Of a DNA stretch of 64,000 bases, positions 1 through 64,000 are shown piece after piece. The translations under genes and the position numbers were made by a program. Source of the stretch: Pachysolen tannophilus NRRL Y-2460 (lineage: Eukaryota); NCBI GenBank assembly GCA_001661245.1, contig KV454013.1, positions 145,005 to 209,004 of the forward strand. Reading direction: 5' to 3'. The notes beneath the pieces are model-generated. The model made no database searches, had not been told where the DNA came from, and saw only the letters and a program-made list of their open reading frames with translations. The stretch's first letter is position 1; each line of letters starts with the position of its first letter.

Positions 1-509
1 CGAACTTTTAACTTTTTTTTTTTACTTAAATTATTATTATTATTATTCTTATCTTCGGTTGTGTCGTTTTTTATATAGTTTGCATTTTAAATATCTTTTT
101 GGAGTTTTTATAATGAATAAATGTAGATATTTCAGGAAATTACTATATTAGGAATTCTAAAGAAGAAACAATCAAATGCTTACCAATTAGGAAATTTATT
201 TCTCAATTGAGAATGTTTCCACTTTAAGTATATTTGACCGTTGCTATTGTTTTATTCTGTCAAGACTGGGTTTTACACTTTAAATGTTAATGTTTTGAGG
301 TAATTTTCAGAATTTGTAAATTTTTCACACAAAAAAAAAAAAAAAAAAAAAATTTTTTTGAAAAATTTTTCAGTTCTTTTAGCCTTGGAAAGGTAAACTT
401 TGTGAAAAATTCAAAAAAAAAAGCATTATTTAAATATACTTTATTTTTCTATATTTTTAATATTCTATAAATTAATTCATTAGATAAAAATAAAATATAT
501 ATATAGACA

Positions 510-1679
510 ATGTCTCACAGAAAGTTCGAAGCTCCACGTCACGGTTCTTTAGGTTTCTTACCAAGAAAGAGATCTGCTAAGCAAAGAGGTAGATGTAAGT
601 CATTTCCAAAAGATGTTAAATCAAAACCAGTTGCTTTAACTGCATTTTTGGGTTACAAGGCCGGTATGTCAACCATTGTTCGTGATTTAGATCGTCCAGG
701 TTCTAAGATGCACAAGCGTGAAGTTGTTGAAGCTGTCACAGTTGTTGATACTCCACCAATGGTTGTTGTTGGTGTTGTTGGTTACGTTGAAACTCCAAGA
801 GGTTTACGTTCATTGACAACAGTTTGGGCTGAACATTTATCTGATGAAGTCAAGAGAAGATTTTATAAAAACTGGTATAAATCCAAGAAGAAGGCTTTTA
901 CCAAATATTCTGCTAAATATGCTCAAAGTGCTACTGAAGTTGAACGTGAATTAGCAAGAATTAAGAAATATGCTACAGTTGTTAGAGTCTTGGCTCATAC
1001 TCAAATTAGAAAAACTCCATTATCTCAAAAGAAGGCTCATTTAGCTGAAATTCAAATTAATGGTGGTTCTATCTCTGAAAAAGTTGATTGGGCTGGAGAA
1101 CATTTTGAAAAAACTGTTTCAGTTGACAGTGTTTTTGAACAAAATGAAATGATTGATGCTATTGCCGTCACTAAAGGTCATGGTTTTGAAGGTGTTACTG
1201 CCAGATGGGGTACCAAGAAATTACCAAGAAAGACCCATAGAGGTTTAAGAAAAGTTGCTTGTATTGGTGCTTGGCATCCAGCTCATGTCCAATGGACTGT
1301 TGCTCGTGCTGGTCAAAGAGGTTACCACCACAGAACTTCTATCAACCACAAAGTTTACAGAGTTGGTAAAGGTGATGATGAAGCTAATGCCGCCACTGAA
1401 TTTGACAGAACCAAGAAAACCATTACTCCATTGGGTGGATTTGTCAGATACGGTGAAGTTAAGAATGATTTCGTTGTCTTAAAAGGTTCTATTCCAGGTC
1501 CAGTTAAACGTGTTATTACTTTAAGAAAATCATTATACACTCATACTTCAAGAAGAGCTTTGGAAGAAGTTAACTTGAAATGGATCGATACTGCATCTAA
1601 ATTCGGTAAAGGTAGATTCCAAACCCCAGCTGAAAAGCACGCTTTCTTGGGTACTTTAAAGAAAGATTTGGAAAACTAA
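510..1679 (+). CDS. RPL3: 60S ribosomal protein L3 (uL3)
   Basis: [22 protein letters not shown]-terminus and [24 protein letters not shown] motif; 389 aa; strongly biased codon usage. Confidence 0.99.
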
Positions 1680-3111
1680 GTTAATTGAAAACAAATTACC
1701 CTTTCTTTTTTTTTTCAATTATTATTATTAACTTTATTCTATTAATAAAGTTTATCGTTTTCTTTTTTTTTTTTTTTTTTTTTTTTTCCTTTCTTCAAAA
1801 TAATAGAATCAAAGTATTTATTTTTTTGACTTGACTGTAGATATAAAGAATTATGGCCTCAACAAGTAAAGTATTGAAGTATCAAAAACAGCAGAAGTAA
1901 TGCTCTGCACGTACAAAAAAAAAAAATAAAAAGAAATATTAATGAAAACGGAAAAACCCTATGTACTTAAAACTGCATACAATCACGCTATGTTTTTATT
2001 TAATACAGTAAATGAGTGAGTAAAAAGAGTGAATGTGTGAGTGGTTGCTCCACCAAAACAATTTGCCCTGACCATAAAATTTGATATTATCAATCACAGT
2101 TTAGGTTCAAGCTGCTTTTAAACTTTTCTTCTATTTCTACATCTACTTGAATTAGAGTTAAGCTTTAAAAATAAATACTACTACAATCAATTTTATCATG
2201 TTTATCCGAGTAACACTTGATCTAGTCCAACGACAACGACATTTAATTTGTAATAGAATATGAGACGTAATATCAAACATACACAACTCAAGGTTTAAAC
2301 GAATGATTCAAACCAACAAAGAATAATAGATTTTTTTTTTTTTTATCAAAAACTGCTCGACGAATACTTGGCAGTTTAAAGTATGAAATTTCTTTTTCCT
2401 TAAAGTTCAAAAATAAAAAAAAAACAAAAAAAAATTAATTAATTAATTAACTAATGAAACTACCGGAAGGCAATATATTATCACCATATTTAAAACATCA
2501 ACTTCTTTAACATTAAAAAATAATATCTTATAATAAAGACTTTTTTTTTTTTTTTTATTCTTTCTTTATGAATTGCTAAATCATTTCACTTACTTGTAGT
2601 CTGTGCTTAGTAGTAGGTAACTTGAGTCCTCAAATAGTTCAAAATGCAACATTGCCAAAAGAAACTATAATAAATCTGTTACACTGCATATTCTACATAT
2701 GCATGATGTTGTTGTATATCATTCTTTTCATGATAAACCGTAAGAGAAATTATATTAATTCCTTCTCCAAATTAATAGAATTTTTTTTAAAAATAAAAAA
2801 TGTCAGGGAATATTTAATTGTTAGTTAAAAAGAGTTTTCTGGTAAATAAGTAAACGGCAAATTAAATTTATTTTACTTCAAATTAAATTCATTAGTGATT
2901 TTATATATAAATATATACAAAAAGTACCCTCATCTTAAAATAAAAAAAAAAAAAAGAAAAAGAAAATATAGATCTTATTAATGTATTTTAATTTAAACCA
3001 CAGGAATTAAGAAAAGGCGTCCAGTTTTCTTTAAATAATATTTATTTTATAATATAAATTTATTATATTCGTTATATAAAAAAAGAAGAAAAAAAAAAAC
3101 ACAGAAACAGA

Positions 3112-4104
3112 ATGTCACTGAGTAGTAGGTACAATTACTATAAAGTTGCTTCTGAAAAATTATTATATGATGATTGTTTTATATCTAAATATAAGATGTT
3201 CAAATGTTTAGCACCATCGATACCAGTAATAGGTGGTAGTAATAATAGTGGGAATAATGTATCTAGAAGAAGAAGTTGTAATGATACTATTATTCATAAT
3301 GTTGATTATTTTTCATTTGATTTGACGGAACAGCAGTTGTATAAATGTTGGAGAATTATTCATCGTAGTAATTCGATGACAGATATTAAACGTTTGAATA
3401 AATTGGATAATGATAAGTATAATTTATATAATAGAGTTGAAGATATAATGCTTTTAATTCCATCAACTTCTACAAAAAGATTAGAAAATGCTTCATGGAG
3501 AGCATGGACAAAGAGTAAATTTCATTTAAAAGAATTAGACCCAGCATCGTTAAATTGGTGTAAAGAAAATGATATCACTTGGTTATATGGTCCATTGATA
3601 AATGATGATGAAGATGAAAAGGGACAAGAATTCGAACTTTCAGGATCGGGATCAAGATCAAAATCAGAATCAGCATTAGCATCAACTTCTCTTTCAACTT
3701 CTCAGCAGGATTTGGAATTACAAAGATTAAGTTCTTCAGATTCATTATCTTCAACAACTTCAAGTAATTCATGTGGATCTTTCCTATCTTCAAGTACATC
3801 AGTAAGTTCTGATTTATTGGTTCCATTCCATAATTCTGTATCTCCAGTGAAACCAATTTTAAAACATAAAGAAAATATATTACTTGGAACAGATGTTAAT
3901 ACAATTACTGATAGAACTAGAAAATTAAGTTTTGATGAATTATACAATCTTGATAATGGTCATTGTGAAAATCAATCCAAGAAAAGAGTAAGCTTTAACG
4001 AAGTCATGGAAAAAAGGGAAATAATAGGTAATCAAATCTACGATTACGATTTACAATTTGTTGATAATGAGAGGATTGGTTACGGTAATTATCAAAATAT
4101 TTAA
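3112..4104 (+). CDS. REG1/REG2-like protein phosphatase 1 regulatory subunit (DUF1752-type domain)
   Basis: RLENASWRAW...LNWCKENDITWLYGPL block typical of the Reg1 family; KPILKH and RVxF PP1-docking motif KKRVSF; short length more like Reg2. Confidence 0.75.
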   Translation: MSLSSRYNYYKVASEKLLYDDCFISKYKMFKCLAPSIPVIGGSNNSGNNVSRRRSCNDTIIHNVDYFSFDLTEQQLYKCWRIIHRSNSMTDIKRLNKLDNDKYNLYNRVEDIMLLIPSTSTKRLENASWRAWTKSKFHLKELDPASLNWCKENDITWLYGPLINDDEDEKGQEFELSGSGSRSKSESALASTSLSTSQQDLELQRLSSSDSLSSTTSSNSCGSFLSSSTSVSSDLLVPFHNSVSPVKPILKHKENILLGTDVNTITDRTRKLSFDELYNLDNGHCENQSKKRVSFNEVMEKREIIGNQIYDYDLQFVDNERIGYGNYQNI

Positions 4105-5363
4105 TAACGAATAGTTTTTTTTTTTTTTTATTCTTTTTGTATTTATAGTATTTATATTAAAACTGCAGTGAGTATTTTTACTTTTTTTTTTTTCTTTTTT
4201 ATTATTATTTGGCTTTTTTTCTTTTCATTTTTACTGATGAGGTTTACGAGGTTACGCTTTGCTATTTTCCATTTTTTTTTTTTTACTATTTACAAGTCAT
4301 TTCATCATGCATCTTTTTCTAAATGTCATTATTGTTATTTATTTACTATTAATAAAAGTTTTTTTTAAAAAAAGAGATGGCTCTATGGGGTTTCAATTTC
4401 CAAAAAAACAAAAAAACAAAAAAAATTATTGTAGCTTGCTGGGTTGATTAACTGGTGTCATTTTGAACAGATATCTGATTGTTTGTTGCAAAAATTTTCA
4501 ATATATTAAAGTTTTCGTTAGGCGCAAACTTTTACCATGTTTAAAATAAAGCGGTTACAATGTACTTACTTAACTTACGTTAATACTAATTTTGCTTTTT
4601 TTAAAAAAAAAAAAAAAATCAAAACCTTTAAACATCAAAATGTATACATCAAATTAACTTTGTCATAGAGTTGAGCAAAGAAAAAAAAATTCCCATGAAT
4701 ACTTTCTTATGAATTTGCTTTCTTTTTTTTTTGGCTTGGGTTAATTGAAATCATGAGAGATGGTGAGGAGAACACAGAAGCTCCTGCCGCTTTAGAATGC
4801 AACATTATGCATGGAAAATGTGTACATGCACGCAGTCACACACAAATACCCACGCATCATCACGCATCATCACGCATCCTGAAGCGTAATTACGCATAAC
4901 TACGCGTATAACTCTATACTGTAATTAGCGAAGGGCGTGACATGTTTAGGCGGATAGGAGAGTAATTACTTAGGAGTAATTACTTATTATTATAATAAGA
5001 GTACACAAAATATTAAAATAAAAATAATCCGAATGAATATTTTTTTATTAGAAAGCTCTGTTCAAATTTAAATAATTAGCATAAATAAGTATGTAGGGTC
5101 TGATCTATATGGGTGAATAATTATTTAAAAAAAAAAAAAGTAGGGTTGTTATTCTTTTCTTGATAGATCAAGTTTACAAATTGTTGTAAGTTGCTACAGA
5201 GTTGAGACTTAATCTCTGAAAAAATTATTATATGTAAACTTTAATAATTAAAGGTTAATGGTAAATGCTAAAGGGGTGGGTAAAAGAAAAAACACACTTG
5301 AATCTTTTATCTTTTATCACACCACGAGATAAATAAATGAATAAATATCTTAAAAAAATTATA

Positions 5364-6362
5364 TTATTCAAATATATTTAATAATTTTTCCACTGTATCT
5401 TGAATTTGTTCTATTTGTATATCCTGGTTGGTTTGTAATTTTTTCCTAAATGAGAATAGAGTACATTTATAAGTATTATAGAATAAATCTTTATAATCTA
5501 TATTATTATTTGTTATTCCACGTAATCTTAATTCACTTAATATAATATTTTGTAAATTTTTTTTAAAACTTGGTAAATCTATTTTTTTCAAATTAAAACT
5601 TTTATTTTTAGATTCAATTTGATTATTTTGTTTTTGTTGTTTTTGAATTGATTCAAATGAATCATCTAGAGATTTTGCAGATGAAGTTGAAGTTGTTGTT
5701 AAAACCAGTTTTTTCTTTTTTTTCTCCAAGAATTTATCCAATGGATCAATAATCTTTATATTGATATCATTTTCAATAAATATACATGAATCAAGTGGTT
5801 GTTGTTGATGATGATTTTTTTTAATATTTTTTAATTTTTTTTTCAAAAAATTTGTTAAATATAATGGTAATGCTTGAATTTTAATTTTATTTTCATGATA
5901 TCGTACCATAAATAATAAATAAAAATCATTTTTATCAATTTCATCATTTAAAATTTCAAAATTTTTTTCTTTATTAAAATTTTCATTATCAATTTTTTCA
6001 ATTGTAGTTATGCATTTAGATAATAAACCAATCTTACCATAATATCTTTTATTATTATTATCAATATCACTTAATTTAACAATTTTTTTGAAAAAATCCA
6101 AAGTTTTTTCATTCTCAGTAAACACATCAAATGGTTTACTTAATACAAAATAAATAGGAATTGAACTAATTTCAATAAATGATTCTATTTGAAATATAGA
6201 AATAGATTGGAAAAATTTCGATAATGAATTTATTGATTTTATAGAAACCGTTGATTTATCCTTAAACAATTGCACATCATCAACATTATCAAACCCTGAA
6301 AGCAACCCCAACCCACTCCCATTAACTAAAGATACACTGCTAACATACTCATACCCACTCAT
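5364..6362 (-). CDS. SLD7: Sld7-like replication initiation factor
   Basis: C-terminal ILSELRLRGI...YKDLFYNTYKCTLFSFRK...TVEKLLNIF resembles the Sld7 C-terminal domain. Confidence 0.7.
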   Translation of the reverse strand: MSGYEYVSSVSLVNGSGLGLLSGFDNVDDVQLFKDKSTVSIKSINSLSKFFQSISIFQIESFIEISSIPIYFVLSKPFDVFTENEKTLDFFKKIVKLSDIDNNNKRYYGKIGLLSKCITTIEKIDNENFNKEKNFEILNDEIDKNDFYLLFMVRYHENKIKIQALPLYLTNFLKKKLKNIKKNHHQQQPLDSCIFIENDINIKIIDPLDKFLEKKKKKLVLTTTSTSSAKSLDDSFESIQKQQKQNNQIESKNKSFNLKKIDLPSFKKNLQNIILSELRLRGITNNNIDYKDLFYNTYKCTLFSFRKKLQTNQDIQIEQIQDTVEKLLNIFE

Positions 6363-6490
6363 GGTCTCATCTCAGAAATCATAAATTAAAACAATTCTAA
6401 TATGAAATCTTACTCATTTTCATTTATTTCAGTTAAATTGAACTAAACTTGGTCGTGAGCGCCAGATCAAATTTGATCAAAAATTTTTTT

Positions 6491-6540
<50 letters not shown>

Positions 6541-6680
6541 GGTGTTTGTGCAAGAGCGGTTAAGATATTGGAAAGAAAGATAATAAAATAATAAATTTGA
6601 TTAAAATAAATCTTTTCTTTATCTGTTGTTGGTGTGAAGTGTTTTTTTTTTGTTGTTCAAAGATAGTTGGTAGTATTGTG

Positions 6681-6682
<2 letters not shown>

Positions 6683-6712
<30 letters not shown>
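6683..6712. repeat. (AT)n microsatellite in the SLD7/CKA2 divergent promoter
   Basis: Uninterrupted AT repeat; a long poly-A tract lies nearby at about 6501-6536. Confidence 0.9.
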
Positions 6713-6714
<2 letters not shown>

Positions 6715-7013
6715 AAGAAAGAGTTAATAGGAAAAAATCTGGTTTATTTTAATAGATTTGTTTCAAGGTGATTTTATTAAGTAATAAAAATAATATTTTT
6801 TCATTGATAAGGAAATTTACTTGTTAACACAAAAGATTTTGGTATTGAAAAAAAAATATACAAGAGAATTTATTTATATATTGTGTGGGGATAAGAAGAA
6901 AAATAATCAAGTTTGGATTTGTTATTTTTAAAGATAGATTGGAATTCGATAATTGAAATTTTGTTGGGGGGTTTTTTTTTAATTGATTAATAATAATAAT
7001 TATAATAATAATA

Positions 7014-8015
7014 ATGTCGTCAGTTAGAAGTTCAGATAAAAATGTTTACTCTATTTCTAGAGTTTATGCTGATGCAAATGAAATTAGACCAAGGGAATAT
7101 TGGGATTATGAAAATTATACAATACATTGGGGGAATATTTCTGATTATGAGATTCTTTCTAAGATTGGTAGAGGTAAATATTCAGAAGTTTTCACTGGAG
7201 TTAATATTTTAAATAATAAAGAATGTGTTATTAAAGTTTTAAAACCTGTTAAATTTAAAAAAATTTATAGAGAAATTAAAATTTTAAAAAATTTAACTGG
7301 AGGACCAAGTATTATAAAATTATATGATTTAATTCAAGATCAAAATTCAAAAATTCCAGCATTAATTTTTGAAAAAGTCAATAATATTGATTTTAGAGTT
7401 TTATATCCAAAATTTACAACAGAAGATATTAAATTTTATTTTACTCAATTACTTTCAGCATTAGATTATTCACATTCAATGGGAATTATACATAGAGATG
7501 TTAAACCTCAAAATATAATGATTGATCCAAAGACAAGAACTTTAAAATTAATTGATTGGGGTTTAGCTGAATTTTATCATCCAGGTGTGGATTTTAATGT
7601 TAGAGTTGCTTCAAGGTATCATAAAGGACCAGAATTATTGATTGGTCTTCAACAATATGATTATTCATTAGATTTATGGTCAGTTGGTGCTATGATTGCT
7701 GCAATAATATTGAAAAAAGAACCATTTTTCAGAGGAGATTCAAATAATGATCAATTAGTTAAAATTGCTAAAGTATTAGGAACAGAAGATTTAATGAAAT
7801 ATTGTCAAAAATATAATATTCAATTAAGTTCTGAATATGATGATATCTTGGGTAATTATCCAAGAAAACCTTGGAATGCATTCATTAATGATAGTAACAG
7901 AGCATTAGCAAGTAATCCAAAGGCTATTGATTTAATTGATAAATTAGTAAGATATGATCATCAGGAAAGATTAACAGCAAAAGAAGCAATGGATCATGAA
8001 TTTTTTAAAGATTAA
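7014..8015 (+). CDS. CKA2: Casein kinase II catalytic subunit alpha'
   Basis: [17 protein letters not shown] and DWGLAE motifs; [13 protein letters not shown] is the Cka2-type variant. Confidence 0.95.
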
Positions 8016-8597
8016 AAACAATAATGTTTTTAACACCCAACAAGCTCAATTACTTACTTACCTCTCATTTTTTTTTTTTTTTTATTCTTATTTAATCTTT
8101 TTATCTTCTTCTCTTGAAAAAAATATTCTTCATCTTTATTTGCTTGTTGTATAATTATGTATTTATCTTCTGACATGCCTATTTTTTTTTTTTTTATTCT
8201 TTTTTATTATTATTTTCATTTTTCAATTTCCTCTTTCTTAATTATTTACTATGGTTTGAGCTTTTTCTTTATTTTTTCATTTTTAATTACTTGTTTTCAA
8301 GCATTTTCCTCTTGAAGTTTCTTCTATCCTTTTCTTATTTTTTGCTTTTCATCTTTTATCGATGCATAGATAGATATATATTTCGTCATAAACCAATAAG
8401 AGTGTATTGGGAACTTTATCTAATTTATTATGTTCGTTGTAAAAATGAAGCGATTTGTCGTTTACACTTTAATCATTGAATTAAGCCGACGAACATAGTT
8501 TTAATATTTATATTTGAAAACTATTAATATTACCAATTATCAATATAATCAGATTTTTTATTTTGAATCAATATCTTCTTATCTGGTATTAGATGTT

Positions 8598-10169
8598 ATG
8601 ATCATGTCAGCAAATGACAGTTTTACTGAAATATCGGAGTTGACGGACTCAATAAATTTAAATGTGTCGCTTTTAACAAATGATAATAATGATGATAATG
8701 ATAATGAACCAAGTCCATCTGTTAAACAGCTGGAACTTGATGAAGATGAGGGAATAGAAGATGGTTATGATTATATTGAAGAGTGGAGTTTAAATTCTTC
8801 TAAACTGTTAGATTTAACTGTGTTATCCTATATTGACCGGTTTGAACATTTAAACTGTCCCGTATGTCAACTACCATTTTTAGATCCTTATACAACAAAA
8901 TGCGGTCATACTTTTTGTAAAGAATGTATAAAAGAGTGTTTAGGTTCAACCAATTCTAGGTGTCCATTGGATAGAACAACACTAGATCCTTTCAATGTGA
9001 ATGATTTATTTCAACTGCCAATAATTATTAAAAATTTAACTGATGAATTAAAAGTTAAATGTTTAAATGATAAAAGAGGTTGTAATTGGATTGGATCTAG
9101 ATGGGAAGTTAAAACCCATTTGAATAACGAATGTGAATTTACAAGGTTTAAATGTAATGGTAAAGTTAATAATAATAATAATAATGAAAGTGGAAATGAT
9201 AAAGTCATATGTGGGAAATTAACGGAGAAAAGATTTTTAGTTAATAATAATAATAATGATGATGATGATGATGATGATGATGAATGTATTCATAAATTAT
9301 ATCCTTGTCCTAATGATTGTGGCTTTCAAATTACCAAGATAACTGAGCAGAGACATTTGGATAATGAATGTGAACAAAATTTTAAAACTTGTGGTGGATG
9401 TCATTTAAAATTCCCATCAAAAGATTTTATAAAACATGAAGAGTTTTGTGAGAAATTTTATATCAAATGTAATGGTCATAAATATGGTTGTGATTGGAAA
9501 GGTGATAGATCAAGGTATGAAACAATTCATGAACCTAGTTGTAATTTCTTAAAACTAGCTCCATATTTCGAAAAACAAGAGTCAGATATAAAATCAACTA
9601 AAGATGAAAATAAACTATTAAAATCTCAAATATCTTCGATATTAGATTCTATAGTTCAAGGGAAAGTTGCGAATTTGGGGAACAATTTAAATCTTGAAGA
9701 AATATATTCCTCATCAGCACTATCACTAGCCTTTTCTTCGTCTTCTTCTGCATACTCTTCACAGGCATTTCTCCCATCATTGTCAACTTCAACATCAATA
9801 GACGAATGTATAAAGTTATTAAATATCGAACTGGAAACTTTAAAACTGAATTTAGAAAAATTCCAAAGGCTGGAACAAAATTTCGAAAATAACTTGACTT
9901 TAATTGACAATTTCATAAACGAAAATCTAAGGATAAAGGAAGAATTAGGCGTCCAGAAAAATGTCATTAATAGTTTAAGGCAACAATTGCAATTCTTAAT
10001 GATGGAAAGAAGAAGAAATAATTTTGCTACAGGGTATGGAAACGGCTATGGAAACGCAAACACAAACACAAACGGTAATCGTAGTAATACTTATAATCGT
10101 ACGAGCTATAGCGATGACGAAGGAAACTTCATGGGCAACGGTGGGTTTGGTAATCAAACGAAATTATGA
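8598..10169 (+). CDS. RING-finger plus TRAF-type zinc-finger protein with C-terminal coiled coil (probable E3 ligase)
   Basis: C3HC4 RING CPVC...CGHTFCKEC...CPLD; several CxNxxxGCxW / HLxxEC TRAF-like fingers; first ATG at 8598 (alternative 8604), whereas the ORF track starts at a TTG. Confidence 0.85.
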   Translation: MIMSANDSFTEISELTDSINLNVSLLTNDNNDDNDNEPSPSVKQLELDEDEGIEDGYDYIEEWSLNSSKLLDLTVLSYIDRFEHLNCPVCQLPFLDPYTTKCGHTFCKECIKECLGSTNSRCPLDRTTLDPFNVNDLFQLPIIIKNLTDELKVKCLNDKRGCNWIGSRWEVKTHLNNECEFTRFKCNGKVNNNNNNESGNDKVICGKLTEKRFLVNNNNNDDDDDDDDECIHKLYPCPNDCGFQITKITEQRHLDNECEQNFKTCGGCHLKFPSKDFIKHEEFCEKFYIKCNGHKYGCDWKGDRSRYETIHEPSCNFLKLAPYFEKQESDIKSTKDENKLLKSQISSILDSIVQGKVANLGNNLNLEEIYSSSALSLAFSSSSSAYSSQAFLPSLSTSTSIDECIKLLNIELETLKLNLEKFQRLEQNFENNLTLIDNFINENLRIKEELGVQKNVINSLRQQLQFLMMERRRNNFATGYGNGYGNANTNTNGNRSNTYNRTSYSDDEGNFMGNGGFGNQTKL

Positions 10170-10361
10170 TTTATATTTAGTTAGTTTTATATATATGTAA
10201 TAAACTGGAAATTTGAAGGTAGTGTTTAAGTATGTATGTATATGTTAGAAGGTGAAAACGCGTATTTTCAATCTTTTAATTATTTTTATTTATTTATCAG
10301 TTATTGCGATATTGGCTTTGTAATTGGGAATAGATTCAGCTGGAAGAGGAGATTTTTGAGT

Positions 10362-13040
10362 ATGGTTGAGGCAGCAACTCATAGAAGATTAAATTCGGGT
10401 AGTAAGACCCTGCCCTATACGAGGCCAGGAACAACAAGAACAAAGGCAGTAAGACTTCCTCTTGCATCACAGCTGGAGGTTTCATCAGATGATAGTGTAA
10501 AAGATCTTCAGAGGGAACAGCAGGAATTACGGCGATTGGCATTGCAATTTGAGTGGCCCGAGGAAGATGGACTAATAGAAGACGAAGAGGATTTACAGTA
10601 TTTGAATAATGAATATCAGTTGAAAAATCAGGAGTTGTTTTCCAAAAATTATATTAAGAACTTAAAGTTGAATAATAGTAATGACATTGGAATTAAGTTA
10701 AATAAGAATAAATCGCACGATGTGAACGAAGAAGATTTGTCGCAGGATCGAGATGATGAAGACGGTAGCGGGAGCAAAGAAGAAGATGATGATGATGAAG
10801 AAGAGGATGATGACAATGAGGAAGATGACGAAGGAGAAGAAAAAGAAGACGTTGATATTGAAGATGATGGTGGTAAAGAAGAAGGAAAGGAGGAAGTGGA
10901 CACAGACGACGATGACTACATATATCACAAAGAAGTTGAAAATTCCCTTGACAGCGACGATGAAAATTTGGAAGAAGAATATGAAAGCGAATTCGATGAT
11001 GAAGATGAAGAAAAATTTGCAACCGGAAGAAAACTTGATAGAGATGGGACAATAGATTACCTAAAATCAAAAGTTTTTTCATTGCAGTCACAAATAAATC
11101 CGAGCAAAATAGTCATAGGTATCATAATTACAGTAATTTTTTCATTAATTATCAAAACTTCAATCTTGAATTTCAATAATTATAGTCAGCGTTCTATTTT
11201 AAATCCAATAGCTAATGCTAAAGCAAAAGCACAATATATCCCTGTTGAGTCATTAGTAGATATCAATTTCAAATTTAAAAATCTTCAAGATCAGTTAGCT
11301 GATATATCACTTGAACAAAATTCAATAATAAATAATAATGCTCACTTAACTGAAGTGTTAAGCGTATTACAGAAAAATTTAAATAATAAATGGGAACAAA
11401 TCAATAACAATTTTCATGGAATCAGGTCTTCCATTGTCGCTAATAGTAAGCTTATGGATCAAAAGGGTTTACTGACTGATTTCAAAAGTATAGTTGAGAA
11501 ATTAAATATTTTGGAACTGAAAATGAAAAATAATGAAAAAATAGATATAAATAAAGATAAATTTTTGAATGAAGTGTTGTACCAGATAAAAGAATTTGAA
11601 GCCAGCTTGGAAAAAACAGAAAGCAAAGTCGAAGAATTGTTTCAATTTAAAAATCAAGTCGATAAAGCTTTTGATGAGTTATCAGGTGAAATGATTAGCA
11701 AAATAACATCCAGATTACCTTATTCGATCCCAGCGATCAAAAGTAAAAATGGAGAAATGCAACTTATACCAGAATTCCAGAATTTTTTGAAAAATATTAT
11801 AAATGATTCTGTAAATGCAAAATTAAGCTCTGTTGACTTAGCTGACGCTCAAGGAAATCGCTTCGAAATGACATGGGATGATTTTCTACTGAAAAATGGA
11901 TACCAATTACATGAATATTTAGAAAATTTTGTAACCAAAGATGTCCAAATGGTTAAAAAGTCAGATTTTGAAAAAATATTGGTTGATAATTTTAAGGCAA
12001 GTAAAGATAAAATGGATAAGGAATTGAATAAATTGAGAAATTCCATTGATGAGGAATTTGTACTTCTTGATCGCAAGGTATCACGTCTGAAAGGTGTATC
12101 TCATTCTCGGGAAAGTGATTTAAGTTTATCGACCTCTGAACTATTTGTTGAGAACTTAATTGATAAAAAATTTGATGAATTCAAGAATAATTTGTCCAAT
12201 AGAAAAAATTACGCTGATCCTTATCAAGGAGCTGTTATTTTGAACCAGTTGACATCAAAACCACTTAATAAGAAATTTAGAAGAAGAACCTCAGTGATTT
12301 CAAGGGTTGCATTTGGATGGTTAGATTTTCTAAAAAGAAATCTCAGCAAAAACGGGAACTCTAGTAATAGTTTATATGACTCAGTGATAGGAAAGTTACA
12401 TTATGAAAACCAATATAATTGTCTTCTAGACAATGGTCTATATTGGACAAATGTTGCAAATGATATGCATATAGGAATAAGATTGTCTAAGCCCATAATA
12501 ATCACAGAAATATTGTTTGAATATCCAAGAAGTGATAACCCAATGTTGATGTCAGCTGCTCCGAAGAAAACATCCATATATATTAAACCATCACCTTCAA
12601 ACCTTTTCAAAGACTTGAAGAAATTATTTGAACCAACTTTCAATCAAGATTTTATTAATCGTAAAATTTCTGAGTCCTACGTCAAAGTATTGGAGTTTGA
12701 ATATAACATAAACGACAACCATGTATATCAATTCGTTAAATTTCCTAAAAAATTATATGAAGATCTTGAGAATTTGAAGATAAGCGAGATATATATAGAT
12801 GTGGAAAGTAATTGGGGGAATTCAAATATCACAAATTTGTATAATATCAAAGTATTTGGTGTCAATGAAGATGATATAAATTATTCAAAGATATTTTTAG
12901 GTTTAGATAAAGATGCAACTCAATCTGACGTTATGAAAGCCTTTAAGGAAAAAATTGTCGATGGAGCAACATATAAGCTCGATAAAGAAGCTACAACTGA
13001 AACTATCGAAGACGAAGTTGTGGAATTGGGCGATGATTGA
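10362..13040 (+). CDS. MPS3: SUN-domain nuclear envelope / spindle pole body protein
   Basis: Acidic N-terminal region, single TM (IVIGIIITVIFSLII), coiled coils, C-terminal SUN domain (NYA..YQGAVI, SAAPK, VESNWG..TNLYNIKVFG); likely start MVEAA at 10362. Confidence 0.85.
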   Translation: MVEAATHRRLNSGSKTLPYTRPGTTRTKAVRLPLASQLEVSSDDSVKDLQREQQELRRLALQFEWPEEDGLIEDEEDLQYLNNEYQLKNQELFSKNYIKNLKLNNSNDIGIKLNKNKSHDVNEEDLSQDRDDEDGSGSKEEDDDDEEEDDDNEEDDEGEEKEDVDIEDDGGKEEGKEEVDTDDDDYIYHKEVENSLDSDDENLEEEYESEFDDEDEEKFATGRKLDRDGTIDYLKSKVFSLQSQINPSKIVIGIIITVIFSLIIKTSILNFNNYSQRSILNPIANAKAKAQYIPVESLVDINFKFKNLQDQLADISLEQNSIINNNAHLTEVLSVLQKNLNNKWEQINNNFHGIRSSIVANSKLMDQKGLLTDFKSIVEKLNILELKMKNNEKIDINKDKFLNEVLYQIKEFEASLEKTESKVEELFQFKNQVDKAFDELSGEMISKITSRLPYSIPAIKSKNGEMQLIPEFQNFLKNIINDSVNAKLSSVDLADAQGNRFEMTWDDFLLKNGYQLHEYLENFVTKDVQMVKKSDFEKILVDNFKASKDKMDKELNKLRNSIDEEFVLLDRKVSRLKGVSHSRESDLSLSTSELFVENLIDKKFDEFKNNLSNRKNYADPYQGAVILNQLTSKPLNKKFRRRTSVISRVAFGWLDFLKRNLSKNGNSSNSLYDSVIGKLHYENQYNCLLDNGLYWTNVANDMHIGIRLSKPIIITEILFEYPRSDNPMLMSAAPKKTSIYIKPSPSNLFKDLKKLFEPTFNQDFINRKISESYVKVLEFEYNINDNHVYQFVKFPKKLYEDLENLKISEIYIDVESNWGNSNITNLYNIKVFGVNEDDINYSKIFLGLDKDATQSDVMKAFKEKIVDGATYKLDKEATTETIEDEVVELGDD

Positions 13041-13414
13041 ATAAAGACAAAATTCGATACTTAATTTTTTGTGTTTTATTGTAACGTTATATTCTTCACC
13101 GCTAAAAATTATGATTCTTCAAAAGATAGCGGGAATTGCTTGAATAATCAAAATAGCTTAAATAAATAATAACTCTTTATACCTATAATATATAGTTTAG
13201 TCAAGTAATAACTAATTCAAAATTAGATTCAGCTGAATCAACTGTGGATTCTCTAATTTAGTTCGATGTAGCGTTGTACTGAGAAACTTCGGGCCGTTTT
13301 GCGAGCCTGAAAAATTTAAAAAATTCATCAGTGTTGAAAAGTATAGTTATGACTCAAGCAAACATTAACTGTTAACTTAAAAAGTAAATTAGGAAAGATT
13401 ATTCAAGGTGGTCT

Positions 13415-13421
13415 CGGGTAA
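13415..13421 (+). promoter_or_regulatory. Reb1-like site (CGGGTAA)
   Basis: Consensus match about 120 bp upstream of the carrier ATG; a second copy lies at 48554-48560 upstream of YRA1. Confidence 0.35.
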
Positions 13422-13541
13422 TAGTATCTTCAGTTCTTCATTAGTTTGGGAAAATTCTTGGTGAAGATCAATTGGACTTAATCTTTGCAAAAAAAAAAAA
13501 AAAAAAAAAAGTTAACATATTTTCATTTTGCATGATAGGTA

Positions 13542-14459
13542 ATGTCTGATGATAACGATATTATCACTGAACAGGAAGGAGCAAAACCATTACCAAGATA
13601 TTTGGGGTTTGTAGCTGGTGTATTTTCTGGGTTTGCCAAAAATGCTGTGGGGCATCCATTTGATACTGTCAAGGTTAGACTTCAAACTTCAGAAGGAAGA
13701 TTTAAAGGCCCTTTGGATTGTGTCCTGAACACTTTTAGAAAAGAGGGTATACCCGGTTTTTATAAAGGTTTCACACCACCTTTGCTAGGATGGGTTGCGA
13801 TGGATTCTGTGATGTTGGGAAGCTTGACGGTTTACAGAAGGTTTCTTAATGATTATATTTATCACTGTGATTTAGATCCTGAGAATGGACAACCTAAATT
13901 ACCGTTAGCTGGTCAATGTCTTGCTGGCTTAGGTGCGGGTTGGACAGTTAGTTTTGTAGCTGCTCCCGTGGAGACAGTAAAAGCAAGATTGCAGGTTCAA
14001 TATGATGCTTCTTCAAAATTATATACAGGTCCTATAGATTGTGTTTGGAAATTGTTTAAATACGATGGGTTGATTTCATTATATAAAGGTTTAATACCAA
14101 CAATGATTTTTAGAACCAATTTCATATTTTGGTGGGGGTCCTATTTTATATTTACAGATTGGTTCAAAGCTCACACTAATTTATCCAAACCAGCTATTAA
14201 TTTCTGGTCTGGTGGATTAAGTGCAACGGTTTTTTGGATCGTTGCGTATCCTGCTGATGTTGTTAAACAAGTTATTGTTACTGATAATGTTGAGAACCCA
14301 AAGTTTAAGAAATATTCAGATGCAGTCAAGTACATTTATAAACACAAAGGTGGCTACAGAGGATTTTTTAAAGGGTTTGTTCCTTCAATCTTAAGATCGT
14401 TTCCAGCAAATGCATCTGCTTTAGCTGCTTTTGAATTCGTATTAAGAATCTTACATTAG
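13542..14459 (+). CDS. Mitochondrial carrier family protein (carnitine/amino-acid carrier subfamily)
   Basis: Three PxD/ExxK signature repeats (HPFDTVKVRLQ, APVETVKARLQ, YPADVVKQ) and ILRSFPANA. Confidence 0.9.
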   Translation: MSDDNDIITEQEGAKPLPRYLGFVAGVFSGFAKNAVGHPFDTVKVRLQTSEGRFKGPLDCVLNTFRKEGIPGFYKGFTPPLLGWVAMDSVMLGSLTVYRRFLNDYIYHCDLDPENGQPKLPLAGQCLAGLGAGWTVSFVAAPVETVKARLQVQYDASSKLYTGPIDCVWKLFKYDGLISLYKGLIPTMIFRTNFIFWWGSYFIFTDWFKAHTNLSKPAINFWSGGLSATVFWIVAYPADVVKQVIVTDNVENPKFKKYSDAVKYIYKHKGGYRGFFKGFVPSILRSFPANASALAAFEFVLRILH

Positions 14460-14542
14460 ATATATATATATAGATATATATATATATATATATATAACTT
14501 GCATTATGTAGAATATAACATTACTATTATTTTTATTATTAT

Positions 14543-15052
14543 TTATACCTTATTTTCCTTTTCCCATGGTTTCTTTCTTTCTTTTAATTCATGTTTTGAT
14601 GCAGTTGCCTCATCCAATATAACTTCTGGAATTTTTTTTATACCAGGCACTGGTTTATTGTTAAGTATTAAATCTACTATTTTCTCATAGTTGGAAGAAT
14701 AAGGCAGATCTGTCTCAATGTTATGATCTGTTACTTCTTCAATTTTGCTTTCAAAATTTTTTTTCCAATCAAAATAATCTTCTAGATTCAAGATCTCATT
14801 TGTCTTTTCACAAAAAAAATATACTTTAGCTTGTAATGTCAACTGATTTTTGGTTGAACTTTCTATTTCAGAAATTTCACTCAACTCTTTTTGTCCCGGT
14901 TGTAAATTTGAATTATATTGAATTAAATAGTCTGCAAAAACCTGTTGTAAACCTTGTTGATACTCGGGAAAATTCTCAAAATCATACCGATAAAACTGTA
15001 AATAAACATCTTCTTGAGATGTCAGTTCTGAGCTATCAGCTAATGATGACAT
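14543..15052 (-). CDS. PEX39: Pex39-like peroxin (PTS2 import accessory factor)
   Basis: YDFE...YQQGL N-domain, QAKVYFF, PYSSNYEKIVDLILNNKPVPGIKKIP and terminal KPWE motif. Confidence 0.7.
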   Translation of the reverse strand: MSSLADSSELTSQEDVYLQFYRYDFENFPEYQQGLQQVFADYLIQYNSNLQPGQKELSEISEIESSTKNQLTLQAKVYFFCEKTNEILNLEDYFDWKKNFESKIEEVTDHNIETDLPYSSNYEKIVDLILNNKPVPGIKKIPEVILDEATASKHELKERKKPWEKENKV

Positions 15053-15328
15053 CTTTTAATTTTTGGTAATTATTTTGATGATTTAAATGATCAATTACTG
15101 ATGAAAAAGCAATAGAAAAAAAAAAAAATTAAATAATACCAGAAAAATAAAAAATCAAAATTCTTTTGATAAATCTGTTTAATTATTTATATAACTTTCA
15201 AGTTTATTTAATGACTGAATAACTGAATAGAATCTACTATAAAGGCACAAAAGAGATTTGGTTAAATGTTTTAGAAAACAAGGAAGAATTAAAAAAAAAA
15301 AAAAAAGTCATGAATCGTTAATATTTAC

Positions 15329-17410
15329 TCATATATATTTAGTTTGTAGTCTGAATCCGTATTCATCGTTAGTATCATCTCGTACAAATTTAAACCAACC
15401 AAGTCTGAAAATTTTCAAGTTTTTATTCTTTCTGAAATAAGTTTTAACCAAGTCATCACCAAATAATTTCATTATTTTCTCATTATTTTTTTCATTGAGA
15501 AAATTACAATCATATAGAAAACCATTGTATAAATCTGTATTTGTATTTTTCAAATGAATTTTAGAAGTTGGATTTATAGTTTTGTAATCATTACAAACAC
15601 CATCAAATTCGCCCATTTCGAATTCTTCAGAATCAAATAAATCATTTATTGAATTTCTTTTATCAGAGAACAATTTTCCATCTAATTTGACAAATTTAGG
15701 ATCTTCATTACCACATTGAAGTTTTTGATATCTTAAAACAAGTGGTACATTCATATCACTAATTAAACCAGTTTCATTCATTTCAGCCATAAATTTTTTT
15801 TGTTCTAATCTTGATAAACTATTAAAATAATCTGAATTATTGATTTTAAATTCTACCAAATGTTTTAATCTTGAAAACATGTTATAATAATCGATATGAA
15901 CTTCTTTTAACTTGTTACTTCTAACTAATGGTATTTTATCATTCCAATTTTTAGAATCATATTGAGGTATTTCTAATACTGTTAATTTACCAATTTTAAA
16001 AATTAATTTCTCTAAATTTGGCATATTTTCTAATATTAAATCATAATTAAAATTCCCATAATTACTTGCTTTAATTGATAAAATTTTTAAATTTGGTAAA
16101 TTAAAATTTGAAATTAAAGCAACAATTCTATTTTCAAAACCAACACCTGAATATTGTCTTAAATAAAATCTTTCAGTTTGTAATTCAAATTGATCTAATT
16201 TTTGTAAAAAAATTCTAATATTTTTATCATATTCAGACCAATTAATTGTAGGATGTTGATAAGTTTTAATTTGAATACCATCAACTTGACGATATCCATC
16301 ACCATCATCAGAATAAGAAGAATTATCACCAAGATCATATTTAACACCTCTTATTTTAAGTTGTAAAGTTGAAAGATTGAAAGATTTGTTATGAAGAATA
16401 AAAGGTCTAATTAAACAAGTATAAAAATCTCCAAACCTAAAATCTAATATATAACCATCAATATCTAAATATAATTTGTTTAATTTTATAAATCCATTAT
16501 TTGTTTTAACCAATAATGGTACAAAATTATAAATAAAGCTAAAATCTTCATAAGAAAGACCAACATATGATAAAACTAAATTTTTTAAATTAGGGAATCC
16601 AAGTAATTTTAAAGGAATTTTTGAATAATCATTATCATAAGATTTTGAAATTAAATTTAAATTTAAAGATAAACCAGTTAAATTTATTAAAACATCTGGT
16701 TTTAAATATGATAAATCCATCAATTCTAAATCTTTCCAATAAATTTCTTTCAATTGAGTGAAAGAAGATAAAAATCTTTTAAATAATTTATTATTATCGT
16801 TTAAATTACTAATACTATTTCTTCTATGAGACAGCAGCTTACCATTATTACTCCCAAAGTATGAATTAACATTCCCATTCGTATTTGCATTGCCAATCTC
16901 ATTTCCATTCCCATTATTTGCAGAAAGGGATAATCTACGAATAATTTTTTTCAATTTTAAAAAACCTTTCTCTTTAAATTGTGATTTTTCAAAAAAATCA
17001 TCACTTGAACTTGATTTAGATCTAGATTTGGATTCATTTAATTCATTAATATTACCTTTATTATAAGATTGATCTTTAAAATTAAGAACATATGGAGACA
17101 TATGACAATTCAATTCTTTAACTAAATTATGAATATCATTTTTACCAGAAATAACATTTGTAACAAATTTAACCAATTGTTGCTTATCTGAAATAATCAC
17201 TCTATACCTATTTTTATAAGCAATTGGTTGTTGAGATTGATCAAGTATATCATACCTTATACTCACACCAGAATAAAGTTTTACCAAACAAATCTGATGT
17301 AAACTCTTGCATGTATAAGATAAATTAATTAAAGTATTAACATCCAAATTATCTATAATTTGTAAAGTAATTTCATTAGAAAAATCAAGAAATGATACTT
17401 TTGAAATCAT
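15329..17410 (-). CDS. F-box protein with LRR-like C-terminal region
   Basis: N-terminal FLDFSNEITLQIIDNLDVNTLINLSYTCKSLHQIC F-box; repeated PNLKxLxL motifs. Confidence 0.75.
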   Translation of the reverse strand: MISKVSFLDFSNEITLQIIDNLDVNTLINLSYTCKSLHQICLVKLYSGVSIRYDILDQSQQPIAYKNRYRVIISDKQQLVKFVTNVISGKNDIHNLVKELNCHMSPYVLNFKDQSYNKGNINELNESKSRSKSSSSDDFFEKSQFKEKGFLKLKKIIRRLSLSANNGNGNEIGNANTNGNVNSYFGSNNGKLLSHRRNSISNLNDNNKLFKRFLSSFTQLKEIYWKDLELMDLSYLKPDVLINLTGLSLNLNLISKSYDNDYSKIPLKLLGFPNLKNLVLSYVGLSYEDFSFIYNFVPLLVKTNNGFIKLNKLYLDIDGYILDFRFGDFYTCLIRPFILHNKSFNLSTLQLKIRGVKYDLGDNSSYSDDGDGYRQVDGIQIKTYQHPTINWSEYDKNIRIFLQKLDQFELQTERFYLRQYSGVGFENRIVALISNFNLPNLKILSIKASNYGNFNYDLILENMPNLEKLIFKIGKLTVLEIPQYDSKNWNDKIPLVRSNKLKEVHIDYYNMFSRLKHLVEFKINNSDYFNSLSRLEQKKFMAEMNETGLISDMNVPLVLRYQKLQCGNEDPKFVKLDGKLFSDKRNSINDLFDSEEFEMGEFDGVCNDYKTINPTSKIHLKNTNTDLYNGFLYDCNFLNEKNNEKIMKLFGDDLVKTYFRKNKNLKIFRLGWFKFVRDDTNDEYGFRLQTKYI

Positions 17411-18298
17411 GACTCCTATATCATCTATATTTCACCTTAATACCAATCAATATTTTTTCTTTAAATTCGTAAAGAGCAAAAACCAGAAAAAGGAAGCAAA
17501 AAAAAAAAAAAAGTATTGAGAATTTCCTATGTTTATATTTCAAATATGTACATGCAGATTTCAGTATAATGGTGTACTGCGGAACAATTAGGAATTAAGC
17601 TGCGCGGCTTACTTTTAAATGTTTATGTCCCAAAAAAAAGAAAAACAAAAACACTTTTAAACAAAAATCTATGTTATGGGCTGTACCAACCCATAATGTT
17701 GCTGATCTTAAAGACTTTCTTTCCCTCTAAATGAAAAAAAAAAAAAAAAATTAGGTTATTTAAACTACCTAATTATCAAAAATTATCAAATACACAATAA
17801 TTTTACTATTCATTAACAAACTAAGATAAAATCCGCCATTTCTCAAGAAATTAACTTTTTTAAACTATTTTGGTTGTAATGTTTGTTTGAAATGTTTCTA
17901 TTTAACTTAACTTTTAAACGAGTCGTGTGCACCTTATTATTATCATTATTATCATTATAATCAATTAAGGCCAGTAGTGCACACAACACTCACAATTACA
18001 AAAGAGGAAATTATTTTTTGCAATGCAAAAAAAATGAAAACAAAAACAAAACAAGGACAAAAAGGTGAAAAAAACCAAAGTAGTGTATGTCAGACAAACA
18101 ATCCCGTTTAGGAATTGTCTTTTTTTTGTTTTTTAAATTTTTTTGTTCATTTTCACGCAAGCTGTCAATTCTTTCTCGAAACAGTAGGGAAGGGAAAAAA
18201 TTTAGTAACAAGGCACAATAAAAAGAACATAATAATAATAGTAATATTATTTGAATTATTATCTTTATTCTTTAGCGCTATTGCGAAAAGTTAAGGAA

Positions 18299-20806
18299 AT
18301 GACAGAAAATCTGGATGTAATAAATAGACATAGGTCAGAAAGATGGGTACAGGCACAAAGACCTTCGTACGGTGACGATTGGAATGACCATGATAACGAT
18401 ATGATTGTTGACAATAACAATAACAATAATGATGATGATGATGATGAGGCTGAGGCTGAGGCTGAGGCTAATATTAATGTTAATTATAAACTGGGTATTG
18501 ACGAAGAAGAAGATGAAGATGAAGAAGCTGTTTCTAGACCTCCTGTTCCAAAGATTCCAGACCAGTATTTGTCACTGGATTCAGATGAGCTGTTACTTTC
18601 TTCAAGTCTTTTGCCCTTTGAAGCAGGTACCGTTGATGCTGAGTTATTAAGAAAATTAAGTAATACTAATTTAATAGCGGCGGATGATGATGATGATGAT
18701 GATATTCAGAATAATGAGGCAGTTGGTGAAGATGCAGCTGGGCGCTGGAAGCCCACAGCAGATATAATAACGCCGCCAGTTACAAGAGAGACAAAGCTGG
18801 ACTTGAAAAATACTGATGAATTGGAACTGGAATTAGAATTAAGCTCTCATACTCATAATAATATTGAAAATATCCCTTCATCCTTGAATATTTATGATGA
18901 TATTGAACCAACACCTCCTTTGAAAACGTCTCGTAAGAGTTCAAGAAATCCTTCAGTTAATTTGGATGAAAATAATAATGATAAATTATTACAACAAAAA
19001 AATTTACAATTATCATCATCATCACTGTTACAAAAAAATGAGAAAAATAGATTAACTTCAAACTATAAAGATATTGAACATGTTGTTAGTGATTATTTAA
19101 ATCAAAGAGACTCACAATATTATGGTGAAACATTTCAAGAAGATGATCTTAATAAAGATGGAAATAAAAATATAAATGATAATTCAGATGATGATGAAGA
19201 AGTTGATCATGATCTTAATAATACCTCTTTCAACTCCCAACATTCGGATCCTCATAGTCAAGATGAAGATTTAACAAATCCTATGGGAGTAAGTTCTCTT
19301 TCACATTCTTTATCTTCTGGTGGTTCATTATCAACAGGAAGTTGGTCTGTAAGAAGTTCTGCTCAATTTAATGCTACAAATACAAATACAAGAGAAACTT
19401 TTATTGGTAAATTGTTAAATGAAAGAAGACCTAGTGTTGGTAACCAGACAATAGATAACGAAACAAAAGAATTTTATCAAGTCGCTAAAGATGATGAATC
19501 AACAGTTATGAATAAAAAATATGATAATGATGTCTCTTCAATTGAAGGCGATGATGATATAGTAGATGGAAATGCAAAAAAATTTCATGAAGGAAAATCT
19601 ATTAATTTTGGTCATTGGAAACCAGATACTTCAAATTTTAGAAATGATTTCATAAAAGAAACTAATAATGATGATAATCCAAGCTTATTTGATAATGAAG
19701 GTAATAATGCTGCTCAAACTAGACTAGAGAATCATGATGTTCATGATGATAGAGACAACGGTAATGGCATTGATGATGATGATGATGATGATGTTGATGA
19801 TGAACTTTCATTTAACGATGCGGAATCAAAGTTGAACTATATAACTAATGATGATATTGTTAATTCGAGAAGCAATAATGATCTTGTTTCATATTCTTCT
19901 GTTGATCATAAAAATGAGTATTTGTCAGATTCAGATGAAAATCATACTATCAATCATGATAATGATGAAATTGAATCTACAGATACATTAAATGATGGTT
20001 CCTCTAGTAATAATAAGTTGTCCGCCAGTTTAGTAAATTCTTCTTTAGAATCACCATTACATCTAAAAAAAGCTGTCTTTTCGGAAAATAGCACTGCCAA
20101 TAGCGATCTGGATGAATCAAGAGATGACTCCAAAGATTTTAAATCAAGAATTGTTAATGAAAATGGTGTTATTGTTACTCCTAAGAAACAGAGATATACT
20201 AGCTTATTGTCAAGCGATCCAATTCCTAATTCGGCCACAAGAAATACTAGTACATCGTCAAGTAATGCAGAATCAAACAAGGGTAATAGAAAGTCTGCTG
20301 GAAGGTCAGCAAGTAATTCTTCTTCAAAGAAGAAAGTTTCTGAATTAGTTGAAAATAACAATAATAATTTTTCTATTCAAGAATATACACAATTTGATTT
20401 TGCCAAAATTGACAAAATTTCAAATCCTGATTTAAAAATTAAAGAATTGAACAATTTGAGAAATGCTGAATTGAAACATAATACGGGATTACATGCTTGG
20501 CTCTCCACAGAATTAACAAAAGTAAATGAATATTCACAAGAGCAAGATGCCTTAGGACCTCACACTTTAAAAGCCTACAAAGATGTCAGTGAGGGAAATG
20601 TCCCACATCATCATTCTGTCAGTCAATTTTTAGCTAATGATATGTCGTTGTTAACGAGAAAGCATAGTATCAATTTAACAGCTTCCAATTTCAAGACTCA
20701 TTTAAGCACTAATAAGATTAAATCGAAAGTTGGGGATGGAACTAACTTGGCAAAAGGTATATTTAGTAGAAGCAAGAAAATCATGAGAACAAATAATGGC
20801 GTTTAA
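18299..20806 (+). CDS. FYV8: Fyv8-like protein
   Basis: N-terminal RHRSERWVQAQRPSYGDDW; acidic low-complexity body; C-terminal HNTGLHAWL and AKGIFSRSKK motifs; first ATG at 18299. Confidence 0.7.
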   Translation: MTENLDVINRHRSERWVQAQRPSYGDDWNDHDNDMIVDNNNNNNDDDDDEAEAEAEANINVNYKLGIDEEEDEDEEAVSRPPVPKIPDQYLSLDSDELLLSSSLLPFEAGTVDAELLRKLSNTNLIAADDDDDDDIQNNEAVGEDAAGRWKPTADIITPPVTRETKLDLKNTDELELELELSSHTHNNIENIPSSLNIYDDIEPTPPLKTSRKSSRNPSVNLDENNNDKLLQQKNLQLSSSSLLQKNEKNRLTSNYKDIEHVVSDYLNQRDSQYYGETFQEDDLNKDGNKNINDNSDDDEEVDHDLNNTSFNSQHSDPHSQDEDLTNPMGVSSLSHSLSSGGSLSTGSWSVRSSAQFNATNTNTRETFIGKLLNERRPSVGNQTIDNETKEFYQVAKDDESTVMNKKYDNDVSSIEGDDDIVDGNAKKFHEGKSINFGHWKPDTSNFRNDFIKETNNDDNPSLFDNEGNNAAQTRLENHDVHDDRDNGNGIDDDDDDDVDDELSFNDAESKLNYITNDDIVNSRSNNDLVSYSSVDHKNEYLSDSDENHTINHDNDEIESTDTLNDGSSSNNKLSASLVNSSLESPLHLKKAVFSENSTANSDLDESRDDSKDFKSRIVNENGVIVTPKKQRYTSLLSSDPIPNSATRNTSTSSSNAESNKGNRKSAGRSASNSSSKKKVSELVENNNNNFSIQEYTQFDFAKIDKISNPDLKIKELNNLRNAELKHNTGLHAWLSTELTKVNEYSQEQDALGPHTLKAYKDVSEGNVPHHHSVSQFLANDMSLLTRKHSINLTASNFKTHLSTNKIKSKVGDGTNLAKGIFSRSKKIMRTNNGV

Positions 20807-21003
20807 TTATTTTTTTTTTGTTTTTTNTTTTTTTTTTTTTTTAAACAGAAAAAAAAAACGTAATAATAATTATATATGCTTCAATAGATGTCATGGATGA
20901 ATTATATAATATATATATAGACATACACTGGCGTTAATTCATTTGAAATTTATTATTTATTTCTTTTAATCGATTAATTTACTTAATTTACTTATTTATT
21001 TAT

Positions 21004-21732
21004 TTATTTATTAGTGATTTTTGATAATCTTAAATTTCCATGCCTTCTAATTTCCTGGTCCATAATATCTCTGATCCTATGGCAACCAACTATCCCAATT
21101 GCCAATAATTTTTCTAAATTATCTAACGACAACTTATCCTCCAATAGCAATAATGAAATCTTTTCACTTTTTCCAACTACTCCCAATGTTAAAAAGGATA
21201 AATCATTCTCTTCAAGATGATTTAAATCCAATAAAGGTGTAGTATCATATAAACCAACATTTATGGAAGATACATAATCATACATCGATATCCCAGCGTC
21301 GATTAATGCCAACGTTATTGCATTTACACAAGAAGGTAATAAACCACCATCTTGTGACAACACCACTATTGAAATACTTATTATAGTCCTTGGATAATTT
21401 TTCATAATTACAATTTGTTCAAAAGTTTTCACAAGGAAAATACATAATTCTTGAATTCTTTTGTCATTTTTTTTAAATTTTTTCCTGCTATTACTAACAA
21501 ATGAAGGCATGCTTATCGACACAGTTAAATTTGAAGACGAATTTGGCTTCCTCCCAGAGGATGGCGACTCCATTGGCCCACTCACAAGGCATACTACTTT
21601 TGTATTACCCATTTCCACATATGATGAACCATCTGAAGAATTCTGATGTGTGTTGATATGACATTTGAAATTACGTACTTCATTCCATCTTCTACCATCA
21701 GCCCTTAACCCTTCAGGTGAATACACTTCCAT
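21004..21732 (-). CDS. SKI6: Exosome RNase PH-like subunit Rrp41
   Basis: EVYSPEGLRADGRRWNE, DGSSYVEMGNTKV, DGGLL..CVNAITLALIDAGI; ATG at 21732. Confidence 0.95.
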   Translation of the reverse strand: MEVYSPEGLRADGRRWNEVRNFKCHINTHQNSSDGSSYVEMGNTKVVCLVSGPMESPSSGRKPNSSSNLTVSISMPSFVSNSRKKFKKNDKRIQELCIFLVKTFEQIVIMKNYPRTIISISIVVLSQDGGLLPSCVNAITLALIDAGISMYDYVSSINVGLYDTTPLLDLNHLEENDLSFLTLGVVGKSEKISLLLLEDKLSLDNLEKLLAIGIVGCHRIRDIMDQEIRRHGNLRLSKITNK

Positions 21733-22053
21733 TTGCAACTTGAAAACTATAACAATGATTCAATTCAAACTTTCTAAATCAACTTCTATTATAGCTTTAA
21801 CCAAGAAACTTGTCATCTACTCTTCAATCCAGAGATATATAGATAATTTACACACATTAAAATTTTTCACTTTAAACTAACATTTTATTTCATATACACT
21901 ACCTTTTGGAACATCCTACACCATATCAGTACACCCCACACCCCACACCTTTCAAGTAAAGAAGTAAAGTGAAGGAATATAATTGTTCTTGTTCTTGTTC
22001 TTGTTCCTGTTCTTGTTTCTGTTTCTGTTGCTGTTTATGGGAATGTGCTAATA

Positions 22054-23289
22054 TTAGTTGTTCTTCTTTTCACTGTCGGGAGTGATGTGTAAATCTTTTG
22101 ATCTAATATGGTCAATGCAATCTCCGATAAGTAAAACATTCAGTATAAAAAAACTGCAACTACTGAAAAATAAACCTGGATAAAATGTAGATATACCTAA
22201 GAACTCTAATTTGTAAGCAAATGATAACCAGATTCCCTGTGTAAGAATCCATAAGGCTAAATAAAGGAAACTCTTTGTATTTTTTTGGAAATCACGCAAA
22301 TAAAATGGTAAAAAGCATAAAAACCAAACGAAATATTGTGAAGTTATTACTTTGTTGAAAGTGACAAAGACGAATGTTTGAACGAAAAAAGTTGATATCA
22401 AATCAATCTTGGAAAGTTTTAATGGGATTATAAAGAATGAGATCAATAATTGAGGTATAAAAGCCACTGATTCAACTTTATTGAAAAAATCTTTATTTTG
22501 AATTGAAGAATTGAAATATAACGACAAGTTATAAATTGAAAAATTATGCCTATGATCAACTCTAACCAAATGGTAAATATATGATTCATATAAAAATTCG
22601 TAACCAAAATAGTAATACATAATTGATGTTAATGTGAAAAATGTTACAATACATGATACTGAAAATTTTATACTTTTCTCATTAATGAGATTATAAATCT
22701 GATGACGTTGTCCAGTCAAATAAAACAAAATTGAAGTTAAATAAATAAATGGATATATTTTGAAATGAATTGATAAGCCTAAAAAGAACCCACTGAGATA
22801 ATAGTTTCGTACAACTAACAAGAAATATATTGCCATCATTATAAGTGCAATTAATAAACTCTCAGAATTACCTCTAGAACTAATTGTTATCACCACTGGA
22901 TTCAACAACCATATTGAAGCCAAGATATTTCTTTTCAACAGAGTCAAATTACCATATTTCAGCAAGATCTTAATTATCAAGTATCCAACAATCAAATCTG
23001 TCAGCATAAATAAAAATTTCCCAAAATTTGGACTCAAAAAATTATTTGGAAGAAGTAAAACAGATAGTAAAGGTGTATATCTATAAGTTTCTCTCAAATA
23101 TGGAGATCTTCCACTGTATAAGAATCTCGAAGCATCTGTAAATACCATATAATCAACATCTGTATATTTGACTTCCATATATTTATCCTGATATAAACCA
23201 AAGCTGAAAAATGCAAGCCTCAAGATAGCTGAAACAAAAAGCAATTTCGTTGCAGACTCCATAATTGGCAAAACTTTGGAAATCACCAT
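22054..23289 (-). CDS. GPI14: GPI mannosyltransferase I (PIG-M)
   Basis: KYTDVDYMVFTDA, RETYRYTP, HFKIYP, RVDHRHNFS and FNKVITSQYF motifs; multi-pass membrane protein. Confidence 0.97.
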   Translation of the reverse strand: MVISKVLPIMESATKLLFVSAILRLAFFSFGLYQDKYMEVKYTDVDYMVFTDASRFLYSGRSPYLRETYRYTPLLSVLLLPNNFLSPNFGKFLFMLTDLIVGYLIIKILLKYGNLTLLKRNILASIWLLNPVVITISSRGNSESLLIALIMMAIYFLLVVRNYYLSGFFLGLSIHFKIYPFIYLTSILFYLTGQRHQIYNLINEKSIKFSVSCIVTFFTLTSIMYYYFGYEFLYESYIYHLVRVDHRHNFSIYNLSLYFNSSIQNKDFFNKVESVAFIPQLLISFFIIPLKLSKIDLISTFFVQTFVFVTFNKVITSQYFVWFLCFLPFYLRDFQKNTKSFLYLALWILTQGIWLSFAYKLEFLGISTFYPGLFFSSCSFFILNVLLIGDCIDHIRSKDLHITPDSEKKNN

Positions 23290-23403
23290 CTTGAATACCC
23301 TACCAATCTATAAGTTAAGTCCGAGCTCAATTGATGGATAAAATTAAAAAGAAGATTTAAAGAAAAAAGTTTGAAACTGCTGGTTGATTTCTTCTCTGCA
23401 TCA

Positions 23404-23481
23404 TTTACAGGTGAAAAATGAAAAATGAAAAATGAAAAAAAAAAAAAATTGAATAAATAGAAAAAAAAGTGAAAAATTTTT
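23404..23481 (+). promoter_or_regulatory. RRPE-like cluster in the GPI14/HGH1 divergent promoter
   Basis: Four tandem TGAAAAA units followed by TGAAAAATTTTT. Confidence 0.55.
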
Positions 23482-23545
23482 GATTTTAATAATATTGAAA
23501 CCTATATCAAGAGATTCATTTGATATTGATTAAAGAGCAGTCAAT

Positions 23546-24703
23546 ATGCCCTCTGAAATAGAAGAAGTATGTTAGTTTTTATTTTTTGAGTTTGAATTAA
23601 TTTACTAATGTTTTATCACACTATAGCTTGTGTCATTTTTACATGCAGAACAACCAGCTGTAAGGCAAATAGCCTTGGATAACTTGGTTGGATTCTCAGC
23701 TTCGGGACCTCAACAGAAAATATTTGAATATGATGGTTATCGTTCGATAAAAGATTTGAAAATTCTAGCAAGAGAGTCTAATAAGAGTATTGTCCAGAAT
23801 GCTATCACTATATTGGTCAATTTATGCGATGACTTGAAGATGAGGAAGTTAATTGCTGAAGATGATGATTTTTTAAAATTTTTGGTATCAGAGATTGTTA
23901 AATTGGATAATAGAAATGCAGATTTGATGTGTATTCTCTTGACAAATATTGCTAAAGATGATCATGTTGTAAAAATATTTGAATTTGAGTTGGAAAATTT
24001 ACAAAAAGAAGTTTTCAAAAGCAACAAGGCAATGGATTGTTTGATGGATTTATTTGTCAAAGGCTCCGAAAGAACTTTGACTAAATATGCAAATTTTGAT
24101 TACTTGTCCTATTTCTTTGCTGATATTTCAAGATTTCAAAAAGGTAGGAATTACTTCATAACCACACAAAATTATGACAATGTGGTGCCAATTTCCAAGA
24201 TCTTGGTTTTTACAGAGAAATATGACTCCAAGATAAGAAGACAAGGTGTTGCATCAACCATTAAAAACTCACTTTTCGATTCTGAAAAACATTATCAATT
24301 ATTGACTGATCAAAATATCAATTTATTACCTTATATATTGTTGCCAATTTGTGGTGCTGAAACTGATAATTTAGACGAAGAAGAGATGTTTGCTTTACCA
24401 GATGAGTTACAATTATTGCCTTCAGACAAAAAGAGAGATCCTTCAAATGAAATCATAACAATTCACTTAGAAAGTTTATTGTTATTATGTTCCACAAGAC
24501 AATGTAGAGAATATTTAAGAAGTAAGTCGGTATATCCTTTAATTAGAGAATTACACAAGTGCTACGAAGATGAATTGATTCAAGAATTATGTGATCGTTT
24601 AGTACAAATGTTGATGAGAGATGAAGCACCAACAACAGAGGAAGTAGAAGCTTTTAATAGCGATGAAGATAGCGATGATGATAAGATTGTTGAAGTTGCT
24701 TAA
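23546..24703 (+). CDS. HGH1: Hgh1 eEF2 chaperone; spliced, join(23546..23566,23627..24703)
   Basis: Exon 1 MPSEIEE, GTATGT donor at 23567, TACTAAT branch at 23603-23609, TAG acceptor at 23626; splicing restores MPSEIEELVSFLH; contains [14 protein letters not shown] and LPDELQLLP motifs. Confidence 0.93.
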
Positions 24704-24936
24704 TTTCTTTTGTTTTTGCTTTTGTTTTTGCTTTTTGCTATTCGCTTTTGGCTTTTTTGGCTTTTTGCTTGATTAATAATTAGTTAATTATTTATTTATT
24801 TTATTTTTTTTTTGATGGATGTTATTTTGACTATAGAAGAAATTTATTAAACAATTAAGAAAATAATATGAAAAAGAATAAACTTATCAGGTAACTGCAA
24901 TATACAAAAAAAAAGTTAAACTTTAGTTTTTAATAT

Positions 24937-26853
24937 TTAATTCTTTAAATATAAAAGACCATCATGATTTCTGAGACATTTTTTGAATAACTCCTTAATT
25001 CTTACTTTATTTTGAGGATGTCTGTGAATTTTTGGTTTCAAAATTGCCAACAACTCTTTTACACTTATAGGTCCAGCTTGTATAATTTGCTTGATATCCT
25101 CTTCAGTTAACAAGTCATCATCACTAGGTGTATGAGATCTAGACCTGTTAGAGTTCTTTGGAGATAAAGCAGACTTCATATCCACTTCATCTTCCTTTTT
25201 GATGATAGGAATAGTATCCATCTCTGTTTGCTCTTCTTTAACTTTTTTATCTTTTTCAGATACATCCACTGACCTCAAACCAACAAAACTTGGCCTTGAA
25301 GAATAATTATTATCCCATTCACTCTTTGGGAAAGATGCTAAAGTCTCTTTAGGAACTTTAATAGTTATCATCAAATTTTTATTTGATTTAACAACAATTT
25401 TTCTTGGTTGTGGAGATTGACTTCTATTCTTTGGAGCAATAACATTATCTTCGTTTTCTTTTTTAATTTTCGATGCTTCATTTTCATCTTTCAGAACTTC
25501 TTCATCTTCATCTTCTTCTTCTTCCTCACTTTCTGAAAGGTATGGATTTTCAGAATCATCGGTATCGTAAGCTTCATTCATTTCAGTCTTAACCAATGCC
25601 TTTCTCAATTTCTTTACATCTTTATCAACGGTTTTTCTTGATCCGAATAAATCTGCAAACTCATCGTCATCATCTTCATCTTCATCACGATAGTCCTTGT
25701 CATTTCCTAAAGCATTTGCAGAAAGCATTTCTCTTCTCATTCTTTGTTCACTGTCTCTATTTTGCTGTTCGTCTTCAATGATTGGGGCCTCTTCATCATC
25801 ATCAAATTCGTCATCATAATCTATATCTTCATTGTGACCATTATCGTCATCATTGAAATTTCCATAATCATCACCGTCATGATTTCTACCATTGCTATCA
25901 TCAGTTGAACCCACAACAGTTTTGAAATTACCACCTCTTTTCCTAAATCTTGGATCTTTGGAGCCTGATTGTTTACTATCATCTGCCATATGCTTCATTA
26001 ACCATCTTGGAACTTGGGCATTTTTTTGCATTCTAGATTCAGCTTCCTCAAGAGTCAAAGTAGCATAATTATTTCTTGGTGTAAATTTATAAACTTTTTC
26101 AGCAGGAACCATCTTAAACCCATCTTTATCAAATACAAACAATACATACGAATCTGAATTACCAGCTTCATAACTTCCAACCCAAGTATTTTTACCATTA
26201 TAATCTTCTATAACCCAAGGGTAATATTCTTCATATCGTAATTTACGTTTCTGTTCATCCATTATATTAATTTGTCTAGTTTTTTTCTTAAACAAATTTT
26301 TCTTTGGCTTTCTTGCACCACCATCAGGTGCCACTATAGACATATCAGTTTCCGGTTTATTATTTTTTTTATTCTTATTAGCTTCTTCTTTCTCTTGAGC
26401 GGCTCTTCTTTTAATCTCTTGATCTATTTCATCTTCTTCCGAATCATCAATATTATTTCCACTTCCATCAATCAGTTCACTATTTCCCAGAACACTTGAA
26501 TCATTATCAACATTAATTGAAACATTATCATCTTGCTCTTGTTTTTGTCTTTGTTTTTGTAACATCCGTTCTTTTAATTTTGCTTCTCTTTCCTCTCTTT
26601 CCTTCTTACGCTCATCAATTTCTTTCCTAGTTAACTGAAATTGCAAATTTCTAGGATCTTTTCTATGTAATCTTATTGGCCTTTCAAACTGAGTTAATGG
26701 ATCAATTTTATTCTTAGTTTGAAATTTTAAAATATGATGCCTAATACCATCAACCTCTTCCTCAGAACAACATTTTAATGTAAAATCCGTATACGCATTA
26801 TTAACTGATTGATCCCGATTCTCTTCTTTCACTTCACCTCTAGATGACGACAT
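24937..26853 (-). CDS. TFG1: TFIIF largest subunit
   Basis: PIRLHRKDPRNLQF, APDGGA...FKKKTRQ, KLRYEEYYPWVIED and MVPAEKVYKFTPRN motifs. Confidence 0.96.
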   Translation of the reverse strand: MSSSRGEVKEENRDQSVNNAYTDFTLKCCSEEEVDGIRHHILKFQTKNKIDPLTQFERPIRLHRKDPRNLQFQLTRKEIDERKKEREEREAKLKERMLQKQRQKQEQDDNVSINVDNDSSVLGNSELIDGSGNNIDDSEEDEIDQEIKRRAAQEKEEANKNKKNNKPETDMSIVAPDGGARKPKKNLFKKKTRQINIMDEQKRKLRYEEYYPWVIEDYNGKNTWVGSYEAGNSDSYVLFVFDKDGFKMVPAEKVYKFTPRNNYATLTLEEAESRMQKNAQVPRWLMKHMADDSKQSGSKDPRFRKRGGNFKTVVGSTDDSNGRNHDGDDYGNFNDDDNGHNEDIDYDDEFDDDEEAPIIEDEQQNRDSEQRMRREMLSANALGNDKDYRDEDEDDDDEFADLFGSRKTVDKDVKKLRKALVKTEMNEAYDTDDSENPYLSESEEEEEDEDEEVLKDENEASKIKKENEDNVIAPKNRSQSPQPRKIVVKSNKNLMITIKVPKETLASFPKSEWDNNYSSRPSFVGLRSVDVSEKDKKVKEEQTEMDTIPIIKKEDEVDMKSALSPKNSNRSRSHTPSDDDLLTEEDIKQIIQAGPISVKELLAILKPKIHRHPQNKVRIKELFKKCLRNHDGLLYLKN

Positions 26854-27096
26854 TTAAATTCAATTCCTACAATTAATTTAAAATAATTATTAAATAATAT
26901 AAAATTCAATTAAATTACAATATTTTCTTTCTCTATATAAAAACTCGTTGTATCAAGTTGATGCCATGTTTTTGATCTTTTGCGCACTACCGCAAATTAT
27001 AATTATTCAAACTCAACGAGACAACGAGACAACGACGACGACGATAACTAGTGGCCAAGGATATCGAGGATATCGAAAATAACGGTTCTAGAAGAT

Positions 27097-29202
27097 CTAC
27101 ATTCCTCCCTTTTGGGCCCAATAATCTCTTCTTGCATTCTTGTCTATCTTTGATGCTCTGGCGGTCTCACCATCTGATGTGTCTGAGGGTTGGTCATCAG
27201 CATTTGTCTTTTTGGTAATGCCATTTTTATCATTATCATTGTCATCGTCATCACTTTCATTGTCTTCTGTTTGTATTCCCATCAAGTCATCAACTTTTGG
27301 TTTCTTGTAGCTTTGTGATTCGTCTATTATCTTGGCAAATTGCAGAGTTTCTTCATTTTTCTTTTCTGATTCAGAATCTGAAGAATAATCCGAATAATAA
27401 TGAATATCATTTTCGCTTTTCAATTTCTTTGAATTCGTTTTCCCCATTACAATCTTGGTATTACGATGCTCACTAGGTAATGGTGGCAAAGTTCCTGTTT
27501 TTTTCAAATGTAAAGTTCGTATTTCCTTGGTTTCTTCATCTTCCTCATTCACAACCAAAGCTTCATTTATAACTTGATTTCTCTCATCTTCAAATGATCT
27601 TTCTTTACCTTTATATTTGATAACACCTCCTAATATTGACTGATTTAATCTACTCTTGTATGATGCCTGATTTAATTCGTAACATCTATTTACTAACAAT
27701 TCAAAAGCACCTCCAAATGATCTCTTAATATCTCTTATGTTAAATGAACCTCTACTTATATTATTTGTCATATCATCAGGATCTTCTATAGCAAGTGAAA
27801 AAGTATTTCTCAGTAACATATCAGGATTACTTCTTTTCTGTAAATAACGTGGTTCGCCATTTCTAAAACAAATCAGTACATTATCATACCCAAAATTATA
27901 ACCATAAAGTTCAAAAAATTCAATCAATAATACACCCAAATTTTCTAAAGGATCAATGGACTTGGTTGCAATTCTTGGATGAAGTTTTAAAAAACTATAC
28001 ACCAAGCATATTATAGAATATCCTCCTAATCCTCCAACGTGTACATTGTTCAATCTTCTAACAGCTAAAAATTGTTTAACTATTAATACCAATTCCCGTA
28101 AACCTGGAGTTTCTTTTAACCATGTCCTAATATTCTTGGCTGCAGTAAGTCCGTTGGTTCTTTCAAAGGATATATCAATATGAATCCGAGATTCTGGTTC
28201 CACAAATTTGATAATGGGCACTTTTGCCTTTGCTACTGTTTCAACTTGTATCGCTAAATCATTGTTTCTCAAAAATGCAGAGAGTTGATATAAATGGGAT
28301 CGCGTATCATATTTTTCACTTGGTGAAGTTATAACCATATCAATATCAGATCCTGGAAGATATAAATCAGTCGCAAACGATCCAAATACATGTACCTCAC
28401 AATCTTCCCATAATCTAGTACATATTGCGTATCTTAATTTCCTTACTGCTTCATTTCTCAGTTCAATCTCTTCTTTGGAAGGTGAAATATATTTGATAAA
28501 GTCTTTAATTTCTAAAGTTAACCAGTCTGCAATTTCAATTTGTTTTGAGTGATCATTATTTTTAATCCAGGGGAAATCAGAATTTACCGTATTTTTGCTC
28601 TTGGCTATATGTAATGACCCATCATCATTACTCAAATAAGCATCATCTTCATCAAAATTATCATATTCAAAATTTTTGTCCTTGCTAAAATGGCCATTTT
28701 CACTATTAGATTCAATTTTTTCATCTTCATCTGATGAAAAATCAAATCCAATAAAATCTTCATTATTTGTCAACCCATTTTCTTCTGGAACTTTACTTTC
28801 TGTTATGGTATGATTAGTTTCTTTACTTTCATTCTCAACTGTTGAAATATTTTGTCTTTTCTGTGCTGTTTCTATTATTTGTGGTGATTCAATCTCTGAA
28901 TCTGAATCAAGTAGCACCATTACATCTTGTTTAGTATTACTATTAGAATCTTCATCGGTTGAACTCGCAATTGATATATAATCTGAATCATCAATATTCA
29001 GTAATGGCTTGAAAGAATTCCCACTCATCACTGAAGGAGGTGATAATATTTTATCATCTTTCTTCTTCTGCTTTTTAAGGTTGGTTCGACTAGATTTCAA
29101 TTTTGAAGAATTCGATACAGACGATAAACTTGAAGTACTTCCATTTTTACTTAATTTATTATCCGATCTCTTTCTTTTCTTATTGCTCTGTTTAAGGTCC
29201 AT
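27097..29202 (-). CDS. PAP2: TRAMP non-canonical poly(A) polymerase Trf4/Trf5
   Basis: FGSFATDLYLPGSDID nucleotidyltransferase motif, AKVPIIKF, LNNVHVGGLGG, NNISRGSFN. Confidence 0.96.
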   Translation of the reverse strand: MDLKQSNKKRKRSDNKLSKNGSTSSLSSVSNSSKLKSSRTNLKKQKKKDDKILSPPSVMSGNSFKPLLNIDDSDYISIASSTDEDSNSNTKQDVMVLLDSDSEIESPQIIETAQKRQNISTVENESKETNHTITESKVPEENGLTNNEDFIGFDFSSDEDEKIESNSENGHFSKDKNFEYDNFDEDDAYLSNDDGSLHIAKSKNTVNSDFPWIKNNDHSKQIEIADWLTLEIKDFIKYISPSKEEIELRNEAVRKLRYAICTRLWEDCEVHVFGSFATDLYLPGSDIDMVITSPSEKYDTRSHLYQLSAFLRNNDLAIQVETVAKAKVPIIKFVEPESRIHIDISFERTNGLTAAKNIRTWLKETPGLRELVLIVKQFLAVRRLNNVHVGGLGGYSIICLVYSFLKLHPRIATKSIDPLENLGVLLIEFFELYGYNFGYDNVLICFRNGEPRYLQKRSNPDMLLRNTFSLAIEDPDDMTNNISRGSFNIRDIKRSFGGAFELLVNRCYELNQASYKSRLNQSILGGVIKYKGKERSFEDERNQVINEALVVNEEDEETKEIRTLHLKKTGTLPPLPSEHRNTKIVMGKTNSKKLKSENDIHYYSDYSSDSESEKKNEETLQFAKIIDESQSYKKPKVDDLMGIQTEDNESDDDDNDNDKNGITKKTNADDQPSDTSDGETARASKIDKNARRDYWAQKGGM

Positions 29203-29517
29203 GACAAAAACTCCTATTATCCTATCCTATCTTATCTTATCTTATCTATATTGATAACAAGGCTCTACTTCACTTCACTTCACTCCACTTTACGAAGATT
29301 TTTCAAATTTTTCAAATTTTTCAATTATTTTAATTTTTTAAATTTTTTTAATTATGTTTTTTTTTCTCTCTATTTAATGAAGGTAAAACGAAATGAAGAA
29401 AAAATGAAAAATGAAAAATTTATTAATTTAAACTAAAACTATATGATTTAAATAAAAGTATTTTGTTAAATTTGAACCATTTATCAACATCTATCAAGTG
29501 TGAGATGATGGATGATT

Positions 29518-30774
29518 TTACATTAAAGATGCCAAGACTTGATCTATTGCCTTTAATAGAGCATCCGAAGCATATTCGTAATCTTCTATACAATTATAAA
29601 CTTCTGATGAAAAACGAGCATAAAGTTTACCATTATGATAATCCAATGGGACACGAGTCTTGTATTTAGAAATTGTTATATCTTCAACTGTTGATTTAAG
29701 TTTCTTGTTATAGTCATCTTGAGATTTGATGATATCAATGAATTGAGGAGTTAGAGGAACTTCAATACTAACCATACTAGTTATTAAAGTGTTATCTTTG
29801 TTTTCTAAATATGATGTCCCCCATTTTGTTGAAACTAATTTTGCCACTTTTAAAGCCAAGTTATGATTATGATTACGAATTACATCTTCACCTCCGCATA
29901 TTTCATTTCTGAAAAAAATAGCATCAATTGCAGTAACATAAGGTGCAAGACTCATAGTGCCTATATAAGCAAATCTATCAATTAATCTTTTTTCTTCCAA
30001 TTCAGGAGTTGGTAAATCATAATCATCATCAAGATAACTATGAGAAACTGGTAAAGTATGAATTTTTTTATGATGTTTTTTATCTACATATAAAAATGCA
30101 CAACCTCTAGGACATGAAAACCATTTATGTAAATTTGAACAATAAAAATCTGGTTTTAAAGTATTTAAACTGTATGGAATTAAACCAATTGAATGAGCAC
30201 CATCAACAAGACTTAATACATTATATTCATGACAAAGTTGAATAATTTTTTCAAAAGGAAGTCTAACACCTGGCATTGAAGAAACTGCATCAAATAAAGC
30301 TAAAGTAATTTCATTTTTTTCGAAAATTGATTTAAATTTTGAAATAACTTCATCATCTGTTAATGGATAATTTAATTGAATTATAACAATTTCAATTCCA
30401 ATTTTTTTAGCTAAAAATTTTACAGTATTATTACAAGCACCATAAGTAGTTGATTGTATTAAAATCTTATCATTTTTTTTAAATGGATAAGATCTTAAAA
30501 TTGTATTAACAGCTGTAGTTGCATTTGTAACAAATACAAGATTATTTGGATCAGCATCAACCACTTTTGCAACTTGCACAGCAGCATTTCGAACCAGGTT
30601 TCTACCTTCATCTTTTAAATATCGATCTGGAAATTTATAATCTTGATCAATATTTTTAATTAATGCATCTCTAACATATTTAGGAATAGCACCAAATGAA
30701 CCATTATTAACAGGCACAACGCCTTCTTCAAAGCTATAGTACTTTTCTCTAAATTCTTTCCCAAACAGAGTCAT
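29518..30774 (-). CDS. PLP-dependent class-V aminotransferase-fold lyase, Egt2/LolT-like
   Basis: NNGSFG, FVTNATTAVN, VDGAH and PLP lysine SNLHKW..CPRGCA; first ATG at 30774. Confidence 0.85.
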   Translation of the reverse strand: MTLFGKEFREKYYSFEEGVVPVNNGSFGAIPKYVRDALIKNIDQDYKFPDRYLKDEGRNLVRNAAVQVAKVVDADPNNLVFVTNATTAVNTILRSYPFKKNDKILIQSTTYGACNNTVKFLAKKIGIEIVIIQLNYPLTDDEVISKFKSIFEKNEITLALFDAVSSMPGVRLPFEKIIQLCHEYNVLSLVDGAHSIGLIPYSLNTLKPDFYCSNLHKWFSCPRGCAFLYVDKKHHKKIHTLPVSHSYLDDDYDLPTPELEEKRLIDRFAYIGTMSLAPYVTAIDAIFFRNEICGGEDVIRNHNHNLALKVAKLVSTKWGTSYLENKDNTLITSMVSIEVPLTPQFIDIIKSQDDYNKKLKSTVEDITISKYKTRVPLDYHNGKLYARFSSEVYNCIEDYEYASDALLKAIDQVLASLM

Positions 30775-31120
30775 TACTTTACACCACAATTTCTCCAATT
30801 CAAATAAACATCTAGTTATTCTTTAAAAGAAAAAAAAAGAAAAATTAATGTTATCGGCAACCAAATTAAATTTCAGAAATTGATAACTGTAATCCACTGT
30901 GGTGTGGGGTGTTGAAACAAATATAGTGGTGTGAGTGGTGTGAGTGGTGTAAAATAGTGGTGCAGGGTGTTGTGTTTTTTCTTTTTGTCCTTTTTTTTAA
31001 ACTTCTTTAATAATTTTCGGGCCGTCTTATCCAATCCAACCGTCACGCGGCCGTTGAAAAAAATAAAAACTTCTTGCGTTTTAATCACTACTTATCCATA
31101 ATAAAAATAACTGAGCAAAA

Positions 31121-31158
31121 GCAAGGCAAGGCAAGGCAAGGCAAGTAAGGCAAGGCAA
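31121..31158. repeat. (GCAAG)n pentanucleotide microsatellite
   Basis: Five perfect units followed by degenerate units. Confidence 0.85.
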
Positions 31159-32029
31159 ATAAGTTCCTTTAATTTAGTATTTTTTAACTACCCGCCTCAT
31201 CCAGTTATTTTATTTATTTACATGATAATTATTTATTTAATAATTAGTAAATATATACATCAACAGGAAAAACATTACTTGGCATAAAACTAATAATTAT
31301 ACAAGAGAGAAAAAAAAAAAGAGAAATATCTAACTAACATTAACAAACTTGTTAATATTAATTAACTTCTCTACCTGCATAAAGTTTATCTTCGCTTGCA
31401 CTTTAAAAGACAATTTAACCGATATTTAACATCATGAACTCATCTCGATGGGTTTCAATTAAACTGATTTATTAAACTTTTAAAGTGCAACGTGCACAAA
31501 CACGAACACAAACACAAATATATATACTTTCTAGTTAACTTAATATCATTCACATGGTCTTTGTTATCTTTGTTTTTACCCCTCCTACCTCCACCTCATC
31601 TCTTTTATCTCTATATCTCTATATATCTCTATATCTTATGTTATTGCATACACACGTGTAAAAATACAAAAAACTTTCTCTTTAACTTTTTAATTTTTTT
31701 TTGCTTTTTCTGTTTGTTTCTTTGCTATACATATTATCAAAATTAAAAAAATAATAAACAGTTCAGGGTTCAAAAACCCAATTTTATGCGATATTCCTTG
31801 GCAATTTTAATAAAAATTATAGAAAACCCATAGAAATCCGTTTTCTTAAAAGAACTCGTTAAAATGTATTAAAATGTATGATTTTCTTGCTCTTTTTCAT
31901 AGTTTTTTATTTTATTTTAAAAAATAAAGTATAAAACCGTGCGGAAATTCAGTGGTTCGAGATATGTATGCCAATTTATAAACTACCGCAAATATCCACA
32001 ATTTTTAAGCACATTTCTTTTAATTTGAA

Positions 32030-32065
<36 letters not shown>

Positions 32066-32402
32066 GTATATATATAATATATATTTAAAAGGAAGAGATA
32101 TAGTTTTATTTAAAAGTGATTCTATAGACTAAAAGATTAAATAGGCAAAAAAAAAAGAAAAAAGGGGAAACAGTTTAAGGTCAAAAAGATAAAAAAAAAG
32201 TTGATTATTGGCGCTACGCTTTGTGTATCTAGTTTGCAGTTTCCAACTCTTTTTTTTTAATATCTATCTTTATATATTATTTTTTTTTCTCTTTAACCAA
32301 CTCAACCCGCCCATCCCCGTCAGGAGGAAACATTTTTTTTAATTTTTTGTTTTTAAAATTTTATTTTGAAGAAGAAGAATAAGAATAAAAAAAGAATTAA
32401 AA

Positions 32403-33563
32403 ATGAGTATATTTGATGTTGCTGGGCAAACAAAGGCCAGAACACCGTTAATGTTTGATCAAGAATCACAAACTAATCAATTGATTGATGATGAGGAATC
32501 ACATTTAAATGATAGAAAATTGAGGGAATATCAATTTCAATTTATTAAAAAATTAATACAATCAAATAGTAATTTGAAATTTTTTTGTGTATTGATAGCT
32601 GTTGTTCTTTCTGTTACATTGATACAAATATATATTGGAATCATGAAATTACAAGATGGATCTAGTCTGTTATTATTATCAAATTATAATGTTCAATCTT
32701 TAACTAAAGATGTTAATGTTTTACCAATTCATTCCCATAATGATGAATGGAGGAAAAATCCATTTTTTGATGCTTTAAGATCAGGTGCAGGTTCAATTGA
32801 AGCAGATGTTTGGTATTTTGATAAAGATCCAGATATGTTATTTGTTGGACATAATAAAGTTTTTTTAGAAAAAGTTAAAAATATTGATAATTTATATTTA
32901 AATCATCTTTATAATTTATTAGAACAAACAAATGAAGAAACTCGTTTTCTTTCTAAAAATGAAATTGAAAGTTCTAAAAATGGTGTTTTTTATAATTCTC
33001 CAGAAACAAGTTTAAATTTTTATTTTGATATTAAAAATGAAAATGGTATACCAGCAATAAAAGTTTTAGAAAAAAAATTATTAAAATTTTTAGAAAATGG
33101 TTATTTAACAACTTATGATTCAACAACTCAAATTTTTAAACAAGGACCTTTAACAATAATAATAACAGGTAATGCTCCTTACGAATATCTTTCACAAAAA
33201 GAATTAAGATATATGTTTATAGATGCTCCTTTAGCAGGACTAGATACTGAAGATGAAGCTGAAGTTATTAAATTTGGTGCAAAATATCCAGCAAAGAAAA
33301 TTTCAATAACTGCTTCAGGATCTTTATTAGAATTAACAAGTTCTTCACCAAGGGAAACATTTTTTGGAGGTTTAAGTAATGGTCAATCATCTCAAATTCA
33401 AGCTGCAATAAGTGTTTGTCATAGATTTGGTTTACAAATAAGAATTTGGGAAACTCCACATTGGCCTGTTTTTATTAGAAATAAAGTATGGAGACAACTT
33501 TTAGATCTTAAAACAGATATTTTAAATGTTGATGATTTAAAAGGTGTAACTGGATTATTTTAA
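32403..33563 (+). CDS. AIM6: Aim6 PLC-like phosphodiesterase
   Basis: PIHSHNDEWRKNPFFDAL, SIEADVW, LFVGH, IIITGNAP and RIWETP...LNVDDL motifs; N-terminal TM. Confidence 0.9.
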   Translation: MSIFDVAGQTKARTPLMFDQESQTNQLIDDEESHLNDRKLREYQFQFIKKLIQSNSNLKFFCVLIAVVLSVTLIQIYIGIMKLQDGSSLLLLSNYNVQSLTKDVNVLPIHSHNDEWRKNPFFDALRSGAGSIEADVWYFDKDPDMLFVGHNKVFLEKVKNIDNLYLNHLYNLLEQTNEETRFLSKNEIESSKNGVFYNSPETSLNFYFDIKNENGIPAIKVLEKKLLKFLENGYLTTYDSTTQIFKQGPLTIIITGNAPYEYLSQKELRYMFIDAPLAGLDTEDEAEVIKFGAKYPAKKISITASGSLLELTSSSPRETFFGGLSNGQSSQIQAAISVCHRFGLQIRIWETPHWPVFIRNKVWRQLLDLKTDILNVDDLKGVTGLF

Positions 33564-33825
33564 TTAGATCCGCTTTTATCCGTTCCGTTATTTATTTACT
33601 ATAGATGAGTTTTTAATTGCTTATACTATTCCCGTTCTATTTGTTTTCTTTTTTTATTATTATTATTATTTATATTATTAATGTTTGTCAGTTAATGTGT
33701 TTTATGGTGCAATTTATCATTATCTTTGGACCAATTGAGTGAGTGAGTTTATTATTGTTTTTCTTTTAAAAAAAATAAAAAATAAAAAATAAAGAAAAAA
33801 AAAAAAAAAAAAAAAAAGGGAAAAG

Positions 33826-34087
33826 NNNNNNNNNNNNNNNNNNNNNNNNNNNNNNNNNNNNNNNNNNNNNNNNNNNNNNNNNNNNNNNNNNNNNNNNNNN
33901 NNNNNNNNNNNNNNNNNNNNNNNNNNNNNNNNNNNNNNNNNNNNNNNNNNNNNNNNNNNNNNNNNNNNNNNNNNNNNNNNNNNNNNNNNNNNNNNNNNNN
34001 NNNNNNNNNNNNNNNNNNNNNNNNNNNNNNNNNNNNNNNNNNNNNNNNNNNNNNNNNNNNNNNNNNNNNNNNNNNNNNNNNNNNNNN
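33826..34087. other. Assembly gap
   Basis: Run of N next to a poly-A tract. Confidence 1.
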
Positions 34088-34397
34088 TATTTTTCATTTT
34101 GTGATTCCATCTTGTTGAGTTTTATCAATTTGTTTTTTCATACATGTATTTTAATTATTTTTTTTTTTGGTTTTGAATGATTTGCTTTTTTTTTTTCTTT
34201 TATATATATATAGAAGTTTAAGTTAAGTATCTTTATAAAGTTGTAGATATTTAATAAGATTTTACAAACTTACAAGTTAAAAACATCATATATGTAGTTA
34301 ATTAACAAAATAATATCCATTAAAAGAAAAACACCCGTTTATAATATATATATATATTCCAAAAAAAATGATAATGATAAATTTTTTTTTCTTTTTT

Positions 34398-34721
34398 TTA
34401 AAACTTTAATGATTTAGAAGATTTCTTTCCCTTACCCTTATTAGCCATTGATTGTTTATACATATTGTGTCTTGAACCTCTCCAGCCAGCTGTACTTATC
34501 TTTTTTGGAACTTCATTTTTATTATCAATTTCCATCTTAGCATCATCATCATCATCATCATTATCATGATCAATTGTTTTTGAAGAATTTTGCAATATTA
34601 AATTTGCTTTAACTTTCAGAGCTATTCTTTCAGATCTTTCATCATATTTTTTTTGAAATTCTCCCTTTCTCTTAACCGACTTGGCCTTCAATTTGGATTT
34701 AGATCTCAATGATTTAGCCAT
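34398..34721 (-). CDS. Small basic nucleolar pre-60S factor, YBL028C/DUF2423-like
   Basis: MAKSLRSKSKLKAKSVKRKGEF, KKISTAGWRGSRH..YK and terminal LKF; RRPE motif upstream at about 34797-34810. Confidence 0.85.
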   Translation of the reverse strand: MAKSLRSKSKLKAKSVKRKGEFQKKYDERSERIALKVKANLILQNSSKTIDHDNDDDDDDAKMEIDNKNEVPKKISTAGWRGSRHNMYKQSMANKGKGKKSSKSLKF

Positions 34722-35197
34722 ATTTCACCCAATAGATCTATGATAACTAATTATTAATAAAGTAATTTAAGAGGTATTAATTAATTTAACAAATTCAAAA
34801 ATTTTTCACTCCAAAATTTTTTCTTTTCTTTTTTTTTTTTTTTTTTGTCTTTTTATCTTGCATAAATAAAGTTACACAATAATTTTAAATTAACTTAAAC
34901 GAAACTTTCCAAAAGGCAGAGAGAGATAACTACTGACACAGGTAAAGAATTAGATATCTGATAATTCTACTCTACTCTTGTACTCTTGTACTCTTGTACA
35001 CTTAAACGTTCGCACGTACTTACGCACGTACAGTAAAGACATTTATTTTTTTCTCTCTCACAAACAATTCAATGGGCTGGTCTGGGCTGGGCCAGAAAGG
35101 GCAAATTTCTGGAAAGTTTCTTTCCTGTGTTGGCAGGGGGAAAAAAGAAAAAGAAATTTTTTAATTTTTTTAATTTTCTTAATTTTTTTAATTTTTG

Positions 35198-35216
35198 GAA
35201 GGGTTTATAGCCCTAA
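35198..35216. promoter_or_regulatory. Tbf1-like near-palindromic site upstream of RPL19
   Basis: GAAGGGTTTATAGCCCTAA resembles the TTAGGGCTATAGCCCTAA Tbf1 element of Candida-type RP promoters. Confidence 0.45.
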
Positions 35217-35498
35217 ATTGAGAAACATAATTTTTTTCTTTGGGTCATTAAATGGCCCAATTTTTTTGTGACTGTGATTTTCTGTGTTATATAAAAACCC
35301 AATTTTTTAAATGTTTTTTTGTTGTTGTTTTGCACTACTTTTGTGATTTTTTTTCATTTCAAAAAATTTTTTTTTTTTTAATTTTTTTTTCCTTTTCTTT
35401 GCAAAAGAATCCCGGTAAAAAGCAAATAAATTAATTAATACTAATTTTTTAATTTTACTTCTTTTTTGTTGTTTAAGTAGATAATAGTTAAATCAGAA

Positions 35499-36477
35499 AT
35501 GTAAGTTAAGATATATCAAGATGAAATTAATGGAACTGATGGGGACAGAGTAAGAAGATAGAAAGAGAAAGAGAAAGAATGGTTAAATGAATTTTTTTTT
35601 CATTGTAAATCCACCTGTTTGATTCAATAATAATAAAAATAAAAATAAAATTTTTTAAAGAAAAAAAAAAAAAAAAAAAGGATTGGAATAGATTAATTTT
35701 ATTTTCAATTGTGGAAATGTTATTCATTGATGGATTGAATATAGATACTTTTTATTTTAAAAGAGTTTGATTGTTGAATCTTCTTGTTTTTTTAAGTCTC
35801 CATTAAGTGTAATTAAATTTCAAATTGGATTTGCGAATTAATTTTTTCGCTTTTCTTTTTTCTATGATGATGTACTAACAATTTTTTTTCTTTTTTCTTT
35901 TTAATATAGGGCTAACTTACGTACTCAAAAGAGACTTGCTGCCAGCGTCATGGGCGTTGGTAAGAGAAAGGTTTGGTTAGATCCAAATGAAACCACTGAA
36001 ATCTCACAAGCTAACTCCAGAGCTGCCATTAGAAAATTATACAGAAATGGTACTATTGTTAAGAAACCAGTTACTGTTCACTCAAGATCTAGAGCTAGAG
36101 ATTTAGCTGAATCTAAACGTGGTGGTCGTCATACCGGTTACGGTAAGAGAAAAGGTACTGCTGATGCAAGAATGCCTTCACAAGTTTTGTGGATGAGAAG
36201 ATTAAGAGTCTTGAGAAGACTTTTAGTCAAGTACAGAGCTGCTGGTAAAATTGATAGACATTTGTACCATAAATTGTACAAAGAAGCTAAAGGTAACACT
36301 TTTAAGCACAAGAGAGCATTAGTTGAACATGTTATTGCTGCTAAGGCTGAAGCTGCTAGAGAAAAGGCTCTTAAAGAAGAAGCTGATGCTCGTCGTCTTA
36401 AGAACAAGGCTGCTAGACAAAGAAGAAACGATAGAGTTGCCGCTGAGAGAGAAGCTGCTTTTGCAGATGAAGAATAA
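35499..36477 (+). CDS. RPL19: 60S ribosomal protein L19 (eL19); spliced, join(35499..35500,35910..36477)
   Basis: Start codon split AT|G by an intron: GTAAGT at 35501, TACTAAC at 35873-35879, TAG at 35909; gives [28 protein letters not shown]. Confidence 0.97.
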
Positions 36478-36988
36478 ATTTATTGTAACTAATTTTTATT
36501 TAAAGTTATTTTTTAATTTTTTTATTTTTTTAATGCTAAAGAAGTTGTAGTTAGTTGAAGAGGAGGAGAATTAATTTAAAACTAGAAAGAAGAATAAAAG
36601 AAACAAAAAAAAGAAAGAAAAAAAATTTTTTTGCAAACAGAGAGTTTTATATTCTTTTCTATTTTCCTTTCTTTCTTTCTTTTTTTTTTTTTATTTTAAT
36701 TAGTTTTCAGTGGGTGACGGAATTTTCATTATCTTGTTATATCGTTTCATATTATTATGATTTTTCACTTTTGTTTTTCTTAAAAAATTATAATATAGGT
36801 TTTCTTTGGAATTCTAATATATATTAAACCATAATATTGATTTCTATTATTCACAACATCATCTTACTTTAAGTAAAAAAAAATCAAACAACAGAAGAAC
36901 AGTAAGTTAAAAAAGAAAAAAGAAAAGAAAAAAAAAAAAAAAAAAAAAGTTCACAATAACTTATACTTTTAATATACACTTGACTTTA

Positions 36989-39661
36989 TCAAGTCCAATA
37001 ATCATACTTTTCACTTTTTAGTACCGAATCGCTACCATCTTTATCCATAAAGTAAGCATCGCTGGCAGAATTTTGAACGTCCTTATTTAAATCAATTTCG
37101 TCATCAGAATCACCTGGATCTATAAAACCTGTAGTTGTACCACAAAAATCATCAGCATTAACCCCCATGTAGTTACCCATATCTGAAGCATAAGTATTGA
37201 ATCCTGTACTACCCCCACTGCCAATAGGATTCATTACCGATGATCCGTCAATAGTATTTGGCATCACATTATGCACTGAATAAATATTGGAGGTAGATTG
37301 TGCAGAAACATTGCCACTATAATGAGTTAAGTCATCCTCTTGGCTATAAATTAATGTTTTCTGTGACATGGTAGTTGTCATTGCTGCAGGGATAGTCGTT
37401 GTAGTATATTGTTCTTGATATGATGCTGGAATACTATTTTGAAGATTAGAATTATTCTCAGTATTCTCACCTTGATAGTGAGAAAACTCCTCCTCATTAA
37501 ATCTATTTGCATCTGAATCCTTGAAAGATTGAAGACAATCGTTGTTAAAGTGTTGCTGCTGCTGTTCTAGCTCTTGCTGCCCTTGCTCTTGCTGCCCTTG
37601 CTGTTGCTGCTCTTGCTGTTGCTGCTCTTGCTGTTGCTGCTCTTGCTGTTGCTGCTGTTGCTCTCGCTGTTGCTGTTCATGATCATAATGGTCATGACCA
37701 CTGCGATGATTGCTAATATTTTTAGTTTCAACTTCCCTAGGTAAATGAATCTGTCTAAAAGTGGCAATATTGCCAGCATTATCATCCACTTTATTGAATT
37801 CCCAGAGTAAAATCGATCTAATGTCTAATTTATGTAATTGAGACAATTTTGTTAAATTTCTATCATCATAAAAAGCTTGCATTGATCCAGCTTTAAAAGG
37901 ATTATTAAATATAACTTGTTTAATAGTAATACCTCTAATTGAAACTTTTAAACTTTGTTGAACTTCGGCCTCAATTTTAGACTTGGTCGATTCTTCATCT
38001 GATTCAGTGACATCTCCATCATTTTCATACTCTTCCTTAACAGAAGCAGCTGAAACTCTACGTAATCTTTCTGCTCTCTGATATTTTAAATCAGAAGATT
38101 TTTTCAAAATACTGAAAAAACTTTCCCAAAATTTAGGAGCAAATTTTAATTCCAGATTTATATTTTTAAAATGAACATTATTTTTTGTACATTTAATAGT
38201 AAGATCATCAAATAATGATAAAACTTGTCTTCCAAAAGAATAAACTATTGTTAGACATGACCAATTATTATCAGATATAGGTAAATCTGCCAAATTAATA
38301 TTTATATTAGTTTCATAATTCCCACCAATTAAGTCATTATTCAGGAAATCTGGTAACGAAGTATTAACCAATCCATGTAAAATTGGAATTTCATAATCTT
38401 TATTAGTTTCATTTTTTTGTATTTCTTTTTCCCAATCAGAAACAATAAATAATTCTGGGAATCTCTTTGATAAATTTGCATTTTTTTTAATTCTTAAAGG
38501 TGATTCAAAAAAATTTAAAGTTTTCAATTTTGAAAAAATATGAGATTTAAATGGTTCTTCAATATTAACATATGTGAATTGAAATTTTCTTAAATCAATA
38601 GCAACTTTTGTTAAAATTTGAGTTCTATTAATATCATGATTTAAATGAACAGGTGAATCTTCATGAATATCAAAACGTGATGAATTACTTGGTGAATGAT
38701 CATAATTTATTTTCAATTTTTTATTCTTATCGCTACTAATTAACGAAACTGGTGTAACTGGTGTTTCAGTTAAAGGTGATTGTACAGAATCAATATTACC
38801 ACCACCAATAGATTTTTGGAAAAAAATTTTACCAAAAATTTCATTAAATTTTTGAGGAGCATTTGGATCTAAAGGACCTTTTGTTATTAATTCAATTAAA
38901 TCTGGATCTTTATTAAATTTTTTAATAACTTGAATATGAGAAGATACTTGTTTTCTTGCTCTTAATTTACCAGTCTTATAAAAAATAAAATCAGAAATCA
39001 ATTCATTTCTACCACATGATTTACCGCTAAGTTTTATCTTAGTTAATCCCTTTTTCGGAATAACACTTAACGCCTCAGCAAATGCCAGTTCAATATCTTC
39101 TGACCAAATTGAACTATTCTCTTCTTCATTTTCGATATTATGGGTATTATTATTATTAATAATGTTTGGAGAGAATGAATTTTCCTTATCATCAGAAAGT
39201 GATGATGACGGTGTAGTAAATGAATGAAATGAAGGAGTAATTGGTGATAAGTTTAATTTTCTAAGTTTCGAAGGTCTTCTAATACTTGAAGGCACATCAA
39301 AATGATGTCTCTTATTCAATCCATTACCTGATAACAGTTGTAAACTTTGTACACCTGAAGGATGTTGTAATAAATGGAAATTCTTTGATTTATTCAAACT
39401 ATTACCTTGTAATTTAACCGGAGTTGTGAATTCATTTGAATTTTGTTTTAATTTTTTAGTTTCATAAACTTGATAAACTTCTCTTCCAGTAGTATTATCA
39501 ATGGAAATATCCACAATCATTGGAAGTCTACCACTTGACGATGATAAATTTTCATTTTTCACTGAAGAAATTGGGGGAGTCATTGCCATGGGAGAAGGTA
39601 ATAAACTTCCTTCTCCACTGATGCTACCGCTGTTACTGCTGGCTGATGGAGTAGATGTCAT
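36989..39661 (-). CDS. TEC1: TEA/ATTS-domain transcription factor (Tec1-like)
   Basis: IWSEDIExAFAEAL...GRNELISDFIFYKTGKLRARKQVSSHIQV TEA domain; first ATG at 39661; orthology to TEC1 itself not certain. Confidence 0.8.
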   Translation of the reverse strand: MTSTPSASSNSGSISGEGSLLPSPMAMTPPISSVKNENLSSSSGRLPMIVDISIDNTTGREVYQVYETKKLKQNSNEFTTPVKLQGNSLNKSKNFHLLQHPSGVQSLQLLSGNGLNKRHHFDVPSSIRRPSKLRKLNLSPITPSFHSFTTPSSSLSDDKENSFSPNIINNNNTHNIENEEENSSIWSEDIELAFAEALSVIPKKGLTKIKLSGKSCGRNELISDFIFYKTGKLRARKQVSSHIQVIKKFNKDPDLIELITKGPLDPNAPQKFNEIFGKIFFQKSIGGGNIDSVQSPLTETPVTPVSLISSDKNKKLKINYDHSPSNSSRFDIHEDSPVHLNHDINRTQILTKVAIDLRKFQFTYVNIEEPFKSHIFSKLKTLNFFESPLRIKKNANLSKRFPELFIVSDWEKEIQKNETNKDYEIPILHGLVNTSLPDFLNNDLIGGNYETNININLADLPISDNNWSCLTIVYSFGRQVLSLFDDLTIKCTKNNVHFKNINLELKFAPKFWESFFSILKKSSDLKYQRAERLRRVSAASVKEEYENDGDVTESDEESTKSKIEAEVQQSLKVSIRGITIKQVIFNNPFKAGSMQAFYDDRNLTKLSQLHKLDIRSILLWEFNKVDDNAGNIATFRQIHLPREVETKNISNHRSGHDHYDHEQQQREQQQQQQEQQQQEQQQQEQQQQGQQEQGQQELEQQQQHFNNDCLQSFKDSDANRFNEEEFSHYQGENTENNSNLQNSIPASYQEQYTTTTIPAAMTTTMSQKTLIYSQEDDLTHYSGNVSAQSTSNIYSVHNVMPNTIDGSSVMNPIGSGGSTGFNTYASDMGNYMGVNADDFCGTTTGFIDPGDSDDEIDLNKDVQNSASDAYFMDKDGSDSVLKSEKYDYWT
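37552..37677 (-). repeat. 15-nt Gln/Glu coding minisatellite in the TEA gene
   Basis: Tandem CAGCAACAGCAAGAG-type units encoding QQQQE / QQGQE. Confidence 0.85.
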
Positions 39662-40829
39662 TTCATTTAACAAAAAAAAATCAAATTTAATAAAAAATAA
39701 AAGTTCTTGTTTTTTTTCTTTTCTTTTCTTTGGGCGCTTAGTTATCAGATATCGTGATAACAATTTTTAAGCAAAAGGAGTGAATATAGTTAGTAAACTA
39801 GCAAAGTTAAAGAAGAAAGAAATACAAAAAATCGAAAAATTAAGCTAACCGCCGTTATGAGGATATCGCTTTAATTTAAATAATAAAATTAAAAAAAAAA
39901 AAAAAAAAGAAAAAGAAAAAAGAAAAAGAAGAAGAACACAAAATTTAATGGAATTCACACAAGTGAAAATAAAAATAAAAAAAAAAAACACTGAAAAAAA
40001 AAAGCTTTTAAAAAGTCTAATCTCAAGCCCAAACTCCAACTTCTCCTACTAGCCCGTGTACACTTTTCTCTATCTTTGAATATAGTTAGTTAATTTAGTT
40101 GTTCATAAACCTTTTAGGTAATTTTTAAAGTAATTACCACAGAAAATAGAGAAAAAACAGGAAATGAATTTAAGATCTTCAGATAATCAATTTTTCCTAA
40201 TGGCGTTATTAAAAATAAACGGTTATTAAACTTAACCGCCCTATATTCCACCACTCTTTATTAACAATCGATTGGTTCAAATTTAAAAAGAAAGAAAAGA
40301 AAAAAAAATTATATATGTATATACATTATAATAACTAAATGATCTTAACGGCTTTTTGTCCTTTACGTCCTCTAAATTTTCAGGTATCAATTCCAATATT
40401 TACCTTTTCACCTTTTCAGGGGCAAGACAAAATAAAGAAGCAAAATTTCATTCGCGTTCGCGCAAACTACGAGCTAAAAGGTACATAAATGCATATAAGA
40501 TACATGATGTTGCATGATGGAGATTAACCAAGATTGCAGTATTATTTATTTAAGAGCTAAATTGAGTGATTTCTGCCTCAATTTGAAAGAATTTGAGTAG
40601 AGGCTATACGAATTTAAAAATTTTTTTAGTTTAAAAACAAACTAAATTCGGAAAATTTTTAGTCTATTTATGTATATGCGGTAACCAAAAGAGTACAAAA
40701 CACGTCCCAAATTGAACATATGGGTACTATATATATATAATATATATAATATATATAATTTATACATACATATATATATACATATATATATATATATGTA
40801 TGTATATATAATTATTATTATTATTATTT

Positions 40830-43593
40830 CTAGTTTTCTTCGTCGTCATCGGACGCTAAATACTTGGCATAATCGTCGGCACTTGCAAATGTAGGTAAGT
40901 CTTTAAGCTTAGATTTTTTAGATTTTTTAGATTTCTTAACTTTTTGGTTATCATTTGGAATCGAATGCCTTGATCTTTTCTTACTAGTGGCGGCGTCACT
41001 AGTGCTTTCGATTTCCTCGGAAGATAAGCCATCCCACGCGTCATTCTCGTCAAGTTCAAGTTCCTCGCTATTGTATTCGTCGTCTGAATCGCCTTTGAAT
41101 AAGTTCAGTTCATCGCCGTCTGAAATTTCTTCCTCGGAAACTTCTTCTTCAAGAGCTTCTTCTTCTTCTTCTTCTTCTTCTTCTTCTTCTTCTTCATCCG
41201 AATCGCCAAATTCATCTTCGACTGCTCTTATGCTTCCTTCATCAAGTCCATTTTCATCTTCGTCGTCAGTCAAACCGTCCATCGAGAAATCATCAAGATC
41301 ACTAAGTTCATTATCCAACTCATCCAAATCAGAATCTGAACCGTCATTTTCAACATCAGGATTGGATTTAACCAAAGCACTCCAAACTTCATCGTCATCT
41401 AAATCACTGCCCTTCTCTTCTTCATCCGCTTCATCTGCATCAGCAGCTGCTTTATCATATTTCGACCTAGCAATCTTATCCTGCTTTGTAGAAAAATATT
41501 GGTAAAAAAATAATTCATCTGGATTAATTTCATCAGCTTTTTGCGAAAGCCAGTCTCGCGTATTAACTGGAATCTCCTTATTACCAGAAACTGAAGTGGA
41601 AGTTGCTCTGACTAATAATGAACCAGTTTGAGTACCTCCTAAAGGTTGCATAATAGAAGAACCTCTAGTAGTTACCTTTTGTTTAGCATTTTTATAAACA
41701 AATTTATCCAAGAAATGTGATAATGTATATAAACCCAAATCAGGCTTATTAACTTCTTCGACTTCATTTAAAAAACTTTCGGCATAAAGAGAAACAGTTG
41801 GATGATAATATGTTAAAAATTGAAGAATTTCCCATAATGATGATTTATCCGCTTTTGAAAACCTTGGATCACGCAGTCTTGGATCATATTGCTCAAGTAT
41901 ACTATCTTTCTTAATATTAACATCTGTAGTTGAAATATCTTCCTTATCACTAGGAACATCTTTAAAATGCTCTTCTTCATCATCATCCTCGTATAATGCA
42001 TCCACAGGTGTATTTAAAAACATATTTTTAATGCTTGGAACATGCTTCTCTAAATTAATTAATAAATAAAGCATCCCACTAATTGAACCAACGTTTAACC
42101 AGTGAAGACAAATTTGACAAATTCTCTTCACAAATGAATAAATCCTAGTAACGTTAGTATCCTTTTTCAATGCTTTAAATAACAAGTTGAGATATATTCC
42201 TTGTTTTGAAGAACCAGCCAATCTTTGATCTAACAAAGACTCATATAAAGTTCTATAAAATCTGTCAGAATTCAAATTTTGACTTTCTATGACATGATAT
42301 ACCAAGACTAACGCTTGAATAGATGTATTAAGATTAGTTGAATGAGTTATCTTGAACAATGTATCCAAATGCTTGGTGAATACTTCACTTGGTAAATTGC
42401 TAAAAGGAAATGCACGGTTCAACCCGGTCAAAATTGCGGAAAACAATTTTGAATTTTTCTCTTCAACAACTTCCGCTTCAGTTTTATCTTGATTCTTTGA
42501 AGATTTTCCACCTTTTTTACCTTTCTTAAAATTTCTCTTACCTCTAAATTTATTATGTACTGATTTCTCTGTTGTTGTTGAATCATTGTTATGAACATCA
42601 CTTTCAACCAAAATTTTTTCAAATAGAGTGAAATATGTCTTAATTAACCCATTAGCTAAATCTTGTTCTCTTCTAGTTAAAATTGTCTGGTTCAATGCTA
42701 AGATAGAGTAGTATATTGCATGGTAGTCATTATTTTTCTTGAAAACAACATCAGTTATGGCATCAACAACTATTTTTTTCATCAGTGGGTGCAGTTGCTC
42801 TAGTTGCAAAAGCAAATATGAAGTTTTAGCTGAAACTTTGTTGTCTGTATCACCTAATTTATTAACACCCAATCTTAAAAGATTAGCCTCTTGCTCAGGT
42901 TTTGCTTTCAATAAATCAAATAAATGGTTAACAACATTCATTTTGACATGTACAATTGGATCATGAGCCAAGATTTCCAAGATTCCAATAAATTTGAAAT
43001 ATAATTTTTTCATATAATCTTCGAAATAAAACAAAGCTAATTCTTTCTTTCCTAAAGACATTGATAATTGTTGTTTATTAAAATATCTCAATTTTCTATC
43101 TGGTAATACACCATTTGTGAATAAATCTTTAAGAGCATTAATACTTTGTAAAGCAGCAGTTCTAGATTTTTTCTCACACATTCCTAATAAATTGTCCAAT
43201 GCTTTAATGTTATGTAATGGTGCTTCTTGGATCAATAAAGTTAAAGCTGAAATTTTATCGTTCAAAGTACCACTTGTTAAAATTTGTGATAAGAAAGTTT
43301 TCTGTGAAGAACTTTTAGAAAATTCTTCGTAATAGTTTTTATTTTCTAAATCTATAACTTCTTTTGCCTTCAGGTATAATGTTTCAATTTGTTGTGGTGT
43401 TAATTCTTCTTCATCTACTAAAATTTTTTCAACATTAAACCAATCTGTTCTTGCAGGCACAATCAACCTATCACTAATAACTGAAGCAACATTGGTAATC
43501 TTGTTGTCTTTTTTAGCTTTGGATAAATCTACTTCTTTTTGAATGATCTCCGATTCTGATTCTGATTCTGACTTAGATGCAGTTGAGCTAGAG

Positions 43594-43624
<31 letters not shown>

Positions 43625-44150
43625 CTTCTTCTTCTTCTTCTTCTGCCTCTTCTTCTGCCTCTTGATCCTCCTCCTCAAGTTCTACATCTTCATCCGGAAT
43701 ATCTTCCAACTTAAACTTATTCAATCCGATATCTCTCATAAACTTGTTTAAATCATTTGCTAAATTCTTATCAGATTTCTCCTTTAAATCTTCAATATCA
43801 TCAAATTCTTGTTCACTTTGTTCACCTTCTGAAACACCTTGAATTAAATCTAAATCCTCTTCTGTCGCACCCAACGCCAAGGCTTCACGGCGCAATACAT
43901 CAGCTTCAGATTCTTCTTCTTGAGACACTATTTCCAGTTTCAGAGATTCAACCTTCTTCTCACCTTCTTCACCCTTATTTCCTTTTAAATTTTCATCATC
44001 ATTTTTCTTCAGCGTAGGTGTCTGCTTCTGCTTCTGCTTCTGTTTTTGTTTCTGTTTCTGCTTCTGCGTCACCTCCTTTGTACTAACCCCATGTAATTTA
44101 TTTATAACCTTATCCTTCAACGAGGATAAATTCAAAGAAAAAGAATCCAT
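40830..44150 (-). CDS. MAK21: Mak21/Noc1 60S biogenesis factor (CBF domain)
   Basis: SGTLNDKISALTLL, KPEQEANLLRLGVNKLGD, ILTGLNRAFPF, LSHFLDKFVYKN and LPTFASADDY motifs. Confidence 0.97.
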
Positions 44151-44224
44151 ATCGCTATGATGCTCTCTTTTATCTGTATGAATTAAATAAACTCAGTATA
44201 AATTATATATATATTGGCTTCTTC

Positions 44225-44303
44225 TTTACAGGTGAAAAATTTTTGGAAATTAAATTTTTTTTTTCTTTTTTCTTTTTTTCATATAAAAGGGAAAACTCAT
44301 CTC
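44225..44303. promoter_or_regulatory. RRPE plus PAC elements upstream of MAK21
   Basis: TGAAAAATTTTT at about 44233 and CTCATCTC (GAGATGAG) at about 44296; classic ribosome-biogenesis regulon pair. Confidence 0.65.
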
Positions 44304-45282
44304 TCACCTATTTCCCAAAACAGCTTGTTTAGTATCGGAGGCCACGCCCTTTTTTAAAATGTCTAGGGCGGTAAAATAATAGAAATAATACTAGGGCGGT
44401 TAATTAATACTTACAAAATATATAAAAAATCTTTTTAGAGTAGTGTATTTGCAGCCAAATGTTACAAAAGAGGATAATGTAAGATATTATGCATTTAATA
44501 TGCTTGAAGCTGCATATTAGATAACAAAATATCAATACGGTTGGATCACTTATTCATTAACAATAACAAGTAAAGATAAATAGATCTCTATATCTTGAAT
44601 TTATAATATTTGCATTCTATAGGTGGTTTCAAAGCTATGGAAAATTAAATTTTGAGTTAAAAAAAAAAATAGGTATCTTTTTTACTTTTTTGTTAATGTG
44701 GGGAAAGTATATAGCATGAATAATTATAAAACTAAAACAAACATTCAAGGTGTGGTTTCAAGACAAACATTATGAATTACTATTATTATGAGGTTTAACT
44801 TTTTTTAATTCTTTTAATGATTCCAAAATCACCATGCATGGTCTTCAAAAAAAAGAGAGAGAGAAAAAAAAAATGGATCTTTATGTAATGATTAACAAAA
44901 CATTAACAGAGAAAGCTTTAGGTGGTAGGCATCTTACACCACCGCCCATGAGTTTTAAAAAAATCTTTTAAAGTTTAGGAAAAGAAAAAATACTGCATTA
45001 GTCTCAGTGGTTATACCATCAAGTGGTTATAACACCAAACATTGGACTACATTAATAAAAACTGCAAAAAGAAAAGAAGCAAATATGAAACACTCATTAA
45101 AACAGACGTAAATAAAGCTATCTAAAATCACACACAGGCAGCAAACTTTATCTTTTTTAAAATCCTCAAATCATTACCAAACCATTATATCACAAAAGAA
45201 ACGCAAAAAAATAAATTAAAAATAAATAAAATAAAATAAACTCCGAAGTAAAATAAAATGAAAATAATGAACCCCCAATCTA

Positions 45283-47955
45283 TTAATCCATAAACTCTAA
45301 AAGTAAATCACCATAAAAGTTGCCTCTAAATTTTGCAAAAATCAAATCAAATTCTTTTTTAATTAAATGATTTAAATCATCATTTTTTCTACTATTTTTA
45401 AAAAAAATAGATAATTCTAATAAAATTTCAAACGAATTTTTCAGTTCCCTATTATTACCATAATTAATTGTTTTTTCAATATATGGCATAATCAATACCA
45501 ATTGATTGATTTGATTATTATCTTTAAGAAAAGTATTTAAATTTCTCAATAATAATAATAAAAAATTGGTATTAATAAATTCTTTACTAAAATTTTGTAA
45601 AATTTTAAATAATTGATCAATGAAAAATTGAAAATTATAATAATAATTAATATTACCTGGACCTTTAAGAAGTAATTCAGAATCAGGTATTAAAAAATCT
45701 TCATTTTTTAAACAAGTAAATCCATATAAAGAATGAAAATTTCTATATTTTTTCAATTTTTGGAAAAAATTAATTTCTAACTCTCTATTATATTGTATTT
45801 GTAAATCTTTATCCTTATAACTATCAAAATTTTCAAAAATTGTATAACCATATGGTAATACTAATTTATATTTTTCAATAAATTTTAAAATTTCTTCATT
45901 TAATTTGTTCAATAATAAATTTATATCTTCATTTGTTTTATTTTGATGATTTAAACCAATGAATAATTTTGAATATATAAAAGTTTTATAAGAAATAACT
46001 TTATCTAAATCTTCAAAATTTTTAAAATTAAGTAATATTTCAAAATATAAGAAAATTATTTTTTTCTTTAAATGTAAAAAAATTTTTAAATCATCATGAT
46101 TACCATTTGTTAATTCTTCTAAATCTTTTTTAAAAATTAAATCAAACCTATCAAATTGCTTATTTTCATCATCATCTTGATTTTTAATCTTGAAACTTTT
46201 TGTAAAATCATATTTAAAACCATAATCACTAGGACCTCTACTATGACCATTACTCATAGTATTATTAATATGATTATTATTATTATTATTATTATCCAAA
46301 TCTTTAAGTTTCTCTGTTCTTATAGTCATATTATCATTAAATGAAATATCATCATAATCATTATCAAAATTAGAATAATTTAAGCTACCTTCTTGACCAT
46401 TACTATTTAAAGAATTTATACTTAATATTGATATTTTACTATTCCTTCTTTTAACTTTTTTAAATGAAACTGATGAAGAATTTTGTTGTTGATTACTAGA
46501 AGTTGAATTCCCATTTGAACTATATTTTGAAACAGTACTATCAATTCTATTAATAATACCATTAATTTTTAATTTTGATTTAAAACTAGAACTTAAAATA
46601 TCAAAAGTTTTATTATTATGTGGATTATTTGTTGATCTTGTTAATAAATCTCTATCTATTGGTGTACTTGTATTATTAACCCATAATTGATTTGTATCTA
46701 AATCAAAAAGTAAATCCCATAATTTCAGATTATCATCAACAGGACCTGAACTATTACCAATTTCTTTAAAAATTGGATTTGTTGTACCTAATATATAATG
46801 ATCTAATTTTAATAATAAATCAAGTTTACTTATATCAAAATATGGGAAACAATTATAACTTAATAAATAACTTGATGAATTTAAATTTTGTGATTCTTGT
46901 TCACCTTTTTCTTTTCCTCCATGATATATTATCATTAATGATAAAATGAATTCCATTATATTTATAATTGGTTTATGATATGAAAGAATAACTAATTTTT
47001 TCCTTGAAATAAGGGATAATATTAATATTAATAATACTGGTGTCTTTTCTACACCACTTGGAAAAATTTCATCTAAATTTTTAATATTATAATATTTAAT
47101 ATATTCTGAATAAAAAAAAATTGAAGTTGTTGAAGTAAATTTTAATAAATTTTTTAAAATATTATCTTGATTTAAATTATAACCAAAATGTTGAAAATTT
47201 GAAGAAATTAATGAATAAATTGATAATCTTATTGGAATTTTTAACATTGAACCATTTATATTTAAATTTATAAAAATTTCTAATGATTTATTTATAATAT
47301 TAAATTTAAAATTTTTTTTAATTAAATTAAAAGTATTTGAAGATAAATTTAATAATTTTTTTGTAATTATTTCATCAATAAATAATTTTTCAAAAAATTG
47401 ATAATTATAATCATCATCTTCTTCTTTTAATTTTAAACTTTCTAATAATAATATCCTTTGATTATCTGTTAAATCAATTGAATTTTGTAAAAAAAATAAA
47501 GGATATTTATTAATTTCATTATAAAAATTAATTAATAATTGAAAATCATCATTTTGGAAAAATTCTTCTAATAATAAAATTAAAATTGGTTTTAATATTA
47601 AAAATGGTTTTAAATTTGTTATAATTGAAAGGGACTTTATTGAATAATTTCTCTTTATTTTTTCATCATATTTATAATTTACAACAGTAAATAAAATATA
47701 TTGAGTATCCTTATCATTTTCTTTTAAATATTTAAAATTTTTTTTATTCCCATCTTTATACAAGGGAAATAAAGTAAAATCTTCTTTATCAATAGATTTA
47801 TTATGCAATTGATCAGGAATAACTAATTCTGATAAATATTCTAAATCTTTACTTAAATCAAATTCCATAGGATATTGATTTCTTATTTTTGGACCAACAT
47901 CTATATCAAATTCCGAAGTTAAAATATAATCAATTGTACGATCACACATACTCAT
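45283..47955 (-). CDS. AFI1: Afi1-like Arf3-interacting protein (uDENN/SPA-like)
   Basis: IDYILTSEFDIDVGP..RNQYP, ELVIPDQLH, CFPYFDISKLD and ILGTTNPIF motifs; ATG at 47955 (or 47949). Confidence 0.85.
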   Translation of the reverse strand: MSMCDRTIDYILTSEFDIDVGPKIRNQYPMEFDLSKDLEYLSELVIPDQLHNKSIDKEDFTLFPLYKDGNKKNFKYLKENDKDTQYILFTVVNYKYDEKIKRNYSIKSLSIITNLKPFLILKPILILLLEEFFQNDDFQLLINFYNEINKYPLFFLQNSIDLTDNQRILLLESLKLKEEDDDYNYQFFEKLFIDEIITKKLLNLSSNTFNLIKKNFKFNIINKSLEIFINLNINGSMLKIPIRLSIYSLISSNFQHFGYNLNQDNILKNLLKFTSTTSIFFYSEYIKYYNIKNLDEIFPSGVEKTPVLLILILSLISRKKLVILSYHKPIINIMEFILSLMIIYHGGKEKGEQESQNLNSSSYLLSYNCFPYFDISKLDLLLKLDHYILGTTNPIFKEIGNSSGPVDDNLKLWDLLFDLDTNQLWVNNTSTPIDRDLLTRSTNNPHNNKTFDILSSSFKSKLKINGIINRIDSTVSKYSSNGNSTSSNQQQNSSSVSFKKVKRRNSKISILSINSLNSNGQEGSLNYSNFDNDYDDISFNDNMTIRTEKLKDLDNNNNNNNHINNTMSNGHSRGPSDYGFKYDFTKSFKIKNQDDDENKQFDRFDLIFKKDLEELTNGNHDDLKIFLHLKKKIIFLYFEILLNFKNFEDLDKVISYKTFIYSKLFIGLNHQNKTNEDINLLLNKLNEEILKFIEKYKLVLPYGYTIFENFDSYKDKDLQIQYNRELEINFFQKLKKYRNFHSLYGFTCLKNEDFLIPDSELLLKGPGNINYYYNFQFFIDQLFKILQNFSKEFINTNFLLLLLRNLNTFLKDNNQINQLVLIMPYIEKTINYGNNRELKNSFEILLELSIFFKNSRKNDDLNHLIKKEFDLIFAKFRGNFYGDLLLEFMD

Positions 47956-48829
47956 ACAAATCAATATAAAACTTCTTTTTTAAAAAAGAAAAAACAAAAA
48001 ACCAAACAAAAAAAAAAACAAAAAAACAAACAAGACCAACCCAACCCAACTTAAAGTTGATAAAAACACAATTTGAATTCTTGTTCTTTTTTTTTTTTTT
48101 TTAGTAAATAAATCAATTTATCTTGTACTCTTCAACTTCTTTTTTTTTTATTATTTTATTCTTTTATTTTGAAACAACACCGTTTAAACTTCTTTAATAT
48201 AAAAATCACTAAAGAGAGATTTTCGCTTTTTCGTGTTTGTTTAAAAGGCATGTTTCCCCTTTCGGATAATTAATTGATTATAATTAGATGAGTGATGAAA
48301 AATTTCAAAACAACCCATAAATAAATGAATTAAATATTATTAAAAATAAATATTAAATTTATAAAAAAATTACAATAGATTTTCAAAAACTACAATACAA
48401 TCAATTATTAAATGAAATGTCATTTTTACTAATAAAATGTTTATATCTTATAAAAAACTCTTGTTGTTATATAATAAACTGTTCCTGATATTTCTACTAT
48501 GTTTGTTTTCCTTTAGTTTTCCTTTAGTTTTCCTTTAGTTTAATGGGTTTCTGCGGGTAACTGGCCCGGCTTTTAATAATTAAAAATTTTTTTTAAAAAC
48601 AGTAAAAAGGCTTGATTCGCCATCTTTTTAATTAATTATATAAATTATAATTAAATATATAATAAATAATAATTAAAATTTTAATTTCGAATTATTATTA
48701 TCAGTTAATCAATCAATCAATTAGTTATTGTATTGATATTTGCTATAATTTGCTGTTTAGAATAGAATAATTTTTTTTTGTGAAAAAAAAATTAAAAAAA
48801 CAAAAAATAATAATTAAATTAATTTAAAA

Positions 48830-50034
48830 ATGTCTGCTCAATTAGATAGATCATTAGATGAGATTATCTCATCTTCAAAACAATCCAAACCAAAGAGATT
48901 TAACAAGTCAAAGGTTGGTAAAAGTTTGAACACAAAAAGGAGTGTTGTTAAGATAAACAATAAACCAACTCCAAAACTGCCTAGACAAAATGTTATTGAT
49001 GCTTCCTATGCAACAAAAGTTGTTGTATACGGGTTGCCAAAGGATATTAAACAGGACGCGATTAAGGTATGTCAGTCATTTATATGAGTACTTTACAAAC
49101 ACATATATATATATCTAAAAAGTTTTTTTTGAAAAAAAAAAAAAAAAAAAAAAGGAAANNNNNNNNNNNNNNNNNNNNNNNNNNNNNNNNNNNNNNNNNN
49201 NNNNNNNNNNNNNNNNNNNNNNNNNNNNNNNNNNNNNNNNNNNNNNNNNNNNNNNNNNNNNNNNNNNNNNNNNNNNNNNNNNNNNNNNNNNNNNNNNNNN
49301 NNNNNNNNNNNNNNNNNNNNNNNNNNNNNNNNNNNNNNNNNNNNNNNNNNNNNNNNNNNNNNNNNNNNNNNNNNNNNNNNNNNNNNNNNNNNNNNNNNNN
49401 NNNNNNNNNNNNNNNNNNNNNNNNNNNNNNNNNNNNNNNNNNNNNNNNNNNNNNNNNNNNNNNNNNNNNNNNNNNNNNNNNNNNNNNNNNNNNNNNNNNN
49501 NNNNNNNNNNNNNNNNNNNNNNNNNNNNNNNNNNNNNNNNNNNNNNNNNNNNNNNNNNNNNNNNNNNNNNNNNNNNNNNNNNNNNNNNNNNNNNNNNNNN
49601 NNNNNNNNNNNNNNNNNNNNNNNNNNNNNNNNNNNNNNNNNNNNNNNNNNNNNNNNNNNNNNNNNNNNNNNNNNNNNNNNNNNNNNNNNNNNNNNNNNNN
49701 NNNNNNNNNNNNNNNNNNNNNNNNNNNNNNNNNNNNNNNNNNNNNNNNNNNNNNNNNNNNNNNNNNNNNNNNNNNNNNNNNNNNNNNNNNNNNNNNNNNN
49801 NNNNNNNNNNNNNNNNNNNNNNNNNNNNNNNNNNNNNNNNNNNNNNNNNNNNNNNNNNNNNNNNNNNNNNNNNNNNNNNNNNNNNNNNNNNNNNNNNNNN
49901 NNNNNNNNNNNNNNNNNACTACTAAAAAAGTTGTTCCAAAGAAGAAGCCTGTTAAAAAAGTAAACAGCAAGAGACAAAAGAAAACAGTTGAAGATTTAGA
50001 TAAGGAGATGACCGATTACTTTGAATCCAAATAG
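48830..50034 (+). CDS. YRA1: Yra1 mRNA export adaptor; exon 1 48830..49066, intron from 49067, rest of intron and most of exon 2 in the gap, last codons 49918..50034
   Basis: MSAQLDRSLDEII N-box; GLPKDIKQDAIK followed by GTATGT at the conserved intron position; KTVEDLDKEMTDYF C-box after the gap. Confidence 0.93.
49159..49917. other. Assembly gap within YRA1
   Basis: Run of N next to a poly-A tract. Confidence 1.
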
Positions 50035-50369
50035 TTTAAAAGTACATTAGCTTTCAAAGTTTAATCACTCTTTATTTTATCTAATTTTACTTCTTTTTAT
50101 ATTATTGTTATTATTATTACGCAAATGCGATTTTTAAAAATAAAAAAAAAAAAAAAAAATTAAAAATTAACGGTACCACTATTTTATATAGTTGTATTTT
50201 TTTTTTTTTATTGTTCAAATTGAATTGAATTAAATACATAATAATATGATTGTTTTGTTCAAGTTTTAATCAAGCAACTGAATATATACAAGGTAAAATA
50301 AAAATAAAAATAAAAATAAAAATAAAAAATAAAAAAAATCTACAAAAAAATCTTTTAATGAATCTGACA

Positions 50370-50810
50370 TTACCACCATTTACCCCAAAATCCACTGCTA
50401 ATCTTATCGCCTGATCTCCTTGAAATATAACTATTTCCTGAACCTTCGTACTGCGATTTTCTCATATATTCAGAATTTTCAGAAGTTGGAAAACCTGGCC
50501 GAATTTTGGAAATATCTTGACGTTCTTGGTTTTTATTACTAGAACCATCTGAATAATAACTTGAACTTTCTAACTCATCAGGTCTGAACTGTTGTTGTCT
50601 CCTGAGATGTATTTTACTCTTGACAAAATAAGCAGTGAAAAGTGCTATTGAGGTTAAAAAAGCAGCTTGTCTCCTACAAAGAACAATAAAAAAAAAATAA
50701 ATAAAAAAATTAAAGAGTTAGTTAATTTTTTGTTAAACTATATTGCTTTTCAACTCTAACTCAAAAATCACTTACCAAAAGGACTTGCTGGTGGGAATTT
50801 GAGCACTCAT
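50370..50810 (-). CDS. Small spliced protein, 112 aa, single N-terminal hydrophobic segment; complement(join(50370..50673,50776..50810)); not in the ORF track
   Basis: ATG at 50810, GTAAGT donor at 50775, AACTAAC branch at 50717-50723, polypyrimidine tract, TAG acceptor at 50674; exon 2 is open to TAA at 50370. Confidence 0.85.
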
Positions 50811-51019
50811 TATTCTTGATAAGTAATTACTTTTAACAATTTGTTGGTGATAATAATTTTTTATTTCTTTTTCTTTTTTTTTATGTATCTTTTTTTATTT
50901 TTTTTCTTTAACTTTTTCTTTAACTAATTTTGAACAATAACGAACAGGTTTCAATTTATTTAAAGAAAAGTGTTTTCACAAATTATTAAAGGATTATAGG
51001 CCCATTGGAATCTATCTTA

Positions 51020-52048
51020 ATGTCGGATCAACAAGAAGTAGATGGAGTTGTCCATGCAATTTCTGGAGCTACAGGTGGAGCTCTTTCGATGTTATTGACG
51101 TACCCTTTGGTGACACTTTCTACGCGTGCTCAAACAAGATATGTGACGCCAAAAGAACATGTTAAAGATCAGGACTTGAACAAAGATGATACTGGTGATT
51201 TATCTGAGAATCAAGAAAAGTATGGTTTGGTTTTATGGTTAGAATCTGTGAAATCTTATTTAAAGAAACAGGGTTTAACTGGTTTATACTCTGGTTTAGA
51301 ATCAGCACTTATTGGGATTACAATCAATAATTTTGTATATTATTATTTCTATGAATACTTGACTAGATTTTATCTATTAAAAAACAAAAAAAATGGCGAT
51401 AGAAAATATTTAACTGTTTTACAATCAATGGTATCTGGTGCAATTGCAGGTTCATTAACTGTAATTTCTACAAACCCAATATGGGTTGCCAATACTAGAA
51501 TGTCTGTGACAAGAAAGACACAAAATTTTAATACTTTAAATACCATAATTAAGATAATTAAGAAAGATGGTATCAAATCCTTATTTAATGGTGTCTTGCC
51601 AGCGCTTATTTTGGTACTGAATCCAATCATACAATATACTATTTTTGAACAATGTAAAAATATATTGTTAAAGGCAAGAAGTAGTAATAAATTAAGACCA
51701 ATTGATGCTTTTTTCCTTGGTGCTCTTGGAAAATTATGTGCTACTTCTATAACATATCCTTATATTACATTAAAGGCAAGAATGCATCTTCTTGGTCATG
51801 ATGAAAGTGATGATCTCAATGAAGAAAATATTAAAATTAAAAATAATCAAAGAAAATCAATGTTTGAATTAATTAAATCTATTTTTATGAATGAAGGATT
51901 TAAAGGTTTTTATGGAGGTATTAGTGTGAAATTAACACAATCAATCTTAACAGCTGCTTTTTTATTTTTATTTAAAGAAGAATTAGTTAATTTAAGTATT
52001 AAATTGGTTAAAGCTAGTAAATCATTTAAAAAAATTAACAAAAAATAA
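51020..52048 (+). CDS. PMP47: Peroxisomal carrier-family protein, Pmp47-like (SLC25A17 group)
   Basis: HAISGATGG..TYPL.TLSTR, GLYSGLESALIGITINNFVYYYFYE, TNPIWVANTR and NPIIQYTIFEQ motifs; ATG at 51020. Confidence 0.85.
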   Translation: MSDQQEVDGVVHAISGATGGALSMLLTYPLVTLSTRAQTRYVTPKEHVKDQDLNKDDTGDLSENQEKYGLVLWLESVKSYLKKQGLTGLYSGLESALIGITINNFVYYYFYEYLTRFYLLKNKKNGDRKYLTVLQSMVSGAIAGSLTVISTNPIWVANTRMSVTRKTQNFNTLNTIIKIIKKDGIKSLFNGVLPALILVLNPIIQYTIFEQCKNILLKARSSNKLRPIDAFFLGALGKLCATSITYPYITLKARMHLLGHDESDDLNEENIKIKNNQRKSMFELIKSIFMNEGFKGFYGGISVKLTQSILTAAFLFLFKEELVNLSIKLVKASKSFKKINKK

Positions 52049-52075
52049 ATTTAATTAAATTGAATAATAATAATT

Positions 52076-53074
52076 TTACTTAAAATTTTTTTTCAAAGTT
52101 TCATATATATAAAATACAATAGCATTTGAAGGAATTGCTCTTAATAAAGTTATACCTAATCCACTATAAAAACTTCTCACTCCATTTTTTGAATAAATTT
52201 TTTTTATAACTCCTGTATAATCAACTTTATCTCCATGTACAAAATTTTGCTGAGTTTGTACAGTTGATTTCACAGTATCTACTGGGAAAAATGAAGCATT
52301 ATAAGCTACACCTGCAATAGCTCCTGATACTAATAGTTCCAAGCTTGAATTTTCAGATCTATTATTTAATTTTTGGAAAGTCATTAGTGAATACTCATAT
52401 GATCCAAACCAAAAAGCAGTTGCACCACATTCTCTAATTAAAGTTGATGTTTGACCTTTCCAAAATCCTAATAGACCTTGCTCTTTATATATATGTTTAA
52501 TCAATTTGAGAATTGACATTGTTGAATTTGTATTAATTGCATTTTTTTGAAGTAAATGATTAACTTGCATTTGACATTTAACAAGTTCAATTGGTGTTAA
52601 TATGAAACTTGTTATAATACCACTTATCCCTCCTGCTATAACCTTATCATAAAACAGTAATGGCTTATTTAAATCACCACGAATGTTTTTATGGATGAAA
52701 ACTTGAGCCAGATCATATGAAAAAAATAAACAAGCATACTCAAGAGAAGTACCAAACATTGGAGAAGATAAACCTTTATAAAACCCATTTAAAAAACCTT
52801 CATTCTTATACGTCTCTTTGATACAATGCCATGATGATTTAAATAATGGCCTAGCTAAATTTTGTGAATATTGTAACCTAACTTTTACAGTATCAAATGG
52901 ATACTCTACAATTTTCCCCAATGCTCCAGAAATTGATCCAAACAGTATTTCCTTATAACTATTCTTGAACAGATGATCAACTCCAATTTTTTCTCCATTT
53001 TTTTCACTCCCCATCACCCCACTCTGCTGCTCTCGCACTTGGTGCCCTATTATAGCAACATCTTGCTCAGACAT
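52076..53074 (-). CDS. ORT1: Mitochondrial ornithine carrier
   Basis: GKIVEYPFDTVKVRLQ, LTPIELVKCQMQV, GQTSTLIRE and LRAIPSNA motifs. Confidence 0.88.
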   Translation of the reverse strand: MSEQDVAIIGHQVREQQSGVMGSEKNGEKIGVDHLFKNSYKEILFGSISGALGKIVEYPFDTVKVRLQYSQNLARPLFKSSWHCIKETYKNEGFLNGFYKGLSSPMFGTSLEYACLFFSYDLAQVFIHKNIRGDLNKPLLFYDKVIAGGISGIITSFILTPIELVKCQMQVNHLLQKNAINTNSTMSILKLIKHIYKEQGLLGFWKGQTSTLIRECGATAFWFGSYEYSLMTFQKLNNRSENSSLELLVSGAIAGVAYNASFFPVDTVKSTVQTQQNFVHGDKVDYTGVIKKIYSKNGVRSFYSGLGITLLRAIPSNAIVFYIYETLKKNFK

Positions 53075-53425
53075 TACTCTCCAGTAATGTCAATGATCAA
53101 CCTTTAATGACTGGTAAATACTAGATATATAGAAATAAACGGTATTAATTATTCAGCGCGCTTAAGTATGCAAATGTGAAACAAAATTACCTAATTGGGA
53201 ACATGGTCGTTTGAACGATATCAAAACCGAAAAAAGAGAAAAAAAACAAAAATTTTTTTAAGAATCTCGTATCTGCCAAAAACAGAGAAAATGAAAAAAA
53301 AAAAAAAAAAACAAATAGGTTATCAACTTAATGACACGGGTACTAAGTTTACCCTACCTCAGTATCTGAGTTACTCAGTCTCACTAGGTAAAACCAAGCA
53401 CTGCCATGAAAAATTCACAAAAAAA

Positions 53426-53876
53426 NNNNNNNNNNNNNNNNNNNNNNNNNNNNNNNNNNNNNNNNNNNNNNNNNNNNNNNNNNNNNNNNNNNNNNNNNNN
53501 NNNNNNNNNNNNNNNNNNNNNNNNNNNNNNNNNNNNNNNNNNNNNNNNNNNNNNNNNNNNNNNNNNNNNNNNNNNNNNNNNNNNNNNNNNNNNNNNNNNN
53601 NNNNNNNNNNNNNNNNNNNNNNNNNNNNNNNNNNNNNNNNNNNNNNNNNNNNNNNNNNNNNNNNNNNNNNNNNNNNNNNNNNNNNNNNNNNNNNNNNNNN
53701 NNNNNNNNNNNNNNNNNNNNNNNNNNNNNNNNNNNNNNNNNNNNNNNNNNNNNNNNNNNNNNNNNNNNNNNNNNNNNNNNNNNNNNNNNNNNNNNNNNNN
53801 NNNNNNNNNNNNNNNNNNNNNNNNNNNNNNNNNNNNNNNNNNNNNNNNNNNNNNNNNNNNNNNNNNNNNNNNNNNN
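53426..53876. other. Assembly gap
   Basis: Run of N. Confidence 1.
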
Positions 53877-54161
53877 AAAAAAAATTTTTTTTTTTTTTTT
53901 TTTTGTTTTGAAAAATTTTTTGTAATTTCGCTGCACTTCTGTTTTCGCAGTAGTAGTAATGTTGACTGGTGAACGTTGAGTGAGTGGTTTATTGTAATAG
54001 TAATAGTATTTTCTCTTCTTTTTCAGTAATTATTTTTTTTTACATATATATATTTTTTTTTTATCATTTTTAAATTAAAGGAATAGTCTGTCATATTTTG
54101 GCTTAAAAGTGATTATCCCATAAGTTTAACTAGTTAGTAAAAGAAGAAGAAAGAAAAAAAA

Positions 54162-54494
54162 ATGAAATACTTAGCTGCTTACTTATTATTATCCAGTAAC
54201 GGTGTTGAGCCAACTGCTGAAAAAATTTCATCTTTATTATCAAGTGTTGGTATTGATGTTGATTCCGAAAGAGTTTCCAAATTATTAGCTGATTTAGCTG
54301 GTAAATCGGTTTCAGAATTAATTGCAGAAGGTAACACCAAATTGGCTTCTGTTCCAACTGGTGGTGCTGCTGTTGCTTCCAAGAGTGGTGCTGCTGCCGG
54401 TGGTGCTTCTGAAGAAGCTGCTCTGGAAGAAGAAAAAGAAGAGCTGGCTAAAGAGGAATCAGATGATGATATGGGTTTTGGTTTATTTGATTAG
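54162..54494 (+). CDS. RPP2: 60S acidic ribosomal protein P2
   Basis: [11 protein letters not shown]-terminus and [14 protein letters not shown]-terminus. Confidence 0.98.
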
Positions 54495-54955
54495 ATTCAA
54501 AGAAACATTTTTAACTCGTCATATTGAAATTCGTATCGTTATGGTGCAGTAAAGGTTTGAAAAATGCAACTCTTTTTTTGTAATTTTTTTTGTCATTTCC
54601 AAAAAAAAATTTTTGGGTTTTTTTAACTTAACTTAAAAAGGAATTGTATAATAATAAAATCATTCTTTCCAAAACGAAAACATAAGACTAGTTATGAAAC
54701 TGGTGAGTAAACCACTGATCTTCTACACTTTTAAACTCTCTTTGATACTACTATTACTATTACTATTACAAAAAGTTGTGCGTGCAACTTGTATCAAATA
54801 TTTGCTTATATGTACTTAAGAAACGACTTAATTCTTGTCACGTAAAAGAAGAAGAAGATTTTAAATGTAAAAAGGTAAATAAATAATAATAAACAAGATC
54901 AAGAAATATATTTATCTATTTATTTATCATATATATGTGGAAGAAAGATTAAGCC

Positions 54956-55675
54956 ATGTCTGAAAAGTCATATATTGAAGTGAAGAATTTTGTGGAATTG
55001 CAAATAAGGAAACTTTTAAAACCTTTGATTTTAGATAATTCATTATCAATAGCGTTAGAACAACGAAATTCAAAATCTTTAACTACAAAAGAAACAAAGA
55101 AATTATTAATAAAATTGAATCAAACTAGAATAAAATTTTTAAAGAAATTTTTCACTAAACAAGCCATACATCTGATAACACTGCAATATATTAATAATGA
55201 AACTCAACTTCGTTTGAAAAGTTTAGAGAATTTATTAAATTTACATCAAATTTTAATACCATTTAAAATTAATGATCTAAATAATAATATTGATGGGAAT
55301 TGTAATAAAAATATACATGAATTTTGGTTAGATAAGGATAGTAATGAAAGAAAATTTGAAATATTAACATTAGTTGATGAGTTACCAGAATCTTCACATT
55401 TATTATCAAATATTAGTGATGAAAATAAAGATAATAGTCAAGAAATTTTACAAAAATATGAATATTTAAGAAATAAAATTTTAAATAATAAGAAAAAACT
55501 TATAAATATTCATTTACAATTACAGAAAAGAAAATATTTGGAAAATTTATTATTAAAATATTTTCAAAATTTAAAAGATTTACAAAAAAATCTTGTTATA
55601 AGTAGTAACCCAGAAATTATTGATGAGATAAATACTTCTAGGATATTAATAGAAAAAGTCTCTCAAAAGATATAA
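54956..55675 (+). CDS. Kinetochore Fta4/Nkp1-like protein
   Basis: N-terminal KNFVELQIRKLLKPL, LVDELPE and C-terminal LQKNLV...EI...RILIEKV resemble the Fta4/Nkp1 family. Confidence 0.55.
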   Translation: MSEKSYIEVKNFVELQIRKLLKPLILDNSLSIALEQRNSKSLTTKETKKLLIKLNQTRIKFLKKFFTKQAIHLITLQYINNETQLRLKSLENLLNLHQILIPFKINDLNNNIDGNCNKNIHEFWLDKDSNERKFEILTLVDELPESSHLLSNISDENKDNSQEILQKYEYLRNKILNNKKKLINIHLQLQKRKYLENLLLKYFQNLKDLQKNLVISSNPEIIDEINTSRILIEKVSQKI

Positions 55676-56205
55676 TTCATCTTCCACCTGAAAGAAAAAA
55701 AGAATAATTTAAAAATTTTAATCTTGTCAAGTTATTGTATATATTATTTATATTATTTTATTATATTTGTATTGTAGTGGAAATCTTACATACATATATA
55801 CACACTTAAAAACAAAAACATAGAAAAAAAAAAAAAAAATTTCATTTTTTCCAGAAATTCATTTATTTAAAATTGCTATCTTATCCATCATTAATTCATA
55901 TACGTAATTATAGGATCAGTTATTTTATTAATATATCAGAAATTCGAAAATTTTGAAAATAGTTATAACTGGTTTTATGACTTTCCATTAAATATATTCA
56001 AAGATGAGACAGTTTACAAATGGAGCGTTATTACTATGCCCTTTTTTCTTAATCGTTTCTGATTATGTTGCTACAAAGACAGGGAAACATACCACAAAAT
56101 CAACTACAAGATTGATTCATAAGAAATTGAAAAGTACAAATTCACACTAATTTTGGAAACAGATGACACAGGTTTGGTTTATCCTTTCTCGATATAATGA
56201 ACGTT

Positions 56206-56251
<46 letters not shown>

Positions 56252-56252
56252 T

Positions 56253-56624
56253 NNNNNNNNNNNNNNNNNNNNNNNNNNNNNNNNNNNNNNNNNNNNNNNN
56301 NNNNNNNNNNNNNNNNNNNNNNNNNNNNNNNNNNNNNNNNNNNNNNNNNNNNNNNNNNNNNNNNNNNNNNNNNNNNNNNNNNNNNNNNNNNNNNNNNNNN
56401 NNNNNNNNNNNNNNNNNNNNNNNNNNNNNNNNNNNNNNNNNNNNNNNNNNNNNNNNNNNNNNNNNNNNNNNNNNNNNNNNNNNNNNNNNNNNNNNNNNNN
56501 NNNNNNNNNNNNNNNNNNNNNNNNNNNNNNNNNNNNNNNNNNNNNNNNNNNNNNNNNNNNNNNNNNNNNNNNNNNNNNNNNNNNNNNNNNNNNNNNNNNN
56601 NNNNNNNNNNNNNNNNNNNNNNNN
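56253..56624. other. Assembly gap
   Basis: Run of N after a long poly-T tract. Confidence 1.
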
Positions 56625-57431
56625 TTTTGTTATTTAATGATCTCTCACTAATGACTTGATGTTATTCTCGGAAAATCCGCTTTAATAAAGCATTGCTGCT
56701 TTTTTTTTTTTTTTACTACAGAATTTGTTTTTATTTCAAGCTTGCTTTATTTGATACACACCATTCATATCTTATTTTTTCGGGCTCACACAAGATACAT
56801 TAAATGAATAATACCTAATTATTGGTATTTAATGATAAAACTTTTTATTTTTTCAAAAAATTTCCCACAATGTATCTTATACCGATCATGTTTTACTTTT
56901 GTTTCATCTTTTTTCTTTTTATTATAGGGTTCTTTTATATACGGGTTTATTGGGACTTTCGGACACTATACTAAGATCTAGTTGATCATTTTATATATTG
57001 TTTCAATTTGTTTCAATATATTACTTTAATCACTTTGATTATTATGGTGTTATCTGCGGTAGTGTAGCTATTATCAATTTGTTTAGGCGGTAAAATTTTT
57101 TTGTAAACAAATTCTGAATAAATTGAAGCGCCATTGATATTACTTGTAACAATAATTCATTAATTAATTGATTTATGATTTATTTAAAAGAGAATCAAAG
57201 GAACCAGAAGTTATTGATTAAATCGTTATAACTGGTTTAATTTGTATCTATAGTAATTGCATTTTGTTTTTTTTTTTTTTGTTTTTTTTTCTTTCTCTTT
57301 TCTTTCTTGGTTTTTTTTTTTTTTCAAAAACAAAACATAAATTCATTATAATAAAATTGAAAAAAACTTGTTGACAATTTAGAATTAAGTATTAATTTTT
57401 ATACTTTGTTCAAGTTACTGAAAAGAAGAAT

Positions 57432-60400
57432 ATGGTTGATAAATTCAATGAAATTTTTGATTCTGTGGATTTGTCCAAGACAGAAAAGAATGATGCTAAT
57501 AATATAGCTTTGGATGTTAAGAATGATTTGCAAAGGGCAAGAGCATTAAGGAAAACAATGACTTCAAAACAACCAAGTACTAATAGTTCAAATTTTTTTT
57601 TCAGATCAACACTTGGATTAAATTCAACTGATACACAACTGAATAATTTAAGTTCAAATATTTCTAATAATTTCTTGACATCTCCTTTAAAATTTAGAGT
57701 TCAAAATTTTGCAAAATTATCATCTTCAGAACTTGCTACAACTTATATTGATGGTATTATAAAAAAAGAAAGTGATACACCAGCTTTAAGTGAAGTTTTC
57801 ACAAAATATCCAGTTGATAATTATAATTTTAAACCAGATACAGGGTTGGGAAATTTTACAAGATTTGAAAAATTTTCAGTTTTAAATATTCCTGATAAAA
57901 TATTATTAGAATATAGTACTACAAAATGTATCACTTCAATGGGTATGTTTCCGGAATTAAAGAAATGTTGGTTGACTGTAGATAATAAGTTAATATTATG
58001 GGATTATGAAGAAGTTAATGATGCAAAATATTCCACTATAGATGAATTTAAACACACCATTTTAACAGTTAAATTAGTTAAACCTAAAAAAGGTGTATTT
58101 ATTGATGATGTCAATTATTTATTATTGATATCAACACCAATGGACATTTATATATTAGCTGTTGAATATGATAAAATTACTAGAAAATTGGAAATTTATA
58201 ACACTGCTATGTCTGTTTCTACTAAAGGTTTAGTTGTGAATAAATTCATAACATTTAATAAAACAAATGATATTTTCTTTTCAGGTGTGGGTGATAATAT
58301 TAATGTTTGGAAATTAAACTATACCAATAAACAAGCTTGGTTCTCAAATAGGTGTTCTAAAGAATGTCTCACACGTAGTGGTATGTCCACTGTCTTACCT
58401 GATTCAATTACAAATCTTGGCATTTTTGGTAGTACCAATGATTCTACTGAATTTTCTAAACATGTTACACACGAATATTTGATTCAATTAGAAATAGATC
58501 AATTAAGAGGAATTCTTTATACTTTGTCATCAAAATCAGTTATTAGAGCTTATAAAATAGATATTGATAAGAATCGAAATGTTTCATTACCTTCAGAAAT
58601 TACAAAGACAAAAATTTCATTGCTAAAAGATTTAAGTACAACGAATTTAAACATTCGATCACCTTTGTTGAAAGTTACAGACTTTCATATTTCCAAAATT
58701 TTTCCCGTAACCAAAGAGAAGAACTGTACTTTATATCTTGTAGCTGTATTGAGCAATGGTGTTAGAATATATATTAACGGTACTTGTTATTCTGGTTATG
58801 GTTATGGTTATGACTCTAAAAAATCAACTCTTGGACGATTAAGTGCTAGTTTTATAAAATTTCCACCCCCAGATTTTGACTTTTATCTGAAATCAGAAGA
58901 GAAAAGAAAATTAGAGGAAAAGCAACAAATGGATCAGCCATTATATGAATTCGGAAATATATTTATGAAAGATCAAAAATATCAACAACAAAAGCATTTT
59001 CATTCTCCTTTGGATTTGAAAAATGCTCAAGAAAATTCAAATTTATTGAAGAACTTGAAAACCGCTCGTGTTATATCCCGAAATATATATTTTGGTGTTT
59101 TGAAGTCTAGTGAACCTTCTCTGAATGCTACTAAGAAGGATGGTGACACAGAACAAAAGGGTTCCACATCGGGTGATAGATTATTTGTTTCTACTCCTGA
59201 TTATAATCTTTTGAAAAAAGATAAATCTTATGTTGAAGATTTTGAATTTTTAGATACTTCTGGAGTAATTCATGACATTATTCCATTGACAGTTGATAAT
59301 TCTGAATCTACATCAAAATTTTTAAAAGAGCCATTAACTGTTGCAGTATTGACTAATTCTGGTATTCATATTTATAGATATCGTACTTCAGATTTAATAT
59401 TAGAAGATTCTTTGGATGAACTGACTTTTAAAGAATTTTCTTCAAAATATGGTCCGGAAGAGGCATGTTCATCTGCATTACATTTGGCTTGTAAATATGG
59501 GAAATCAGATTCTTTTAAGATTAAGGCCACTCAATTTTTCATTGAAGGTGGACACAATGGAAGTATTAATAAGAACTTGACTCTTAAATTGGGGAATGTT
59601 GAACTTAGTGATAGATTTTTTGGATTTATCATGATGATTGGAAGATTATTTAAAAATGTTTGGGATACAGAAGTTTTCAAAGTTAATCCAGAAGTTGTTA
59701 AGTTTGAAAAAGATGGTTTCATCAATCAAAAATATCTTTTGAAGAAAATGAATAAGTCAGAAGAACAACCAATCATGGGTTTAACTTTAAGTAAGCAAGA
59801 TCTTGAATATTTGTTAAGTTCGATATTAATTGTATTACAATTTTTTAAAAAAAATTCAAAAATTATTCCTGGTTTATCACAACCAAATTTTACAATTTTT
59901 GATATTAATAATGATAAAACATTAGAAATTGTTTCACAAGCTGAAAATATATCTTTTAAATCTGTTTTAAAATTATTAGAATCAATGACTGAAGGGTTAT
60001 CATTTTTGATGATATTATTAGAGCAACTGGATTCTAAAGAAAAATTTGCTGATATTTTTAAATATTTATCAATTCAATCACAAATTGATTTAAGTTGTTT
60101 AATGATTCAAGATTTTTTAGCTCCTAGACAAGATTATATTAAAATTTTAATTAAAGAAATTTTATCAGCAATTATAAATAAAAATATTGCTAAAGGTTTA
60201 TCAGTTGAATATATTACAACTAGTTTACAAGAAAGATGTGGTACCTTTTGTTCTAGTGATGATGTTATTATGTATAAAGCAATTGAAAATTTGAAAAGAG
60301 CTAAAGAATTATATACAAGAGATTATGAAGAATCTAGAAAATATTTGGTAACTGCTCTGCAATTATTTGAAAAATGTAATGATAAAAATTTAAATATGGA

Positions 60401-61166
60401 AACAATTGCTCATAGTATTGATGTTATGAATAGTTTAAATTTTTATCAAGGTTCAATTAAATTATTATTAAATTTAGCTAATAAGGATGAAAATGCTAAT
60501 AAGATAAGTTTAAAAGTTTATCAACAACAAGAATTAGTTCAAGTTAATTTACAACCTAATGTGAATGGGAATGGAAATGGGAAAGATATTAAAAATTTTA
60601 ATCTTAATTTAATAGATCCTGAAGAAGTACAAATTTTAGATAAAAAAATGGCTTATTATGAATTAGTATTTAAAATTTTAACTGAAATGGATGAAAAAGC
60701 TAAAAAAAGTCTTGATTCTTTACAAAATGTTCCAAGTAATTTTCAAGTTGTTACTGAATTTACACGTTTACGTGAATTGTTATATGAAATATGTTTTAAT
60801 CATGAAGATCAAATTTTCCATTATGAATTATATAAATTTTTTATAAAGCAAGGTATTAGTGAAAGATTATTAGATGTCAATTCAGAATATATATTGACCT
60901 TCTTAGAAGACTACGCTTCCCACGATATTAACATAGGATACTTATTATGTGACTATCACTTGAGAAGATCAAATTATTTACAAGCAGCAAACATCTTGGT
61001 CAGTATTGTCATTGCATTTGAAAATTTGGATAATGAAATAAAAATTCAATTATTATGCAAGGCAAAAGTCTACTTGAACGCAGGAGGCCCCAACAGCGCA
61101 AGCGATAAACTCTCGGCAGCAATCGAAGAGTTGATCAGAAGCTTGGTATCAGATCCCAATCCATAA
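57432..61166 (+). CDS. NUP170: Nucleoporin Nup157/Nup170 (Nup155 family)
   Basis: MGMFPELKKCWLTVDNKLILW, VKLVKPKKGVF, YGPEEACSSAL, LQERCGTFCSSDD and FHYELY motifs. Confidence 0.92.
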   Translation: MVDKFNEIFDSVDLSKTEKNDANNIALDVKNDLQRARALRKTMTSKQPSTNSSNFFFRSTLGLNSTDTQLNNLSSNISNNFLTSPLKFRVQNFAKLSSSELATTYIDGIIKKESDTPALSEVFTKYPVDNYNFKPDTGLGNFTRFEKFSVLNIPDKILLEYSTTKCITSMGMFPELKKCWLTVDNKLILWDYEEVNDAKYSTIDEFKHTILTVKLVKPKKGVFIDDVNYLLLISTPMDIYILAVEYDKITRKLEIYNTAMSVSTKGLVVNKFITFNKTNDIFFSGVGDNINVWKLNYTNKQAWFSNRCSKECLTRSGMSTVLPDSITNLGIFGSTNDSTEFSKHVTHEYLIQLEIDQLRGILYTLSSKSVIRAYKIDIDKNRNVSLPSEITKTKISLLKDLSTTNLNIRSPLLKVTDFHISKIFPVTKEKNCTLYLVAVLSNGVRIYINGTCYSGYGYGYDSKKSTLGRLSASFIKFPPPDFDFYLKSEEKRKLEEKQQMDQPLYEFGNIFMKDQKYQQQKHFHSPLDLKNAQENSNLLKNLKTARVISRNIYFGVLKSSEPSLNATKKDGDTEQKGSTSGDRLFVSTPDYNLLKKDKSYVEDFEFLDTSGVIHDIIPLTVDNSESTSKFLKEPLTVAVLTNSGIHIYRYRTSDLILEDSLDELTFKEFSSKYGPEEACSSALHLACKYGKSDSFKIKATQFFIEGGHNGSINKNLTLKLGNVELSDRFFGFIMMIGRLFKNVWDTEVFKVNPEVVKFEKDGFINQKYLLKKMNKSEEQPIMGLTLSKQDLEYLLSSILIVLQFFKKNSKIIPGLSQPNFTIFDINNDKTLEIVSQAENISFKSVLKLLESMTEGLSFLMILLEQLDSKEKFADIFKYLSIQSQIDLSCLMIQDFLAPRQDYIKILIKEILSAIINKNIAKGLSVEYITTSLQERCGTFCSSDDVIMYKAIENLKRAKELYTRDYEESRKYLVTALQLFEKCNDKNLNMETIAHSIDVMNSLNFYQGSIKLLLNLANKDENANKISLKVYQQQELVQVNLQPNVNGNGNGKDIKNFNLNLIDPEEVQILDKKMAYYELVFKILTEMDEKAKKSLDSLQNVPSNFQVVTEFTRLRELLYEICFNHEDQIFHYELYKFFIKQGISERLLDVNSEYILTFLEDYASHDINIGYLLCDYHLRRSNYLQAANILVSIVIAFENLDNEIKIQLLCKAKVYLNAGGPNSASDKLSAAIEELIRSLVSDPNP

Positions 61167-61654
61167 TCATGATACTCAAAACTTTTAGCTCCATCTTCTT
61201 CCATTAATTATATAGAAAAATTAATAAGATATATAATAAAATTATTATTAGTATTATTATTATTATAAGAAACAGATAAGATTTGATTAAAGTAAAAAAA
61301 AAAAAAAAAAAACGACTGCGAAATTTTTATTTTGAAATTTGGTAGCCGCGCACACTACTTTAGTTTTTTTTTCTAATGTTTTTCTTTTCTTTTCTTTGTT
61401 TTTGAACTAAGAAACCAATTGAGCTTTATTTATTTATTTCTTTGCTTTTAAATTTGGTTGTTCTTGTTCTTGTTCTTTGTTTTGTTGTTGTTGTTATTGT
61501 TATTGTTTATTGTTTTCTTAGAATTGTGTTTTAATTTTTTCTTTGTTATTTTTTTTTTTATTTTTTTCGTTTTTTTTTCTTTCCCTTTTCATTGTTTTAT
61601 CATTCATTCATTTAAATATTACGTTGAATGTGTTGAAAAATTGACTTTCTCACC

Positions 61655-61829
61655 ATGAATCAAGATCTAGCTCAGCTGAATAGTCATGGGCATGCTTCGA
61701 GTCAGATTTTCCAAATAGGTGCTTCGTCGAATAGTGGGAGCTCGAATAATAATGTTACTCAAAATCATGCGTCAAGTAATGGTAAAAATACTAATAACAA
61801 TAGTAACAATAGTAATAGTATGAATAATG

Positions 61830-61871
<42 letters not shown>

Positions 61872-62976
61872 GTAATAATAATAATGGTAGTAATAATAAT
61901 GAAGATAATAATAATACTAATACAAATAATAATAATAATAATAATAATAGCAGCCATTCAGGGGGTTCTGTACCGAATGACAATTCCAATTCAAATAACC
62001 ACATAACACCGTCAACAACAATGAGTACCGATACTTCTAATAGTAATTCCTCGGTAACACATCAATTGGTGACTAATGATCCGAGTTTTGATTTACAAAA
62101 GGCAACATTAGATGCAGCAATATATTATTCTCAAAATAAAAAAAAACTTCTTTAGAAAAAGTTGCAAAATTATTTGGTACAACTGTTAAACGTGTGAGAA
62201 ATAGGGTTAAAAAATTGAATGAAAATCCAGAATTTAATCCTACAAATTTTATTGTCACTGCTCCATCAGTACCAAGACCACCACCACACAAATCTTTACA
62301 AAGCCCGAATAAAATTAAAAAGGCAAACTCTTTAGGAGCAACAGGAACAGGATCTGGATCTGGAACTGGATCTGGAGGAGTAGGAACAGGAACTAGTGGT
62401 AATAAGAATTCCTCACATCTGCACCATCATCACCTTCAACGACTGCTGCAACTGCAAGCACAGCAGCAACTGCTGCTGCTGCTGCTGCTGCAAAATGCCC
62501 ACTACCAATTACAAGAGGCCTTGTCGAAACAACAGCAACAGGTGGCCCAATCTGTAGCGACTAATACCCTCGTTGTAGATCCAAATATACATCAGGCAAA
62601 CACTACCGATCCACAATTGATTCAATTGAATACAATGGCACAACAACTGCCACCACAACCCCAGCCGCAACTGCTGCCGCTTTTGCATTACCAGCAATCA
62701 CCACAACATAGATCTCAAAGACATTCACTTTCTCAACATTTGAATCCATATCAATCACAACAGATTGAACAACAGGTTCTGCTGCTGCAACTGCTGCTGC
62801 AACAACAACTGCAACAACAACTGCAACCTCATCACCACAACTTACCTCATCATGGAACTATCATTGACTTTAACAATTTAGAAAACTTAAAACTGCTTGT
62901 CAATAATGATAAATTAACAATCGAAGAAATTAAATACGTTATCAATTATTTGATAAATAAGACTTTATGCCAGTAG
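61655..62976 (+). CDS. Asn/Gln/Ala-rich putative transcription regulator with a helix-turn-helix; one gene split by a -1 frameshift at the A9 run 62138-62146 (about 440 aa if joined)
   Basis: ORF1 ...TLDAAIYYSQNKK continues in the -1 frame as TSLEKVAKLFGTTVKRVRNRVKKL (Psq/HTH-like); poly-N, poly-H and Q/A tracts. Confidence 0.7.
61789..61948 (+). repeat. (AAT)n poly-Asn coding repeat
   Basis: Dense AAT/AAC triplet runs. Confidence 0.9.
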
Positions 62977-63586
62977 TTACGGAATTATGGAATTACAAAA
63001 TTACATGCTCATTATATATTTATTTATATATAATTTTGAGTTTGTTAGTTTTTCACAGGATTATTATAAGATGTTGGTTAATTTTTTCTTCTCTTTTTTT
63101 TTTTATTATTATTTTTTGTTCAATTCTTTTATTATATCAAATAAGTATGTTTTTTTTTTTTTTTTTTAAACTTGTATTCTCTTGATTTTTTTTTTGTTTT
63201 TTTTTTTACTTTTTAAATTAACTTGTCGTTATTTTGTCTTATATTTTATAATCTTACTCTTTTATATCTTTTTTTATTGCTCTCACTCAGTATTTGTTTT
63301 ATGCTTTTGTAAATTATAAAAAGCTAATGATTTTTTTTTTTTTTTCAAGAAGAAAAACTGTATACATTTTTTTTTACTTACTACAAATTTTTTGTTAAAT
63401 TTAATATTTTATTAGAACATTTTTTTAAAATTACTATAAAACAAAAATCCTTTTAAAAAATTGTTATTGTTACGTTACTATCCATGTATTTTCATTTCTA
63501 CTTGTCTTAACCCTTTAGTTTGTGTGTGTTTTTTTTTTGTAGCACATTAAGACTTTATTTTTATTTCCAATTCATATTCAACATCT

Positions 63587-64000
63587 CTAAAATTTTTTAT
63601 AATAATATTTCATTCTATCATAAAATTTATCTTGATCAATTTCAAGTTTAACACGAGTTTTCCCTTCCATACCTTCTTTAGATTCATTAGTAACATTTAC
63701 TTCATCTAATTCTAAATCTTTCGTAACTAATTCACTTAAACTATCAAATCCAAAATGATAATGTCTCATTATCGTTAAAAATAATGCATAACCTAATTTA
63801 TAATCTTGTAAAATCAAGAAAATATCAAAAAATTTTATCATTAAATTTAATGGTAAAATCGATAATAAGTTTATAAATGTTAAAGTTTCAAACTCAACTT
63901 GATACAAACTAATATCATCCTTTGAAACACTAAGATATTTCTTTATTGTAGAATTTGATAATACTTTATGTGCTGCAAATAAATCACTATTATCATGATT
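63587..64000 (-). CDS. C-terminal fragment of a gene entering from beyond the window; possibly TBC/Rab-GAP-like (Sbe2/Sbe22-type) helical C-terminus
   Basis: Frame is open from 64000 (NHDNSDLFAAHKVL...) to the stop at 63587; LPLNLMIKFFDIFLI..YKL.YALFL resembles TBC C-terminal helices; identity uncertain. Confidence 0.55.
   Translation of the reverse strand, partial: NHDNSDLFAAHKVLSNSTIKKYLSVSKDDISLYQVEFETLTFINLLSILPLNLMIKFFDIFLILQDYKLGYALFLTIMRHYHFGFDSLSELVTKDLELDEVNVTNESKEGMEGKTRVKLEIDQDKFYDRMKYYYKKF

What the first reader, a model, noticed from the sequence alone, without database searches (positions are those of the whole stretch)
27874..62830. Alternative nuclear genetic code: CUG is read as alanine
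Seen: in-frame CTG codons sit where I recall homologues having Ala. Examples are Mak21 LEQ[CTG]HP (42792-42794; S. cerevisiae LEQAHP), Trf4 YDNV[CTG]I (27874-27876; YDxVA motif), Ort1 EI[CTG]FGS (52943-52945), Rpp2 EEAA[CTG]EEEKEE[CTG]AKEE (54423, 54444), the TEA domain DIE[CTG]AF (39086-39088) and Gpi14 FFI[CTG]N (22141-22143), plus (CTG)7 inside poly-Gln. Established: CUG=Ala is NCBI translation table 26, described in Pachysolen tannophilus and its CUG-Ala clade relatives; it differs from CUG=Ser in Candida. Inference: this genome belongs to that clade and every CTG 'L' in the ORF track should be A. The code itself is already known. It would be new only if this organism lies outside that clade.
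Basis: partly seen in the sequence, partly recalled or inferred. Interest (0 to 1): 0.9.

Follow-up and report, generated by a model that had tools for sequence, protein, structure and literature searches.

The report
Known CUG-to-alanine yeast genetic code
This stretch of budding-yeast DNA does use the rare code in which CUG means alanine instead of leucine, but that code is already described and the public protein records for these genes already apply it.

Summary
The window is AT-rich (about 27% GC) nuclear DNA of a budding yeast. It has 26 ORFs of at least 150 aa holding 70 in-frame CTG codons.

CTG does not behave as a leucine codon. In 21 alignable CTG columns from four deep alignments, homologues carry Leu at a mean of 0.07, against 0.59 for the other five Leu codons. 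None of 5000 resamples of Leu-codon or Ser-codon columns reaches the observed scores.

Alanine is the best of the 20 residues, but only moderately: it wins 68% of bootstraps, and Ala, Thr and Ser tie on the variable columns.

The question is settled by public records. Three public proteins from this same locus equal the window's translation except for Ala at all 14 CTG codons. A Mak21 tree places the organism as sister to the CUG-Leu Pichiales, which is the published position of the CUG-Ala clade (PMC5951914).

The tRNA(CAG) could not be examined: the window holds no tRNA gene and no whole genome is held.

Verdict: real, correctly interpreted, already known (NCBI table 26).

The parts
40830..44150 (-). 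MAK21 orthologue with 8 CTG codons. Aa 453 (42792-42794) and aa 456 (42783-42785) fall on Ala-dominated columns. Aa 759 (41874-41876) falls on a column that is Lys in 118 of 120 homologues. Aa 260 (43371-43373) falls on a Glu/Asp/Gln column.
27097..29202 (-). TRF4-type poly(A) polymerase with 5 CTG codons. Against S. cerevisiae Trf4, aa 443 (27874-27876) aligns with Ala, and aa 248 and aa 464 align with Ile.
52076..53074 (-). Public protein P0196 is identical over aa 21-332 except for Ala at all 4.
54162..54494 (+). Acidic ribosomal protein P2 with CTG at aa 88 (54423-54425) and aa 95 (54444-54446), both in the Ala/Glu-rich hinge just before the conserved C-terminal tail.
36989..39661 (-). TEA/ATTS-domain transcription factor with 4 CTG codons. 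Aa 192 (39086-39088) lies inside the TEA domain and aligns with Gln in solved human TEADs.
22054..23289 (-). GPI mannosyltransferase 1 (PIG-M/Gpi14) with 4 CTG codons at aa 96, 110, 117 and 383 (aa 383 = 22141-22143). Public protein P0346 is identical over its 402 aa except for Ala at all 4.
57432..61166 (+). Nup170/Nup157-type nucleoporin with 6 CTG codons. Public protein P0165 (1244 aa) is identical except for Ala at all 6. Contigs of runs X1, X4 and X5 match this stretch with no differing letter.
62140..62976 (+). Gln-rich open frame of 278 codons. By my reading of the DNA it holds about 20 in-frame CTG codons, including (CTG)7 at 62470-62490. Under CUG=Ala these become Gln/Ala-rich tracts.

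Best explanation
The window comes from a budding yeast of the CUG-Ala clade (order Alaninales: Pachysolen, Nakazawaea, Peterozyma), whose nuclear genes use NCBI translation table 26. In that published system a tRNA-Ala gene acquired the anticodon CAG. It kept the alanine identity marks (G3:U70, A73, short variable arm), and alanyl-tRNA synthetase does not read the anticodon, so CUG is translated as alanine. The old CUG-Leu codons were lost. Today's CUG codons arose afresh, mostly by single-base changes at sites that tolerate a small residue. That would explain why CTG codons here lie mainly in variable, hydrophilic segments and only sometimes on conserved Ala positions. What was shown here: CTG is not a Leu-type or Ser-type codon, Ala is the best fit, the public annotation reads it as Ala, and the phylogenetic position fits. 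What is inferred from the literature and not seen here: the tRNA mechanism and the peptide proof. The account of how the present CUG codons arose is my own inference.
For: 1. Codon census. There are 70 CTG among 13,336 codons in 26 ORFs, and 21 of 26 ORFs hold at least one. This resembles the 16,824 CUG in 5288 proteins, 80% of genes, reported for Pachysolen tannophilus (PMC4937558, passage). 2. Codetta-like test. The four alignments hold 120 Mak21, 30 Nup170, 128 Ort1 and 117 Gpi14 homologues, with the organism's own public proteins excluded. Of 22 CTG codons, 21 columns were usable. Scores are Ala -1.1, Thr -8.7, Ser -12.0, Val -12.6 and Leu -28.2. As a control on three alignments, 55 of 60 codons decode to their standard residue. 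The 5 misses are CTG plus four codons with 1-4 columns. 3. Mean Leu frequency in CTG columns is 0.07, against 0.59 for TTA/TTG/CTT/CTC/CTA. No Leu resample (0 of 5000) reaches the observed Ala-minus-Leu score of +27.0, and no Ser resample (0 of 5000) reaches the Ala-minus-Ser score of +10.8. 4. Only 0.02% of random 21-column sets reach the observed Ala score. Ala wins 3408 of 5000 bootstraps and Leu wins none. 5. CTG makes up 24.8% of the CTN box, whereas G-ending codons make up 4.1-12.5% of the seven other four-fold boxes. CTG is therefore not used like a synonym of CTN. 6. Public proteins of this locus (sources NCBI, UniRef, nr; contig of 1,751,653 bases) differ from the standard translation only by Ala at every CTG: 6 of 6 in P0165, 4 of 4 in P0196, 4 of 4 in P0346. 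7. In the Mak21 tree of 42 rows the query is sister to five Pichiales rows (SH-aLRT 98). It lies outside the Serinales clade (19 rows, support 100) and the Saccharomycetales plus Phaffomycetales group. 8. Literature. For P. tannophilus, 97.2% of 907 fully supported CUG positions are read as Ala in peptides, and the tRNA(CAG) carries G3:U70 and A73 (PMC4937558, sections 4 and 10 and passages). The Ala clade and its split from the Leu2 clade are described in PMC5951914 (passages).
Against: Window-only support for Ala over other small or polar residues is moderate. - Thr wins 737, Gln 252, Ser 242 and Val 177 of the 5000 bootstraps. - On the 17 variable columns Ala (-0.6), Thr (-0.8) and Ser (-2.4) are not separable. 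Without the two most Ala-rich columns, Ala (-5.6) and Thr (-5.7) tie. - CTG columns are unlike ordinary Ala-codon columns. Mean Ala frequency is 0.12 against 0.44 for GCN. Only 4 of 21 are conserved (top residue at least 50%) against 61% of GCN columns. The observed Ala-minus-Leu score (27.0) lies below the minimum of the GCN resamples (30.7). - Of the 4 conserved CTG columns, two are Ala, one is Lys (118 of 120) and one is Glu (75 of 119). - Some CTG codons sit on hydrophobic columns: Nup170 976 (V12 I8 of 30), Gpi14 96 (L32 I31 V26 of 116) and Trf4 248 and 464 (Ile in S. cerevisiae). - No tRNA gene lies in the window and no whole genome is held, so the decoding tRNA was not seen. - The public annotation follows the depositor's choice of table, so it is not independent proof of decoding. 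- The tree contains no named Ala-clade member, so membership rests on position alone.
Confidence: 0.92

Rival explanations
1. The standard code applies (CUG = Leu). The reader picked a few CTG codons that happen to align with Ala, and the public proteins were translated with the wrong table.
For: A few CTG codons fall on hydrophobic columns: Nup170 aa 70 (L7 of 24), Ort1 aa 44 (L29 of 108), Gpi14 aa 96 (L32 of 116), Nup170 aa 976 (V/I/L).
Against: Mean Leu frequency in CTG columns is 0.07 against 0.59 for the other Leu codons. Leu ranks 12th of 20 residues (-28.2). None of 5000 Leu-column resamples comes near the observed score (their maximum is -26.4 against +27.0 observed), and Leu wins 0 of 5000 bootstraps. 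CTG's share of the CTN box is 2 to 6 times the G-ending share in other four-fold boxes. CTG flanks are more hydrophilic than Leu flanks (-1.00 against -0.53, p = 1.4e-4).
Confidence: 0.01
2. CUG = Ser, as in the Candida/Debaryomyces clade (table 12) or the Ascoidea/Saccharomycopsis clade.
For: Some CTG columns are Ser-dominated: Gpi14 383 (S50 of 116), Ort1 140 (S42 of 127), Nup170 866 (S11 of 25), Mak21 47 and 70. Ser wins 242 of 5000 bootstraps, and on the variable columns alone Ser (-2.4) is close to Ala (-0.6).
Against: Ser scores 10.8 nats below Ala overall, and 0 of 5000 resamples of Ser-codon columns reach that difference (their maximum is 4.0). The two conserved small-residue columns are Ala with almost no Ser (S 3 of 120 and S 1 of 120). 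The query lies outside the well-supported Serinales clade. The public proteins carry Ala, not Ser.
Confidence: 0.03
3. CUG is read ambiguously, or as another small or polar residue such as Thr, so a plain Ala translation is only approximately right.
For: CTG codons avoid conserved sites (4 of 21 columns conserved against 57% of all columns). Thr ties with Ala once the two most Ala-rich columns are removed. An almost invariant Lys (118 of 120) and a Glu/Asp column are occupied by CTG. CTG flanks are as hydrophilic as those of Glu and Gln. Stochastic CUG decoding exists in Ascoidea asiatica (PMC6041473; title and start of abstract seen in the listing).
Against: For P. tannophilus, 97.2% of 907 fully supported CUG positions gave Ala in peptides (PMC4937558, passage). 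Ala remains the single best residue here. The preference for variable sites is what the published model of newly arisen CUG codons predicts (PMC4937558, section 10).
Confidence: 0.03

Closest known systems
CUG-Ala nuclear code of Pachysolen tannophilus and the Ala clade (Nakazawaea, Peterozyma); NCBI translation table 26; order Alaninales
   Same: CTG is not used as Leu and Ala is the best-fitting residue. CUG density and the share of genes affected are similar: 2.7 per ORF and 81% of ORFs here, against 3.2 per protein and 80% of genes published. The organism is sister to the CUG-Leu Pichiales. Public proteins of this locus are translated with Ala at CTG. NCBI taxonomy places Pachysolen in Alaninales.
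   Different: No difference was found. Not verified here: the tRNA-Ala(CAG) gene, peptide evidence, and a tree containing a named Ala-clade species. No tool gave the species name. That it is Pachysolen itself or a close relative is my inference.
CUG-Ser1 code of Candida, Debaryomyces and relatives (table 12, order Serinales)
   Same: The same codon has been moved away from leucine in a budding yeast, and CTG codons sit at non-Leu, mostly polar positions.
   Different: Ser fits worse than Ala: 10.8 nats lower, and 0 of 5000 Ser resamples reach that gap. The query lies outside the Serinales clade. The public proteins carry Ala.
CUG-Ser2 clade (Ascoidea, Saccharomycopsis), including stochastic Ser/Leu decoding in Ascoidea asiatica
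   Same: It is an independent CUG reassignment in budding yeasts.
   Different: The residue is Ser (or Ser/Leu) and the lineage is different. The query groups with Pichiales, not with the Phaffomycetales/Saccharomycetales side of the tree. No Ascoidea or Saccharomycopsis row was in that tree.

Membership tests
CUG-Ala code (NCBI table 26, Alaninales) | CUG codons do not occupy leucine positions of homologues | tested here: met
   Mean Leu frequency is 0.07 in 21 CTG columns against 0.59 in 328 columns of the other Leu codons. No Leu resample (0 of 5000) reaches the observed score.
CUG-Ala code (NCBI table 26, Alaninales) | CUG codons fit alanine better than any other residue | tested here: met
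   Ala is best of 20 residues (-1.1; Thr -8.7, Ser -12.0). It wins 68% of bootstraps, and only 0.02% of random column sets reach its score. On the variable columns alone Ala, Thr and Ser are not separable. The feature is met, with moderate strength.
CUG-Ala code (NCBI table 26, Alaninales) | A tRNA with anticodon CAG bearing alanine identity elements (G3:U70, A73, short variable arm), and no tRNA-Leu(CAG) | not testable with these tools
   ARAGORN (with and without introns) and Rfam found no tRNA gene in the window. No whole genome is held.
CUG-Ala code (NCBI table 26, Alaninales) | Peptides with alanine at CUG positions | not testable with these tools
   No proteomics data are reachable here. 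The published result for P. tannophilus is 97.2% Ala (PMC4937558).
CUG-Ala code (NCBI table 26, Alaninales) | Phylogenetic position as sister of the CUG-Leu Pichiales (Leu2 clade), outside Serinales | tested here: met
   In the Mak21 tree the query joins Kuraishia, Ambrosiozyma, Pichia and two Ogataea with SH-aLRT 98. This matches PMC5951914. It is a single gene, built with the quick method, and no named Ala-clade row was available.
CUG-Ala code (NCBI table 26, Alaninales) | Public records of the genome are translated with Ala at CTG | tested here: met
   Ala stands at 14 of 14 CTG positions in P0165, P0196 and P0346, and the rest of each sequence is identical.
CUG-Ser code (table 12 or the Ser2 clade) | CUG codons occupy serine positions of homologues | tested here: not met
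   Ser scores -12.0 against Ala -1.1. No resample of Ser-codon columns (0 of 5000) reaches the observed Ala-minus-Ser difference.
Standard nuclear code (table 1) | CTG behaves as a synonym of the other Leu codons | tested here: not met
   The G-ending share of the CTN box is 0.248, against 0.041-0.125 in the other four-fold boxes.

The most novel reading that the evidence does not exclude
CUG in this yeast may not be a plain alanine codon. Its codons avoid conserved alanine sites, cluster in hydrophilic variable segments, and in one case replace a lysine kept in 118 of 120 yeasts. This leaves room for partly ambiguous or context-dependent decoding. Alternatively, the strain could be an undescribed lineage beside the known Ala clade.
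Probability: 0.04. Interest if true: 0.6.

Novelty: already known. Interest (0 to 1): 0.08.

Why it matters
The practical value is annotation. Every CTG in this window's ORFs should be read as Ala: the 72 CTG codons in the 27 ORFs examined, plus about 20 in the Gln-rich frame. Otherwise 81% of the proteins carry wrong residues. Scientifically it adds nothing. The CUG-Ala code has been described with tRNA and peptide evidence since 2016 (PMC4937558), its clade was delimited in 2018 (PMC5951914), and the public proteins of this locus already use it. One small by-product is a local illustration that reassigned CUG codons sit at variable, hydrophilic sites rather than at typical Ala sites.

Tried and rejected
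- Whole-genome route to the tRNA(CAG): no genome is held for this window.
- tRNA and RNA genes in the window: ARAGORN found none, with or without introns, and Rfam gave no match at gathering scores.
- Earlier notes of this scan: none on this genome. A word search returned only an unrelated phage tRNA note.
- Naming the organism from the protein database: the window's own proteins are listed without names, and I did not pursue this.
- Sequencing runs: five runs from two studies hold 93-98% of the sampled words of the Mak21 stretch, and no RNA holder is listed.
- Laying contigs of X1, X4 and X5 on 57432-63000: they confirmed the Nup170 stretch letter for letter. No contig covers 62268-63000, and none bridges the A-run at about 62136-62146. 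The suspected frameshift and the (CTG)7 length could therefore not be checked.
- Pfam on the two frames of the Gln-rich gene gave nothing.
- The 2012 Pachysolen genome announcement is not held, so I make no claim about its GC content or scaffold sizes.
- Hydropathy of flanking residues separates CTG from Leu, but equally from Ala and Ser, so it does not identify the residue.
- Considered and rejected: CUG=Leu, CUG=Ser, and decoding as Glu/Gln/Lys (log-likelihoods -15 to -20).

Full report
WHAT THE WINDOW IS. The 64-kb window is very AT-rich: GC is 0.20-0.32 per 4-kb bin. It has five N runs. It holds 26 ORFs of at least 150 aa with typical budding-yeast housekeeping content. These include ribosomal proteins L3 and L19, a CK2-like kinase, Sld7, an RNase PH exosome subunit, PIG-M/Gpi14, TFIIF-alpha, a Trf4-type poly(A) polymerase, a TEA-domain factor, Mak21, three mitochondrial carriers and a Nup170-type nucleoporin. 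A 110-aa acidic ribosomal protein P2 lies at 54162-54494. No tRNA or other Rfam RNA gene lies in the window, and no whole genome is held.

CHECK OF THE OBSERVATION. All quoted coordinates are correct and all quoted CTG triplets are in frame. The 26 ORFs hold 70 CTG codons among 13,336 codons, and 21 of the 26 ORFs hold at least one. (CTG)7 at 62470-62490 is in frame on the + strand within a Gln-rich open frame, 62140-62976. By my reading of the DNA that frame holds about 20 CTG codons.

The recalled statement that homologues have Ala at these places holds for 3 of the 7 single codons:
- Mak21 aa 453: A in 71 of 120 homologues and in S. cerevisiae.
- Trf4 aa 443: A in S. cerevisiae Trf4.
- P2 aa 88: A in yeast and human P2.

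It fails for the other 4:
- Ort1 aa 44: L29 V25 I16 A15.
- Gpi14 aa 383: S50 of 116.
- TEA aa 192: Q in 5 of 5 solved TEAD chains.
- P2 aa 95: E, K, V.

SYSTEMATIC TEST.
- Mak21: 120 homologues.
- Nup170: 30 homologues.
- Ort1: 128 of 149 representatives, after dropping the 21 with 420 aa or more.
- Gpi14: 117 of 119, after dropping the 2 with 480 aa or more.

The organism's own public proteins (P0165, P0196, P0346) were left out. For each codon of the query I summed log-odds of each residue over the homologue columns, in the manner of Codetta. On three alignments 55 of 60 codons decode to their standard residue. The misses are CTG and four rare codons with 1-4 columns.

For CTG, 21 of 22 columns were usable. 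The scores are Ala -1.1, Thr -8.7, Ser -12.0, Val -12.6 and Leu -28.2. Homologues carry Leu at a mean of 0.07 in CTG columns, against 0.59 for the other five Leu codons. In 5000 resamples of 21 columns, Leu-codon columns never reach the observed Ala-minus-Leu score: their maximum is -26.4 against +27.0 observed. Ser-codon columns never reach the observed Ala-minus-Ser score: their maximum is 4.0 against +10.8 observed. Random sets of 21 columns reach the observed Ala score in only 0.02% of draws. Leucine is therefore excluded, and alanine compatibility is far above chance.

LIMITS OF THE WINDOW-ONLY EVIDENCE.
- Ala wins 3408 of 5000 bootstraps. Thr wins 737, Gln 252, Ser 242 and Val 177.
- Only 4 of 21 CTG columns are conserved (top residue at least 50%), against 61% of GCN columns and 57% of all columns.
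- Those four conserved columns are Ala, Ala, Lys (118 of 120) and Glu (75 of 119).
- On the 17 variable columns Ala, Thr and Ser are indistinguishable (-0.6, -0.8, -2.4).
- CTG columns carry far less Ala (0.12) than ordinary GCN columns (0.44).
- CTG flanks are more hydrophilic (mean -1.00) than those of Leu, Ala or Ser codons (about -0.5, p about 1e-4). They are closest to those of Glu and Gln.

Two side observations fit a codon cut loose from the Leu box. CTG is 24.8% of CTN, while G-ending codons are 4-12.5% of the other four-fold boxes. Many CTG codons also lie in acidic or Gln-rich low-complexity stretches.

WHAT SETTLES IT. The protein databases hold proteins encoded by this very locus. 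Their sources are NCBI, UniRef and nr, they come from a contig of 1,751,653 bases, and their names are hidden. Each equals the standard translation of the window except at CTG codons, which are all Ala: 6 of 6 in the nucleoporin, 4 of 4 in the carrier and 4 of 4 in Gpi14. The public record is thus already translated with CUG=Ala, which is NCBI table 26. This reflects the depositor's choice of table rather than independent proof of decoding, but it does show that nothing here is new.

PHYLOGENETIC POSITION. The Mak21 tree has 42 rows: the query, 28 named yeasts and 13 unnamed hits. It used IQ-TREE in quick mode with LG+G4. The query is sister to Kuraishia, Ambrosiozyma, Pichia and two Ogataea (SH-aLRT 98). 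It lies outside the 19-row Serinales clade (support 100) and outside the Saccharomycetales/Phaffomycetales group. Krassowski et al. (PMC5951914, passages) describe exactly this position. The Ala clade (Pachysolen, Nakazawaea, Peterozyma) splits deeply from the Leu2 clade, which contains Kuraishia, Komagataella, Ogataea and Pichia. The best non-self hits for the nucleoporin are also Pichiales, at 41-45% identity. NCBI taxonomy files Pachysolen under Alaninales. No named Ala-clade sequence was available for the tree.

MECHANISM (literature, not seen here). Muhlhausen et al. 2016 (PMC4937558; abstract, sections 4 and 10, and passages) make three relevant points:
- 97.2% of 907 fully supported CUG positions are Ala in peptides.
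- CUG codons were re-established independently after tRNA loss. They share no positions with the Ser-clade species, and they share only poorly conserved positions with species that use the standard code.

The figures in that paper (16,824 CUG in 5288 proteins, 80% of genes affected) match the density seen here (2.7 per ORF, 81% of ORFs). My inference, not tested: CTG is one base change away from Gln (CAG), Val (GTG), Met (ATG), Pro (CCG), Arg (CGG) and Leu codons, but two changes away from any GCN codon. New CUG-Ala codons would therefore arise mostly as replacements at tolerant sites. That would explain the variable, polar columns, the Gln-rich contexts and the occasional loss of a conserved Lys or Glu.

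SEQUENCE RELIABILITY. Contigs of three public runs from two studies (X1, X4, X5) match 57432-61217 without a single differing letter. The six nucleoporin CTG codons are therefore not assembly errors, although one of these studies may be the source of the assembly.

VERDICT. The phenomenon is already known and already applied in the public annotation of this locus. The tRNA and peptide tests remain undone for lack of data. Interest is low.

Noticed in passing
window 61655-62976, junction at about 62136-62146: ORF 61655-62155 ends just after an A-run (aataaaaaaaaactt). A second frame, open from 62140 to 62976, continues with sequence that reads like the same protein. This is either a real frameshift or a homopolymer-length error in the assembly. 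A contig of run X4 stops at 62135 and none bridges the run.
   Followed up: partly
window 41874-41876 (Mak21 aa 759): A CTG codon occupies a column that is Lys in 118 of 120 yeast Mak21 homologues and Gln in the other 2 (query motif YDPR-CTG-RDPRF). If CUG is read as Ala, a near-invariant Lys has been replaced in this lineage.
   Followed up: partly
all ORFs of the window: CTG codons sit at unusually variable and hydrophilic places. Only 4 of 21 alignable columns are conserved, against 57% of all columns. Mean flank hydropathy is -1.00, against about -0.5 for Leu, Ala and Ser codons. CTG makes up 24.8% of the CTN box, although G-ending codons are otherwise 4-12.5% of four-fold boxes.
   Followed up: yes
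window 20827; 33826-34087; 49159-49917; 53426-53876; 56253-56624: One single N and four N runs of 262-759 bases. In the translations several are flanked by long A or T homopolymers, so they look like scaffold gaps at low-complexity DNA. Three spurious ORFs of 150 aa or more run through them.
   Followed up: no
window 21004-23289 (- strand): The RNase PH exosome subunit gene lies directly downstream of Gpi14. Two Candida database proteins (P0367, 675 aa; P0420, 596 aa) carry both PIG-M and RNase_PH domains. The adjacency is therefore conserved in Serinales, or those gene models wrongly fuse two neighbouring genes.
   Followed up: no
window 35950-36477: The L19 ORF matches the Pfam L19e N-terminal model only from profile position 13 onward. 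The first codons probably lie in a short upstream exon, that is, there is a 5' intron.
   Followed up: no
window 510-8015 and 35950-39661: Neighbouring genes (Sld7, a CK2-like kinase and L3; the TEA factor next to L19) recall adjacencies I remember from S. cerevisiae. This is recalled, not tested. Identity to the S. cerevisiae Trf4 catalytic core and the Mak21 core is visibly high in the alignments.
   Followed up: no
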